A DNA stretch of 56,617 bases, filler included, from a bacterium (GTDB taxonomy: Bacteria; UBA9089; CG2-30-40-21; SBAY01), in assembly GCA_040757115.1 (NCBI GenBank). It is 3 parts of 3 records of this genome, joined end to end, with 100 filler letters (N's around TTAATTAATTAA, not from the genome) between each part and the next. Parts side by side here need not be neighbours in the genome. Positions count along the whole stretch, not along the records: positions 37,821 to 56,617 come from JBFLYA010000065.1; 2 more parts are not named here. One strand, written 5' to 3'. Of the stretch, positions 1 through 56,617 are shown piece after piece (within the stretch, counting starts at the first letter, position 1; each line of letters opens with the position of its first letter). Below the pieces are notes generated by a model. That model had not been told where the DNA came from, searched no databases, and worked only from the letters and a program-made list of their open reading frames with translations. Made by a program: the position numbers and the translations under genes.

Positions 1-126
1 TAGCATAAATAAAATATTCTGTCAAGAAAAATTTTAATATCAAAATTAGAAAATACTGAAAAATAACATCCTGGTATTATACTGCCTATTAGCGGTTTTT
101 ATTTTACTGCATTATAAATTTTTTTC

Positions 127-155
127 TTGCAATTATCCCATAAATAGTGTATTAT
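127..155 (+). promoter_or_regulatory. putative sigma70 promoter of intI
   Basis: TTGCAA(127-132)-N17-TATTAT(150-155), 45 bp upstream of the ATG at 201. Confidence 0.45.
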
Positions 156-200
156 TATTATAATATTGAATTTAGAAAATACTGAAAGTGAGGATATCAG

Positions 201-1387
201 ATGAATCTTCTGGAACAAGTTAGTGATGTTATGCGGAAAAAACATTACTCAATTCGTACTGAACAAACTTATGTAGAGTGGGTAAAGCGATTTGTACTTT
301 TTCATAACAAAAAGCATCCAAAATATATGGGAGAGAAGGAAATTTCGCAGTATCTTTCTTACCTGGCAACTAAACAGAATGTTTCTGCAAGTACACAAAA
401 TCAAGCTCTTAATGCTATTGTCTTCCTCTATAAACATGTTCTTGAAATTGAATTGGGTGACTTTGGTCATATAGAGCGAGCTAAGAAACCAGAGAGGCTA
501 CCGGTAGTGATGGATAAGGCAGAAGTAAATCGTGTTTTATCAGTAATCTCAGGTACCTATGGGTTGATGGCAAAGCTCATTTATGGTTGTGGACTACGAC
601 TTATGGAATGTATCCGTTTGCGAGTTAAGGATATTGATTTTGCCCGGAATCAAGTGATTGTGCGAGATGGAAAAGGGATGAAGGATAGAGCGGTTATTAA
701 CTGGAAGTTTACATAGGATAATACCCATAAATAAGGCATGAGAATAATCGTTCCGTTAGGAACATAATATCGGTAGGAATAGATAGACAAATCAATCAGT
801 TCCGTAGGAACGATATATTGGTAGAAAATTTAATTCTAAGTAAAGTTTTGAATAATAACTGCTATAGAGTAACTATGCTACCGGAAAGTTTAAAACCATT
901 GCTATCAGAACATCTAAAACGGGTTAAGGTATTGCATGAACAAAACCTCAAGAATGGTGTTGGAGAGGTACATCTGCCTTTTGCGTTAGAGCGGAAATAT
1001 CCTAATGCAGGTAAAGAATGGGGTTGGCAATATGTTTTCCCATCAAAGAAGATATCTAAAGACCCGCGTAGTGACAAGATGCGTCGGCATCATGTTAATG
1101 AAAGTGGGCTGCAAAGAGCAATCTATAGTACTGCTCGTGCAGTTGGTCTTTCAAAACCAGTTAGCCCTCATACATTTCGACATAGCTTTGCTACACACTT
1201 ACTGGAGGCAGGGTATGATATCCGAACAGTACAGGAATTGCTTGGTCATAAGGATGTATCCACTACAATGATTTATACACATGTTATCAATAAAGGTGGG
1301 ATGGGAGTACAAAGTCCACTGGATATGTTAAATGATTTCTTAAACTGTGGATATTGTTGGAAACCCTATGTAACGCTCTCAACTTAA
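201..1387 (+). pseudogene. intI: integron integrase interrupted by a MITE
   Basis: ORF 201-716 has [39 protein letters not shown] 818-1387 has the IntI-specific [24 protein letters not shown] insert plus [12 protein letters not shown] and LGH..TTMIYTH; removing 179 bp restores KDRVTMLP and a 335-aa frame. Confidence 0.95.
689..863. mobile_element. 175-bp MITE inside intI
   Basis: Inverted termini AGCGGTTATTA (689-699) / TAATAACTGCT (853-863); ATAG duplicated at 685-688 and 864-867; two internal GTTCCGT(T)AGGAAC hairpin units. Confidence 0.85.
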
Positions 1388-1390
1388 ACC

Positions 1391-1449
1391 GTCTAATGAT
1401 AGAGTTGAGCGGCGTGCGTTAGCACGTCCGCTCCAACAATTTGTTAGGA
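1391..1449 (-). other. attC site (terminal; R' core is ATT rather than GTT)
   Basis: Minus strand TCCTAAC-aaatt-GTTGGAGCGG..CCGCTCAAC-tctatc-ATTAGAC, immediately after the stop of 1454-1663. Confidence 0.8.
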
Positions 1450-1453
1450 GGTA

Positions 1454-1663
1454 TTATAAGTCTATTTGTGAAGTATCAATATCAAATATTTCTTTGAATC
1501 CTTTTTTGCCTTTTTCTGTAACATCAAATACTGTCTTTTTACCTTCTTTTGGGCTTATCCATTCCATTTCGATTAAGCGTTTGAATAATATAGGTGCAAG
1601 TTTTCCTCCTAAATGCTCGAAGCATTTACCTACAGCAGGTAATTTCCATTTTGTTTTAGCCAT
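1454..1663 (-). CDS. small winged-helix-like protein (cassette gene)
   Basis: 69 aa; CFEHLGGKL..LF.RL...WI and VTEKG resemble the C-terminal module of some ArsR-family regulators. Confidence 0.65.
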   Translation of the reverse strand: MAKTKWKLPAVGKCFEHLGGKLAPILFKRLIEMEWISPKEGKKTVFDVTEKGKKGFKEIFDIDTSQIDL

Positions 1664-1672
1664 TTCTTCGTC

Positions 1673-2026
1673 TCACTTTTTTCTTTTAATTGATTGACGC
1701 TTATATTGAGCCATATTTTCAGCATGCCCTTGTATTCCCATTTCACGAATTTGTTGAATACATGATGCTCTGTCAGATTTGAATATTAAACCGAAGATTT
1801 TAGAAAAAATATTGTTAAACTTTTTGCACTCATTAGGATTCGTAAATTCTTTACAGTCAGCACATGATGAGTATTGATTCTCAATACAGCATGATCTAAT
1901 TTTGCACCATGACGCTTTTTGGTTATCGTGGCAAGCTGGGCATTTATCTCTAAGATACGCCCCGCAGTCACCACAATAAAGACCACAATATGCTACCAAA
2001 TTTTGATTGGCCACAATTTCTTTCAT
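1673..2026 (-). CDS. Cys-rich DUF3795-like protein (cassette gene)
   Basis: AYCGLYCGDC..CPAC..CKIRSCC..CADC..C pattern; start moved to MKEIV because the longer ORF runs into the attC. Confidence 0.8.
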   Translation of the reverse strand: MKEIVANQNLVAYCGLYCGDCGAYLRDKCPACHDNQKASWCKIRSCCIENQYSSCADCKEFTNPNECKKFNNIFSKIFGLIFKSDRASCIQQIREMGIQGHAENMAQYKRQSIKRKK

Positions 2027-2043
2027 TTTATTCTCTCTGAGAA

Positions 2044-2175
2044 ACCTAACACTGAATTCAGCGGCGGCGGGGAGAATTGCCACTAAACTTTGTAAACATG
2101 ATTACCCCTTGAGATACTACAAAACTTTCAATCACGGCACAGTCTCCCGCCGTCCGCTGCAACGAATTGTTAGGT
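2044..2175 (-). other. attC site
   Basis: Minus strand ACCTAAC-aattc-GTTGCAGCGG...CCGCTGAAT-tcagt-GTTAGGT: canonical R''/L''/L'/R' with an extrahelical base. Confidence 0.9.
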
Positions 2176-2180
2176 CAATA

Positions 2181-2355
2181 GTAACTATTCACCACGAAGA
2201 GCACGAAGGACACGAAGATGTTACAGAACAAATCTCTTTATGCCTTCTTTCAATCTTTCCACATTGAAATTTATCAACAAGCCAACTTTAATATTTGCTA
2301 ACTTTATTAGATATTTCATCAAATTTCACTTCGTGTTCTCCCTGCCCTTCATGGT
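2181..2355 (-). pseudogene. internally deleted GxxExxY gene with flanking repeats, filling the first cassette
   Basis: VKFDEISNKV start fused to KVGLLINFNVERLKEGIKRFVL* end; CACGAAG repeats and a GTAACTATTCAC terminus. Confidence 0.7.
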
Positions 2356-2368
2356 TTAATCTCTTTTA

Positions 2369-2387
2369 GTCTAACAAGTTATTATAC
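2369..2387 (-). other. putative attI simple site
   Basis: Minus strand GTATAAT-aactt-GTTAGAC (L box, 5-nt spacer, GTTRRRY core), no hairpin, at the head of the attC array. Confidence 0.65.
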
Positions 2388-2408
2388 AGTTTTTCTGTAT
2401 TTTGTCCT

Positions 2409-2437
2409 ACTTTATCACAATTGCCTCAAATTGTCAA
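2409..2437 (-). promoter_or_regulatory. putative Pc cassette promoter
   Basis: TTGACA-N17-TAAAGT pointing into attI and the cassettes. Confidence 0.6.
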
Positions 2438-2565
2438 GAAAAGTATTGACAAAACGACAACTTTTGTATAATTCAACTGGCTAATCATACTTTTTGGGGT
2501 GTTATACAGAAAGAGGTTAATACCAGATAATTAATATACCAATGGATGTGTTCCTCCTGAAAATA

Positions 2566-2829
2566 TCCGCAAGATTTTACCGCAGAGGACACAGATTTTT
2601 TTCTAAAAATAGATTTGGAGTGCAATGACCGTGTTATTATTGCATCATCACGGATGATGCACTCCATATTTTCATTCTCCTCGTGTTCACTTTCTGTGGA
2701 CATAAAGCGTTTTCTCTGAAAATTGGGGTTTGGATTTCGGGGTTAGGGGATTTTTTTATTTCCGAATCCCGAAACCCCAATCACGAATCCCTTTATTTCT
2801 GCGTTTCATCTGCGGTAAAATCTTGCGGA
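2566..2829. mobile_element. MITE-like element with 21-bp inverted ends
   Basis: TCCGCAAGATTTTACCGCAGA (2566-2586) and its exact reverse complement (2809-2829); internal 7-mer inverted arrays. Confidence 0.65.
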
Positions 2830-2872
2830 ATACATTAAATCTTACAGAATCCTCCACACTGTAGCACGCTAA

Positions 2873-3118
2873 TAGAGTTTTGCAAAACCAGGAAACTGTA
2901 GTTTTTAAGCAGGTATTTAAAACCTCTATTTTTATCAATTTCCTCCAAAGTTCAAAATGCAAAACTCGTTTATAGTTTATAGTTTATAGTTGATAGTTTA
3001 TGGTCTATAATAAACTATCAACTATAAACTATAAACTTGAAATTTGATTTGTAATTTTGCATTTTGATATTTAATATTTATTTGTTGTCTCCCCCAAATC
3101 CTATTTTGCAGAACGCTG
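2873..3118. mobile_element. MITE-like element with flanking direct repeat
   Basis: Imperfect inverted ends TAGAGTTTTGCAAAA / TTTTGCAGAACGCTG; TAGCACGCTAA on both sides; internal (TTTATAG)n and (CTATAAA)n arrays. Confidence 0.65.
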
Positions 3119-3157
3119 TAGCACGCTAAACATATACGGTTAGATTAACCATACCGA

Positions 3158-3781
3158 TTAAAATTGAGTTAGTGACCGCGCATTTAGTTCTTCCCACACC
3201 ATTTTCACCTTTTCTGCCACCCTTTTTTTAGAGCAGTCAGTATCAATCACAAAATCCGTTAATCTAACCTTTTCGGAAAGAGGTAATTGGGCAAAAATTC
3301 TCTTTTTAGCCCCATCTATCTCTAAATTATCCCGTTTCATCCCCCGCTTAATTTGTGTTGCCTCTGATGCCGTGACAACTATTATCTTATTTACCAGCGA
3401 AACCATGTTTGCCTCGATAAGTAACGGGGCATTGATAATGATTATTTTATTTGGTGTGGTATTTTGTATCCTTTCTATTTCTTCTTTTATTTTCTGGATA
3501 ATAGGGGGATGAGTGATTTCGTTTAATTTTCGTAGATAAGTCTCATTGTTAAAAGCCAAATCAGCGAGTCTGGTTCGATTAAGTGTTAAATCCTTATTTA
3601 GAATTTTTGCCCCAAAGTATTCCTTTAGATTTTGCCAGACTGGAGAATTTGGGGCAACAACCTCTCTGGCTATTTTATCGGCATCGATAATTACTGCCCC
3701 AAGGGATTGAAATATTTTGGTAACAGTAGTTTTTCCGGTAGCAAATCCGCCGGTCAACCCTACAATAAGATTTTTATTCAT
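3158..3781 (-). CDS. coaE: dephospho-CoA kinase
   Basis: GLTGGFATGKTT P-loop, IDADKIAREVV, LNEITHP, PLLIE. Confidence 0.95.
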   Translation of the reverse strand: MNKNLIVGLTGGFATGKTTVTKIFQSLGAVIIDADKIAREVVAPNSPVWQNLKEYFGAKILNKDLTLNRTRLADLAFNNETYLRKLNEITHPPIIQKIKEEIERIQNTTPNKIIIINAPLLIEANMVSLVNKIIVVTASEATQIKRGMKRDNLEIDGAKKRIFAQLPLSEKVRLTDFVIDTDCSKKRVAEKVKMVWEELNARSLTQF

Positions 3782-4785
3782 TCTTTTATTTCCCTTAGAT
3801 TCTTTGCGGCGTCTTCAGGGATAACGGTATTGATATAAAATCCTGTGCCCCACTCAAATCCAGCCACATGGGTAATTCTGGGAATAACCTCAATGTGCCA
3901 GTGATAATCTTTTAAATTACCTGGAAGGGAAAAAGGTGTTGTATGAATTATATAATTATATGGAGGGTCGTTCAATAATTTCTTTAATTTTAGCAAGGAG
4001 AATTTTAGAATCTGGGCTAATGCTGGGATTTGTTCTTTATTAATAGTTTCATAAGACGCACAATGGACCTTAGGAAGGATACAAATTTCATACGGAAATC
4101 TGGAGGCATAGGGAGAAAAGGTAATGAAATGTTCGTTCTCCATTACCAATCGCACATTATCTCTTATTTCCTGATGAACAATGTCACAAAAAACACACCT
4201 ATCCTTGAAATTATAATAGCTTAAAGCACCTCTAAGTTCTTCCTTCACGCGTTTTGGAACAATGGGTGTGGCAATTAATTGAGAATGGGGATGGTCTAAG
4301 CTTGCCCCAGCACTACTGCGATGATTTCTAAAGACGAGTATATATTTAAATCGAGCATCCTTTTTCAAATCAATCATTCTCTCCCGATAACTCAAAAGCA
4401 CCTTTTCAACATAATCAGTTTCTAAGTCCTCTAAACTTTTATGATGGTTTGGTGTTTCAATTACTATCTCATGTGCCCCTACGCCATTCATCATATCATA
4501 TATTCCCTCACCCTGCCTATTTAACTCTCCTTCTATGCGTAATGCAGGGAATTTATTCGGAATAGTTCTCACCCACCAACCTGGTGTATTTGGTGCAGTG
4601 CCTCGTTCACGCAGACAAAGTATTTCCGGTGGAGTTAGTGCCTCATTTCCTTCACAAAATGGACATCTTCCACTATTTATTGTGAACTCTCCTTCTGGGA
4701 CATGAAAATCAGATGGTCGTTGTGCGCGCTCCGTCGCAATTATTACCCATCTACCAATAACCGGGTCTTTTCTTAACTCTGGCAT
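3778..4785 (-). CDS. galT: galactose-1-phosphate uridylyltransferase
   Basis: ELRKDP, CPFCEGNE, NKFPAL, GASLDHPHSQ (HPH active site), GFEWGTG. Confidence 0.95.
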   Translation of the reverse strand: MPELRKDPVIGRWVIIATERAQRPSDFHVPEGEFTINSGRCPFCEGNEALTPPEILCLRERGTAPNTPGWWVRTIPNKFPALRIEGELNRQGEGIYDMMNGVGAHEIVIETPNHHKSLEDLETDYVEKVLLSYRERMIDLKKDARFKYILVFRNHRSSAGASLDHPHSQLIATPIVPKRVKEELRGALSYYNFKDRCVFCDIVHQEIRDNVRLVMENEHFITFSPYASRFPYEICILPKVHCASYETINKEQIPALAQILKFSLLKLKKLLNDPPYNYIIHTTPFSLPGNLKDYHWHIEVIPRITHVAGFEWGTGFYINTVIPEDAAKNLREIKE

Positions 4786-5192
4786 TGTTTCCTCCTTTTT
4801 ATTTCCTTTTTAATATATTTTTGAACACCCTTGATAAATTGTTGGGCATCATTTAACATATGCAGTGCCTTTTCTTTATCTGAGTTAAAAATCCTTCCAT
4901 CATCATGTAACTTTTTAAAAGTAAGATATGGTTTAACATCTTTTTTATCAATAATCCCTGATTGCAAGAAATTTAACCCAAATTCTTCAATTGGCTGTGA
5001 ATCAGTATCCGGTTCTATTTGTTTAGCGTAGAGTATGGCTCTGGCACTATGATAGACCGCATGATGCACCTTCATCATTGCCTCCGCATAATTCCCCATT
5101 TTCCACATCGTTGTGGCTAATTTTATCTTTTCTTCACCTACTTTTAATCTGACCAGAGCTTCTTCCCATAATTGTGAAGAATCCTCTCTCAT
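4773..5192 (-). CDS. HEPN-domain protein (no intact RX4-6H motif)
   Basis: Y..A....HHAVYHSARAIL helical HEPN pattern; overlaps the galT start. Confidence 0.6.
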   Translation of the reverse strand: MREDSSQLWEEALVRLKVGEEKIKLATTMWKMGNYAEAMMKVHHAVYHSARAILYAKQIEPDTDSQPIEEFGLNFLQSGIIDKKDVKPYLTFKKLHDDGRIFNSDKEKALHMLNDAQQFIKGVQKYIKKEIKRRKQCQS

Positions 5193-5193
5193 C

Positions 5194-6048
5194 TCACTTT
5201 CTAATCCTTCCTTCCCATTTTAATTTAGTCTGCAACACTTCATAAAAACTTCTCTTTTTTGGCTTAACCAATTTTATTATCTGTTTGGCAGATGTTATCT
5301 CAATCTCATCTTGCGGATTAAGTTTCACTCCTTGTTGTCCATCAATAGTCAGCATAATCTCTTCCTCATCTGATTCTACAACAATAGTGATTTTAGAAAG
5401 ATGAGGTATGACCATTGGTCGAACCGATAAGGTATGGGGACAGATAGGTGTAATGATAATTGTCTTCATTTCAGGGATAACAATAGGACCGCCCGCAGAT
5501 AATGAATAGGCGGTAGAACCTGTTGGTGTTGCCACAATTATCCCATCCCCTTGATATGTTGTCAGATATTCTGTATCAATCAGAACCTTTAAGGAAATAA
5601 CCCGGGCTAAAGTCCCTTTGGTAATCACGACATCATTTAATGCCTGATAAGATAATTTTTTAACTTTAGCCAATAACAGCATTCGTTCTTCAATGGTGAA
5701 TTTACCTTTCAGGACATCTTTAAGCGAGGAATATAATTCTTGTTGTGTAATTTCTGTAAGAAATCCCAATCCGCCAAAGTTTACCCCAACAATCGGGATT
5801 TCTTTTTCACCCATAACCTTAACTGCATGGAGCATTGTGCCATCGCCACCTAAGGCAATAACCAGGTCTGCAGTTTTTAAGGTTGCATCTGAGACTCCTA
5901 AATCTTTCTGGTTTAATCGCCGGGCAATCGTTTTTTCCATAAGTAAATTATATTTACCTTCTTGCGACAGCCACAACCTTAATTCTTCAAGGACATTTGG
6001 AGCCTCTTTTCGATTTGGGTTAATAAAAAGGGCAATTGTGTTTATCAT
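5194..6048 (-). CDS. nadK: NAD kinase
   Basis: LGGDGT, GLGFL, NDVV, GDGIIVATPTGSTAYSLSAGGP, DGQ. Confidence 0.95.
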   Translation of the reverse strand: MINTIALFINPNRKEAPNVLEELRLWLSQEGKYNLLMEKTIARRLNQKDLGVSDATLKTADLVIALGGDGTMLHAVKVMGEKEIPIVGVNFGGLGFLTEITQQELYSSLKDVLKGKFTIEERMLLLAKVKKLSYQALNDVVITKGTLARVISLKVLIDTEYLTTYQGDGIIVATPTGSTAYSLSAGGPIVIPEMKTIIITPICPHTLSVRPMVIPHLSKITIVVESDEEEIMLTIDGQQGVKLNPQDEIEITSAKQIIKLVKPKKRSFYEVLQTKLKWEGRIRK

Positions 6049-6075
6049 CTTAATATCTATTAGGGGTAAGACATT

Positions 6076-6397
6076 AGTACCTGTTTAGCGTGGTCAGAGA
6101 GCACAAATGAATGGTACTGACTTAGTGCAAAACCACTTCAAACATAACAAATTGTGTAATACAAAATCAAAAATTAAATATTAAAATGCAAAATGACATA
6201 TCAAATATCAAAAATCTTAACTTCGTATTTAATTTATTGCCTGACAAGTATTTTTGCATTTTGCTTTGTCCTTTTGATTTTTACATTTTTGATATTTGCA
6301 TTAAGCGCTTCGTGGGATATTTTACATCGGTATTCTATTATTTACCAAAGAGTTACGCCTTAAATTAGGATCATTCAGAACACGCTAAACACATACT
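6076..6397. mobile_element. MITE-like element in the nadK leader
   Basis: 17-bp imperfect inverted ends AGTACCTGTTTAGCGTG / CACGCTAAACACATACT; internal AT-rich 7-mer inverted arrays. Confidence 0.6.
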
Positions 6398-6432
6398 CAG
6401 GTTTTACCCCACCAACTCTTCCTTCTGTTTTA

Positions 6433-6461
6433 ATTATATCATACCATTTTAGATTTTGCAA
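6433..6461 (-). promoter_or_regulatory. sigma70 promoter of the nadK-galT-coaE operon
   Basis: TTGCAA-N17-TATAAT with TGn extension. Confidence 0.65.
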
Positions 6462-6540
6462 GAAGTTTTTTAGGTAAGCAGGAATTCTCGGTGAAAAATT
6501 AGATAGAGGTTCATTATTCCTTATTTTTCTCTCAAAATGT

Positions 6541-6728
6541 GTAACCGTTCAGGGGGATAATTTACCGCAGAGACACAGAGACGCAGAGAAGATATGGAAA
6601 TAAATCAGATAACATAAAAGATTATTAATGCAGACATGGAAATACATAGGACATTGTGACCAGATTTGTTAAGCGTCTCGTAAATAGATTTTAATTTTTT
6701 TCTCTGTGTCTCTGAGGTGAACAGTTAC
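6541..6728 (+). mobile_element. GTAAC/GTTAC-ended element carrying a deleted GxxExxY gene
   Basis: Ends GTAACCGTTCAG / GTGAACAGTTAC; MEINQIT*KIINADMEIHRTL*PDLL joined to KRLVNRF* (6594-6694); CAGAGAC repeats. Confidence 0.7.
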
Positions 6729-6751
6729 AATTACTTTTCTTTAATAAAAAA

Positions 6752-6869
6752 TCCCGGCAATGTCTTACTCTCCCACACCGTTACCAGTGCAGTACCATCA
6801 GCGTTAGAGGGCTTAACGACCGTATTCGGAATGGGAACGGGTGTTTCCCCTCTGCCATAATCACCGGGA
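6752..6869 (-). rRNA. rrf: 5S rRNA
   Basis: Conserved CCCGTTCCCATTCCGAATACGGTCGTTAAGC and GGGAGAGTAAGACATTGCCGGG; terminal stem. Confidence 0.97.
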
Positions 6870-6970
6870 TTTTTTTTCAATTCTATCCTGTCTATAAATT
6901 ATAAAAGATATTATTCCAAAAAAAACTACAAGCATACACATTGGTATAAGAATGGCTTCCATTTTACCTT

Positions 6971-7168
6971 TTACACTCCTTCTTTATTAGGGAATATCAA
7001 TAATGCGCATCCAAATAATAAAATAAATACTATTCCACTCCCTACTAAAAGATACATATTAACTTTTCCTGAAATAATCTGTCCCAGGATAACAATTGAA
7101 AAGATATACTCAGCAACCTTTACAATATTTTCGGCTAAAAATTTTCTCTTTTCATTTGTAATTTTCAT
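6971..7168 (-). CDS. small two-TM membrane protein
   Basis: 65 aa with two hydrophobic stretches; overlaps the upstream ORF by 4 bp. Confidence 0.65.
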   Translation of the reverse strand: MKITNEKRKFLAENIVKVAEYIFSIVILGQIISGKVNMYLLVGSGIVFILLFGCALLIFPNKEGV

Positions 7169-7410
7169 TTTATAGGTTTTTCTTTCGTCTCTATTTTCTC
7201 TTCTCTATCCTTGTCTAAAGCAAGTAATTCATTCTTTTTCTTCTCATACTCTTCTTTAGTAATTGTTCCTGCATCTACTAATTTTTTTAATTCTATAATT
7301 TCCTGGGCAATAGTAGGTTGATTATATTCCTTCGACAGAATAGAAATCTCACTTGCACATCCAGATAGTAATAACACAGATAAATTATAAATAACTATTC
7401 TCTTCCACAT
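7165..7410 (-). CDS. lipoprotein with SHOCT domain
   Basis: Lipobox LSGC; ELKKLVDAGTITKEEYEKKKNELL. Confidence 0.8.
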   Translation of the reverse strand: MWKRIVIYNLSVLLLSGCASEISILSKEYNQPTIAQEIIELKKLVDAGTITKEEYEKKKNELLALDKDREEKIETKEKPIK

Positions 7411-7419
7411 AATTAATTT

Positions 7420-7794
7420 CTAAAATTCAGTAAACTCTCTCCTTTTAAGCCCCGATAAATCAAGTGCGCCATCTTTCGGGCTCACGCTTATTTCCCATTC
7501 TTCCATAGTTAAGGCACCGATAAGTGCATCAATTTCTTTTCCATCCACTCTTCCTAAGTTATCAATTGGAACTACCTTTGTATCGAAAGCATATCCTTCC
7601 ATCTTGCCTTCCACAGCACAGTATTCCTTTACCTCTATTACTCTCCCTCCTAATGCTACTTTATAAGGTTCAGATAGCAGACGAATAGGAACACCTTCTA
7701 AGAAGTCTCTGATAATATAGGTATGCACAGAACCTGTATCAAATAGTGCATTTACCTTTCTCCCTTCTATTTCTATCTCTTTTACAATTCTCAT
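7420..7794 (-). CDS. retropepsin-like aspartic protease
   Basis: ALFDTGS catalytic motif and C-terminal ALIG. Confidence 0.85.
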   Translation of the reverse strand: MRIVKEIEIEGRKVNALFDTGSVHTYIIRDFLEGVPIRLLSEPYKVALGGRVIEVKEYCAVEGKMEGYAFDTKVVPIDNLGRVDGKEIDALIGALTMEEWEISVSPKDGALDLSGLKRREFTEF

Positions 7795-7941
7795 CTTAAT
7801 CTTCCTATTTTTAAAAATCTACATAGGATAACGATTTAAAAAATATATTCACCTACCTTTACAATATTTTCGGCTAAAAAATTCCTCTTTTCATTTTATA
7901 GATTTTTCTTTTGTCTCTCTTTGTTTGTCTTTTCTAAGACT

Positions 7942-9060
7942 TTATCCTTTTCCTAAACTTCCCATCCTTTTCCTGATTTCTCTAGGACAATAACATCCCA
8001 TTTCATTATCTTTTTGCCATCTTAATTCAACAAAATTAATTGTATTCTCCCTCGAAACCTTAAAAAGATCAAATATCGTATATGATTCTCTGAATGAATT
8101 TTTTGTGACTAATTCATATCCTACCCATTCTCTAACTGGTGACTTTGGAAAGGTATAATGTAGGGAGATGTTTTTTATCTCACAATCCATTCTCACACCA
8201 TCTTTTTCTATGATTATTGATCTTCTCTCTGTGACATCTTTTCTTTCCCCTCTTCTTCTATCTCTATCTCCTGGCAGAAAAACTCCTCTTCGAGCAATAA
8301 AACCCTCATATTCATCTTTCTTAATATTACTTGATAATAATCCTTTTAGACACATTTCATTTTCATCATTACTTTGAGGATATAACTTGAGTAATTTTAA
8401 GAATTCCTCCTGGGCTCTTTCAGGTATAATATCACACCTTCTTATAGAAGGAAAATAAGAATATAAATCAGGATACTTCTCATTAAAAATTTGATTAGAA
8501 TAGTAAATTTCAAAGAGTGGAGTATCAAGAGACAAACCAATTTTACCAATTTTCTTCGGCATCACTTTATATCCAATTTCCTTTCCCTCTAAGTTTGTAG
8601 CTTGCTTTGCTTCTAATGTTCCAAAAAATATTGTATAGAAATCTCTTTTTGTTAAAAGAAGAGTATCATTTATTTGGCCTTCCCTCTTTAAATATCCAAC
8701 ATATTGATACTCTAATAATGTGTCTAATAGAAACGCTTCAAATAGTGTAGTGTTTTGAGGAAGCATAATATTTTCACTTAAGAACTCTTTTTCAAAACTT
8801 TTGATTGGTCTATGCCGTTCAAATTTAAGACCACTAATAACAAAATTATTCACACTGTCTAAAATAGATTCACCATTTTCATCACTTTTCTTAAAAAGAA
8901 GACTTGCTTCCTTTCCTTTAAATTTATATCCTATCCTTTTTAATGAATTCTCTATTAACATCATCTCAGGCATAATATTACTCCCTCTCCCTTTTTGTAA
9001 AAAAATCTCACTTTCTCTTTTTGTTGCCTGATATAAAGTATATTTACTATCTTCTTTCAA
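7942..9060 (-). CDS. hypothetical protein, possible C-terminal PilZ-like domain
   Basis: 372-aa ORF; RRRGER..V and CEIKNIS near the C-terminus. Confidence 0.6.
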   Translation of the reverse strand: MKEDSKYTLYQATKRESEIFLQKGRGSNIMPEMMLIENSLKRIGYKFKGKEASLLFKKSDENGESILDSVNNFVISGLKFERHRPIKSFEKEFLSENIMLPQNTTLFEAFLLDTLLEYQYVGYLKREGQINDTLLLTKRDFYTIFFGTLEAKQATNLEGKEIGYKVMPKKIGKIGLSLDTPLFEIYYSNQIFNEKYPDLYSYFPSIRRCDIIPERAQEEFLKLLKLYPQSNDENEMCLKGLLSSNIKKDEYEGFIARRGVFLPGDRDRRRGERKDVTERRSIIIEKDGVRMDCEIKNISLHYTFPKSPVREWVGYELVTKNSFRESYTIFDLFKVSRENTINFVELRWQKDNEMGCYCPREIRKRMGSLGKG

Positions 9061-9346
9061 GCATCGTTCTAAATTCTCTTAAGTTTCTTTTGGGTTCTTC
9101 TCCTAAAATTTCTTCTTCTTCCCATAGAGAATTAAAAAACTCCCACGCTTCTTCATATAACATTCTTTCTGCCACTTCCTTTGTCTTTTCTATATTTGGA
9201 TTTATTTTCCCAATGCCATAAAACTTTTTCAACCCTTCAAAATATGCAAATATCATTTCCTCTTCTTGTACAAACTTTATTCTCTTTTTCCATTTTTCAC
9301 CTATCTTTCTTAGAAATTCTCTTTTAAGAAGCATATCTTCAGGCAT
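9047..9346 (-). CDS. hypothetical charged protein
   Basis: 99 aa, AGGAGG RBS, overlaps the next ORF. Confidence 0.65.
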   Translation of the reverse strand: MPEDMLLKREFLRKIGEKWKKRIKFVQEEEMIFAYFEGLKKFYGIGKINPNIEKTKEVAERMLYEEAWEFFNSLWEEEEILGEEPKRNLREFRTMLERR

Positions 9347-9640
9347 TTTAATTATCCCCCTCCTAAAGCATCCTTCCCCTTCAAAATTAGATGCTTTTTT
9401 AACTTCAACTATAAGATAAATTTATTTTTTACTTATAGCGGTTATTAAGTAAAAGCGTTCCTGTTTTATGGATTATGAATTTAGGATTTGAGATTACAGT
9501 CTTCAATCCTCAATTCTTTTACCTTGTAATTCTCTATTCTTTATCTTTAATCCGTAATTCTTAAATTCGTAATTTATCAATTTGATTTTTGGTATATTAT
9601 ACTTTGAATAGTTACCAAAAAAGAAACAACTTAAAGTAGC

Positions 9641-13122
<3,482 letters not shown>

Positions 13123-13258
13123 ATGCCACTTTAAGTTGATTCTTTTTTAAGATGCTCAAGTTTCCCATATTTAATTATCAAAGAGCGTATATTATTTATG
13201 GCTTTGTTGCCATTTACTTTCTTCTCTGTAATAACATAATCTACTTTTCCCTTCTTTC

Positions 13259-13456
13259 CTAACTATAATGTGAACAACCAATATATTTAACTAAAAATTT
13301 ACCTTCTTTACATTGAATCATAACTTTTATATTTTTTAAACACTTCCAACACCATATTTCTGTTTCTTTTATGTCTCCTTCTTTGAAAATTTTAGAATCT
13401 ATTATTACTTCACTCGACTTAGAAACTTTTTCTCTTTTTATATTTACTTTTAACAA
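13259..13456 (-). CDS. small ITS-encoded protein with CxxC
   Basis: 65 aa, TTG start with GGAGGT RBS; CWKC..C..CSH. Confidence 0.6.
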   Translation of the reverse strand: MLKVNIKREKVSKSSEVIIDSKIFKEGDIKETEIWCWKCLKNIKVMIQCKEGKFLVKYIGCSHYS

Positions 13457-13504
13457 AATATCTTACCTCCCAATAATTTCAACAACGAGATTAAAAATGT
13501 CATT

Positions 13505-13666
13505 TCATTCTTTCCTCTGTTGACTTATTGGAAATATTTTTAATTTACCTTCTTCCTTACAAACAGAAAATTTTTTTTTATTTAGAGCTACAATTTCGCA
13601 CATTCCTTCCTTTATTTTTTCTGGATCAATTTCCAAAACTCTTTCTTTTTTTTGTTTATTTTCCAT
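13505..13666 (-). CDS. small ITS-encoded protein (53 aa, not in ORF track)
   Basis: MENKQKKERVLEIDPEKIKEGMCEIVALNKKKFSVCKEEGKLKIFPISQQRKE*; GAGGTG RBS; resembles 13259-13456. Confidence 0.6.
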   Translation of the reverse strand: MENKQKKERVLEIDPEKIKEGMCEIVALNKKKFSVCKEEGKLKIFPISQQRKE

Positions 13667-13690
13667 TTTTGTCACACCTCTTCTGATTTT

Positions 13691-13766
13691 TGGTGGAGAT
13701 GAGCGGGGTTGAACCGCTGGCCTCCTGGTTGCAAACCAGGCGCTCTCCCAACTGAGCTACATCCCC
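13691..13766 (-). tRNA. tRNA-Ala(TGC)
   Basis: GGGGATGTAGCTCAGTTGGGAGAGCG..TTGCAA..GGTTCAACCCC..CCA. Confidence 0.97.
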
Positions 13767-13814
13767 TCTTTGGGTAATTGGTAACTATTTTAACCATTTA
13801 CCACTTACCAAAAG

Positions 13815-13891
13815 TGGTGGGCCTATGTGGTCTCGAACCACAGACCTTACGCTTATCAGGCGTACGCTCTAACCACCTGAGCTATAGGCCC
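13815..13891 (-). tRNA. tRNA-Ile(GAT)
   Basis: GGGCCTATAGCTCAGGTGGTTAGAGCG..CTGATAA..GGTTCGAGACC..CCA. Confidence 0.97.
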
Positions 13892-14152
13892 AAAGAAGTT
13901 ATTTTAAATTTATCTTTCTGGAATGAAAATCTGTGGGAAGAAATCTTTTGATTTTTTGCTCAATTGACTCAATTTAGTGTGGGATTATTATTTTCTTCTC
14001 AATTTGTTTCATCTCTTACCTTACTTTGTAGCCCATAGCTCTATTTTTATAATAAAAATGCACAGTTTTTCTTCCTGATTTTATCTTGTATCCCTCAAAG
14101 CTGAATAGGAGTTAATAAAAGTCGTAGGGTTTTTTTGGAATTTGAGTAAACT

Positions 14153-15768
<1,616 letters not shown>

Positions 15769-15844
15769 AATTTGTTTTTTACTTTTGTTTTCCCCTAAGG
15801 CTAAAACTCCTATTCAGTTTTCAAGGAACATTCCTCTGATTATA

Positions 15845-15873
15845 AGTATAACACTTCGTCTGTTTTTTGTCAA
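15845..15873 (-). promoter_or_regulatory. rrn promoter
   Basis: TTGACA-N17-TATACT with A-rich upstream tract. Confidence 0.8.
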
Positions 15874-15892
15874 GTGTTTTTTTATATTTTTT

Positions 15893-16870
15893 TTAAAAAA
15901 TTTCTTTTTCCCCGTAACTATCTAAATTTATTAAAGTTGCAAAAGATGGATTTGGGAAATCCCTTTTTACATCCTCGTGTCGGGTTGAAGAAATAACACA
16001 ACTGTAACGAGTTTTTAATATTTCTAACCCCTCTTTTGGTGATAATAATTTCGTTTTTATTTCGTTTTGCACCTTGTCAATTTTAAGTCCTGCTTTTAGT
16101 GGTCGTGGAGCCTTTTGCCCCAGTTCTAATGTCGTTTTAGGAACTATCAAACTTTTATTTAACCCCAAAATCTCTGCTGACAAAATAGCAAATTCAAACC
16201 TATTCATCACCTCGCTACCAACTACATTGTAGATACCTCTTTTATCCCTTTGAATCAGTTCAATCGTTGCCTCTACCAGATTATCTCTGAATGTAGGACT
16301 ACCAATTTGATCTACCGGGATATTCATTATCTCCCCATTTGTGTTTTTTCGAATAAGTTGCATAATAAAATTTTTACCATCTCTATCATAGCCATAAACA
16401 ACTGTAGTTCTAATAATGAGGTAATCGTGCAAATTATCTATAATTGCCCTTTCTGCCTCTAATTTTGTTCTGCCATAATAACTAATTGGATTGGGCAAAT
16501 CAACCTCTGAATAAGGTCCTGCTTGTCCATCAAAGACATATTCTGTTGAGAAGAAGACGAGTTTTGCCCCAATTTCTTTAGCCATCAAGGCTACATTTGT
16601 TGTGCCTAAAACATTTATTTCAAAGGCCTCTTTTTGATGGTCTTCGCAATAATCTACATAAGTAAGTGCGGCAGCAAGAATAATCACGCTCGGTTTTATT
16701 TCTCTAATTAGTCGCTCAACACCTTCTCTATCGGTAATATCTAAATACTGAAGTTCATCCTTTACTTGCTGTTGCGGGTAGGATGTTCCGATAACCTCAT
16801 TCTCTTTTGATAAAATTTCATACAAAAGACTGCCAACAAATCCCGATGCTCCAATTATTAGTATTGTCAT
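15893..16870 (-). CDS. rfbD: dTDP-4-dehydrorhamnose reductase-like SDR
   Basis: GASGFVG, AALTYVDYCE, STEYVFDG, YGRTK, DQIGSPT. Confidence 0.85.
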   Translation of the reverse strand: MTILIIGASGFVGSLLYEILSKENEVIGTSYPQQQVKDELQYLDITDREGVERLIREIKPSVIILAAALTYVDYCEDHQKEAFEINVLGTTNVALMAKEIGAKLVFFSTEYVFDGQAGPYSEVDLPNPISYYGRTKLEAERAIIDNLHDYLIIRTTVVYGYDRDGKNFIMQLIRKNTNGEIMNIPVDQIGSPTFRDNLVEATIELIQRDKRGIYNVVGSEVMNRFEFAILSAEILGLNKSLIVPKTTLELGQKAPRPLKAGLKIDKVQNEIKTKLLSPKEGLEILKTRYSCVISSTRHEDVKRDFPNPSFATLINLDSYGEKEIF

Positions 16871-16920
16871 CTTTACTCCTTACTGTTGGTGATTGATGAT
16901 TGGTAAACCCTGATATTAAA

Positions 16921-16949
16921 AGTATACTCGATTGAAAGATAAATGTCAA
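16921..16949 (-). promoter_or_regulatory. sigma70 promoter of the rfbD-like gene
   Basis: TTGACA-N17-TATACT. Confidence 0.65.
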
Positions 16950-16961
16950 ATGTTTTTTACA

Positions 16962-18533
16962 TTATCCAATCTTCTGACCACTTCCCACAAATATCAATAC
17001 TCCACATAGTATTAGACAGCTAAAGGCAAATATGTCTCCAAATTTTGTATAAAATGTCCTTTTATTCATCGGAGAGATATTAGAAATAATCACCCCTTCT
17101 TTGCCTATATCCAGAATTTCTTTAACCTCACCATAGGGGGTAATAATCGCCGATATACCGGTATTACCTGCTCTTAAAAAATACCTTTTGTTTTCCACAG
17201 CACGAAATATATCCATCGTAAAATGTTGATAATAAGAACCCTCTGTCCGCGACCAGGCATCATTAGTAATATTTACGATAAACTCTGCCCCATTTTTTAC
17301 AAATCTGCGGGTCAAATCACCAAATATCCCCTCATAACAGATAAGCACATTAAATCTTGCTGGTTTTTGAAACACGGTTAATTTTTTACCAGGTGAATAA
17401 TAGCCTGCTTGCGGAAGTATCTTTCTCATAATTGGCAGAATACCTTCTAAAGGAAGCATTTCACCATAAGGCACAAGATGTATCTTGTCGTAGAGCTCAA
17501 TTATTTTCCCTGAATTTGAGAATAAAAAGGCACTATTGTAATATTCGGTTTTTGTATTTTTAAACTCAATATGAGGTGCGCCAACAAGTAAATATGTTCG
17601 CATCTCCTTTGCCAGAGAAGATAATCTTTCTCTCAAAGAAGTAAGGAGATGAGGTGAATCAAGAATGGCGGTTTCGGTCCAGATAACCAGAGATGGTTGT
17701 TGATTTTTTGCCTTTCTGGTCAGACGAATTAGACCTTGAAGAATCTTCTCCTGGTTGATACTCCAATCCCAGCTTTTTTCTATGCCAATATTGCTTTGAA
17801 TAATAGCTACCTTTAAATCAGGGACAGATAACCCTTTTTGCATCACCATAAATCCATAAATGTAATACCCAACAATCACCAGGAGACAAAAAGGTAAGGC
17901 AAAAGGAATTCGGATATATTGATGGCTAAAAATTGGCTTTTGGGATTTTAATCTTTGAGTTTTCACCTCTGTGAGTCGTTGCAACTGAAGTAAAACTACC
18001 GCCACGGCTGAATTAACTAAAAGAATTAAGAAAGAAATGCCAAAAACACCTGTTTTATCTGCTATTTGAATAAGCATAAGATTTTGATACTGGGAATAAC
18101 CTAATATTCCCCACGGAAAACCACCAAACGGGAAAAAAGACCGGATAAACTCAATTGCTACCCAAACCAGAGGGGCAAGTAATACTTTAAAAAGCCTTAT
18201 TTTATTGTCAAGAAATTTAACGATTAATCCAAAAAAACCAATGTAACTTCCTAGAGTTAAAATAATCAGAAGCCAACCAATGCTTAACATCCATGCAGGG
18301 ACGAGATAGAGTTTTATCCCGGCTATCCAGTAAAGTAATCCACCAAAGAAAATCACCCCTGTCAGAAAACTAAAAATAAAATTTTTTAGTCGTCCTTGTT
18401 CTAACTTTAAAACTATCAATAAAGGAACCAACCCAATAAACGCCATTCCTGATAGGTTAAATGGCGGGAAGGCAAAAATTAAAAGGATACCCGAAAGTAG
18501 TGATAAAAAAAGTTTCAGGATAAAAAATAACAT
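16962..18533 (-). CDS. lnt: apolipoprotein N-acyltransferase
   Basis: AFPP, GFPWG.LGYSQ, W.E, YDKIHLVPYGE, ICYE, TNDAW, RAVEN; start trimmed to MLFFILK. Confidence 0.95.
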   Translation of the reverse strand: MLFFILKLFLSLLSGILLIFAFPPFNLSGMAFIGLVPLLIVLKLEQGRLKNFIFSFLTGVIFFGGLLYWIAGIKLYLVPAWMLSIGWLLIILTLGSYIGFFGLIVKFLDNKIRLFKVLLAPLVWVAIEFIRSFFPFGGFPWGILGYSQYQNLMLIQIADKTGVFGISFLILLVNSAVAVVLLQLQRLTEVKTQRLKSQKPIFSHQYIRIPFALPFCLLVIVGYYIYGFMVMQKGLSVPDLKVAIIQSNIGIEKSWDWSINQEKILQGLIRLTRKAKNQQPSLVIWTETAILDSPHLLTSLRERLSSLAKEMRTYLLVGAPHIEFKNTKTEYYNSAFLFSNSGKIIELYDKIHLVPYGEMLPLEGILPIMRKILPQAGYYSPGKKLTVFQKPARFNVLICYEGIFGDLTRRFVKNGAEFIVNITNDAWSRTEGSYYQHFTMDIFRAVENKRYFLRAGNTGISAIITPYGEVKEILDIGKEGVIISNISPMNKRTFYTKFGDIFAFSCLILCGVLIFVGSGQKIG

Positions 18534-18634
18534 CTTGACTTTTAGTATATCAAATTTTATCCTCATTTGTAAATAAATTTTTTCGACCTGTGAAATAGGT
18601 CGACCTGGGAAAACAAAATTATACTCCACTGCTT

Positions 18635-18712
18635 GGTGTAAGAAAAGGAGATATGGGGATTATGGAGATAAGGAGATAAATTCATTCTAAAATTTTGCGA
18701 CCTGTGCGGTTG
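18635..18712. repeat. end of a GTGTAA-type dispersed repeat
   Basis: Near reverse complement of 35676-35738; followed by CGACCTGTGCGGTT, also seen at ~56495. Confidence 0.6.
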
Positions 18713-18820
18713 GGAATTATCAATAATGATGGGATAAGAAGTTAAAGAAAAGCGTTAATTTTGCCGATATAAATGGTAGCAACAATAAAAAAAGGAGGGC
18801 TACCAAATGGGAAATTATAA

Positions 18821-18920
18821 NNNNNNNNNNNNNNNNNNNNNNNNNNNNNNNNNNNNNNNNNNNNTTAATTAATTAANNNNNNNNNNNNNNNNNNNNNNNN
18901 NNNNNNNNNNNNNNNNNNNN
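18821..18920. other. contig linker (assembly artefact)
   Basis: N-run, TTAATTAATTAA six-frame stop linker, N-run. Confidence 0.95.
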
Positions 18921-19222
18921 ATCTTTTCAAATCGTCCTTCCATCTTTTCAAATCGTCCTTCCATCTTTTCAAAGCGCTCATCAATCTTTTCAAATCGTCC
19001 TTCCATTTTTTCAAAGCGCTCATCAATCTTTTCAAATCGCTCATCAATCAATATTCGCAAACTAGAAAGTTCCTTGTCAAGATGAAGGATATGGTTAAAT
19101 TGTGACTGCAACAGTAATGGAATAGCACTCTCTACTGTTAATTTGCCTTCTTCTTCTATCTGTCTTTTTGCGTTTTTTACAGCATTATTCAGGAAATTTT
19201 GTAATATTTCATCTTCTAACAT
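18921..19222 (-). CDS. coiled-coil protein with 7-aa tandem repeats, truncated by contig end
   Basis: IDERFEK/MEGRFEK units encoded by 21-bp repeats that run into the gap. Confidence 0.75.
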
Positions 19223-19272
19223 AATCTTTTACCTTATACTCGAGTAAAGATTCATCCTAATTATTTAGCCTT

Positions 19273-19379
19273 CTGAAGTGATATAATAGTTGGTAGTTTC
19301 ACGATTCAATTGAGCACGGTAGAAAAATAAGCTCCTCTGCTCCTTGTTCCTTGCTTCTTAAACCTACTATCTCACTTCA
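19273..19379. repeat. short inverted-repeat element
   Basis: TGAAGTGATATAATAG / CTACTATCTCACTTCA imperfect inverted ends. Confidence 0.45.
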
Positions 19380-19411
19380 TCCGGGTAAATTAATTACGCT
19401 TTACATTACCT

Positions 19412-22400
19412 TTATTTCACTATCCCAATTGCGTGTGTTTCAACCTTCATCCTACCACCAATTTGTGCTACCTTAATCTGATAGACATAGATACCATTTT
19501 CAGTAATCTCACCACCATTGGTTCTTCCATCCCAGATAGCCAATACTCGACTTGCTCCTGCTGTAACTAATGTCCTTGGTAGTTCTCTTACCTCTTCACC
19601 GGTAGTATCGTAAATTTTAACGGTAATATACGAATCTCTACCTAAATCACCATGAAATTCGGTGAAATTACTACCACTTGGAGCAAATGGATTTTCAGTC
19701 AAAACTAAGTTAGCCAGAATAGTATCCGGGTCAACATCCCGACCTGCTATCCCCTGGTCTTTTATCCCAATGGCAAATTTACCTGTATGATTTATCTTCG
19801 CCATTACAGTCCTTGAAGCAATGTTAACTACACTGGGCAACATCATCCAATCATAACCATCGAAATAGTAAATTCGTAAGTCTTCTGCTTTAAGCGGTTG
19901 TTTCTGGAAATTGTTAATGTCACACTCTTCTACCAGACCATCCTGGTCAGCATCTGCATACCAGATAGTTAAAGTACCTTCCTTATTGAAAAGTTTCTTT
20001 GGAGTTATTTTATAAGCTGTGCCCGCAATACCAACAAATCCATTCGGGATTTCGGCTAAAGATGCTGGTTCAACCTTAAACTCAACATTCGCCCCTAAAG
20101 CACCGGCCTGGATATTAAGTGTAATATCATTTACCTCACCAAGAATGCCGCCGTTGGCACCAATTGTTTGTGTCTTCGTAAGTTGCTTATACACTACAGT
20201 AACTTGAATAGAAGCAGGAACTGTACTCGTATTATTATTATCATCCACTACATTCAAATAGACTGTATATAGCCCTGGATTAGCGAAGGAATAGGTAATA
20301 GCAGAAGTAGTAGTTGCAACTATCTGTGTTCCATTACCCGCAAATTCCCAAATATATGTTTTGATAATCCCATTATCCGTTGATTTGCTACCATCAAAGA
20401 TAACTGCCGCATCTTCTTCAACTGGCTTAGGATTTTGGTCAATTCCACTGTTGTTACAGTTAATATGAGGAACTGGAGTCTCTTTATCCTTCACAACTAT
20501 ACTTGTCTGGGTAGAAGCTTTATTTCCGGCATTATCCTGAACCTCTAATTTAACTGTATATGTCCCTATGTGGGTATATCTATGTGTACATTCCCAACCT
20601 GGTAAACTCAAGATATCTCCATCGCCAAATGTCCAGGTATATGTTACTATCTTTATATTATCTGTTGAACTCCCAGCATTAAATGTTACTATTTGATTTT
20701 GTTCTGGAGTAATTGGACTATAGGTGAAAACCGCTACTGGATTCTCATCATCTGTTATCGTTATCTCCCTGATACTGCTCTCTGATATATTTCCATCATC
20801 ATCTCTTGCCTCAATGGAATATCTTATCTTCCCAACACTATTGTTATTCGCCGTAAATGTCAATGTCCCGGTCCAGGTTCCTACATTTGCTACCGTTGAG
20901 GTCGAATACTCATTCCCATCCTGATAGTAATGTAAGATTATACTGGTTACCATATTATTATCCGTTACGGTTACTGGCACAAATACAGGGTCTCCGGTCG
21001 TCCCTTTCCTATCTCCTAACCCAGAAATTACTGGCTTCTCTGAATCTCCGACAACTACATTTTGACTCGTCAAACTACCATTTCTTGCTGCATCCTTAAC
21101 CTCTAATGTTACCGTGTATGTCTTTTTCTCTGCAAAACGATGTGTCACTACCCTCCCTGTAGCAGTCGCTCCATCTCCAAATCCCCAGTAATAACTTACT
21201 ACACCTATGTTATCATTCGACCCACTCGCATCAAATGTCACATCCTCATCCTGCTTCGGTGAACTCGGATCATAACTAAATGCTGCTGTCGGATCATCAT
21301 TGTCTGTTATCTTTATATACCACTTACCGCTAACTAATGTATTACCATCATAATCACTTGCCTCTACATAATATTCTATATCACTTACACTCGTATCAGT
21401 CGCAGTAAATGTAAATGTCCAATTCCAATTCTTCCCACTTCCTACTGTAGTCGTCGAATACTCATTTCCATCCTGACTGTAATGTACCGTCACTGTCGCT
21501 ACCTCATTATTGTCTGTTACTGTCACTGGTACTGATACCATATCCCCTGTGTTTCCTTTCCTGTTCGCTAACCCTGATATTACAGGCTTCTCTGAATCTC
21601 CTACCACTACATCCTGACTTGTCGAACTACCATTCCCTGCTGCATCCTTAACCTCTAATGTTACCGTGTATGTCTTTTTCTCTGCAAAACGATGTGTCAC
21701 TACCATCCCTGTAGCAGTCGCTCCATCTCCAAATCCCCAGTAATAACTTACTACACCTATGTTATCATTCGACCTACTCGCATCAAATGTCACATCCTCA
21801 TCCTGCTTCGGTGAACTTGGATCATAACTAAATGCCGGAGTAGGTGGCGTAACATCATTTACTGTAGCAAATGGGCTATTTGAAATATTACTTTCATTCC
21901 CAGCGGCATCTTCTGATATAACAGCATAATAGAAAGTCTTCCCTTCATCTGATGCAATACCCACATCATCATATTCAGTAGCAGTAGTCGTCCCTCTAAA
22001 AACAGCCGTAGATGTAGCATAAATAGGAGATGTCGCTCGATAAACGGTATAAAGTGTTACCCCTACATTATCTATTGGTTCTAACCATGTCAATTTCACC
22101 GTTCTACTTCCTGCAATTGGTTGAGCATCCAAAGTAGTAATTGCCTGCGGTGGTGTAGTATCAAGCACTGTTACAACAGTATTCACACCAATAGAAATAG
22201 CACTCTTATTACCTGTTCTATCTACTGCTATAACTGCATAGGCATAGGTCTGTCCTACAGTAACAGCACTATCAATGTATTGGAAATGATAAGTATATGT
22301 CCCTGGTAAATCCTCAGTAATATTAACCGGGTTATAATCTACTTGTGCTATTTGATTAACATCTATTAAATCAGCATCTACTAAGTTAGTTCCTTGCGCC

Positions 22401-25400
22401 TTGCGATAGACGAGGTAATAATCCATTTCATCGTTATCTATCTTCTTATTCTTAGTAGTTTGTGTTCCCTGTAGTAAAACACTCGAATTAGTTGTCATAG
22501 TAGCATTAAATTTAGTCACAACCGGTGGAGGAGTCATATCGTTTATGTATACTAATACTGGTGGTGAAAGTGGAGCTATATTCGGTCCTCTATCATCAGT
22601 ATTTGGATATTCCACATCCCCATCTCCATCAATATCGCCAGGTATAGAATTAATATATTTATTTAGTCCTGGCTCAATAATAGTTGTATATGTGGCTCCT
22701 GGTTGAGACCCAGTTCCTGAAGCTACAAATGTATCATCATATCCTATTTGTGGGTATGTTTCAATTACCGAATCACCACCATCATATATAATCTCCTCAT
22801 CCACCGCCGCTACCCAGAACCAGTATCTACCTTCTACATTTACTAAATATCGCCATACAGTATATGTCCCACTTGGTACAAAATTAGCCACTGCATTCTT
22901 ATCTGGTGCTGCAGGTGGTGGATTGTAAGGGTCATCATCATCTGATTTAGCGTATATTCGATATCCACAAATACTCCCTGAATTATCATAAGGTACTCCA
23001 TTATCTGTCCAATCCAGCACAACATCCTTTGTTCCCTGTGGCGACTTACCCTCAACATCTCTAATTTGCTCTGGTGGTGTCACATCTCGTATTCCGCCAG
23101 GTAACCATGGATCATATACATTACCTGCCTCATCATATACAAATGTTACAATCCAGAACCCACCTGGTGGAAAGGTAGTAGGATCCCAATTGATAGAATA
23201 AGTCGCAACCGCAGGTGCAGGAGTTTGTGAAACAATATAACTACCAATATATATAGGATTAAGAGCTAAAAAGGCTGGGTCTGTCTCTGATGCATAGGGA
23301 TAACCAGACGGACTATCATCTGGAATATTTTCCCCTGCATGTATAAAGTATGCCACTACCTTCCTTACCCCACTCATCCATAATGGGTTGGTAACTCCAT
23401 CTCCTATAACACCTGATATAGTTCCAGGTTCTACTGGTACCATTGCACCCCAAGCAGGTGAACTAATATCCGTCCCCGTACCTTGCGTTTCAGGATTAGT
23501 TGTATCAATCCAAAGAGCCGATTTAGTAGCTGCTGCTCCAGGAACGCTTAACATATCATACATGGTTATAGTTAAGGTATAAGTTCCTTCATTGGCAATA
23601 GTATTAGTTAAAGTTACTACCTCAGATCTAATACAATCTGTTCCAGGAGATATATTGCCAATTTGAGTAAATGATCCAATTTCTCCTAATGGACCTGCAA
23701 AAGTAATTGTAAAAGAAGCTGGATTTTGCTCCGTATATGAAAACACAACCTCAATCTTCCCACCTTCACAAGCCCATGTCTTTGTCCCATAACCTGTTGG
23801 TGAAATAATAGTTACAATAGGTGGCTGGGCATCTATAATAAGTGCATCTTGTTGAGTACTACTACCTACATTACCAGGTATATCACTTAATTCTATTTTT
23901 AGTGAATATGTTACATTTGATAAACCAGTAAATGGAAGTGTTACAGTACCTTGATGCACACCCGGTCCTCCAACTAAATTGGTAGTAGAAGTAGAAATTC
24001 CTGTACCTACAATCGTTATAGTAGCCATCTCTGGATTTGCCTCTGTATATGTAAAAACTACCTTTATTGAACCAGTTCCGGTACCGTAGGCAGGACTATT
24101 TGTAGTAGGTGAAATAATAGTTACCTCTGGTAGAATAGTATCCACTATTATAACCGCATCTGGGTGTGTAGTAACTGTACTATTATTTGCTTTATCTATC
24201 ATTTCCACCTGTATTGAATATGTACCATCAGATACACTATTAAGTTGAAGTGTAAGTGTGCCTTGCAAAGAGGTATTTGTCCCCGTGGGGGTTAAAGTAG
24301 TAGTAAGAGTAAATGCAGATACGGCTCCCGATGTACCTATTAGTCTTGCAGTAATAGTTCCTGGATGTATTTCTGTATATGTAAATATTACTTTAACCGT
24401 ATCTGTTGCCATAGTATAGGTTACCGTAGCAGGAGAAATCATCTTTAATACTGGGTCTGTAGTATCTATTATAATCGCCTCTCTTTGAGTAGCAGTACCT
24501 AATTTATTCACTATATCTCTCATCTCTACCTTAACAGAATATGTTCCTTCACTTGCAGTATTATAATTAAATGTTGCACTGCCAATTCCAATTTCTTCTG
24601 CAACGGTTGTACTTATTGTTGTCTGTATGGTTCCATCAAATGTCGATATTATTACTACACTCGTTCCATAATTTTCTTCAGTAAACGAAAAAGTAATAGT
24701 AAATGTCCCATCAGCTTGGCCATAGAAAGGATTTCCATTTGTAGGATAGAGTAATGTCACATTTGGCTTAGTATCGTCTATAGTTAACGCACTCTCCTTA
24801 TAAGCATTTCCTACATTCCCTGGTGTATCAACTGCAATTACCCCTACTGTATAAGTACCATCAAGAGTTCCATTACCAGCGGGAATACTTACCGTCCCAC
24901 GACCTTTTAAAGTTGTCACAGTAGAAAATAGAGTAGTTGTAGCTATTCCAGAAATAGTTATAGTCGCATAAGCAAAAGGTGAGGCATCTTCATAATCAAA
25001 GAGAACTACTCTATTTACTGGAGTAGTAGTATAACTTCCAAGTGGATTAATTATTGTTACCTTTGGACCACTGTCATCTATAATTACTGCATCTGTCTGA
25101 CTATTTGTACCAATCGCCCCTACCTTATCCTCTAATTCTATAAATAATGTGTAAGTCCCTTCTGCTAATCCATAAAACGGTAGAGTTAAAGAACCTTTTA
25201 CTGGCTGTGATGGTATTGTTGTTGTTGCAGGATACACAGTTTGTGTAGAGTATTCCATGGTAGAAGTACCTATACCAATAGTAAGTGTCCCTGGATATTT
25301 CTCAGTAAAGCTAAATGTTACAACAACTGAATCTGTTCCTTTTTTATATGCTTTATTTGAAGTAGTTGGATTAATTATCTCTACCTTTGGTCCAGTCATA

Positions 25401-28400
25401 TCTACAACTACTACACCCCAGATAACAGGAGTTTGAGTCCCCAAACCGCATTTATCTGTCATTGTTCCTACTACAGAATATGTTCCTTCTGGAAGATCTT
25501 TAAAATCTAAACTAACTGTCCCTATGGTAGTCCCCGTTCCAGGTGGAAGATTAAAATTTAGCCCCCTAAATAGAATTGTAGAGGTACCTATACCTACACA
25601 CGCTCCATAAGGATTGGCTTCAGTATATATAAATCTGGGTACAATAGTATCTGTCCCCAGAGCATAAGCTAAATTATTCTCTGTCGGATATACAATAGTC
25701 ATCGCTGGCTTAGTATCGTCTATAGTTAACGCACTCTCCTTATAAGCATTTCCTACATTCCCTGGTGTATCAACTGCAATTACCCCTACTGTATAAGTAC
25801 CATCAAGAGTTCCATTACCAGCGGGAATACTTACCGTCCCACGACCTTTTAAAGTTGTCACAGTAGAAAATAGAGTAGTTGTAGCTATTCCAGAAATAGT
25901 TATAGTCGCATAAGCAAAAGGTGAGGCATCTTCATAATCAAAGAGAACTACTCTATTTACTGGAGTAGTAGTATAACTTCCAAGTGGATTAATTATTGTT
26001 ACCTTTGGACCACTGTCATCTATAATTACTGCATCTGTCTGACTATTTGTACCAATCGCCCCTACCTTATCCTCTAATTCTATAAATAATGTGTAAGTCC
26101 CTTCTGCTAATCCATAAAACGGTAGAGTTAAAGAACCTTTTACTGGCTGTGATGGTATTGTTGTTGTTGCAGGATACACAGTTTGTGTAGAGTATTCCAT
26201 GGTAGAAGTACCTATACCAATAGTAAGTGTCCCTGGATATTTCTCAGTAAAGCTAAATGTTACAACAACTGAATCTGTTCCTTTTTTATATGCTTTATTT
26301 GAAGTAGTTGGATTAATTATCTCTACCTTTGGTCCAGTCATATCTACAACTACTACACCCCAGATAACAGGAGTTTGAGTCCCCAAACCGCATTTATCTG
26401 TCATTGTTCCTACTACAGAATATGTTCCTTCTGGAAGATCTTTAAAATCTAAACTAACTGTCCCTATGGTAGTCCCCGTTCCAGGTGGAAGATTAAAATT
26501 TAGCCCCCTAAATAGAATTGTAGAGGTACCTATACCTACACACGCTCCATAAGGATTGGCTTCAGTATATATAAATCTGGGTACAATAGTATCTGTCCCC
26601 AGAGCATAAGCTAAATTATACTCTGTCGGATATACAATAGTCATCGCTGGCTCAGTATCGTCTATAGTTAGAGCACTCTCCTTATAAGCATTTCCTACAT
26701 TTCCTAGTATATCAACTGCAATTACCTCTACTGTATAAGTACCATCAAGAGTTCCATTACCAGCGGGAATACTTACCGTCCCACGACCTTTTAAAGTGGT
26801 CACAGTAGAAAACACCGTAGCTATTCCAGAAATAGTTATAGTCGCATAAGCAAAAGGTGAGGCATCTTCATAATCAAAGAGAACTACTCTATCTGCTGGA
26901 GTAGTTGTATAACTTCCCAGTGGATTAATTATTGTTACCTTTGGCCCACTGTCATCTATAATTACTGCATCTGCCTGACTATTTGTACCAATCACTCCTA
27001 CCTTATCCTCTAATTCTATAAATAATGTGTAAGTTCCTTCTGCTAATCCATAAAACGGTAGAGTTAAAGAACCTTTTACAGGCTGTGATGGTATTGTTGT
27101 TGTTGCAGGATACACAGTTTGTGTAGAGTATTCCATGGTAGAAGTACCTATACCAATAGTAAGTGTCCCTGGATATTTCTCGGTAAAACTAAATTCCACA
27201 ACAACTGAATCTGTACCTTTTTTATATGCTTTATTTGAAGTAGTTGGATTAATTATCTCTACCTCTGGCCCAGTCATATCTACAACTACTACACCCCAGA
27301 TAACAGGAGTTTGAGTCCCCAAACCACATTTATCTGTCATTGTTCCTTTTACACTATATGTTCCCTCTTGGAGATTTGCAAAATCTAAACTAACAGTCCC
27401 TATAGTAGTTCCATCTCCGGGTGGAAGATTAATTGTGGTTCCAACACATACATAACCCGCTTGAGCAGATGTACCCATACCTACACTGGCTTGATAAGGA
27501 TTAGCCTCAGTGTATGTAAATCTCGGTACAATAATACCTGTCCCCGTAGCATAAGCCAAATTATACTCTGTCGGATATACAATAGTCATCGCTGGTGCAG
27601 TATCATCTATCGTTAATGCCTCATCTTTAGTATCCGTGTCTTTATTTCCTATCTTATCAGTTAAAGTCACTTCTACCGTATAGGTGCCATCAAGAGTACC
27701 ACTACCGGCGGGTATAGTTATTGTTCCCTGTCCCCAATTTCCATAAAATGTAGTAGTCGTTGTAGCAAATACAGTCTCAGTAGCTACTCCAGTAATAGTA
27801 ATAGTTGCAAAATCAGGATTTTGCTCAGTATAAGTAAATATCACTACTCTATTATCAGGAGTAGTTGTATAACTACCAAGTGGATTAATTATTGTAACTT
27901 CTGGTGAGATATTATCTATAATTAACGCATCTGTCTGACTATTTGTTCCAATCTTACCTACCTTATCCTGTAATTCTATAAATAATGAATAGGGACTATC
28001 TCCTAATCCCTCAAATGGTAGTGTTAAAGAGCCAATTGTTGGTATCTGTGCTGGTGTTGAGGTAGAAGGATAGACAGTTTGAGTAGAAAATGTGGTACCT
28101 TCTATACTAATCGTAAGTGTCCCTGGATATTTCTCAGTAAAGCTAAATGTTACAACAACTGAGTCTGTACCTTTCTTATACGCCTTATTTAAAGTAGTGG
28201 GATCAGTTATCTCTACTATTGGTGGAGTATCATCTAACACCACCACTCCCCAGATAATATCAGTCCATGTTCCCACCCCACATTTATCCATCATATATCC
28301 TCTTATGGAATATGTTCCTTCTGGAAGATTTTCAAAACCTAAACTAACTGTCCCTATAGTAGTCCCTGTTCCAGGAGGAAGATTAGTATTTGTCCCAGCA

Positions 28401-31400
28401 AACAGAGAACTAGATGTACCCATATATACCACCGCTATATCAGGATTAGCCTCAGTGTATGTAAATCTTACTATAATAATATCTGTATTAGTAGCATAAG
28501 CTAAATTATTCTCTGTCGGATATACAATAGTCATTTGTGGAGGAGTATCATCTATAATCACTGCCTCCTCTTCAGTATCAGTAGTTGACCCTATGCTTTT
28601 ATCACTCATCAGGACACTTACAGTATATGTCCCTTCTTTGTTACCAGCATTAGTAAAGGTCAATGTATAAGTAGCCTGTGTAGGAACAGGAGCAGAAGGT
28701 ATATTGGGAGTAGTAGTAGTAGTCTGTGTGAGCACTCCATATATTTCAGAGTTTATCGTTATTGTTAATGTAGCTGGATAAACTTCAGTATAGGTAAATA
28801 CAACTGTAACTGTCCCTTCACCTCTCTGATAGACTTTATCTTGTGTAGTAGGTGAAATAATATTTATCTGTGGTGGTTGATTATCAACTACTGTTACTAT
28901 CGCAGGTGATGTAGCTGTATTTCCTGCCTGGTCATATGCAATGCAAAATAAGTCTTTTATTCCATTACCAGTTGCATTCCATACAATAGTATGCGTTCCA
29001 AGTTTTGAAGGTGAACTATCTGTTCCACTGGTATCAAGCCCAGTATCTCCCCAGTAAAATTCTACCTTATCAATTCCAGTTTCATCATCCTGTGCAGTTG
29101 CTCTAATAGTTACGGTTCCACCCACAGATATAGTTCCAGTTATATTTTCCTCATTTCCATTAGTAAGTACTGCCACAATAGTAATGGTACCTGGAACTGT
29201 ATTATCTACCCAAACCGCGCCCAATTCCTCATCTTCATCAGTTTTTCCTACCCTGTCACTCATAACAACCTTCACATTATATGTACCATTGGCTGGGGTA
29301 GGAGGATCTGGAATATATACTGAAGCAGTTCCATAACCATCTAATATTTGCACAACTGCACTCTCTGGAGTGCCCGTAGCACTACCAATCACAGTAGTTG
29401 TACCAATTGTAACAGTGATAGTAGCAGGATTATCTTCTACATAGGTAAAGGTAACAGTAATAGTTGCTGGAGTTTGGGTATAAATAGTCCCACCAAGTGG
29501 CGATGTAATATTTATCTCTGGAGCTTTATTATCTAAAGTTACTGTACCAGGAGCTGTTCCCGAATCACTTAAATTTACCTTATCAGTAACAGTAACTGAA
29601 ACAGAATAAGTACCATCTGCACCTGATACCTGAACATCTACTGTTTTTTGTCCATCTGGTGTAGTTAATGTTCCTTCAGCAGAACCAACTGTTCCAATAG
29701 TAATAGTATATGTTGCCGGATTTAGCTCACTATAAGAAAAAGTAACGCTAACTGTACCACCATTTTCTCGATATACATCAACAGATGGTTCTGTTACCTC
29801 CACTTCAGGAGCTTTATTATCTAAAACTACTAAGCCAGTGGCAGTACCATACCCTGCATGATTAAGTTTATCTGTTACCTTTACCTGAACTGAATATGTT
29901 CCATCTGTAGCTCCAGATACCTGGATATTTACAGTTTTTGAACCCTCTGGAGTAGTCAAATTGCCTGTTTCACTTCCGATTTCAGTTGCACCCTGGTAAA
30001 TTCGGACACTATAAGTATTTGGATTAGGCTCACTATATGTAAAATAAACAGTCACAGTACCGTTATTCTTACGATATACATTATTCGCCGGTTCATTCAC
30101 TGTTACTACTGGCTCCCCAACATCTACTACCACCGCACTATCCCATACAGATTCACCTTCATTATCCCCTTCATCAATGATAGTTACCTTAACAGAGTAA
30201 GTTCCATCAACTCCATTTATTGTTACCGTACCCGTAATAGTCAACGTACCATCATTAGGAATTGTAAGAGTTGAGGTAAAAGAGCCAATACTATTTATTC
30301 CCATCTCATCATTATATATATTTATGATATATTTATCTGGATTTAATTCATTGTAGGTAAAGCTAACAGTTATTGTCCCAGGTGACTCGGTATAGGTAGG
30401 TGTAACATTTGTAATATTAACTTCAGGAGGTGTCCAATCTCCTAAGATGACGAGGTCATTAGATATAGGCGACTTCTCTACTCCATCCGACGGGTCAACT
30501 ATTATAGTTGCAAAAGAATACCATAATCCTGAAGTAACACTTCCTTCATAAGAAGTATCAGTGGTAGTTCCAATAAGATAATTACCTGTATTTATAAATT
30601 CTTGGGTTAAAGTACCAGGCAATTGTTTACGATGTATCTCAAAATAATAACCTATCCCTAATGTATTTGTAGCCGCAGACCAGTTTAAAGTAATCGAACC
30701 CACCCCTCCAGAACCTGTCCCGACACCTGTCAGGTCAAGAATAGAAACTATACCTTTTAAATCAATAGTAGCCTGGCCAGCACCAGAGATCTCAGAAACA
30801 TTACCTGTTGGTGTCCCTGGTGTCCCTAATGGATAATAAGTAGTAGTATTAGTAGTCCAGACACCAGCAGTATCTACGGTTATAACTGCGTAGGCATATT
30901 GAGTTGCCTTTTCTGGTACACCCATGTTAGAATTTACCCAGCTATAATATTGCCAATTAGTATCACGAATAGTACCTGTGCCATTAGCATCATAACATGT
31001 AAATTGCTGAAGAGCAGAATTATTATGAGGATTTATTGCTTTAACTACCGCAAGCAAATTATTATTATTTATCTCACCATTTACCAATTTTCCTGCTTTT
31101 GCCTTTCGATATATCATATAGTAGAGTTGAGAACCATTAGGAGTAGCTGTAGCCTTAAATGGTGGGTCTAAAGGAGCTGTCCATTGAAGTTGTATTGACT
31201 TTTGTTGAGCTTGCGAAGTAATAATAAGATCATCAATTGACTCGGGTATCGTCCGATCAAGATACCCAAGGGTAATATTAGACCACCCTCCTCCTCCTTC
31301 CTCTCTTAATCTGTACCGGTAATAAGCTCCTTCTTCACCACTCTCTCCAGTAGCTGTGTCGTATATACTAATAGTACCGGTATAGGTAGCGTAAACCGTA

Positions 31401-31669
31401 GTTACTGTTGCTGCTGCATCGGTATTCCAATTTGTTAGATCAATATTTATCGCCCTTTTCAATGTATATGTTGCCCCAGTAGTCACATCCCACTTCAGAT
31501 ACATCTTCCCCCCAGATCTTAATTCCTGTGTAAGCTGAGGAGCGGCATATACCTTTTCCAACAGCCCAAAACTTAAGCCCATGGTTAATAAAAGCACCCA
31601 AGAAAAGTTTATTTTTATTAGTTTTTTCCTCATTTTACTCCCTTCCTTTATTAAATTTTTAATACTCAT
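19412..31669 (-). CDS. giant (4085-aa) secreted surface protein with Ig-like repeats, FN3, PKD and C-terminal FlgD-Ig-like domain
   Basis: Signal peptide ending VYA; many D.T.P/GTY.V/D..GN beta-sandwich repeats; W.FGDG PKD motifs; C-terminal NPF.P..KIYD..G..VREL..WDGR..G....NGIYVYQI. Confidence 0.9.
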   Translation of the reverse strand: MSIKNLIKEGSKMRKKLIKINFSWVLLLTMGLSFGLLEKVYAAPQLTQELRSGGKMYLKWDVTTGATYTLKRAINIDLTNWNTDAAATVTTVYATYTGTISIYDTATGESGEEGAYYRYRLREEGGGGWSNITLGYLDRTIPESIDDLIITSQAQQKSIQLQWTAPLDPPFKATATPNGSQLYYMIYRKAKAGKLVNGEINNNNLLAVVKAINPHNNSALQQFTCYDANGTGTIRDTNWQYYSWVNSNMGVPEKATQYAYAVITVDTAGVWTTNTTTYYPLGTPGTPTGNVSEISGAGQATIDLKGIVSILDLTGVGTGSGGVGSITLNWSAATNTLGIGYYFEIHRKQLPGTLTQEFINTGNYLIGTTTDTSYEGSVTSGLWYSFATIIVDPSDGVEKSPISNDLVILGDWTPPEVNITNVTPTYTESPGTITVSFTYNELNPDKYIINIYNDEMGINSIGSFTSTLTIPNDGTLTITGTVTINGVDGTYSVKVTIIDEGDNEGESVWDSAVVVDVGEPVVTVNEPANNVYRKNNGTVTVYFTYSEPNPNTYSVRIYQGATEIGSETGNLTTPEGSKTVNIQVSGATDGTYSVQVKVTDKLNHAGYGTATGLVVLDNKAPEVEVTEPSVDVYRENGGTVSVTFSYSELNPATYTITIGTVGSAEGTLTTPDGQKTVDVQVSGADGTYSVSVTVTDKVNLSDSGTAPGTVTLDNKAPEINITSPLGGTIYTQTPATITVTFTYVEDNPATITVTIGTTTVIGSATGTPESAVVQILDGYGTASVYIPDPPTPANGTYNVKVVMSDRVGKTDEDEELGAVWVDNTVPGTITIVAVLTNGNEENITGTISVGGTVTIRATAQDDETGIDKVEFYWGDTGLDTSGTDSSPSKLGTHTIVWNATGNGIKDLFCIAYDQAGNTATSPAIVTVVDNQPPQINIISPTTQDKVYQRGEGTVTVVFTYTEVYPATLTITINSEIYGVLTQTTTTTPNIPSAPVPTQATYTLTFTNAGNKEGTYTVSVLMSDKSIGSTTDTEEEAVIIDDTPPQMTIVYPTENNLAYATNTDIIIVRFTYTEANPDIAVVYMGTSSSLFAGTNTNLPPGTGTTIGTVSLGFENLPEGTYSIRGYMMDKCGVGTWTDIIWGVVVLDDTPPIVEITDPTTLNKAYKKGTDSVVVTFSFTEKYPGTLTISIEGTTFSTQTVYPSTSTPAQIPTIGSLTLPFEGLGDSPYSLFIELQDKVGKIGTNSQTDALIIDNISPEVTIINPLGSYTTTPDNRVVIFTYTEQNPDFATITITGVATETVFATTTTTFYGNWGQGTITIPAGSGTLDGTYTVEVTLTDKIGNKDTDTKDEALTIDDTAPAMTIVYPTEYNLAYATGTGIIVPRFTYTEANPYQASVGMGTSAQAGYVCVGTTINLPPGDGTTIGTVSLDFANLQEGTYSVKGTMTDKCGLGTQTPVIWGVVVVDMTGPEVEIINPTTSNKAYKKGTDSVVVEFSFTEKYPGTLTIGIGTSTMEYSTQTVYPATTTIPSQPVKGSLTLPFYGLAEGTYTLFIELEDKVGVIGTNSQADAVIIDDSGPKVTIINPLGSYTTTPADRVVLFDYEDASPFAYATITISGIATVFSTVTTLKGRGTVSIPAGNGTLDGTYTVEVIAVDILGNVGNAYKESALTIDDTEPAMTIVYPTEYNLAYALGTDTIVPRFIYTEANPYGACVGIGTSTILFRGLNFNLPPGTGTTIGTVSLDFKDLPEGTYSVVGTMTDKCGLGTQTPVIWGVVVVDMTGPKVEIINPTTSNKAYKKGTDSVVVTFSFTEKYPGTLTIGIGTSTMEYSTQTVYPATTTIPSQPVKGSLTLPFYGLAEGTYTLFIELEDKVGAIGTNSQTDAVIIDDSGPKVTIINPLGSYTTTPVNRVVLFDYEDASPFAYATITISGIATTTLFSTVTTLKGRGTVSIPAGNGTLDGTYTVGVIAVDTPGNVGNAYKESALTIDDTKPAMTIVYPTENNLAYALGTDTIVPRFIYTEANPYGACVGIGTSTILFRGLNFNLPPGTGTTIGTVSLDFKDLPEGTYSVVGTMTDKCGLGTQTPVIWGVVVVDMTGPKVEIINPTTSNKAYKKGTDSVVVTFSFTEKYPGTLTIGIGTSTMEYSTQTVYPATTTIPSQPVKGSLTLPFYGLAEGTYTLFIELEDKVGAIGTNSQTDAVIIDDSGPKVTIINPLGSYTTTPVNRVVLFDYEDASPFAYATITISGIATTTLFSTVTTLKGRGTVSIPAGNGTLDGTYTVGVIAVDTPGNVGNAYKESALTIDDTKPNVTLLYPTNGNPFYGQADGTFTITFSFTEENYGTSVVIISTFDGTIQTTISTTVAEEIGIGSATFNYNTASEGTYSVKVEMRDIVNKLGTATQREAIIIDTTDPVLKMISPATVTYTMATDTVKVIFTYTEIHPGTITARLIGTSGAVSAFTLTTTLTPTGTNTSLQGTLTLQLNSVSDGTYSIQVEMIDKANNSTVTTHPDAVIIVDTILPEVTIISPTTNSPAYGTGTGSIKVVFTYTEANPEMATITIVGTGISTSTTNLVGGPGVHQGTVTLPFTGLSNVTYSLKIELSDIPGNVGSSTQQDALIIDAQPPIVTIISPTGYGTKTWACEGGKIEVVFSYTEQNPASFTITFAGPLGEIGSFTQIGNISPGTDCIRSEVVTLTNTIANEGTYTLTITMYDMLSVPGAAATKSALWIDTTNPETQGTGTDISSPAWGAMVPVEPGTISGVIGDGVTNPLWMSGVRKVVAYFIHAGENIPDDSPSGYPYASETDPAFLALNPIYIGSYIVSQTPAPAVATYSINWDPTTFPPGGFWIVTFVYDEAGNVYDPWLPGGIRDVTPPEQIRDVEGKSPQGTKDVVLDWTDNGVPYDNSGSICGYRIYAKSDDDDPYNPPPAAPDKNAVANFVPSGTYTVWRYLVNVEGRYWFWVAAVDEEIIYDGGDSVIETYPQIGYDDTFVASGTGSQPGATYTTIIEPGLNKYINSIPGDIDGDGDVEYPNTDDRGPNIAPLSPPVLVYINDMTPPPVVTKFNATMTTNSSVLLQGTQTTKNKKIDNDEMDYYLVYRKAQGTNLVDADLIDVNQIAQVDYNPVNITEDLPGTYTYHFQYIDSAVTVGQTYAYAVIAVDRTGNKSAISIGVNTVVTVLDTTPPQAITTLDAQPIAGSRTVKLTWLEPIDNVGVTLYTVYRATSPIYATSTAVFRGTTTATEYDDVGIASDEGKTFYYAVISEDAAGNESNISNSPFATVNDVTPPTPAFSYDPSSPKQDEDVTFDASRSNDNIGVVSYYWGFGDGATATGMVVTHRFAEKKTYTVTLEVKDAAGNGSSTSQDVVVGDSEKPVISGLANRKGNTGDMVSVPVTVTDNNEVATVTVHYSQDGNEYSTTTVGSGKNWNWTFTFTATDTSVSDIEYYVEASDYDGNTLVSGKWYIKITDNDDPTAAFSYDPSSPKQDEDVTFDASGSNDNIGVVSYYWGFGDGATATGRVVTHRFAEKKTYTVTLEVKDAARNGSLTSQNVVVGDSEKPVISGLGDRKGTTGDPVFVPVTVTDNNMVTSIILHYYQDGNEYSTSTVANVGTWTGTLTFTANNNSVGKIRYSIEARDDDGNISESSIREITITDDENPVAVFTYSPITPEQNQIVTFNAGSSTDNIKIVTYTWTFGDGDILSLPGWECTHRYTHIGTYTVKLEVQDNAGNKASTQTSIVVKDKETPVPHINCNNSGIDQNPKPVEEDAAVIFDGSKSTDNGIIKTYIWEFAGNGTQIVATTTSAITYSFANPGLYTVYLNVVDDNNNTSTVPASIQVTVVYKQLTKTQTIGANGGILGEVNDITLNIQAGALGANVEFKVEPASLAEIPNGFVGIAGTAYKITPKKLFNKEGTLTIWYADADQDGLVEECDINNFQKQPLKAEDLRIYYFDGYDWMMLPSVVNIASRTVMAKINHTGKFAIGIKDQGIAGRDVDPDTILANLVLTENPFAPSGSNFTEFHGDLGRDSYITVKIYDTTGEEVRELPRTLVTAGASRVLAIWDGRTNGGEITENGIYVYQIKVAQIGGRMKVETHAIGIVK
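24764..26647. repeat. near-identical 942-bp tandem duplication (314 aa)
   Basis: Units start at 24764, 25706 and 26648; more diverged copies continue to ~28550. Confidence 0.9.
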
Positions 31670-31820
31670 AAAAAGATTCCTCCTTAAGCTTTAGATTATT
31701 GTGACCAGTCGGACAATTTAGACAAATCTAACCATTCTTTCTAAAAAAAATCTCACCCCCTCCCCTCTCAAGTCTATTATTTTAACACCTAAGAAGTTCA
31801 ATTAGAAGTGAGATGTTAAG

Positions 31821-31849
31821 ATTTTACACTATAATCTCAATTTTGTCAA
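31821..31849 (-). promoter_or_regulatory. sigma70 promoter of the giant-protein gene
   Basis: TTGACA-N17-TAAAAT. Confidence 0.65.
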
Positions 31850-31867
31850 GTATTTTTTTAAAAAAGC

Positions 31868-32004
31868 CAGCAATTCTCGGTGAAAAAGTTCGCAACTCTT
31901 TTATTCTCAATGTGTCCTACAATAGATTGTCGCGAAAAATAATTTTGTAGTTATGGGCTAAGTCAAGTGGTTTCAAGGTATCACAAATTCACCGAGAATT
32001 ACTG
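31868..32004. mobile_element. MITE-like element
   Basis: Ends CAGCAATTCTCGGTGAA / TTCACCGAGAATTACTG; similar end at ~6481. Confidence 0.6.
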
Positions 32005-32090
32005 TAAAAAAAGTTTAAAATATTTTGGATGACCCAGATTTTAAAACAAAAAAATTCTGCGTAAAAAATCTTGCGTTCTATCTTCTTTAT

Positions 32091-33743
32091 TCAAAACATC
32101 TTCGTATATTTAATCATCCCCCGGTCTGCTTTATAATCAGTTGCAGGGTCCTCCTTATCCTTATTTTTCATCCGCTCATAGGAAAAGGTAAATTGCGAGG
32201 TAAAAGAACGATAATAATCTACCTCTAATTTTGCTGTCCATTCTTTACTACTATAGTTTTTTTCAATCCGATATTCCTCAAATTCATATCCAGGTTTTAA
32301 TATCAACTTTTGGGGGATAATATCGTAAATTAAATCAATAGTTGTATTAAAGGTATCATCATCTTCATTACCAGTTTTATTTTTGGTATATGAAAGGTAG
32401 TTAGCGAGGGTGAATTTTTGGGCAAATTTTGTATTCAGTGTCAAAGAAATCACATCGGATTTATAATCCTCATATTCAGTGCCATAAGAATCTGAGCTTT
32501 TGTCATCAATATCCGACCTCTGTAAATCAAGCACCAAATCCGTCTCTTTGATAGAGTGACATAATTCTAATGATATTTCTTTTGTAAGTTTATCAAGTTT
32601 TGGATACGAGTCGGTATATCTATCACTTAATTCATCGGTCAACTCACATTCAAGCGTTATTTGTGGATATTTTTCGGGTTTCAGTTCAAATATGGTGCTA
32701 ATAACCTTTGTTTTGGTAATCGGGTATCCTGAATCATTTTCTAAATTATCTTCATAAATTTCACCTTCTAAAATAAAACTACAGATTTCATTTGGTAACC
32801 ATTCGGCGGTGGTAAAATATCCTTTTGCATCCGTTTCTAAATATGGACTACCTGCACTAAAATAATCAGTTCCGAGATAATCATATCCTATTTCAAAGTT
32901 CCATTTCTTTTTTTTATCTGCCTTTAAACTAACTTTATACGCCTTATCGTGGGCTGTAGGACTTCCCACCTCTTCATAACTATTTCTGGCTAATTCTCCA
33001 GATAAAGTTAAGAAATGATTAAAAAAGGAAACTGCGGTATCTATTGCCACTACATCATTTTTAATGGGAAGGGTTGTAACCGTGCCTCGTTCTTCTCTTG
33101 AATCCTTATCATCATTTATTTTAAAATAGGTTATACCGAAAAATGTATTTTTAGTTGGGGATGAAGAAAATCTCATCCCACCCAGCCACTGGTCATAATA
33201 AGTATATCCATAATCCCATTTCTCATTTCCATTTTTATCTTCATTTGCATCCAGCACACCATCTTCATCTTCATCAATTTCATAGACCGATGCCTCTTGT
33301 AAGCGACCACCGATAAGCATAAATTCTGATTTTTCGCCTAAATTAATCCGACGATTAAATTTTAACCCAAATTTTGGACTGACATCATCAGATAGTGTAA
33401 AATCAGATATTTCCTCATATACATCGCCTAACTCAAATATCATCCCTGTCCTGGAAAGACCAAAGGTGAATGATTCAACTATCTCATCCCAATCATCATC
33501 GCGGTTATTAAACTTAAGTTCAATTGAGCTATTAAGGTCTAAATTTAGAAATCTACCATTGACCAGATATTCTACCCCTACAGTTAAATCAGGTGGTATA
33601 TCTTCAATAGTTTTATTGTTGATATTAGTTTGAGTCACAGATATTGCCGTATTGCCACTTAAATCGATTTTTTTTGCCAGGACATTTTGTGAAAAAAGCA
33701 CCAAACTAAGTAGCACTCCACTGATTAATTTATTCACTTGCAT
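32091..33743 (-). CDS. outer-membrane beta-barrel-like protein
   Basis: Start MQVNK with GGAGG RBS, signal peptide, alternating beta strands, terminal Y.KMF; acidic DEDEDGVLDANEDKNGN Ca-binding-like loop. Confidence 0.75.
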   Translation of the reverse strand: MQVNKLISGVLLSLVLFSQNVLAKKIDLSGNTAISVTQTNINNKTIEDIPPDLTVGVEYLVNGRFLNLDLNSSIELKFNNRDDDWDEIVESFTFGLSRTGMIFELGDVYEEISDFTLSDDVSPKFGLKFNRRINLGEKSEFMLIGGRLQEASVYEIDEDEDGVLDANEDKNGNEKWDYGYTYYDQWLGGMRFSSSPTKNTFFGITYFKINDDKDSREERGTVTTLPIKNDVVAIDTAVSFFNHFLTLSGELARNSYEEVGSPTAHDKAYKVSLKADKKKKWNFEIGYDYLGTDYFSAGSPYLETDAKGYFTTAEWLPNEICSFILEGEIYEDNLENDSGYPITKTKVISTIFELKPEKYPQITLECELTDELSDRYTDSYPKLDKLTKEISLELCHSIKETDLVLDLQRSDIDDKSSDSYGTEYEDYKSDVISLTLNTKFAQKFTLANYLSYTKNKTGNEDDDTFNTTIDLIYDIIPQKLILKPGYEFEEYRIEKNYSSKEWTAKLEVDYYRSFTSQFTFSYERMKNKDKEDPATDYKADRGMIKYTKMF

Positions 33744-33767
33744 AAAAAACACCTCCAGACTAAAGAT

Positions 33768-34159
33768 GTAACCGTTCAGGGATATAGCCACAGAGTCACA
33801 GAGAACACAGAGGGAATATATAACTACGAATGAACACGAATAATAAAAAGATTTGGTAAGCATTCAGGTGGTGTAACAAAAGGAGATGTGGAGATTAAGG
33901 AGATAGGGAGATATTATTAAAAAAATTGAAATTAGTAGAAACTAATAGAAATTTATGGAAATTTGTTGTTTTCCACAATCAATTTCTACCTATTTCTATA
34001 AATTTCAATCTATTTCTATTATCTTATCTCCATATCGCCCTTATCTCCTTATCCCCTTTCTTACACTTTTGATATATAGCCTGAACGGTTACAAAAAAAG
34101 ATATTTTCCTCTCTGCGAACTCTTGCGTCTCTGCGGTAAAAGATTACCTGAACGGTTAC
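33768..34159. mobile_element. nested GTAAC/GTTAC-ended MITEs
   Basis: Outer GTAACCGTTCAGG(33768)..CCTGAACGGTTAC(34159); inner GTAAGCATTCAGG(33856)..CCTGAACGGTTAC(34092), nearly identical to 37266-37720. Confidence 0.8.
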
Positions 34160-34176
34160 GGACTAACATTTGCTTC

Positions 34177-35535
34177 TTAATTTAACCTTGTTTGTAATCT
34201 ACGGTGAATTTCCCTTTCTATCTTTCTTGGGTCCATAATCTCTGTGGACTCATTTTCAGCCTTATCTATTACCATTAAGTTTAAATCTACTAATAACTTA
34301 ACTTCTATCACTTTATATTTTTTGGGTGGTTTTGGTGACTCAGGTGACTCAACTGTTATTCGGACATTTAAAAAGAGAAATCCTTCATAATAATCCTCTT
34401 TTATTTTTTTCATCTCTTTCTCATTGAGATTGAGAAAAACATTCCTGACTCCACTTCCTAAATCCGTGGCTCTAACAAATATAGATACTGGCACTGGTTC
34501 CGTTCCTTCAAATTTCCTCTCATTCCCCTCACAGGCTTCTTTTATCTTCTCTATTAATTGGTCTGGAATTTTAGGGTCTATTCTCCAGTCCTGGATAATC
34601 GGTGAAATAGGGTCAAAGAAAGGGAAATGGACAACCACCGCCCCAACCTCTCCTTTTTCATACCAGGCTTTAATGGCTAATTCATTTGGTCCTGGTTTCA
34701 AAAAGGGTTTGAAGCGATATTTGGTTATCCCTTTGGGTAATTCGATGGGTCGGTTATCTCCAATCTCTAAAAAGCAAGCTGGCATCTGATTTATATTTAC
34801 AGGGATAGGTGGAGGAGAGATAAAAACGGTTACATCTGGGATTTCATTGATAAAGGGTTTATTTTCGCCTGGGAATTGGGCATAGAGTTTTGGTGCGGGT
34901 AATGGTTTAAACTTAGGTAATTTTTCTTCCAGAGGTATAAATATCTCCGGCGGTGTAACCTCATCCGGGGTAATACAGTATGCCTTTTCTTTCTCTCTAA
35001 TCGTTGTCCATTCATCTTCTGGCTCTTCCAGACCACGCATTCTAACCACACCTGTATGGACTTTACAGGTAGTTTCGCCTTGTTTGCCTACTTCTACCTC
35101 AAGTTTAGTGCCACGAATACCAATTATCGCTACTGGTGTCTGAATATTAAACTCTGAGTCCCTGGTTTTTAGTTTTTCCACTGTGCCTAAGATTTTACCC
35201 AGCCAGAGTTTCATTTCCGATTTAGTTTTGCCCGTCTGGGTTTCTTCAAATAATTCCTTAATATCAATCGTTGTATTTTCATACATCTCAATTGTCGTGC
35301 CATCGTCAAATTCAATGGTGGCTTGAGAGATAAACTTTGTGCGGATTCTATCGTTGATATAAAGTCGCATATCCACTTTTGCCTTAATCCATTTCACCTC
35401 CCCTGCCCTCAATACCTCGCACTCACCGCTCACTTTAGTAATAGTCACTCCTAAATCTTTATTTGCTAATGCCAAACTTGAAAGGAGACTCAAAAATATT
35501 ACCATAAAAATAAATTGTTTTTTATACATCATCAT
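34177..35535 (-). CDS. exported FecR-domain protein
   Basis: Signal peptide; D.IRT, FDDGT, L..GKI, IQTP.AIIGIRGT, V..G.V motifs; Pro-rich Ig-like C-terminus. Confidence 0.85.
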   Translation of the reverse strand: MMMYKKQFIFMVIFLSLLSSLALANKDLGVTITKVSGECEVLRAGEVKWIKAKVDMRLYINDRIRTKFISQATIEFDDGTTIEMYENTTIDIKELFEETQTGKTKSEMKLWLGKILGTVEKLKTRDSEFNIQTPVAIIGIRGTKLEVEVGKQGETTCKVHTGVVRMRGLEEPEDEWTTIREKEKAYCITPDEVTPPEIFIPLEEKLPKFKPLPAPKLYAQFPGENKPFINEIPDVTVFISPPPIPVNINQMPACFLEIGDNRPIELPKGITKYRFKPFLKPGPNELAIKAWYEKGEVGAVVVHFPFFDPISPIIQDWRIDPKIPDQLIEKIKEACEGNERKFEGTEPVPVSIFVRATDLGSGVRNVFLNLNEKEMKKIKEDYYEGFLFLNVRITVESPESPKPPKKYKVIEVKLLVDLNLMVIDKAENESTEIMDPRKIEREIHRRLQTRLN

Positions 35536-35572
35536 CCCTTCCTCCTCTAATAGATATATATCGTCAAAATAA

Positions 35573-35772
35573 GGTGGTGTCTGAAAATAACGCTAATAGT
35601 GAAATCTATTCAGATTTGGTGTAAAAAAGGGGATAAGGAGATAAAGGGAGATATGGAGATTATTCATTGTAATTTGCAAAATTTTAGAATGAATTTATCT
35701 CCTAATCTCCATAATCCCCATATCTCCTTTTCTTACACTATTTCAACCTTTATGCTAGATTAAGACACCACC
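35573..35772. mobile_element. 200-bp MITE with 8-bp TSD and a nested repeat
   Basis: Ends GGTGGTGTCT / AGACACCACC; CAAAATAA at 35565-35572 and 35773-35780; inner GTGTAA..TTACAC unit 35619-35738. Confidence 0.8.
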
Positions 35773-35813
35773 CAAAATAACTCACTTACTAAAATTAAAT
35801 ATCATGGAGCAAT

Positions 35814-35842
35814 AATATACCACAAAATTTTAATATTGTCAA
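35814..35842 (-). promoter_or_regulatory. sigma70 promoter of the FecR-domain gene
   Basis: TTGACA-N17-TATATT with TGn extension. Confidence 0.6.
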
Positions 35843-35847
35843 CTATT

Positions 35848-37254
35848 TTATTTACTCTTCATCACCCTAACTGCGGCTTTGGCATAGCGGAGGAAATCTT
35901 TTAGAGACTTCAAGCCTAACATCTGTTTGAGGATAAATTGAGGTCTCACATAAAAACTTTTATAGGCATAGTTTAATAACTCTATTAGTTCATCATAACT
36001 TAAATTCTCGTTCCAGACCTGCGGAATGAAATCTTTAGCAGGATATTGTGCAAATTTTAACCAATAATCTTCTTTAAATATTTTCTTATCTAATCCTAAT
36101 TGATAGAGGTCGGTATGTGGATATGGGGTAGTAATCGTGAATTGGACGAAATCAGGGTTAATTTTTTGGGCAAAGTGGATTGTCTGTAAAATTTCATCTT
36201 TAGTCTCACCCGGTGAGCCAATCATAAAATCCGCATAGGTAATAAGCCCCGCGGCTTTAGTCAGTTTAAACACATCTATTACTTGCTCTGTAGTTATTCC
36301 CTTGCGTAACACCTTGAGGATTCTATTAGTTCCTGCCTCAACTCCATAAGATACTCTTATACAACCTGCCTGTTTTAATTTTTGAAGCATCTCTCTATCT
36401 ACCGTATTTATTCTGGCTCGAATTTCCCAGACTACCTCTAACTTCCTTTTCATTATCTCATCACATATCCCCATAACCATATCTTTTTTAACCGTAAACA
36501 GGTCATCGAAGAAAAATACTTCTTTTATCCCCAGATTAAGGATTTCTTGAATTTCATCAACGACATTCTCGGGACTACGAAACCTGACTTTTCTGCCAAA
36601 GGCATGATAACAAAATAAACAATTATACGGACACCCTCTTGAAGAAAACATAGTCGTCATCTGTTCTCTTTGTCCATGAATAGAATAGTATCTATTTAAA
36701 GGAAGTAGATGTCTTGCGGGAAACGGCAGGGTATCTAAATCCTGAACATATTCTTGAAAAGGATTGATAAATATTTTTCCATTACTTTTAAATCCTATCC
36801 CTTTAATCTGGGATTTGTCATCAGCTAAATGTTTGACCAACTCACAAAAACTAATCTCTCCTTCACCGATTATCACTGCATCAACACTCTCTTGAGATAA
36901 AGTTTCTTTTGGATAAATCCCGCAATGAGGACCTCCTAAAACGACATAAATGTTTTTATTCACATTTTTGACAAGATTAGCAATATTAAAGACATCAATC
37001 AAACTAAAGGTAGTCGTAGTAATACCCACGACATCTGGGGCGGTTTGTTGAATTTGAATTTGTAGTTCCTGTGAGTTCAGGTTTTCGGCTAAGGCATCAA
37101 TAATTTCTACCTTAAATGGTGTGTGGTTTTCCAGATAGCCAGCAATCAATGCCAGACCAAGTGGTGGATAAAATCCCCTCTCCTCTTCGACATATTTGGG
37201 CAAACAGGTAGTAATCATATTTTTTAATGTCGGATTGATTAACAAAACCTTCAT
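35848..37254 (-). CDS. cobalamin-binding radical SAM enzyme
   Basis: PPLGLA.IA, GGPH, SSRGCPYNCLFC, FDDLF, GVEAG, FMIG.PGET. Confidence 0.92.
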   Translation of the reverse strand: MKVLLINPTLKNMITTCLPKYVEEERGFYPPLGLALIAGYLENHTPFKVEIIDALAENLNSQELQIQIQQTAPDVVGITTTTFSLIDVFNIANLVKNVNKNIYVVLGGPHCGIYPKETLSQESVDAVIIGEGEISFCELVKHLADDKSQIKGIGFKSNGKIFINPFQEYVQDLDTLPFPARHLLPLNRYYSIHGQREQMTTMFSSRGCPYNCLFCYHAFGRKVRFRSPENVVDEIQEILNLGIKEVFFFDDLFTVKKDMVMGICDEIMKRKLEVVWEIRARINTVDREMLQKLKQAGCIRVSYGVEAGTNRILKVLRKGITTEQVIDVFKLTKAAGLITYADFMIGSPGETKDEILQTIHFAQKINPDFVQFTITTPYPHTDLYQLGLDKKIFKEDYWLKFAQYPAKDFIPQVWNENLSYDELIELLNYAYKSFYVRPQFILKQMLGLKSLKDFLRYAKAAVRVMKSK

Positions 37255-37265
37255 ATTACCTAATT

Positions 37266-37720
37266 GTAAGCGTTCAGGTGGTGTAACAAAAGGAGATGTG
37301 GAGATTAAGGAGATAGGGAGATATTATTAAAAAAATTGGTAACTATTCACCATTCACAATTCACCATTCACAATTTCTTCCCTAAATTTCCTTAATAATG
37401 GTGAATGGTGAATTGTCAATTGTGAATTGTGAATTATCACTCTTCACGGTGTCAAGCAAACTTGGCCCAAGAATTCGATGCACCGCTATAGCGCATCCAA
37501 TGACTCTATTCGATAATTCATCAAATTTCACTTCGTGTTCTCCGTCCCCTTCGTGGTGAATAGTTACAAAAATTGAAATTAATAGAAACTTATAGAAATT
37601 TGTTGTTTTCCACAATCAATTTCTACCTATTTCTATAAATTTCAATCTATTTCTATTATCTTATCTCCATATCACTCTTATCTCCTTATCCCCTTTCTTA
37701 CACTTTTGATATATAGCCTG
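37266..37720. mobile_element. MITE with a nested 229-bp insertion carrying a GxxExxY fragment
   Basis: Copy of 33856-34092; inner element 37339-37567 (GTAACTATTCAC / GTGAATAGTTAC) flanked by AAAAATTG twice; encodes VKFDELSNRVIGCAIAVHRILGPSLL. Confidence 0.85.
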
Positions 37721-37820
37721 NNNNNNNNNNNNNNNNNNNNNNNNNNNNNNNNNNNNNNNNNNNNTTAATTAATTAANNNNNNNNNNNNNNNNNNNNNNNN
37801 NNNNNNNNNNNNNNNNNNNN
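37721..37820. other. contig linker (assembly artefact)
   Basis: N-run, TTAATTAATTAA, N-run. Confidence 0.95.
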
Positions 37821-37920
37821 CTAATCTCCCGTTTATAGTTTATCCTTGTTTACCTCATCTTGTTACCCAACTTGTGGGTAAGGATTAGACCCCCGCCAGC
37901 GGGGGACAACGGCCAATCAA

Positions 37921-38400
37921 TCACTTGAATGGCGACAGAGCACTAGAACTCAAACTGTTCATAAACAAGCTAAGTTCCCTCTTCAATTGCATCCATATCT
38001 TTTGTAAGGGAGTTACCAACTTTTCTACCTCATCCCATTTCAAGAAAAACGAATATGAGTGTCGATAAAAGTGTCTGAAACCAAGGTACTCAGCCAATTT
38101 TTGTGCCATTTCATCTGAAATAGCATGGTTCCTCTTTGGTGTCCGTTGTGTCATTTGTATCAAGAGATCTCTATGCCACTGATCCCCCTTAGGAACATTT
38201 TCGTCAAGTCCTTTTGCGATGGACAAAAAGATATTTTCCACCCCATTATAGAAAGAATGCAATACAGAGGCTATCGCCGTAATCTCTACCAAATTAGGAA
38301 TGGACTCTTGCGAATGTTTCAGAAGATCAGTATAGGAATCGAATAATTGGTCAATTTGGTCTATCTCAAATTTTATCTGAGAAATGACGTTATTAGCCAA
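37921..38400 (-). CDS. HEPN RNase toxin (HepT-like)
   Basis: LHSFYNGVENIF, WHRDLL.QM, FRHFYRH (RX4H); TTG start overlapping the MNT gene. Confidence 0.85.
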   Translation of the reverse strand: MANNVISQIKFEIDQIDQLFDSYTDLLKHSQESIPNLVEITAIASVLHSFYNGVENIFLSIAKGLDENVPKGDQWHRDLLIQMTQRTPKRNHAISDEMAQKLAEYLGFRHFYRHSYSFFLKWDEVEKLVTPLQKIWMQLKRELSLFMNSLSSSALSPFK

Positions 38401-38707
38401 TTTGGAGAAGCCTCCCTTCTTTTTCCAGATATTGTGCAAAGGCATCTTGGCTATCCAGGTTGACAAGGTCAATGGAACGATCTAGTGCTAAAAGAAGTTT
38501 ACCAAGTAGATAGAAAAACTTACCTCGTGGACACCCACGAATAGCAATGTCAATGTCTGAACCCTCTCTGATTTTTCCTTCTCCGAGAGAGCCAAAGAGG
38601 AAAATATCTGTGCAGCCTGACTTTTTTAGTATCTCTACAGCTCGTCGGATGTCTTCCTGAAAATCTGCTGGAAGTTTAATTTTTTCATTCTTCATTTTCG
38701 TTTCCAT
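38393..38707 (-). CDS. minimal nucleotidyltransferase antitoxin (MntA-like)
   Basis: LFGS, SDIDIAI, IDLV; start trimmed to METKM because the longer ORF reads through the attC. Confidence 0.85.
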   Translation of the reverse strand: METKMKNEKIKLPADFQEDIRRAVEILKKSGCTDIFLFGSLGEGKIREGSDIDIAIRGCPRGKFFYLLGKLLLALDRSIDLVNLDSQDAFAQYLEKEGRLLQIG

Positions 38708-38732
38708 CCTTTCGTATATTCTCTTGCATTTC

Positions 38733-39006
38733 AGCTGACGGGATGCGGATGAGCGAAAGGCTTCAGCCCCGACCCACTTCGTGGGTGCCCCGCCGCTGAT
38801 AGCCGAAGTGACGCAGAGCCACTTCCCTTTTTCAAAAAATCCCCTTTGAGTTACATAAAGCTTCCGCCTTTCGCTCATCCGTATCCCGATAACCAAAATG
38901 GAGCGAAGCGACATTTTGGTTATCGGTCTCAGCATAAAAGAAGTTTTTGCGAAGCGAAAATTTAAGTGAGTGCCGTAAGGCACAAACCTTTTATGCTGTG
39001 TTAGGC
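38733..39006 (-). other. composite attC-like site (core GTC instead of GTT)
   Basis: Host hairpin CAGCATAAAAG..CTTTTATGCTG-t-GTTAGGC matches 46845-46933; mini-element inserted at its left end. Confidence 0.8.
38740..38924. mobile_element. gene-less mini-cassette, copy 1 (185 bp)
   Basis: GGGATGCGGATGAGCGAA..TTCGCTCATCCGTATCCC followed by GATAACCAAAATG..CATTTTGGTTATC. Confidence 0.8.
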
Positions 39007-39023
39007 GATGCGATGGCTGATTA

Positions 39024-39608
39024 TTACAATATTTCTCCATAATCCACCTCAATTCCATTGTCAATCTTTTTATAGATGATGATTTTGATGTCTATGTGCT
39101 CTGGTAATGCAGCTTTCACCTCATAGGTATGGGGCTTTATAGATACGGAGATGTCTCCGATGTAACCATCTATTCCTTTTGATTCTTCATCTGGCTCGGA
39201 TAAACGGTAATTCGTTTTCTTTATCTCAGCACCCTTCTTAAGTATTGCTTCCTGAAATCTGAGCCCAGCAAAAGTTTTCACGATCACTAAATCTATTACC
39301 CATTGTTCAACCATCTTTTGGTCAATTTTATTCAGAGAATTTTTAAGTTCTTTCAATTTCTGTAATATCTTCTCTATGGCATTTTTGATTGCATCTGGCT
39401 TTTTCTCCAAGTACCACTTTTCCCACTCAGATAGCGTTTTTCCTTCAAACTCCTGAATAATCTCACTCATTTGACCAACAACTCTTGGGCGTGTTCCTTG
39501 CGCATATTGATTTGCCAAATTGATGAGTGGTGCTACATACTTAGGAAACTCTGGCGTCTCTATGTCCAGATATTTTCTGATTTCTTCGATAGTGATTTTT
39601 ACTTTCAT
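39024..39608 (-). CDS. MjaI-family restriction endonuclease
   Basis: LANQYAQGTRPRVVGQMSE, EWEKWY, EESKGIDGYIG..VSIKP (PD-(D/E)XK-like); coupled to the methyltransferase. Confidence 0.8.
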   Translation of the reverse strand: MKVKITIEEIRKYLDIETPEFPKYVAPLINLANQYAQGTRPRVVGQMSEIIQEFEGKTLSEWEKWYLEKKPDAIKNAIEKILQKLKELKNSLNKIDQKMVEQWVIDLVIVKTFAGLRFQEAILKKGAEIKKTNYRLSEPDEESKGIDGYIGDISVSIKPHTYEVKAALPEHIDIKIIIYKKIDNGIEVDYGEIL

Positions 39609-40909
39609 GTTACACCCTTTTGATCTCCATTTTGAAAGTTTAAAAATTTCGCCTTGTATTTATAGTCAAAAGTAGTATCCACATCAACCAAACTATTCTT
39701 AATCAAATGAGCATTTAAAAATGTCTTATTCCACAAATAAAGATAACAAAGCAAGTTGTTTTTCTCATCGTATTTCACATTATCAAACTTTAGAAACACC
39801 TTTTGCCCACAAGTCTTGTCTCTTAAGAATTGAACAGCCTCTCCATTTTTTTCTGGTCTCTCCTTTACACCTAATAGTTTGATTTTTAGTCCGTTATTTA
39901 AAATCAATATCTCTGGGGAGATTATTTCTTTTACCGTGTAATGTGTTTCGCTTTCGTAATGTGAATTATCTATTTTCGAACCAAACCTTAATTCTCTCGG
40001 GTCAACCTTCTTATCAAATCTTATAGGGTCGCTGAATTTATATGGCAATTTTTTAATTTCCTCTTTAAAGTCTATTTTTGGGTCTTCTTGCTTAACTATC
40101 TCAAAAGTTGCATTTTGAAAAATAGTACTCTGCTTTAACCCAAGTTTATCTTTTATAATCGGTAGGAACTCCTCATTTATTTCGTAGCCGATAGAGTTTC
40201 TATTCAGATTTTTTGCTGCTAAAGATGTCGTGCCACTACCAAGAAAAGGGTCAAGAACAGTATCATCAACAAAACTGAACATTTTGATGAGTCGTCTTGG
40301 TAACTCCTCAGGGAACATCGCCAGATGTTTATCTTGTTTTTCACCTGGAAAATTCCAGTGTCCTGTGAAATATTGATTCCATTCTTCTTGCGTTAGTTTT
40401 GATTGCTCTTTAATTTCATAGCTTACCTTTGGTGGATTTCCATATTTTTTGAAAATTAAAATAAATTCGTAATCCAATTTAAGAATCCCATTTCTGGGAT
40501 ATGGGAAAGACCCCATTACTGTTGCTCCACCAGTGGTATGGCAAGTAGTGACTTTTTGCCAGATAATTGCTCCCATATAATCGAACCCCCCGCTTTCACA
40601 GAACTTGATGATTTCAGTCCTTATCGGAATAATTTTATATCTTCCATAATAAACAGAACGAGCGAATTGGTCACCAATGTTAATACACAAACGGCAACCT
40701 TTATGCAAAATCCTGTGGCACTCATTCCACACCAAATTAAGGTTGTTTATATATTCTTCATAACTATCATTGAAACCTATCTGTTTTCCATTTCCATAAT
40801 CCTTCAGTTGCCAATAGGGTGGAGATGTAATGATAAGATGTACTGATTCATCCTGGATCTCTTTCATCCATCTTGAATCACCTATGATTATTTTGTGTTT
40901 TGTTTTCAT
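39605..40909 (-). CDS. beta-class DNA methyltransferase (SPPY, probably m4C) fused to a thermonuclease-like domain
   Basis: ITSPPY, H.AMFPEEL, DPFLGSGTT; C-terminal IKLLGV..LLCYLYL..FLNAHLIK SNase-like segment. Confidence 0.88.
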   Translation of the reverse strand: MKTKHKIIIGDSRWMKEIQDESVHLIITSPPYWQLKDYGNGKQIGFNDSYEEYINNLNLVWNECHRILHKGCRLCINIGDQFARSVYYGRYKIIPIRTEIIKFCESGGFDYMGAIIWQKVTTCHTTGGATVMGSFPYPRNGILKLDYEFILIFKKYGNPPKVSYEIKEQSKLTQEEWNQYFTGHWNFPGEKQDKHLAMFPEELPRRLIKMFSFVDDTVLDPFLGSGTTSLAAKNLNRNSIGYEINEEFLPIIKDKLGLKQSTIFQNATFEIVKQEDPKIDFKEEIKKLPYKFSDPIRFDKKVDPRELRFGSKIDNSHYESETHYTVKEIISPEILILNNGLKIKLLGVKERPEKNGEAVQFLRDKTCGQKVFLKFDNVKYDEKNNLLCYLYLWNKTFLNAHLIKNSLVDVDTTFDYKYKAKFLNFQNGDQKGVT

Positions 40910-40953
40910 CTTGCTACCTATAATGGATTTGATTTACTTAAAGCCACCGTTTC

Positions 40954-41033
40954 GCCCAACGGGATGCGGATAAAAGAAGTTGCCAAAAACATTTTGGGGA
41001 AATCTTTGATTTCCCTTTTATCCGCTGTTGTGC
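40954..41033 (-). other. attC-like site
   Basis: Plus strand GCCCAAC-gggat-GCGGATAAAAG..CTTTTATCCGC-t-GTTGTGC. Confidence 0.85.
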
Positions 41034-41041
41034 GAAGTTGT

Positions 41042-41596
41042 CTATTTTTCATTTCCGACCCTCTTCAACAGCTCTTTAATTTTACTAATTTCTGTATCCT
41101 CAACTTTCCCAGAGGCGATATACCTTATTATTCCTTTTTGGTCTATTATTATCACATTGCTTTCATTATCTTTCATTTTGTAACAAGAATTCATCTTGCC
41201 ATCCCAATCTCCGTATATTGTCATCCCTTCTTTCTTTGAATTTTGCCGAAGTTTACTTTTCCATATTCCAGTAAATGGCCAGAATGCTCCTTGACAATTT
41301 ATAACAGGCAACCTAATAATGAGTTTTTTTACTAAATCCAATTGTTCAAAATAAAATTTATTTAACTCATCTTTCAATTTCCGATTCTTTTTTACAACAT
41401 CTTTTGCCTCATAGAATATGACTATTATCTTTCCTTTTATCATATCAAGAGTAAGTATTTTGTCGTCTCCTGATTCAACTTTGAAGAAAGGGGCAGCCGT
41501 CCCAATGATTAAATCTTCCGCAATAGATATCTCGGGCAAGAATAAAGTGCAAAATATAGTTGCTAAAGCGGTAATTGATAATAACTTTTTATCCAT
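41042..41596 (-). CDS. exported thioredoxin-fold (AhpC/TSA or YtfJ-like) protein
   Basis: Signal peptide; G..AP.F, TL..IKGKI.VIFYE, IIIDQKGIIRY; no CxxC. Confidence 0.7.
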   Translation of the reverse strand: MDKKLLSITALATIFCTLFLPEISIAEDLIIGTAAPFFKVESGDDKILTLDMIKGKIIVIFYEAKDVVKKNRKLKDELNKFYFEQLDLVKKLIIRLPVINCQGAFWPFTGIWKSKLRQNSKKEGMTIYGDWDGKMNSCYKMKDNESNVIIIDQKGIIRYIASGKVEDTEISKIKELLKRVGNEK

Positions 41597-42746
41597 CTTC
41601 TTTACTTTTTCCTTTCAAAAACCAATATAAATTGGCGTAGTTCCGCCATAATTTTTTAGAAATACCATAGTTACTTGATATAGATTTCAGAACTTTTCTA
41701 GAAACTTTCCCTTGTTCAACTAATTCCTTTCCTGCCTGCTCTAAGGATGCCAATATTTGCTTTAAATAAACCCTATAAGGTGGTGCATCAGTAATAAATT
41801 GTGCACCGGGTCGTAATATAGTGGCGATAAGTGGTGTATGAAAATCCCTTGCTATCCCATGAAAAGTTTCGACCACTGGTCCGAAATACTCAATTTCAGG
41901 AAACCCATTGACAGAAAAAAGAACAATATATCGTTCCTTCGTGTTCTGCAATGGGTGCCGTGTCAGATTACGATAAGGCACAAAAACAGGTTTAACAGTA
42001 ATAAACTCCCTATCAAGAAATGCCTTCAATTTGGCAGGAATTGAACTAATGTATAATGGGAAGGCATAAATAGTCACACAACTATTGTTAACCTTTTCTA
42101 TTAACTCATTTGCAGCATCTTCAATTACACATTTTCCATTTGTTTTAGTCCAGCAGGTAAAACACCCTCGGCAAGGCTCAATGTTGAACTCCTTGTTATA
42201 AATATCAATGACTTCAACTTCTGTACCTGTCTGCTCAATGCCTTTCATCAAATATTGTAGATAGAAGTAGGTAAAGCCGTTTTTTCTCCGTGGACTCCCA
42301 TTTATAATTAGAATCTTATCAGGTTTTTTCCATACTCTTTTCTTTAGGATTTCAAAATCTTGAACCTTATCTTCTATTCCTGCTATTTCTTCATCAGTAA
42401 ATTTTTTCCCAAATACCTTATTGAACATCTTGAGATAATAAAGTGAACCTTTAATACGATATTTTCTCGTCAACCATCCCCAAGTTCCACTGATTTCACC
42501 ACTGACAATATCAAGCCAAACCGAAACTGGTGAATAGATTGTAATGGTAGGATTGCTATGTTTTCCTTCACCATACCCTGCCTTTCCTCCTGATACCGAA
42601 AGATAAAAGTAATAAGTTTCCCCATCTTCTTCCAGAACAAACTGATAAACTGCCTCAAAATCAGGAAATTGCTTATTGTCGTATAAATTAACCAAATAAC
42701 GAAAAAGGTTAGATAAATTGTCTTTTGTTGATGGTATTTCAATCAT
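41589..42746 (-). CDS. SCP2 sterol-binding domain fused to flavodoxin-like iron-sulfur flavoprotein
   Basis: N-terminal YQF..P.ITI....WLDI..G SCP2 pattern; INGSPR..G.T, CRGCFTCW..C, PLY...PAKLKAFLDR; start MIEIP with GGAGG RBS. Confidence 0.8.
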   Translation of the reverse strand: MIEIPSTKDNLSNLFRYLVNLYDNKQFPDFEAVYQFVLEEDGETYYFYLSVSGGKAGYGEGKHSNPTITIYSPVSVWLDIVSGEISGTWGWLTRKYRIKGSLYYLKMFNKVFGKKFTDEEIAGIEDKVQDFEILKKRVWKKPDKILIINGSPRRKNGFTYFYLQYLMKGIEQTGTEVEVIDIYNKEFNIEPCRGCFTCWTKTNGKCVIEDAANELIEKVNNSCVTIYAFPLYISSIPAKLKAFLDREFITVKPVFVPYRNLTRHPLQNTKERYIVLFSVNGFPEIEYFGPVVETFHGIARDFHTPLIATILRPGAQFITDAPPYRVYLKQILASLEQAGKELVEQGKVSRKVLKSISSNYGISKKLWRNYANLYWFLKGKSKEDG

Positions 42747-42780
42747 GTTTTCCTCCTTGCTAACATTCTTTGACAATTTC

Positions 42781-43113
42781 GCCCAACGGGATGCGGATGA
42801 GCGAAGTGCCCCAAAGGGGCATAGGTTCGACAGGCTCACTACAAGTTTTGGCTTCAGCCCCGATCCACTTCGTGCGACCCACCTTTGGTGGGTACCCCGC
42901 CGCCGCTGATAGCCAAAGTGACGCTTCGCAACTTCCCTTTTTCAAAAAATCCCCTTTGAGTTACATAAAGCTTTCGCCTTTCGCTCATTCGCATCCCGAT
43001 AACCAAAATGGAGCGAAGCGACATTTTGGTTATCGTTTTCGCTGTTTGTGAAGCCCGAAGGGCATTTGGGCGAAGCCGCCGAGGGCGGACGAGCCACAAA
43101 CTCTGTGTTAGCC
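42781..43113 (-). other. composite attC-like site
   Basis: GCCCAAC, mini-element, host hairpin GTTTGTG..CACAAAC, GTTAGCC. Confidence 0.85.
42788..43034. mobile_element. gene-less mini-cassette, copy 2 (247 bp)
   Basis: Same two-hairpin structure; nearly identical to 45885-46131. Confidence 0.85.
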
Positions 43114-43131
43114 GACGTGCTGATTATGCGA

Positions 43132-43875
43132 CTATTCAAGTTCGAAACTTACCGTGACTTTTGCATTGACGTTAATCTGCCCAAGAGCAATGCTGCTTTC
43201 GGCTACTGAAGGTGCACCGCCAACATTTTGAATTACATTTTGAGCCATTCCACCTCTCCACCAGCGAGAACCCCACCAAGCATTATACCAGCACCACCAT
43301 CCAACTTGATCTTCCTGGATCATATGAGGCTTGCCAATCTTCTGCCCTAGTTCCTTGGCTAAATCATTAGCTTTTTGTTCAGCTGCCTTGATTGCAAGAG
43401 CACGTGCTTGATCTCTGTACTTACGGAGCTTTGTGGTGCGGAATTGAACCCCGTGAACATAATTGGCGCCGGCTTCAAGTACATCGCTTAGGAGGTCTTC
43501 GAACTTGGCGATATCCTTTAGTGTGAATACAATCGTTTTTCGAACAAAATAACCTATAAAGTTACGCTTCTCATAATCATCACTATATCTCGGCTCAATA
43601 CTGATGTGGTCGGTTTGGACATGTTTGGATTCAATTTTATACTTTTTGGCAACTGCCAGCAGTTTCTTAACACGTTTATCATTTTGACTTTTTGCTACAC
43701 CAATATCTTTGTCGCATGTCTCCACTCCAAGGGTAAGGATAACCTCATCAGGTGTAACTCTTACTTCAGCATCTCCAGTAACTGTGATCAAGCGTAGCTC
43801 TGCAAAAGCGGAAAACGAGGAAGCCAAAACAAGAACAAAGGCAAAAATACCTCTTCTCACGATTACATTCATCAA
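43132..43875 (-). CDS. SIMPL (DUF541) domain exported protein
   Basis: Signal peptide; ITVTG.AEV.V.PD, T..ISIEP.Y, A...A..KA..LA..LG, G.I.V.A.V.V.F. Confidence 0.9.
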   Translation of the reverse strand: MMNVIVRRGIFAFVLVLASSFSAFAELRLITVTGDAEVRVTPDEVILTLGVETCDKDIGVAKSQNDKRVKKLLAVAKKYKIESKHVQTDHISIEPRYSDDYEKRNFIGYFVRKTIVFTLKDIAKFEDLLSDVLEAGANYVHGVQFRTTKLRKYRDQARALAIKAAEQKANDLAKELGQKIGKPHMIQEDQVGWWCWYNAWWGSRWWRGGMAQNVIQNVGGAPSVAESSIALGQINVNAKVTVSFELE

Positions 43876-43910
43876 TCATCCCTCCTTTCCTGACAAATTA
43901 TCAGCATGTC

Positions 43911-44081
43911 GGCTAACGTTCCCAGCATAAAAGAAGTCCAGCACTTTCCATTTCCCCTTTTCCAATATTTCAATAAAACCACTTTATGATCATCTAACTG
44001 CTCTCCGCTCTTTAACCATAAAAAGTGCTGGATTTGGGTAAGTCCGCCTCTGGCGGACGAACTTTTTATGCTGTGTTATAT
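43911..44081 (-). other. attC-like site
   Basis: GGCTAAC-gttcc-CAGCATAAAA..TTTTATGCTG-t-GTTATAT with inner TCCAGCACTTT / AAAGTGCTGGA stem. Confidence 0.85.
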
Positions 44082-45133
44082 GCTGTTGGTCGCTTTCTGT
44101 CACTTTTTCTACCACCTCTCTTTTTATTTGGTGAATACTTGCCTTTGGGTTCAAAAAGTCTAAGTTGCTGTTCTACTTTCTTTGTCTCATAGATTTTGGT
44201 TTTATCTTCTTCAACATTTTCCAACCTTCTCAAGGCAATTTCTACATATTCGGGGTTAGTGTCAATTCCTATGAATTTTCTTCCTAATTTTTTTGCAGCA
44301 ATGGCGGTTGTTCCACTTCCCACAAAAGGATCTAAAACAATTGCGGAATCTGAAAAAGTGGTTAGCTTGATTATATATTCGCATATTGCTAAGGGTTTAA
44401 CAGTTTTATGGATATTAAAGTCTCCCTTTTCTTCTTTACTTGGTTTGGGCAAAAGGAAACATTTATCCAAAACTTCGGTAATTTCATGGGTGGTTACCAC
44501 ATTAGAAGGAAACATATCTTCTCCAATTTTAACATTTGTATTTAGAAGTCCTACATTATACTTTAACATATTTTCTAAGAATGTTTTTTCACATGGTTTC
44601 TGAGCCATCATAATCGGCTCAAAACATGATTTTATTTGCGGTGTTTTCCAACCAGTTAATTTATCCTTTACTTCTTTTTTAGATTTTTTATCCCAATCTA
44701 ATCTATCTATGAAATGATTAAGTGACATCGCCTTAGGCTGATTCTGTGTATAAAGCCAAATAAAACAATCTCTTATTAAAAAGCCAGCATCATCAGCTGC
44801 TGAAACCATCCGATGATAGAGCCGAGGACTTGAAAATGAAAAGAAGAACCCACCGGGTTTTAATGCCCGGTATAGCTCTTTTGATATTTTCAGATACCAA
44901 TCATAAAAATTCTTTCCCTGATCTTTATCAAATTTCATTCCAGGTGGGAGAGATTTTACCACATGACAATAATCTGTTATTGTAGAAACTGTTTTATGAT
45001 TCCAGTTATTATCCATTTTGTCTAAAAAGTATGGAGGGTCTGTTAGGACAAGGTCTATTGAATTATCCTCAATTTGAGGTAAGACTTGTAAAGCATCTCC
45101 TAATATAATTTTATTTATCAATGCTCTATTCAT
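44066..45133 (-). CDS. beta-class DNA methyltransferase (DPPY, probably m6A)
   Basis: LTDPPY, HKTVKP, DPFVGSGTT; stop lies inside the attC. Confidence 0.9.
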   Translation of the reverse strand: MNRALINKIILGDALQVLPQIEDNSIDLVLTDPPYFLDKMDNNWNHKTVSTITDYCHVVKSLPPGMKFDKDQGKNFYDWYLKISKELYRALKPGGFFFSFSSPRLYHRMVSAADDAGFLIRDCFIWLYTQNQPKAMSLNHFIDRLDWDKKSKKEVKDKLTGWKTPQIKSCFEPIMMAQKPCEKTFLENMLKYNVGLLNTNVKIGEDMFPSNVVTTHEITEVLDKCFLLPKPSKEEKGDFNIHKTVKPLAICEYIIKLTTFSDSAIVLDPFVGSGTTAIAAKKLGRKFIGIDTNPEYVEIALRRLENVEEDKTKIYETKKVEQQLRLFEPKGKYSPNKKRGGRKSDRKRPTAYNTA

Positions 45134-45847
45134 TTGGGTTCCTCCCATTACATTCTTCATATAAAATCTTGTATACTTGCCACCTGACTTCTTTATCTGA
45201 CCTTTTTATTACGTTGGAATTTGCCAGTTTTATTACCCTACCTCTTTCATCATAAACCCAATTATTTCTATCTGCCTGATTACACTTTTCACACTGTGGG
45301 ATAATGTTTCCTGCAACCAGAGGTTGATTTGGATCTTTATGTGCTATTTGTAAGCTGGTAATAGTGTTTGGCCAATGGATATGTGGCTTACTTTCTTCTG
45401 AACCACAGGTGACACATCTATATCCATACTGTTTCTTAAGATTTTCCCAATCACCAGTTTCTTCTATTTTGTGCCCTTTGAAAGCAGGATAAGGTTTTTC
45501 CAGTGTTATAAGTTTATACTCTCCAGATTCAAGAGTCACATGTCTATTACCACGAGTGCCCGATACAATGAACCAGTCTTTTTGAGCCCCAAGATGCCTT
45601 GCTTGCTCAACATCAGCCGTATCAGGATAATATTGGCGAACGAATTGTGTAAGTTCTCCTTTTGAAATCTTTTTCGCCTTAGGATAACCCTGTGCCAGAT
45701 AAACTAATACAAGAGTATCCTTTGTATAATTCCCATGTGTATCGTCAACTTAGGTAGTTTCACTTCATATTGCTTTAAATGTTTATCATGATACTCGCAT
45801 ATCATTTTGTAAATCTTCTTTATCTCCTTGTCAGATAATCGTTTCAT
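45126..45847 (-). pseudogene. frameshifted HNH-type restriction endonuclease
   Basis: MKRLSDKEIK..KLPKLT continues after a 1-bp frameshift near 45745 as DTHGNYTK..QARHLGAQK..CVTC..AHKDP..CEKCN; total 722 bp = 3n-1. Confidence 0.75.
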
Positions 45848-45877
45848 ATTTTATCTCCTTTTCAGACGACCAATTGC

Positions 45878-46207
45878 GTATAACGGGATACGGATGAGCG
45901 AAGTGCCCCAAAGGGGCATAGGTTCGACAGGCTCACTACAAGTTTTGGCTTCAGCCCCGACCCACTTCGTGCGACCCACCTTTGGTGGGTACCCCGCCGC
46001 CGCTGATAGCCGAAGTGACGCAGAGCAACTTCCCTTTTTCAAAAAATCCCCTTTGAGTTACATAAAGCTTTCGCCTTTCGCTCATCCGCATCCCGATAAC
46101 CAAAATGGAGCGAAGCGACATTTTGGTTATCGTTTTCGGTGTAAAAGAAGTTTCAGCGAAGCCGAATTTGGACGAAGCGAAGCGTAGTCTTTTACACCGT
46201 GTTATGT
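45878..46207 (-). other. composite attC-like site
   Basis: GTATAAC, mini-element, host hairpin CGGTGTAAAAGA..TCTTTTACACCG-t-GTTATGT. Confidence 0.85.
45885..46131. mobile_element. gene-less mini-cassette, copy 3 (247 bp)
   Basis: Same two-hairpin structure at the same insertion point. Confidence 0.85.
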
Positions 46208-46354
46208 GATGTGCGTACCAATCTTTTGTTTTCGTAAATAGCCGTATTTTTCTTTGAGTTCATGGAGAAATGCATCGCGGTTAGTAGAATACTTTTTGCT
46301 TAACTCTTCACGAATCTTCCGCTGAAATTTCACAGCATCAAATTTCTTTTTCAT
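46202..46354 (-). CDS. 50-aa putative antitoxin (not in ORF track)
   Basis: MKKKFDAVKFQRKIREELSKKYSTNRDAFLHELKEKYGYLRKQKIGTHIT*; GGAGG RBS; overlaps the PIN gene. Confidence 0.7.
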   Translation of the reverse strand: MKKKFDAVKFQRKIREELSKKYSTNRDAFLHELKEKYGYLRKQKIGTHIT

Positions 46355-46802
46355 GGATAACCTCCCTTGGACTCCTAATCTCGAGGATAGGATAACCTAA
46401 TTTTAAATTGACCGAATTAAAAGCATGGATACGGTTAAGATTTACAATTTGCTGGAAGTTCCAGCTAACAAGCACATCCACCCGTTCCACTGAAGCTATT
46501 GCAATATGTTGAGCGTCTACTATATGCTTTGCACTTACCACTCCCTCATCAATGTAATTTTGTGCCAAGATATCAGCTTCCTCTGTAAGGAAAACATTCT
46601 CTACATTTGCATCCGGAAGAGAGAATAAAATTTTCCTTACACTTTCTGGAGCTTTTTCAATCTCTTTATGAGTTAAATCGGAAACAACAGCAATTCGTAA
46701 ACCTTGTCGAAACTCCTTAAACAATTGAATAGACCATTGGGAAAATTCTTCATCTTCACATCCACCAATGACAGATGTATCGATATAAACCCGCTGCTTC
46801 AT
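46338..46802 (-). CDS. PIN-domain RNase toxin
   Basis: VYIDTSV, DAQHIAIA, LVSWNF. Confidence 0.9.
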   Translation of the reverse strand: MKQRVYIDTSVIGGCEDEEFSQWSIQLFKEFRQGLRIAVVSDLTHKEIEKAPESVRKILFSLPDANVENVFLTEEADILAQNYIDEGVVSAKHIVDAQHIAIASVERVDVLVSWNFQQIVNLNRIHAFNSVNLKLGYPILEIRSPREVIHEKEI

Positions 46803-46844
46803 ATTATCTTACCTTCATACTTATATTTCAAAACTACGCATTTC

Positions 46845-46933
46845 AGATAACGTTCCCAGCATAAAAGAAGTTTTTGCGAAGCAAAAATTTGGGTGAGTGC
46901 CATAAGGCACGAACCTTTTATGCTCTGTTATAC
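46845..46933 (-). other. attC-like site
   Basis: AGATAAC-gttccc-AGCATAAAAG..CTTTTATGCT-ct-GTTATAC. Confidence 0.85.
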
Positions 46934-46977
46934 AACTGTGCCGTGCTCATTCTAAGAAACTCTTAGAAAATCTCATT

Positions 46978-47934
46978 TTAATTTCCTTGCAACTCCTTAA
47001 GAATGAAATCTATCCATTTTTGATACCAATACCATGTCCCACAAACTTCGACACCAAATCCTTTGGCAGGATTTTTGCCATTATGGTCTTTCCAGAATTG
47101 GGTGTGTTGAGACGGTCCAAATTCATTATGACCTTCAGCTTGAACTTTTTTCAGAACATCTTTTCGTAAAAATTTAGGTTTTTCTCTATCTTCTTTTATC
47201 CAATATTCCTTTGATATATTCTTGGCTAATGGCGATTCAGGGTCAATAAATTCAATCACTCTATCCGCTTGCCCTTGCCTTTTAGCAACAACCTTTGAAA
47301 ATAAAAGCCGATAAGCAAATCTATCGCTCTTTATTTCATCATCAGTAAGAGAGTTGTCAAAATCCGCAATATATGAGTGAATTTCTTTTGGTATTAACCC
47401 TTCCTTATCTTTAATTATATTTGCTTGTGTATAATCAAGTTCTGCAAACTGCAAACTTAAAGCTAAATTATTATCAAGTGAGTATTTTGTACCAAATAGT
47501 TCTTTCAAATAGTAATTATAATTCAAAGCACATGCTTGGTAACGGGCCGAAAGGTAAGAATCTAATCCAGTAGCTTTTTTATGCTCAATTTGATTTCGTA
47601 ATCCTATAAGAAATTTAAGATTGTTTGAAGTATTTTTATCAAGAGGGCATTCAGATTTTGAAATACATTCCTTGATGTCCCAATGTTTAATGCTTCCATC
47701 TGGGTTTCGTAAGAATTTCTTCCGCTCCTTGGGAATAGTGTAATAACGGTAATCAATTTTTTTTGACCTATAGTATGCATGAAGAAGATATGTCCAAGCA
47801 ATAATAAAAAGTACTATGAATGATTCCGTTTTAAAGGTAGTAAGAGGGTTATTATATATTTGAACAGCAGAGAGAGCTGCTTCTCTTGATTTTAAGATTA
47901 AATCTACCTTTTCAGAAAAGAGTCGTCTATGCAT
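46978..47934 (-). CDS. DUF3644-like protein with HEPN motif
   Basis: KSREA...AV.IYN.P, F.VL..IAW.YLLHA, LRNQIEH (RX4H). Confidence 0.75.
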   Translation of the reverse strand: MHRRLFSEKVDLILKSREAALSAVQIYNNPLTTFKTESFIVLFIIAWTYLLHAYYRSKKIDYRYYTIPKERKKFLRNPDGSIKHWDIKECISKSECPLDKNTSNNLKFLIGLRNQIEHKKATGLDSYLSARYQACALNYNYYLKELFGTKYSLDNNLALSLQFAELDYTQANIIKDKEGLIPKEIHSYIADFDNSLTDDEIKSDRFAYRLLFSKVVAKRQGQADRVIEFIDPESPLAKNISKEYWIKEDREKPKFLRKDVLKKVQAEGHNEFGPSQHTQFWKDHNGKNPAKGFGVEVCGTWYWYQKWIDFILKELQGN

Positions 47935-47974
47935 ATTTTCAATTCCTTCTATTTACTTCTAGGCACGGCATGTT

Positions 47975-48056
47975 GTATAACGTTCCTGATGTAAAAGAAG
48001 TTTTGCGAAGCAAAATTTGGACGAAGTGAAACGAAGTCTTTTACATCGTGTTATAC
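47975..48056 (-). other. attC-like site
   Basis: GTATAAC-gttcct-GATGTAAAAGA..TCTTTTACATC-gt-GTTATAC. Confidence 0.85.
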
Positions 48057-48097
48057 GCTGTGCCGGGCTCTTTTATAATCATACTTAAAGTAAACTC

Positions 48098-48298
48098 TTA
48101 TGCCTTTCTCAATAAAACCCCTTTCTCACTTGGTCTAACTTGAGCTACTCCATCTAAATGTTTGATATTTTCTAACCCTTTCTTTGTAGTCTCAACTCCT
48201 ACAATATCTGTAAGACTGGAGACAAATAAAATATTGCCGTATTCTTTAATCCTCTCAACTGCCTGAGTATCCTTAATTTTGGCTAAGATTCTAATCAT
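48098..48298 (-). CDS. stand-alone subtilase prodomain/I9-like protein
   Basis: 66 aa; aligns by eye with residues 1-65 of the adjacent S8 protease; ATGA overlap. Confidence 0.75.
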   Translation of the reverse strand: MIRILAKIKDTQAVERIKEYGNILFVSSLTDIVGVETTKKGLENIKHLDGVAQVRPSEKGVLLRKA

Positions 48299-49278
48299 TC
48301 TTCTAACACCTCCAGTAACTTATGGATATTAAGCAACCCATATCCCTGTTCATTTCTTCTATATCCCAAGTCCTTGCAACTCTGTTTTATAGAATTTATT
48401 ACCCATTCTTTATCTTGATACTTACTAAAAAGAGAAGCTAATGTGCCTGTTATTATTGGTGTGGAGATAGAAGTTCCCATAACCTTAAATTTGCCAATAG
48501 AAAGAGAACCCGGGGCTAGCAAATCCGGCTTTTCTTGAAATACAAACCCTCTACTGCTGTAATTAGCTATCTTTTCATCCTCACTCGCTCCAATGGTTAT
48601 CGCCTTATTGGCATTACCTGGACAGGATATAGTTCCTTCTTCTGGTCCCCAATTCCCAGCCGCAGATACTACATATAGACCATTATCAACCAATACATCT
48701 ACATACTGACAAAGCCAGCAGTCTCCCTGACATCTTCTGGAAAAACCCAAAGATAGGTTGACTATATGAGCTTTATTTTGATAAGACCATTCTAAGGCTT
48801 GAAATAATGCTATCTCGTCAACCTCTCCAAAACGGTTTACTACCTTTCCAATCAACATTGAGGAGTCAGGAGCAATTGACTGAATTAGCTTAGAGATAAT
48901 AGTGCCATGAGTAATCTCATCTTGCAACCCTTCTTCTGTAAAGTCTTTATCCAGGATAACCGAATATTTTAATCCCGAATCTTGAAGGAATACTCCACTA
49001 TCCAAGATAGAGATATAGATACCTGCACCAAATAGACCCATCTCATGAAGATGTTGAATCCCTATCTTAAACAATGTTTGATTGAATAAGATGGTCCCTT
49101 TCTCACTCTCTCTGAACTCTTCGATAAAACCAATCTGTTTTAATGCTTCTGGGTATTTTGTTTCAAGACCAATTATATCAACAAGCTTCGTTTGGAAGAG
49201 TAAGGATACTCCTATCTTTTTTAATTCTTCTATATGCTCAGACTTCATCTTATCCTTTAACTTTGCAAGTAGTCGCAT
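48295..49278 (-). CDS. S8 (subtilisin-like) serine protease, no signal peptide
   Basis: ILDSG, HGT, AAGN, GTSISTP catalytic motifs; NLSLG, YSSRG, KPDLLAPG, QGYG. Confidence 0.92.
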   Translation of the reverse strand: MRLLAKLKDKMKSEHIEELKKIGVSLLFQTKLVDIIGLETKYPEALKQIGFIEEFRESEKGTILFNQTLFKIGIQHLHEMGLFGAGIYISILDSGVFLQDSGLKYSVILDKDFTEEGLQDEITHGTIISKLIQSIAPDSSMLIGKVVNRFGEVDEIALFQALEWSYQNKAHIVNLSLGFSRRCQGDCWLCQYVDVLVDNGLYVVSAAGNWGPEEGTISCPGNANKAITIGASEDEKIANYSSRGFVFQEKPDLLAPGSLSIGKFKVMGTSISTPIITGTLASLFSKYQDKEWVINSIKQSCKDLGYRRNEQGYGLLNIHKLLEVLEE

Positions 49279-49295
49279 AATCCTCTACCTTTTTA

Positions 49296-52200
49296 TCATA
49301 CAAAATGATTTTTAAATAAAGCTTGAATTTCTTTAGCAATAGCGACTCGGTCAGGCATGTAATTTTCTTTTTCAAGTTCTGTAAGATGCCAATCAATCTC
49401 TACGGTTAACCACTCATGCTTGCCACTTATGTCAGTTAGTTTAACCTCCATGTCATTCAGAGGATCAATGTAATTCTTGTAATCCTTTCCCTCCAAAGCT
49501 AATGCAATACAAACAAGCGAAGCAGCAATCACTTTTTCTTTATCTAAGAGAGTACCTCGAGTCAATCTTTTATAAGTAGCGATAACCTCATTGTACCTTC
49601 TAAGACAAATTTTCACTTCCATTTCTCCTAAAAATGCCATTTTATTTAAAGGGTTAAGTCCAGTAGCCATCTGATAATCAGGGATAGAATTTACCAAATC
49701 TCCTTTTTGAGAATAGCAACCAGCCCTTTGCATATAATTATTATCATTACCTGGTTCAATCTTAATCGCCTTAGTGAAGTCCTGAATTGCCATATTTAAA
49801 TAGTTTTCAGCGTATTCAGGGGAACAGACAGCCAAAATTCTATAACATATTCCTCGTCGATTATAGGCACCAGCAAAGCTTGGGTTTATTTCTAAGACTT
49901 CAGTATATTTTTCTGCTGCCTTTTCCAAATTATCTTTTTTAAACAAATCATTAGCTTCTTTTAATGCTTGCTTGTACTTAATAACATCTTCTTCACTTAG
50001 GTAGTGTTTTTTAAAGAGATTATGAATTATTAAGGCATTATCAATCCGATCCTGTGAAATTCCTAACTCTTTTAGCTTGGGCTCAGAAATATATGGTTCA
50101 ATATCATTTGGATCATAAATATCCTTAAAGAGCTTAATTGTAATATCTTTTAATGAAGCCATGTAATCTTCGTATGGTATACCCTCTAAGGAGAGAGCTA
50201 AACATATAAAATGTGCTGCAATTACCCTATATTGATGGGACAGTCTATTTATGCGAATGTCTTTATATGTTTTTCTGGCTTCAGAATACCTACATAGCCA
50301 AATTTCAATCTCCATTTTAGACATTATTGCAGCTATATTTTGGGGATTCAACCTAATTGCCTCACCATAGTCTGAAATTGCCTTCTCTAAATCTTTCTTA
50401 TATACATAGCAGTTACCCCTTCCATGAAATAATGAGCTGGTAGGTTTAATCTGTATAGCTCTGGTATAGTTTTCAATTCCATTGTCAAAGAATTTGTTAT
50501 TATCTTTTGACTTACCTAACTTCAAATATATATCTCCTACCATTTCATATGTTTTGGCAAGATTTGAACCTATTTCTATAGCTTTATCACACTCTTCCAA
50601 TGCAGTTTCAATCTGGTCATTTTTAAAGAGTTGGTTTGCTTCTGCCAAGTAGATTTTACATAGCTGGTTACTGTAAACCCCTTCAGATATAAAATCTCCA
50701 CTTCCTTTTGCCACAGCTATCGCCTGGTGATAATAGTCTATCGCCTTGCTAAATTGGTTTGAGAAAAAGGAGAGATTTCCAAGATTAGAAACGAAACTAC
50801 CTTCTTGTTGTTTATCTCCAATTTTTTTGGCAATTTCTAAGCCATCACGATAATACTCCTCAGCCTGCTTAAATTGACTTAATAAAGCATAAATATTCCC
50901 AAGATTGCAGAGAGCCTTCATTTGATTTGTTAAGTCTTTATTCTCTTTGGCATTGCTTAGTTCATCTGATAAAGAGCCTATTTTCTTATTTTTCTTATCC
51001 CACTGTTTTATTTTTTCTTTAAAGAAATCTTGAACCGAATCTTCATATTGTTCATCTCCAATCTCTTTAGCAATATTTTCTGCCTGAATAAAACATTCCA
51101 TTGCCTTGTCAGATTGACCTGACTTGATATATACATCACCAAGCATAGAAATATAATTACCTTCATTCTGTAGATCTTCATCTTCTTGAGCGATTTTTAG
51201 TGCCTTAGAAAGATAACCAATAGCCTTGTCAAATTGCTCTAATTTAGAATAGCTTTCTCCAATCTTAGACAAAATATTGCTTTCATGCTGTCTGTTCCTC
51301 ATCTTTTTGGCAATATCAAGGCCATACTCAAAGTATTCAATAGCCTGATAAAACTCTAAGAGATCAAAGTACACTATGCCTATATTCCAGAGATCTGAAA
51401 TCTCATTTTCTAGACTTCTCATTTCTTTACTAATCTTCACCGCCTCTTTATAATATTCAATAGCTTCCAGGAATTCTGCAGAAGCCCAATATATGTTGCC
51501 AAGGGAAGATAATTGATAATGTATTCCTTTTCTAAAGAGAATGCTCTTTGAGATAGATAAGGCATCTTTAAGAAAATCTATTGCCTTTGATGAATATCCT
51601 GATTTATAGTACTGGTTACCCAAAACACCAAGCCACCAGCTTTCATGTCTTCTGTCTTTGGTCTCAATAGCAATTGCATGGGCTAATTCATAACATTCAA
51701 TTGCTTTTTTATGCTCGTCTCTTTCCTCATAAATATTTCCTAAATCCCCAAGCCATATACCTTCATATCTTCTATCTTTACTTTCAGGTTCGCGACAAAT
51801 ATCTATAGCCTGTTTATAGTACTCCTCAGCCTTTTCCAAATCTCCTTTTGAATGGAGTGCATTACCCAAGCATCCAAAATTTCTTCCTTCAATCTTCCGA
51901 TTTTTAATTTCCTTGAAAAATGCTTTGGCCAGATTGTGGTATTCTATTGATTCATCGATTTCACCCAGAAAATGGCATACATCTCCTAAGTTTACAAGTT
52001 GTGTACATTCACTATTCTTATCCTGGCAAACTTGGGCAATGGATAGAGCTTCTTTATAATATCTCTTTGCCTCTTGTATGTCTCCCAAATCGCGGAATAC
52101 AAGCCCTAAATTACCAAGAAGAATACTTAACTTATCCTCTGGAATCTCTTTTCTTTTTTCTTCAAAACCTTTATAAATGTTCATCAACTCTCTAAAGTAA

Positions 52201-54428
52201 CACCAAGAAAACAGTTTATCATGTAGTCCTTCTTTCATAAATAATTCCACTGTTTCTTTAGTTCTCTCAGCAGATATGAGGTGCTCAATGGCATCAAGAA
52301 GAGGATATATATCCTCAATAGACTTCTTATGTTCCGATAAGAGGGATGCCTGGTTGAGGTAGAAATCTCCTGCCTTGCTATGAAGATAGATTTTTTCTTT
52401 ATCTTTTAATTGACTTAACACATATTCCCTTACTATTGCGTGAACATCATAAGTTTCTTCTTGAGGTCTTGACACAAGACATCGCTGGATTAGTTCATTC
52501 AAAGCATGAAGGCTCTCTCTTTCAGGCATATCTGTCACAAAAGAAAAAGCCTTTAGGTCACATGGTTTTAAAAATATACAAACAGAATGGAGAGCCTTCT
52601 TCAAATTTGAATCGTGAGAAATCCTTTTGTAAGCCCGAGAGACGACATTAGTAGTAATCTTCTCTAATTTGCCCAACCAAAGGATGTCATCATTTATAAT
52701 TGTTTGGATACCTGTAGAAGATAGGGAAGGAGCTATCCACTCTAATGCACCAGGATGTCCTTGCATCTTTTCTCTTACCAGTGTTCTTATATCTTCAACC
52801 GACTTCTCCAAAATTGGTCTATCTTCTTCAGAAATTCCCCTCTTGAGTATTTCTATTCCCGCAGATTCATCAACACCTTTAAGAAATATATGATGGAATT
52901 CCTTCTCTTCTGAATCTTTAGGTATCACCCACGCAGTAAGTATCAGCCTTGCACTCTCTAAATTCCTTGAGCAAGTTAAAAACTTAGCAAAACCCTCATC
53001 CTTTGGTTTAAGGGTTTTCCTATCAACAAGAACCTCAAATTGGTCAATAATAACAAGACATGAGTTCTTCTCAATTGTGTTTATGACTAATTGAACCTGC
53101 TCATCTACGGTGCTACCACCAAAATCTATATCCTCATCGGTTAGATATTTAATCAGTCGTCTTCCAAACTCAGAAAATGAAGGTGGTTTATCATAGTTAA
53201 GGCGTCTCCAATAATACCTTTTGAACTGCAACCATTTATCTTTTATTATTTTTTCAAAAAGTGCTGAAAGTAATTTTGACTTGCCGATTCCTTTAATGCC
53301 TACAATAGCAAAAGAATACCCTTTGAGTAAATTAAGGCATTTTTCTATCTCTTCTTCGCGTCCAAATAAATCTTTAGCTGGAACCTTATATTCTTCTTCT
53401 GAAATAGGTATAATTTTTCTTTTTCTTTCTTCCCTTTCCTTCCTTTCTTGCATCTCTTCCAAAACTTGAATAATCTCTGGTGGAAAAGGCTCCCTAAGGA
53501 ATCGGTTCTCTTTAACATCGGAAGTAGTACTGATGTTAATCTGTATTTTATTATTTACCAATGTCTCTAATATCTGGGCATTCTTATTAGAAAACCCATC
53601 AATGAATATAGATTTAACCAATGGACCATATTTTTCTTTGTCCTCTGGGCGCATTTGAATAACCACTTCAATCGCATAAGGGGTGTAGGAGCTGATCTCG
53701 GTCTGATTGTGTAACCACCAATAAATTTCATCATGTGGGTCAAGTCTAAAATTCCTTACTGTTTCGAATGATACCCGATTACTTGCTATATCCAATTCAT
53801 CAGAGAAGCGTAACATCGCCCCTATTAGTCGTTTGCGTTCATTCGAATTGAACTTGAACTTCTCGTCACAATCGTCAATTGGTAGTTTAGAATGGTACTT
53901 GCAGACATCCATCAAGTCCTCTACAAGATTTGAAGGAATAGTTTTAGCTGCAGGACCAAGGACAGAGTCTCCAGTCTCGTAGGCATACTCAATCCAGGCG
54001 GCACTGAAGTAGTGGTGGTTTTTGCGAATAGCTTTCTGCTCGTCTATGCTGTAGCTACTGGATGTCGAAGCAGTAAAGGTAACATCAAACTCTGCGCCCA
54101 TTTTTTCAGCCCTCTCCTTAATCTCAGGGAATCTGATAACATCACACTGCATTCCTATATCGTGCAAGTAGATACCTGCCAAAACCAGATACATTTCTTG
54201 TGCAGAAATGGGTTTACCTTGATTAACTTCTAACAATTTGTTTTTAAAATTTTCTACTACTCGCTCGCAATGTGTTTCATCATGGTAAGTACAATCCCGA
54301 ATGATGCGTGGTGCATCAGAAGCCCATATATCTTCCATTGCTTCTCGAATTTGTGCAAGATTGGAGCGAAGACGATTGTTGGCAATATCCTTCAAAAGTT
54401 GTTCCTCAATAGCGGAAAATTTAGCCAT
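49296..54428 (-). CDS. HD-domain - STAND NTPase - TPR protein (NLR/Avs-like), 1710 aa
   Basis: YHDETHCERV, YLHDIGM, HH, YHS, RFSDELD (HD); FGREEE, GIKGIGKS, LVIIDQFE, LILT, GHPGAL, VHAIVR (STAND); ~950 aa of TPRs. Confidence 0.9.
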   Translation of the reverse strand: MAKFSAIEEQLLKDIANNRLRSNLAQIREAMEDIWASDAPRIIRDCTYHDETHCERVVENFKNKLLEVNQGKPISAQEMYLVLAGIYLHDIGMQCDVIRFPEIKERAEKMGAEFDVTFTASTSSSYSIDEQKAIRKNHHYFSAAWIEYAYETGDSVLGPAAKTIPSNLVEDLMDVCKYHSKLPIDDCDEKFKFNSNERKRLIGAMLRFSDELDIASNRVSFETVRNFRLDPHDEIYWWLHNQTEISSYTPYAIEVVIQMRPEDKEKYGPLVKSIFIDGFSNKNAQILETLVNNKIQINISTTSDVKENRFLREPFPPEIIQVLEEMQERKEREERKRKIIPISEEEYKVPAKDLFGREEEIEKCLNLLKGYSFAIVGIKGIGKSKLLSALFEKIIKDKWLQFKRYYWRRLNYDKPPSFSEFGRRLIKYLTDEDIDFGGSTVDEQVQLVINTIEKNSCLVIIDQFEVLVDRKTLKPKDEGFAKFLTCSRNLESARLILTAWVIPKDSEEKEFHHIFLKGVDESAGIEILKRGISEEDRPILEKSVEDIRTLVREKMQGHPGALEWIAPSLSSTGIQTIINDDILWLGKLEKITTNVVSRAYKRISHDSNLKKALHSVCIFLKPCDLKAFSFVTDMPERESLHALNELIQRCLVSRPQEETYDVHAIVREYVLSQLKDKEKIYLHSKAGDFYLNQASLLSEHKKSIEDIYPLLDAIEHLISAERTKETVELFMKEGLHDKLFSWCYFRELMNIYKGFEEKRKEIPEDKLSILLGNLGLVFRDLGDIQEAKRYYKEALSIAQVCQDKNSECTQLVNLGDVCHFLGEIDESIEYHNLAKAFFKEIKNRKIEGRNFGCLGNALHSKGDLEKAEEYYKQAIDICREPESKDRRYEGIWLGDLGNIYEERDEHKKAIECYELAHAIAIETKDRRHESWWLGVLGNQYYKSGYSSKAIDFLKDALSISKSILFRKGIHYQLSSLGNIYWASAEFLEAIEYYKEAVKISKEMRSLENEISDLWNIGIVYFDLLEFYQAIEYFEYGLDIAKKMRNRQHESNILSKIGESYSKLEQFDKAIGYLSKALKIAQEDEDLQNEGNYISMLGDVYIKSGQSDKAMECFIQAENIAKEIGDEQYEDSVQDFFKEKIKQWDKKNKKIGSLSDELSNAKENKDLTNQMKALCNLGNIYALLSQFKQAEEYYRDGLEIAKKIGDKQQEGSFVSNLGNLSFFSNQFSKAIDYYHQAIAVAKGSGDFISEGVYSNQLCKIYLAEANQLFKNDQIETALEECDKAIEIGSNLAKTYEMVGDIYLKLGKSKDNNKFFDNGIENYTRAIQIKPTSSLFHGRGNCYVYKKDLEKAISDYGEAIRLNPQNIAAIMSKMEIEIWLCRYSEARKTYKDIRINRLSHQYRVIAAHFICLALSLEGIPYEDYMASLKDITIKLFKDIYDPNDIEPYISEPKLKELGISQDRIDNALIIHNLFKKHYLSEEDVIKYKQALKEANDLFKKDNLEKAAEKYTEVLEINPSFAGAYNRRGICYRILAVCSPEYAENYLNMAIQDFTKAIKIEPGNDNNYMQRAGCYSQKGDLVNSIPDYQMATGLNPLNKMAFLGEMEVKICLRRYNEVIATYKRLTRGTLLDKEKVIAASLVCIALALEGKDYKNYIDPLNDMEVKLTDISGKHEWLTVEIDWHLTELEKENYMPDRVAIAKEIQALFKNHFV

Positions 54429-54595
54429 GATTCTGTACCTCTTAACAATCTGTTTATACTTATGACAATATCATCTTAATTAGGAGTCTTACATAAATAA
54501 AAAAAACCAGGTTATTCATTCTCTTTTTTTCCAATTTATCTTTAAAAATAAGCTGATGACACCTAACATTTCTTAAATTAAGGGCACGGCATTGC

Positions 54596-54940
54596 ATATA
54601 ACGGGATGCGGATGAGCGAAGTGCCCCTTTAGGGGCATAGGTTCGACAGGCTCACTACAAATTTTGGCTTCAGCCCCGACCCGCAAGCGCGACCCACTTC
54701 GTGGGTTCCCCGCCGCCGCTGATAGCCGAAGTGACGCTTCGCAACTTCCCTTTTTCAAAGATTCCCCTTGAGTTACATAAAGCTTCCGCCTTTCGCTCAT
54801 CTGCATCCCGATAACCAAAATGCGAACCCCAAAGGGGTTCGAGCGAAGCGTCATTTTGGTTATCGTTCGCGGTGTTTGTGAAGTGCGAGCGTTAGCGAGC
54901 ATTTGGGTGAGCGCAGCGAGCCACAAACACCGTGTTATCT
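54596..54940 (-). other. composite attC-like site
   Basis: ATATAAC, mini-element, host hairpin CGGTGTTTGTG..CACAAACACCG-t-GTTATCT. Confidence 0.85.
54603..54864. mobile_element. gene-less mini-cassette, copy 4 (262 bp)
   Basis: Same structure; extra GAACCCCAAAGGGGTTC hairpin in the small loop. Confidence 0.85.
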
Positions 54941-54957
54941 GAAATCCAACAATAGTA

Positions 54958-55743
54958 TCATAATGGTTTGTTACAAACAAACATTGTAAGAATGTATTTC
55001 CCCTTTCCAAAGATGAAACGGTCATAGGAGTGTTCTAACTTCATCTGTTTTACTTCAACTCCTACCTCTTTTAAAAGATCAAGCCAAGTCGATAGATTGA
55101 AACGGCCTATTGTACCGATGTCGGAGTGAATTTCCAATTTGCCTTTACGCCGGATCAAAAAGACTAATGTTGCTTCATAAGTTGTCCCAGCAGGATCAGG
55201 AACATAATTGTTTTCAAAAATTGTGATTTCAGTATCTCCTTTGGAACCAGTATAGACAAAATTATTCTCTTTGAATTCTTCTTTAATATTAGCTACGATC
55301 AAGAGCACTCCGCCTGGTTTCAAGTGGTTGTATGCAGTAATAATTGCACCTCTGAGGTCTTCTACCGTTGTCATGTGGCCTATAGAATCAGGAATAGCAA
55401 TGGCATCAAAACATTCCTTTAATCGCATTGCTCGCATATCGCCATAAAGATAAGTTACTTCTGGGTTGCGTTCTTTTGCAATTTTAAGCATATCTTCACT
55501 AATATCCACCCCTGTTACCTTAAAGTGTCTTTTAAAGGTGTAATCATTGCCACCCGCCCCACAACCAAGATGAAGCAATGTTCTTGCTTCGATTTTTGAA
55601 TGCTCCTTAATTACCTTGCTAAATAGCTCTGTTTCTTCTGCATACTCCTCATGTGGAGCAATGATTGATTCAGTCCAAGCAAGGTCACTGTAGGAACGCC
55701 ATTTAGTCGTCTTCATTCCATATTTCTCTCTTAATTTTTTCAT
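54958..55743 (-). CDS. class I SAM-dependent methyltransferase
   Basis: LLHLGCGAG, GVDISEDML, GDMR, HLKPGG. Confidence 0.9.
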   Translation of the reverse strand: MKKLREKYGMKTTKWRSYSDLAWTESIIAPHEEYAEETELFSKVIKEHSKIEARTLLHLGCGAGGNDYTFKRHFKVTGVDISEDMLKIAKERNPEVTYLYGDMRAMRLKECFDAIAIPDSIGHMTTVEDLRGAIITAYNHLKPGGVLLIVANIKEEFKENNFVYTGSKGDTEITIFENNYVPDPAGTTYEATLVFLIRRKGKLEIHSDIGTIGRFNLSTWLDLLKEVGVEVKQMKLEHSYDRFIFGKGKYILTMFVCNKPL

Positions 55744-55766
55744 TTCTAACCCTTAAGTTGGATTTC

Positions 55767-55824
55767 AGATAACGGGATGCGGATGAGCGAAGTGCTTTAG
55801 CATTTCGTTTATGCTGAGTTATCT
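55767..55824 (-). other. short (58-bp) attC-like site
   Basis: AGATAAC-gggat-GCGGATGAGCGAAGTGC-ttta-GCATTTCGTTTATGCTGA-GTTATCT. Confidence 0.7.
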
Positions 55825-55850
55825 GCCGTTGTGGGCAATTTTCTCATTTT

Positions 55851-56249
55851 TTATTTCTCAAATATTACTTTTCTATTCGAATGGTCAAATTTAATATCAA
55901 ACTGATCGAATATGTCTAACCTACCAAGTAAAAATGGCACCTCTTCTATTAAAACCCAACCAATTCGAGTTTCAACCTCATCATTTCCTATTTTAATCTT
56001 GACCCGTTTGATGATATAGGGAATTGCTCCTTCCCCAATGCCTTTGAGTTCTTTAATTTCTTCTTTTTCTATTTCAAATCCCAAGTAATCTCCTGCTCTT
56101 TTTGGTATCAAAGTAATATCTGCGCCAGAATCAAGGAGCATTTCGCATCTAAAACTCTTTTCACCACTGGTAACTCGGAGAACTACATATGGTTTCCGAA
56201 TTACTCCAAAATCCTTTAATTGTTCTTCACAATAAGGGAATTCAATCAT
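55851..56249 (-). CDS. retropepsin-like aspartic protease
   Basis: LLDSGADIT, GIG, LLGR..F..F. Confidence 0.88.
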   Translation of the reverse strand: MIEFPYCEEQLKDFGVIRKPYVVLRVTSGEKSFRCEMLLDSGADITLIPKRAGDYLGFEIEKEEIKELKGIGEGAIPYIIKRVKIKIGNDEVETRIGWVLIEEVPFLLGRLDIFDQFDIKFDHSNRKVIFEK

Positions 56250-56461
56250 ACTATCATCAACTCCTCCTTTGGGATTTTAGCAATAAGTGGGTCATCTGAA
56301 ACTTTTTTTGCTTTCTCAATTACCCCTATAAAATCAATCCCATGAGCCACTATTTCCTCTCCTGCAACAGCAATATATTCCCCCCTATATTTAAGCCTTT
56401 CTTCTGAATGTGAATCTAACCAATCTGCTTCCTTATCACAGGGTATTTTATTATGTTTCAT
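56246..56461 (-). CDS. DUF5678-like small protein
   Basis: KYRGEYIAV.GE.IVAHG pattern; ATGA-coupled to the protease. Confidence 0.75.
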   Translation of the reverse strand: MKHNKIPCDKEADWLDSHSEERLKYRGEYIAVAGEEIVAHGIDFIGVIEKAKKVSDDPLIAKIPKEELMIV

Positions 56462-56617
56462 CTTTTTATCATCTCCTCTTTTTTAAATTTTTTCGACCTG
56501 TGCGGTTAGATTTTATGCTGCCAATTTGAGTTCTATCTTACCCTCTTCAAACCATCTTTTAGTTTCATTGTTTCTTACCATAGCAGTTATTGAGGCAAGA
56601 GTTACTGAACCAGGCTT

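Follow-up and report, generated by a model that had tools for sequence, protein, structure and literature searches.

What allows a stretch of DNA without a gene to stand at four places in a single array of gene cassettes, each time bounded exactly at the crossover point of an integron integrase? The question arises from a window of 56,617 nucleotides, by which we mean the whole stretch of DNA analyzed, in which an N/TTAATTAATTAA/N spacer at 37722-37820 connects two contigs, which places the start of the array contig at 37821. The array extends from there to 56617 with all of its genes on the minus strand, and the plus strand is its bottom strand. The products are MNT-HepT, an MjaI restriction enzyme with its methylase, AhpC-like and flavodoxin-like proteins, SIMPL, a methylase, DUF3644, a subtilase with a 1710-aa STAND/TPR protein, a methyltransferase, and an Asp-protease-like protein with DUF5678. 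An integron cassette is usually understood as a gene plus an attC site, and the cassettes here share one orientation and are split by attC sites, with AAC...GTT hairpins at 40958, 43915, 46849, 47979, and 55771 and an attC-type hairpin adjoining each of the four noncoding units. No integrase gene lies within the window.

The sequence-only reading of this DNA had described a gene-less, self-complementary, multi-copy unit bounded exactly at the integrase crossover, and we confirmed four such units in the window, of 185, 247, 247, and 262 bp, all on the plus strand and starting at 38740, 42788, 45885, and 54603. Copy 1 (38740-38924) consists of a left arm (38740-38757), a large loop (38758-38869), a right arm (38870-38887), and a small hairpin with arms at 38888-38900 and 38912-38924. 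In copy 2 (42788-43034), the large arms are at 42788-42805 and 42980-42997 and the small-hairpin arms at 42998-43010 and 43022-43034; in copy 3 (45885-46131), they are at 45885-45902 and 46077-46094 and at 46095-46107 and 46119-46131; and in copy 4 (54603-54864), which has an additional mini-hairpin inside the small-hairpin loop, they are at 54603-54620 and 54792-54809 and at 54810-54822 and 54852-54864. Read along the bottom strand from one crossover point to the next, the order is C, the spacer GGGAT, a stem strand, the large variable loop, the complementary stem strand, ATCCC, GATAACCAAAATG, a loop of 11-29 nt, and CATTTTGGTTAT, followed beyond the crossover by C. The 18-nt left-arm motif was matched 10 times at up to three mismatches, against 0.02 expected, and the 13-nt small-hairpin arm 12 times at up to two mismatches, against 3.27 expected, and eight of the 12 correspond exactly to the arms in the four copies. 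Copies 2 and 3 agree to 96% and have unrelated flanks on both sides. Alignment showed that mini-hairpin modules are gained or lost whole between the loops of the copies, as had been proposed, and the element has no conserved reading frame because the copy lengths differ by 62 bp and by other values indivisible by three.

About 27 copies or variants were found in 4 of the 24 genomes of the phylum and in a few further contigs from MAGs or metagenomes. The host belongs to an uncultured lineage from groundwater. Most copies have different neighbors on both sides, and the 185-bp form is present both in the window and in L032, with differing neighbors. The left flanks of copies 1 to 4 end in GAC, AAC, AAC, and AAC, and over the window and its relatives AAC precedes 18 of 19 left ends and GAC the other. 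The right flanks in the window are four different attC bodies, GGTCT-CAGCATAAAAG, GTTTT-CGCTGTTTGTG, GTTTT-CGGTGTAAAAG, and GTTCG-CGGTGTTTGTG, namely those of the upstream MjaI R-M cassette (38925-39002), in which the end of copy 1 stands in place of the 5' R-box arm, of the upstream SIMPL cassette (43035-43109), of the cassette upstream of copy 3 (46132-46203), and of the upstream methyltransferase cassette (54865-54936). Target duplication is absent at all four copies, as previously noted, the flank (AAC) and the element end (ATC) having just one C in common. The expectation that every copy sits at an attC core held for most right ends with a flank, 20 of 26 adjoining a clear attC body (defined by GTT and at least eight of ten stem pairs, one of the 20 being judged by eye) and three more an attC remnant, but 3 of the 26 flanks contain no recognizable attC site. 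The right boundary lies at the position equivalent to the cassette crossover, yet the core is ATC in every copy, and ATC cores occur within the array at this element only. Every copy has the same orientation and lies just upstream of the start of a cassette.

The element is also homologous to the attC sites among which it stands. Its left arm has GGGAT-GCGGAT...GAAGT in common with the uninterrupted attC at 40958-41029, whose spacer GGGAT and stem start GCGGAT are those of the arm, and where the stems differ (AAAA/TTTT against GAGC/GCTC) the difference is compensated. The large hairpin has its spacer and stem in common with local attC sites, and an R-box forms in the circular permutation, within the 31-bp stem described below. 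Normal cassette ends can be aligned with the element's final 13 nt (9/13 against GCATTTCAGATAAC), and in a repeat search (families D7 and D10) occupied and empty attC sites aligned through these 13 nt. The same attC types were seen both occupied and uninterrupted at 91-92% identity, in the pairs copy 1 and L011, copy 4 and L002, and L028 and the 47979 site. Within the window, the uninterrupted attC at 46849-46929 has 87% identity over 92 nt to the site occupied by copy 1, with the alignment reaching into the element's terminal 13 nt in the repeat search; that at 47979-48052 is of the type occupied in L028 (91.9% identity, 111 nt) and in a further contig from run X1; and a long uninterrupted attC, AAC-GTTCC-CAGCATAAAAG ... 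CTTTTTATGCTG-T-GTT, lies at 43915-44077.

The layout of the element is that of every cassette of the array, an attC body, cargo, and the last bases of the R-box, and its small hairpin represents an extended R-box, the cargo of the cassette being 11-29 nt. Three departures from the other cassettes were found: the cargo is down to a loop, the spacer is paired (ATCCC against a single T), and the R-box has two A-T pairs in reversed orientation, including the central pair of the conserved core (AAC/GTT to ATC/GAT). Because it is homologous to the local attC and laid out as a nearly cargo-less cassette, the unit appears from its sequence to be a member of the array system and not a foreign parasite, and the earlier picture of a foreign element inserted into four host hairpins gives way to the ordinary placement of a cassette in its array. 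On balance, we consider it probable, if only just, that the unit is a cargo-free integron cassette, that is, an attC of local type that has turned into a cassette by itself, is moved by the integrase, and has multiplied without a visible encoded benefit.

When the unit is circularly permuted, its two arms make a continuous 31-bp stem with ATC/GAT in place of the AAC/GTT of cassettes. Over 10 full-length copies from the window and its relatives, 305 of the 310 pairs are Watson-Crick, three are G-T, and two are A-C, this count omitting an 11th copy (L002) without the GATAAC arm. The bulge-free dumbbell of about 31 bp with a GAT/ATC core that the sequence-only reading had drawn is not kept in every copy, for the complementary arm is missing from several variants in other genomes. 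Neither an unpaired central spacer nor extrahelical bases were found in the stem, which is fully paired without bulged bases, and the asymmetry of the element is confined to its loops. The folds of both strands as single-stranded DNA lie far below those of shuffled sequences (z of -8.0 to -14.5; 30 mononucleotide shuffles each). The loop asymmetry is seen in the heptamer GCGAAGC, described as a stable DNA mini-hairpin motif (PMC13037366), which is on the plus strand in 11 of its 13 matches in the window, against 1.76 expected. The check for a structured RNA by covariation that had been suggested found that 1 of 35 pairs covaries in a consensus fold retaining just two terminal stems and tiny hairpins, and Rfam gave no match at the gathering score or at E up to 1; because one stem pair alone covaries, conservation of the stems may simply reflect the youth of the copies.

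According to the mechanism that we favor, the integron integrase would excise the unit and reinsert it on the bottom strand at the usual position, between core bases 2 and 3, the two arms closing into one perfect 31-bp stem in the circular form. Insertion beside an AAC/GTT site would leave both junction sites hybrid, with cores unable to pair, and the ATC of the element would be captured by the GAT of the small hairpin. The attC of the neighboring cassette would thereby be weakened or abolished, which would make the insertion hard to undo and tie the two neighbors together, and the unit could have multiplied inside arrays and spread among related ones in this way with no visible encoded benefit. 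In the single-stranded folds, the core is paired with the site's own GTT in all three uninterrupted sites, including that at 40958, where GTT pairs with AAC, and with the element's own GAT in all four occupied sites. Folding predicts that R-box pairing in the attC of the neighboring cassette is lost in 4/4 occupied and 0/3 uninterrupted sites, in agreement with the proposal that insertion may lock cassettes.

That a GAT core should be tolerated by IntI, as the sequence-only reading held, agrees with published IntI1 assays, in which the second position of the GTT triplet was tolerant, a T-to-A change accompanied by the corresponding change of its partner base gave a higher frequency, and GAT was a preferred secondary site (PMC2811028). 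The base-pair change in those engineered sites and its place are identical to what is seen here, but they are laboratory mutants of attC(aadA7) assayed with IntI1 and attI1 (PMC2811028), whereas the present case is a natural multi-copy family with attC sites as partners. The reported restriction of exchange to the bottom strand (PMC8946536) fits as well because all copies share one orientation even though both strands fold equally. On the other side, unpaired features of attC are reported to matter for efficiency and strand choice, and a fully paired site without them is expected to be a poorer integrase substrate (PMC5027507). A pure hairpin-site model also leaves something unexplained because variants in genomes G012 and G020 and some in G001, which are without GATAAC or the entire right arm, still keep both termini.

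The claim that the unit uses the array recombinase survives as the best-supported mechanism, in which we infer the enzyme, the circle, and the effect on neighbors: the search brought up no integrase linkable to this attC type, and the contigs of the single run with this DNA, which break at the repeats, contained no circle junction and no true empty allele, that is, one with both neighbors but without the element. Strong partial matches to the integron-integrase model occur in genomes that carry the element, G001 (214.9 and 208.1 bits, half the model) and G012 (191.8 bits); the cut-off of the model is not reached by any match in G001, G003, G012, or G020, and the contigs with integrase fragments have no attC sites of the array's type. 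A full-length integrase gene in G042 adjoins another attC type, and the only flank homologue in G001 stands outside a cassette context.

As a cargo-free cassette, the family shows that a cassette consisting of nothing but its recombination site can persist and multiply, and it presents a natural change, without the unpaired features considered to guide the integrase, in the one core triplet that is not otherwise known to vary among attC and attI sites. If the integrase moves the unit, the family is a natural experiment on the real requirements of the enzyme, and the loss of a working attC by neighboring cassettes makes it a candidate route to array stabilization; if the integrase is not the mover, another enzyme targets the attC core. 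Gene-less cassettes of Vibrio chromosomal integrons are similar in that they encode nothing, recur many times in an array, have near relatives in allied species, and are bounded like cassettes (PMC1382264, PMC11014356), and for the paralogous noncoding ones a selfish nature or a service to the integron has been proposed (PMC1382264). According to that source, both such cassettes and the selfish idea, which the sequence-only reading had raised anew, are already described. The present family differs from those descriptions in its 11-29 nt cargo loop, which leaves essentially an attC only, and in its ATC/GAT core, paired spacer, symmetric dumbbell, and uncultured groundwater host lineage. A stronger form of this idea, possible but doubtful in our view, is a selfish "attC-only" cassette that circulates as a single-stranded DNA dumbbell circle, inserts efficiently beside normal GTT/AAC sites, hides its GAT/ATC core in a hairpin of its own, leaves mismatches in both junction sites, and hence resists excision, disables the neighboring attC, and welds cassettes together; if true, the unit would be a natural regulator or parasite of cassette mobility.

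It is unlikely that the unit is instead a useful regulatory cassette that the integrase moves and that is kept for the benefit of the host, as an internal promoter, an RNA-stabilizing or insulating hairpin, or a small RNA serving the downstream cassette. Of the gene-less cassettes tested from Vibrio arrays, most are reported to show sense-strand promoter activity, and the same authors could not predict the promoters of these arrays in silico (PMC11014356); the constant position just upstream of a cassette start, in one orientation, would suit such a role, as would the coding cassettes in G001 and G012 whose leader is formed by the right part of the element. A block of 40 nt within the large loop shows good conservation among all four window copies, but it is swapped for other sequence in 4 of the 10 full-length copies, and a sigma-70-type scan gave one weak site (9/12) overlapping a copy, on the minus strand at 43052-43023, with no site common to the copies and no conserved promoter consensus. 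The Rfam result and the single covarying pair of the reduced consensus fold likewise argue against this role.

Less probable still is a nonautonomous element moved by another hairpin-acting enzyme that happens to target the attC core, such as an HUH transposase of the IS200/IS605 type, a guide RNA-dependent DEDD enzyme of the IS110/IS1111 type, or another tyrosine recombinase. The fixed word AAC on one strand, the constant orientation, the lack of target duplication, the hairpin-rich ends, and the retention of the termini where complementary arms are lost are all compatible with such an enzyme, attC-targeting members of the IS1111 family exist (PMC11187229), and DEDD genes are present in 3 of the 4 carrier genomes. 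However, neither a longer coding form nor a gene-carrying parent, including the longer autonomous IS with the same ends that the sequence-only reading had weighed, was found in the 4 carrier genomes, the 24 phylum genomes, or the genome, metagenome, viral, plasmid, and phage collections, and the ends are homologous to parts of the local attC, as those of a cassette would be. Ten transposase loci (4 DEDD and 6 of the 11 Y1 hits) match the ends by one 12-nt chance match only.

The IS1111-attC group was reportedly first described by Tetu and Holmes in 2008 and by Post and Hall in 2009. Its members, for example ISKpn4 and ISPst6, target one end of the folded attC through a circular intermediate, much as is proposed for the unit, but they possess a gene for a DEDD transposase, a guide RNA region, and subterminal inverted repeats, which in IS1111 members are of 11-13 bp and lie 7 and 3 bp from the ends (PMC11187229). 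The element, with no gene or conserved frame and no repeats at these offsets, does not belong to the group. Nor is it a MITE, as neither terminus is an inverted copy of the other, each of them pairing with an internal segment, and no target duplication flanks the unit. Palindrome-associated elements of IS200/IS605 and REP/BIME sequences are likewise short, hairpin-rich, and noncoding, and lack target duplication, but they need Y1 transposases and target words of their own. The ends of the element are instead attC-derived; Y1 genes were found in two of the four carrier genomes and not in G012 and G020, these genomes being fragmented MAGs, and none of the six hits compared resembles the element ends. 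Group IIC-attC introns are ribozymes that encode a reverse transcriptase. They too insert into attC in one orientation (PMC3001079), but are ruled out by the absence of an Rfam group II match in the window and by the element length of just 185-262 bp.

Least probable of all, and quite improbable in itself, is that the unit is not independently mobile but a decayed or symmetrized attC spread by segment duplication, by hitch-hiking with neighbor cassettes, or by gene conversion between similar attC sites, as invoked by Boucher et al. among paralogous noncoding cassettes (PMC1382264), because, despite junction sites that appear crippled in folds, many broken variants, a block of copy 3 and its left neighbor in common with L030 (92% over 413 nt), and a hybrid site at 55771 that shows arms recombining with ordinary sites, the neighbors differ on both sides in most cases, the common flanks of about 14 nt are too short for ordinary homologous recombination, and the boundaries are base-exact in 18 of 19 left ends. 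That hybrid, a short attC at 55771-55820, is identical to the left arm of the element over the first 22 nt after AAC and of ordinary type in its right half; it folds with its GTT paired to AAC, and from its composition could be related to the arm or else represent what a deletion has left of a copy.

We lean slightly towards reading the gene-less, hairpin-rich unit of this window as a cargo-free cassette of the array in which it lies, one that the integrase moves by way of an ATC/GAT core. From 37821 to the end of the window every gene is on the minus strand, and the intergenic hairpin sites read, in plus-strand order, AAC, a 5-nt bulge, a stem, a variable loop, the returning stem, one base, and GTT. 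Uninterrupted attC-type sites, that is, those without an adjoining unit, lie on the plus strand at 40958, 43915, 46849, 47979, and 55771, and because the sites read AAC...GTT on this strand, it is the bottom strand of the array attC sites. Pairing of the R-boxes reaches about 14 bp in the array sites, as exemplified by a 6.6-kb cassette (47979-54602) that begins after GTTATACGCTGTGCC and ends with GGCACGGCATTGCATATAAC. The R-box ends of this cassette match, and it encodes a subtilase together with a protein of 1710 aa that has HD-CE, STAND NTPase, and TPR domains; it appears to be a defense-type pair of genes carried in the form of an integron cassette. MNT-HepT, an MjaI restriction-modification pair, methylases, SIMPL, DUF3644, and small toxin-antitoxin-like genes are also found in the array and are typical cassette cargo, while no integrase gene was found within the window. 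The contigs are joined at 37722-37820 by a spacer in which two N runs flank TTAATTAATTAA, and contiguity between the rRNA/housekeeping part (1-37721) and the cassette array (37821-56617) is not shown.

The four copies of the unit, all non-coding and on the plus strand, span 38740-38924 (copy 1, 185 bp), 42788-43034 (copy 2, 247 bp), 45885-46131 (copy 3, 247 bp), and 54603-54864 (copy 4, 262 bp). Each starts with GGGATGCGGATGAGCGAA, in copy 3 with one A for G, and ends with a small perfect hairpin (GATAACCAAAATG, loop, CATTTTGGTTATC), directly before which stands the complement of the left arm. The left flanks of copies 1 to 4 end in GAC, AAC, AAC, and AAC, the right flank is an attC body that differs in all four, and no target duplication beyond a single shared C was found at the window copies. 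The left-arm motif has 10 matches against 0.02 expected, and the arm motif of the small hairpin has 12 against 3.27. When the unit is circularized, its last 13 nt and first 18 nt make up one arm and the right arm with GATAACCAAAATG makes up the other; in 10 full-length copies, a count that excludes the copy without the GATAAC arm in the fetched locus L002, 305 of the 310 stem pairs are Watson-Crick, three are G-T, and two are A-C. Both strands fold as single-stranded DNA far better than shuffled sequences (z from -8.0 to -14.5). The copies differ chiefly by whole mini-hairpin modules in the loops, and the plus-strand ORFs running across copies 2 and 3 are not kept among copies because the length differences are non-triplet. 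The sequence-only reading of a gene-less, self-complementary unit occurring at four places without target-site duplication is thus borne out by the sequence at all four, the arm motifs, the pairing, and the folding. Within the large loop, at 42908-42935 and at equivalent positions in the other copies, lies a degenerate version of the small terminal hairpin (GATAGCCGAAGTG, loop, CACTTCC), a hint that internal duplication or module nesting enlarged the element.

The unit has the same components as the attC sites around it. In its left arm the spacer is GGGAT and the stem begins with GCGGAT...GAAGT, as in the uninterrupted site at 40958, and the four stem bases that differ from this site are compensated on the opposite arm (AAAA/TTTT versus GAGC/GCTC). 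A short attC at 55771-55820 has the first 22 nt after AAC in common with the left arm and a right half of the ordinary type; it folds as a normal short attC and could be the source-type site of the arm or the remnant of an imprecise copy deletion. The last 13 nt of the unit align with normal cassette ends at 9 of 13 positions (CATTTTGGTTATC versus CATTTCAGATAAC), and the repeat alignment of occupied sites, those with an adjoining unit, with uninterrupted ones runs straight through these 13 nt. In every array cassette, the bottom strand has the order C, attC body, GTT-box, cargo, and last bases of the next R-box. When the unit is placed in this frame, its cargo is no more than the small hairpin's loop of 11-29 nt, and the stem of this hairpin is two R-box halves side by side. 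It differs from a normal cassette in that two R-box A-T pairs are flipped, one of them in mid-core (AAC/GTT to ATC/GAT), in that the spacer is paired, having ATCCC opposite it in place of a single base, and in that the variable loop is long and modular. ATC cores occur in the window at the unit only, and the proposed ATC/GAT core at the crossover position was confirmed in all four copies. The proposed insertion into four host hairpins stood as regards position, but not as a special kind of insertion, since the unit has the ordinary seating of a cassette between its neighbors and it is the cassette itself that is unusual. Two other arrangements were rejected: an inverted cassette arising from top-strand recombination should have AAC at each end, a pattern that was not observed, and a boundary at the internal GATAAC, giving a cassette of the large hairpin only, would leave the unit without any GTT partner. 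At one locus of G001, the nearest relative's genome, the small hairpin adjoins an MNT-HepT cassette and is readable with either boundary.

Because the unit is composed of sites of the integron integrase and is bounded at the crossover position of that enzyme, this integrase would be the most economical enzyme. In the IntI1 assays reported in PMC2811028, the second base of the triplet was tolerant to change, a T to A change together with a change of the partner base raised the frequency, GAT was a preferred secondary site, and recombination was lowered when both partner sites carried the same mutation. Unpaired features are described as important to efficiency and to the choice of strand, and a perfect hairpin should favor the reverse reaction (PMC5027507); the full pairing of the unit counts against the integrase reading. 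Its single orientation despite the symmetric stem fits the bottom-strand-only exchange described in PMC8946536, where it is stated as unknown whether the free cassette is single-stranded. The motif GCGAAGC, a very stable DNA mini-hairpin (PMC13037366), has 13 matches in the window against 1.76 expected, 11 of them on the plus strand and 12 in attC sites or the unit. It is nearly confined to the bottom strand of attC loops and the small loop of the element, and this enrichment suggests selection for folding of the bottom strand as DNA. In single-stranded DNA folds, AAC is paired with its own GTT in 3/3 uninterrupted sites, and in 4/4 occupied sites the partner of ATC is the GAT of the unit itself, which leaves the neighbor's GTT free. 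At the other junction just the C of AAC is paired (4/4), and in full-context folds AAC reaches the neighbor's GTT across the whole unit in one of four cases (copy 4). Because of these predicted pairings, an inserted copy would be expected to cripple the attC of the upstream cassette and might itself be hard to excise.

A useful regulatory role for the unit seems unlikely. No match was obtained in Rfam even at E up to 1, the consensus fold retains no more than the terminal stems and tiny hairpins, one of 35 pairs being covarying, and a scan for sigma-70-type promoters and terminators found nothing common to the copies, giving one weak site (9/12) at 43052-43023. Many gene-less Vibrio cassettes, however, are reported to act as promoters, and a regulatory role keeps some standing because, according to the same work, the promoters of such cassettes are not predictable by a scan of this kind (PMC11014356). 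That another enzyme moves the unit is harder to believe, even though genes of the DEDD (IS110/IS1111) type are found in three, and those of the Y1 (IS200/IS605) type in two, of the four carrier genomes. Ten fetched transposase loci have nothing in common with the ends of the unit beyond one 12-nt chance match, and the subterminal repeats that define IS1111 are absent from the unit. Nor was a longer coding form with these ends, such as the autonomous IS that the sequence-only reading had named as a competing explanation, found in the carrier, phylum, and species-representative genomes or in the metagenome, viral, plasmid, and phage collections searched. The weakest alternative, that the unit has no independent mobility, is very doubtful; copies 2 and 3 are 96% alike and have unrelated neighbors on both sides, the 185-bp form is present both in the window and in the fetched locus L032, and the same attC types are occupied and uninterrupted across genomes at 91-92% identity.

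Returning to the unit as an integrase-moved cassette, further copies are found on contigs of X1, the one sequencing run with this DNA, next to attC types that have no adjoining unit in the window. These contigs end at each repeat, and the joints in them that skip or go back are accounted for by other copies or paralogous sites rather than by excision or circles. The summed depth over the right part of the element is ~13-16x the flanking depth, which is not a copy number, and no circle junction was found in the X1 contigs, which break at repeats. With copies 2 and 3 and their 500-bp flanks as queries, no allele having the same two neighbors minus the unit was found in G001 or the related genome G003, the sole flank homologue being a stretch of G001 contig C181 (85%) outside any cassette context. 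No integrase tied to this attC type was found.

Matches to the element were found in 4 genomes among 40 relatives and in 4 of the 24 phylum genomes examined, from three families, with several copies on three contigs in G001. The exact 22-nt right end occurs in five stretches of species-representative genomes, in MAGs labeled Candidatus Edwardsbacteria, Nitrospirota, Patescibacteria, and "bacterium", and has three matches in metagenome contigs and none in viral contigs; BLAST of the element gave nothing in plasmids or phages. Copies on contigs labeled as other phyla may reflect mis-binning because those contigs are short and the sole integrase-linked array of the Nitrospirota-labeled MAG has a different attC type. 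The expectation that every copy sits at an attC core holds for most copies. Among the 26 right ends with flank (27 were counted), a clear attC body adjoins 20, of which 19 were recognized by script (at least 8 of 10 stem pairs plus GTT) and one, with a longer spacer, by eye; a remnant adjoins three (L014, L023, and L030) and nothing recognizable the other three (L029, one in L015, and L043). Left ends follow AAC in 18 of 19 cases and GAC in one, and the orientation relative to attC is identical in every copy.

Variants of 45, 52, 102, 141, and 159 bp keep both termini and lack GATAAC or the whole right arm, and variants of this kind are found in the relatives' genomes G012 and G020 and among some of the G001 copies. 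The right part of the unit also serves as the leader of coding cassettes in G001 and G012, and the MNT-HepT cassette with such a leader has a normal GTT in its own attC. Other small repeats truncate some copies, and one copy of 701 bp carries a nested insert flanked by TTA. In one mini-hairpin loop of the element sits a non-coding insert of ~460 bp with TTA on both sides (L002, about 917-1392; start of L028, reverse strand), a third small repeat nested in the element. The second family of non-coding repeats has ends rich in GGAGAT and contains short AT-rich repeats (window 33856-34083 and 37266-37720; L011, 1470-1743; L020, from about 605). In the window it brackets FecR-like and radical-SAM genes, in G001 it interrupts a HepT gene, and in G003 it truncates an element copy; its appearance is that of a small mobile repeat of the ordinary kind.

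Non-coding cassettes are already known; those of Vibrio arrays tend to be paralogous (two V. vulnificus strains have 45 and 34 members of a single family), and Boucher et al. suggested that paralogous non-coding cassettes are either selfish or useful to the integron (PMC1382264). What seems new here is a cassette that is cargo-free, symmetric, and altered in its core, which would set it apart from the Vibrio families as these are described. IS1111-attC elements and group IIC-attC introns are described as carrying their own enzymes, whereas the unit is gene-less. No cargo-free symmetric attC cassette with an altered core is described in the main texts of the open literature searched, and no such unit appears in that on MITEs and other non-autonomous elements at attC, on selfish or paralogous non-coding cassettes, or on Edwardsbacteria integrons. 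The unit offers a natural test case for the site requirements of integrases and is a possible natural brake on cassette mobility.

Elsewhere in the window, the 23S rRNA match at 9709-13122 spans 3414 bases against a model of 2925 positions, with about 490 extra bases inside, and some 2.8 kb, in which ORFs lie (7165-9346), separate the 5S gene (6752-6868) from the 23S gene. An ORF of 4085 aa (19412-31669) contains internal repeats of about 940 bp, and the hairpin scan gave identical matches within it at 25168, 26110, and 27046.

Follow-up and report, generated by a model that had tools for sequence, protein, structure and literature searches.

The closest described counterparts of the locus analysed here come from several kinds of system. 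The Avs families and bNACHT proteins combine an N-terminal enzymatic effector, a central STAND NTPase, and a C-terminal TPR-type sensor, and the available parts of two reports describe how Avs/NLR relatives shuffle their effectors (10.1101/2022.07.19.500537; PMC13581612). S8-type proteases adjoin STAND and other sensors in protease-effector modules, and an S8 clade is mentioned in the consulted portion of the source (PMC12642450). In the modules described there, sensor and protease form one fusion protein, whose protease cuts a neighbouring latent effector (MBL, alpha/beta-hydrolase, Pepco, or EACC1). According to the accessible text of a further report, sedentary chromosomal integrons carry attC-bounded cassettes that encode defence genes, sometimes two per cassette (10.1101/2024.07.02.601686). 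IetAS, like the present locus, places an S8 catalytic domain in a defence context. Free-standing I9-type protease inhibitors include yeast PBI2 and Pleurotus POIA1.

The window, a 56,617-nt stretch of bacterial DNA, contains three co-directional genes, G1, G2, and G3, all on the minus strand and flanked by two attC-like hairpin sites (Table 1). The original prediction united them in a single inflammasome-like defence system. The evidence below resolves this tempting three-gene system into separately testable parts: the block probably consists of two separable conflict modules, an NLR-like sensor-effector and a latent protease with a prodomain-like inhibitor, joined in one cassette.

Table 1. 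Features of the three-gene cassette and its ends, in window positions.
Feature	Coordinates	Strand	Basis or content
Downstream attC-like site	47962..48062		Outer GGCAC stem, TATAAC/GTTATA boxes, inner stem
G3, 66 aa, free prodomain-like protein	48098..48298	-	Predicted inhibitor or chaperone of G2
G2, 327 aa, signal-less S8 protease (cis prodomain from residue 1 to ~67, then catalytic domain, ~68-327)	48295-49278	-	Pfam, triad alignment, fold
17-bp G1-G2 spacer	49279..49295	-	Coincides with the ribosome-binding region of the S8 gene; start of the homology shared with other S8 loci
G1, 1710 aa	49296-54428	-	HD-CE phosphohydrolase, STAND NTPase, and TPR arrays
G1 residues about 1271-1710 and stop codon, ~210-aa TPR-containing unit, tandem duplicate	49296..50618	-	Self-BLAST
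G1 residues about 700-1270, TPR arrays (putative sensor)	50619..52328	-	TPR_1, TPR_12, TPR_MalT, and others
G1 residues about 350-700, STAND NTPase	52329..53381	-	Walker A K383, Walker B 460-465, GHP 557, VHA 662
G1 residues 1-340, HD-CE phosphohydrolase effector domain (predicted)	53409..54428	-	Pfam, model, fold matches, invariant H/D set
AT-rich leader upstream of G1	54429..54582	-	Sequence
Upstream composite attC-like site	54583..54940		Split by ~262-nt repeat element (about 54603-54864)

The tight coupling and matching cassette ends proposed earlier are borne out. G1 and G2 lie 17 bp apart, G2 and G3 overlap at ATGA, no attC-like site occurs within the three-gene block, and GGCACGGCAT-4 nt-TATAAC is common to both ends. 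The proposed integron setting also holds. For the + strand of the downstream site, the one opposite the genes, the DNA folding energy is -22.2 kcal/mol (z -4.67; 0 of 200 shuffles do as well), whereas the gene strand folds less well (-16.7 kcal/mol), and the site can be aligned with other inter-cassette sites of the same contig. The R''/L''-L'/R' hairpin architecture, with the bottom strand as the best fold, is that of an integron gene cassette. The consensus of attC boxes is RYYYAAC/GTTRRRY, and the boxes here, GTATAAC/GTTATAC, are one base off. The three-gene block is one unusually large integron-type cassette of about 6.5 kb. It differs from the defence cassettes of sedentary integrons in this size, in its 1710-aa gene, and in its non-Vibrio, little-studied lineage, and no integron integrase is seen on the 18.8-kb contig. 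In the nearest genome, partial TIGR02249 matches of 215, 208, and 125 bits lie at the ends of contigs, against a cut-off of 265 for the full-length model. A promoter scan of the leader did not rise above chance, and none is called. The locus suggests that very large defence genes are also stored in integron-type arrays beyond the well-studied Proteobacteria, and that separate modules can become merged within a cassette.

Because the window is made of three contigs joined with N and TTAATTAATTAA linkers, and the array is repeat-rich, the adjacency of G1 and G2 could in principle come from an assembly chimera of two cassettes. Unitig depth, up to 521 at 48344-48581 against 309, would fit such a chimera; contig word depth is 6512 at the repeat in the upstream composite site versus 309 over the genes. 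However, a 6077-base contig from a different assembler, possibly from the same sample, matches 48552-54628 with zero differences and bridges the G1-G2 junction, which lies away from any repeat. The junction is not an assembly artefact, and a chimera is a very improbable source of the adjacency.

G1 has the HD, STAND, and TPR composition originally assigned to it, and its three-part build sustains the likeness to Avs/NLR-type sensors. Pfam places HD-CE (PF24391) at residues 45-256 (E 7.9e-25) and nSTAND1 at 354-498 (E 1.2e-6; 28.9 bits, cut-off 27.1), and many TPR families match. The named motifs are intact: Walker A GIKGIGKS at 377-384, IIDQFE at 460-465, GHP at 557, and VHA at 662. A P-loop NTPase with Walker A and B motifs, flanked by an effector at the N-terminus and a repeat-type sensor at the C-terminus, is the mark of NLR-like STAND proteins. 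In an alignment of G1 with 34 homologues, the HD ligands H89, D90, H138, H179, D210, and D213, together with R207, are invariant, and H49 and H53 are nearly invariant among the homologues. The H...HD...D ligand set and all-helical fold are those of the HD superfamily. The model of the HD-CE region (pLDDT 92.9) matches the PPX/GppA C-domain at Z 12.2 over 181 aligned residues (rmsd 3.6) and class I PDEs at Z about 10, although these Z values alone are weak evidence because the fold is helical. The copies of the tandem TPR unit are 33% identical (E 4e-32). G1 differs from Avs and bNACHT proteins in that its effector is HD-CE, its NTPase scores as nSTAND1, and no curated Avs/NLR model matches it in PADLOC, where it meets solely the TPR models PDLC01169 and PDLC01171. 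For the locus as a whole, PADLOC returns generic TPR and S8 matches and no system. In the literature searched on such sensors, no discussion of HD-CE was found.

G2 proved to be the signal-less subtilase that had been proposed. It matches Peptidase_S8 (PF00082; E 2e-25) and subtilisin BPN' (E 9.5e-20), and its catalytic triad D93/H124/S270 and oxyanion Asn N209 stand in S8 order and are invariant in 11 of 11 family members. Its N-terminus reads as hydrophilic, with no signal-peptide-like stretch, and the protein carries a Cys cluster (C183/C187/C190/C219). Residues 1-58 are modelled as a beta-alpha-beta-beta-alpha-beta block (pLDDT 81-91). An assignment as IetS was rejected: G2 has less than half the length of IetS, its matches are weak (PADLOC, 33.7 bits; NCBIfam IteS, 18.5 bits where the cut-off is 900), and no IetA AAA+ ATPase is adjacent, G1 being a STAND protein and not IetA. 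The modules of PMC12642450, to the extent that the consulted portion describes them, resemble this locus in that a protease gene adjoins a STAND sensor. They differ in that G2 is free-standing and has a prodomain paralog as its sole conserved partner, and in that G1, the sensor, has an effector of its own.

G3 is, judging by sequence, a paralog of the G2 N-terminal prodomain, as first proposed: it is 39% identical to G2 residues 1-64 (E 9e-11). The free copy ends at the expected end of a cleaved propeptide, and its ribosome-binding site, GGAGGTG, lies inside the S8 3' end and is conserved in the 12 loci read there. A model of S8 residues 66-327 with G3 scores 0.81, against 0.20 for the best of three controls, a value that may reflect likeness to solved subtilisin-propeptide complexes; the mark for this score was passed by 58 of 80 solved complexes and by 2 of 110 mismatched pairs. 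Model runs agree in at least 97% of contacts, with partner pLDDT of at least 89, and G3 residues 57-66 contact D93-S94, H124, N209, and 266-271 of G2. The G3 tail is thus predicted to lie in the G2 catalytic cleft in a product-like inhibitor pose. Both the predicted beta-alpha-beta-beta-alpha-beta domain and the modelled C-terminal tail in the substrate cleft recall subtilisin propeptides and I9-type inhibitors. Unlike those inhibitors, neither G3 (no Pfam family at E<=0.01) nor the G2 N-terminus matches Pfam Inhibitor_I9, and here a cytoplasmic bacterial protease has both a cis prodomain and a separately encoded, translationally coupled copy in one operon.

The G2-G3 pair recurs in 14 other loci, 3 in genomes and 11 in metagenomes; these are few, partly redundant, and many short, and the genomes are MAGs. 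Thirteen of the 14 S8 loci contain G3, although the copy in L005 is cut after 19 residues; in the remaining locus (L014), the contig ends inside S8. The distribution is very patchy: a pattern scan found the family in 3 of about 185,579 species genomes, it occurs in 1 of 401 genomes of one class, viral contigs yielded none, and plasmids nothing beyond generic S8. The pair's mobile-type and defence-type neighbours include a type IIG RM enzyme (Eco57I/N6_Mtase/TaqI_C) in L001, with a same-length ORF in L012, a DNA methylase in L003, PIN, Phd-like, HicA, and UPF0175 genes in L002, and a tyrosine recombinase in L009. Together with the cassette array here, this distribution and these RM, toxin-antitoxin, and recombinase neighbours argue against reading the pair as an ordinary intracellular protease plus a chaperone that folds it in trans, or as a peptide-maturation enzyme, lying in variable DNA by chance. 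Such a role would suit the chaperone function of subtilisin prodomains and the housekeeping-type genes beside some copies (ThiL-like in L001, DUF362 in L003). It would also suit the wider compact S8 family, in which the triad is kept in all 37 representative clusters selected among the matches listed (chosen from 150 listed by a length of 317-372 aa and a profile start at positions 1-33, hence near-full-length). Nevertheless, G3 stops where a propeptide would be cleaved, the complex model seats it in the cleft in the manner of a product-like inhibitor, and the ordinary-enzyme explanation is quite improbable.

Whether G1 belongs with the pair is addressed by co-occurrence, the test set in advance for the three-gene proposal, which fared poorly: in the loci examined, STAND homologues never adjoin the S8 pair. 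A tblastn search with G1 finds no G1-like sequence beside the pair in any of the 14 loci, nine of which have at least 1 kb upstream; as neighbours are shared among L001/L011/L012 and between L005/L006, these nine amount to about six independent contexts. Conversely, neither S8 nor G3 occurs in the flanks of 13 HD-CE genes from 12 related genomes. In three pair-bearing genomes, matches to G1 are confined to its TPR region, with none to the HD-CE or NTPase parts. At the DNA level, homology of the window to L004 begins ~17 nt before the S8 ATG, inside the 17-bp gap, which is therefore the module boundary. Since the pair is found without the sensor everywhere else, G1 and G2-G3 are better read as two modules that share a cassette than as a new three-part system.

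In the competing three-gene scheme, G1, once ligand-bound and oligomerised, would activate the protease, perhaps through removal of G3, or the protease would serve as a second effector arm by processing G1 or a host target. The compact same-strand arrangement without an internal attC, the junction bridged by an independent assembly, and the precedent of sensor-linked proteases, including an S8 clade, in the consulted portion of PMC12642450 all favour it. The shared cassette is itself some evidence of linkage because functionally paired genes make up other multi-gene cassettes of the array, the MjaI R and M genes (39024-40909) being an example. A G1-pair link in this one cassette is possible, suggested solely by adjacency. 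Besides the co-occurrence results and the homology boundary, however, no S8-sensor fusion was found among longer proteins (the best is a 35% identical generic S8), and G1 already has its own effector domain, like self-sufficient NLR-like proteins. A single three-gene system is therefore unlikely.

Under the preferred two-module reading, the modules would have been brought together in this lineage, and G1 alone would act as a self-sufficient Avs/bNACHT-style sensor-effector. Its C-terminal TPR arrays may bind an invader-derived ligand, and its STAND NTPase would oligomerise upon NTP binding. The clustered N-terminal HD-CE domains could then hydrolyse a phosphoester substrate (a nucleotide pool, signalling nucleotide, or nucleic acid), and phage replication or the cell would be halted. 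In the second module, G2 would be made as a cytoplasmic zymogen with its cis prodomain, and the translationally coupled G3 would occupy the catalytic cleft like a cleaved propeptide, so that G2 stays latent. If G3 were lost or titrated away, proteolysis would be released, a logic that would suit a toxin-antitoxin, abortive-infection, or cassette-stabilising addiction module.

The protease-inhibitor pair is the more novel lead. We tentatively raise the possibility that G2-G3 is a previously undescribed two-gene conflict module, in which a cytoplasmic Cys-cluster S8 protease has a duplicated, separate prodomain as antitoxin or safety catch. Such a module would move between integron cassettes and the TA and RM islands of distant phyla, and would have been captured here immediately downstream of an NLR-like HD-CE sensor, perhaps to serve as a second effector arm. 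If G2 is toxic and neutralised as predicted, the pair would be a simple protease-based addiction or abortive-infection module, and would show how a zymogen prodomain can be duplicated into a regulator.

G1, for its part, adds HD-CE, an uncharacterised effector widespread on STAND proteins, to NLR-like sensors. An HD-CE search returns 70 proteins at E<=0.001 (G1 counted), most of which combine the domain with NACHT or NB-ARC and with pentapeptide, WD40, TPR, or HEAT repeats. On these domain architectures, HD-CE is a shuffled N-terminal domain of STAND proteins, whose relatives swap the NTPase and sensor and keep HD-CE. In the nearest phylum, 12 of 24 genomes encode the domain with a score above its family cut-off. 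The sole full-length G1 orthologue known, P0026, is 59% identical, and its neighbourhood (a 6094-base contig) lies outside the co-occurrence counts. On contig C579 of the nearest genome, G001, an attC-like site is followed by an HD-CE/P-loop gene (636 aa) and a TPR gene (966 aa), whose product is 32% identical to G1 residues 976-1709. In keeping with the two-module reading, what lies 16 nt past the TPR gene is not S8 but an MNT-like ORF (by eye), then HepT. The C579 genes are a split G1-like pair with an MNT-HepT toxin-antitoxin pair downstream.

G1, the HD-CE/STAND/TPR protein, G2, the S8 protease, and G3, the prodomain-like protein, are encoded on the third contig of the window (37821-56617). 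The spacing between G1 and G2 is 17 bp, and G2 and G3 overlap by ATGA; with all three genes on the minus strand, the tight coupling described in the original prediction is borne out. A 6077-base contig from a public run, built with a different assembler, matches 48552-54628 without difference and spans the G1-G2 junction, which rules out an assembly artefact there. That run may be the source sample itself. No terminator was found in a scan of the G1-G2 spacer, and promoter-like sites are not above chance (28 versus 23.4 ± 3.9). The joins between contigs (18821-18920 and 37721-37820) are N runs (18821-18864, 18877-18920, 37721-37764, and 37777-37820) around the TTAATTAATTAA all-frame stop linker, so features that lie on separate contigs need not be adjacent in the genome.

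Features of the trio cassette, its array, and the neighbourhoods of related S8 loci
Feature	Position	Strand	Length	Remarks
G1	49296-54428	minus	1710 aa	
G2	48295-49278	minus	327 aa	
G3	48098-48298	minus	66 aa	
Downstream attC-like site	47962-48062			after G3; TATAAC...GTTATA boxes, inner stem, outer GGCAC stem
Upstream attC-like site	54583-54940			before G1; same kind as downstream site, split by ~262-nt element
Inserted element, copy 1	38664-38935			
Inserted element, copy 2	42774-43045			
Inserted element, copy 3	45871-46142			
Inserted element, copy 4	~54603-54864			
Other cassette				HepT toxin
Other cassette				MjaI restriction-modification pair
Other cassette				second DNA methylase
Other cassette	46978-47934		318 aa	DUF3644 protein, just downstream of trio cassette
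Other cassette				peroxiredoxin-like + flavoprotein pair
Other cassette				SIMPL
Other cassette				methyltransferase
Other cassette	55851-56461			aspartyl-protease + DUF5678 pair; position is of the retropepsin-like ORF
S8 loci L001, L011, L012				upstream: ThiL-like gene; downstream/nearby: 1202-aa type IIG RM enzyme (L001; L012 by same-length ORF)
S8 locus L002				upstream: DegT fragment; downstream/nearby: PIN, Phd-like, HicA, UPF0175 genes
S8 locus L003				upstream: DUF362; downstream/nearby: DNA methylase
S8 loci L005, L006				upstream: small ORF, then divergent M16 peptidase; downstream: contig ends soon
S8 locus L009				upstream: HycI-like gene; downstream/nearby: tyrosine recombinase

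The setting of the three genes is an integron-type cassette array. Every gene on the contig runs in one direction, with related hairpin sites in between, and the sites on either side of the trio are of one kind, in agreement with the matching cassette ends reported earlier. The downstream site folds at -22.2 kcal/mol (z -4.67) on the strand opposite the genes versus -16.7 on the gene strand. Four attC-like sites carry an element of ~262-272 nt, inserted in each at the identical point, before the GTTATA box. This element, possibly a small mobile element that targets attC sites, has nested inverted repeats of its own and a contig depth ~21-fold above that of the genes. An Rfam search of the upstream composite site, which holds the copy near G1, returned no match. 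No integrase was found on the contig. At contig ends of G001, the nearest genome (26% of words shared with the window), there are strong partial integron-integrase matches to TIGR02249 (215, 208, and 125 bits), and G001 also has an attC-like site of the same kind.

G1 is a new representative of an already known type of protein. Pfam places HD-CE at residues 45-256 (E 7.9e-25) and nSTAND1 at 354-498, followed by many TPR families, and the motifs previously listed for G1 are all found in its sequence. The claim of an intact HD motif set is upheld by an alignment with 34 homologues, in which H89, D90, H138, H179, R207, D210, and D213 are invariant and H49 and H53 nearly so. Residues 1-340 are modelled with confidence (pLDDT 92.9), and the structure resembles HD-superfamily folds, as a general likeness only, with the PPX/GppA C-domain at Z 12.2, class I phosphodiesterases at ~10, and HD-GYP and Rel/SpoT at ~8-9. 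Neither Foldseek with the HD-CE model (at E≤0.001) nor a sequence search of the PDB with the domain (best E 0.98) found a match, and the protein atlas entry carries the HD-CE label and nothing further. Together, the invariant residues, the confident model, and the general fold likeness point to the N-terminal domain as an intact HD phosphohydrolase of predicted activity. An HD-CE search yields 70 proteins at E≤0.001, the window's G1 included, and in most the domain is N-terminal and fused to NACHT or NB-ARC plus pentapeptide, WD40, TPR, or HEAT repeats. Effector shuffling is described for bacterial NLR-like proteins (10.1101/2022.07.19.500537), and the HD-CE fusions show the same pattern. The C-terminal ~440 residues of G1 are a ~210-aa unit duplicated in tandem (33% identity, E 4e-32). 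One full-length orthologue, P0026, was found (59% identity), encoded on a 6094-base contig.

G2 was originally described as a signal-less subtilase and G3 as a copy of its prodomain, and both descriptions hold. Pfam assigns G2 to the S8 proteases, and a hydrophobic leader is absent. The protein aligns with mature subtilisin BPN' from residue 72 on, leaving ~67 N-terminal residues at the position expected for a propeptide. G3 shares 39% identity with G2 residues 1-64 (E 9e-11), and its C-terminus coincides with the expected cleavage point of the cis prodomain. The model of G2 1-58 is beta-alpha-beta-beta-alpha-beta (block pLDDT 81-91). The full-length S8 model is otherwise poor, with a mean pLDDT of 51.6. 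A complex model of G2 66-327 with G3 scores 0.81, whereas the highest of three controls scores 0.20. Among solved complexes, 58 of 80 attain the mark of the G2-G3 model, as do 2 of 110 mismatched pairs; contact agreement across runs is at least 97%, and partner pLDDT is at least 89. In this model, the G3 tail (57-66) lies against D93-S94, H124, N209, and 266-271 of G2. Structures of subtilisin-propeptide complexes have been solved, so the score may mirror likeness to them and is not proof of binding. Four cysteines are conserved in the S8 family (C183, C187, C190, and C219); the CxxxCxxC motif and the fourth cysteine (183-219) adjoin the predicted prodomain-binding surface, and the cluster of this compact cytoplasmic S8 may bind metal or have a redox role. 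Among 37 wider-family representatives picked from 150 listed for their length (317-372 aa) and a nearly full-length match (profile start 1-33), the triad is kept in all 37, as are C187 and C219, with C183 in 36 and C190 in 28. As side observations on G2, a 238-base unitig within it (48344-48581) has a depth of 521 versus 309 for the rest, and of 60 contigs aligned in all, 40 show at least 99% likeness and 20 show 95-99%. The same sample may hold a second S8 variant.

Outside the window, the S8 family was found at 14 loci, three in genomes and 11 in metagenomes. G3 follows S8 in 13, once cut after 19 residues, and in the 14th the contig ends within S8. GGAGGTG is conserved within the S8 3' end in all 12 loci read there. 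Within one class, a single genome out of 401 carries the family; it was not found in viral contigs, in plasmids (generic S8 only), or in G001. Nine loci extend 1 kb or more beyond S8 on its upstream side and amount to about six independent contexts because L001, L011, and L012 have common neighbours, as do L005 and L006. The patchy spread and the neighbouring RM, TA, and recombinase genes suggest that G2 and G3 form a conflict or addiction module. At L002 (3304-5316), the S8 pair and a UPF0175 gene lie between two copies of a DegT/DnrJ aminotransferase 5' end, which looks like an insertion with target duplication.

The trio was proposed to be one defence system, and as a recurring unit it fails the co-occurrence check. 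By tblastn, G1 has a match in 0 of the 14 S8 loci; in three genomes with the S8 pair, G1 similarity is confined to the TPR region. Of 24 genomes from the nearest phylum, 12 have HD-CE above the cut-off, and in 13 HD-CE gene flanks of 3.5-20 kb, drawn from 12 genomes, neither S8 nor G3 matched. A search among longer proteins turned up no fusion of S8 to a sensor. The window and L004, another S8 locus, become similar at the nucleotide level ~17 nt ahead of the S8 ATG, within the G1-G2 gap. Joint action of the three proteins is thus unlikely, even with the tight gene packing and the tendency of cassettes in this array toward functional units. A single system would also be in line with published S8-clade proteases that neighbour sensors (PMC12642450), and the counts do not take in the flanks of P0026, the only close orthologue of G1.

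Two separable modules within one cassette probably fit the evidence best. G1 would be an Avs/NLR-type sensor-effector, its steps from ligand binding through HD-CE activation being extrapolated from the family, and G2 with G3 would be a zymogen plus an extra propeptide-type inhibitor encoded in trans. A contig of G001, C579, holds a second large NLR-like cassette with two small genes at its end (L037 7250-12964). An attC-like site comes first, then genes for an HD-CE/P-loop protein of 636 aa and a TPR protein of 966 aa, and last an MNT-like ORF with HepT. The TPR protein is 32% identical to G1 976-1709, the MNT-like ORF starts 16 nt later, and attC is absent between the split G1-like pair and the MNT-like/HepT genes; Pfam confirmed HepT only, the MNT call being made by eye from sequence. 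This arrangement, with a TA pair immediately behind an NLR-like gene, is in keeping with that view of the window's cassette.

Neither the trio nor the pair of S8 and free prodomain was found described in the literature searched, supplements excluded. The conserved pair is protease-inhibitor logic in a new variant. As a whole word, 'HD-CE' retrieved unrelated papers only, and it may be among the effectors tabulated for PMC13581612 and the bNACHT paper. The PADLOC model named 'subtilase' is PDLC03014.

Elsewhere in the window, the 23S match of an rRNA operon (6752-15768) is 3414 nt long versus a 2925-position model, and the 5S gene lies 2.8 kb past the 23S with three ORFs in between. One of these (7420-7794) is aspartyl-protease-like and retropepsin-like, the second such ORF in the window besides the cassette partner of DUF5678. 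An ORF of 4085 aa (19412-31669) contains ~942-nt tandem repeats, with copies up to 100% identical.
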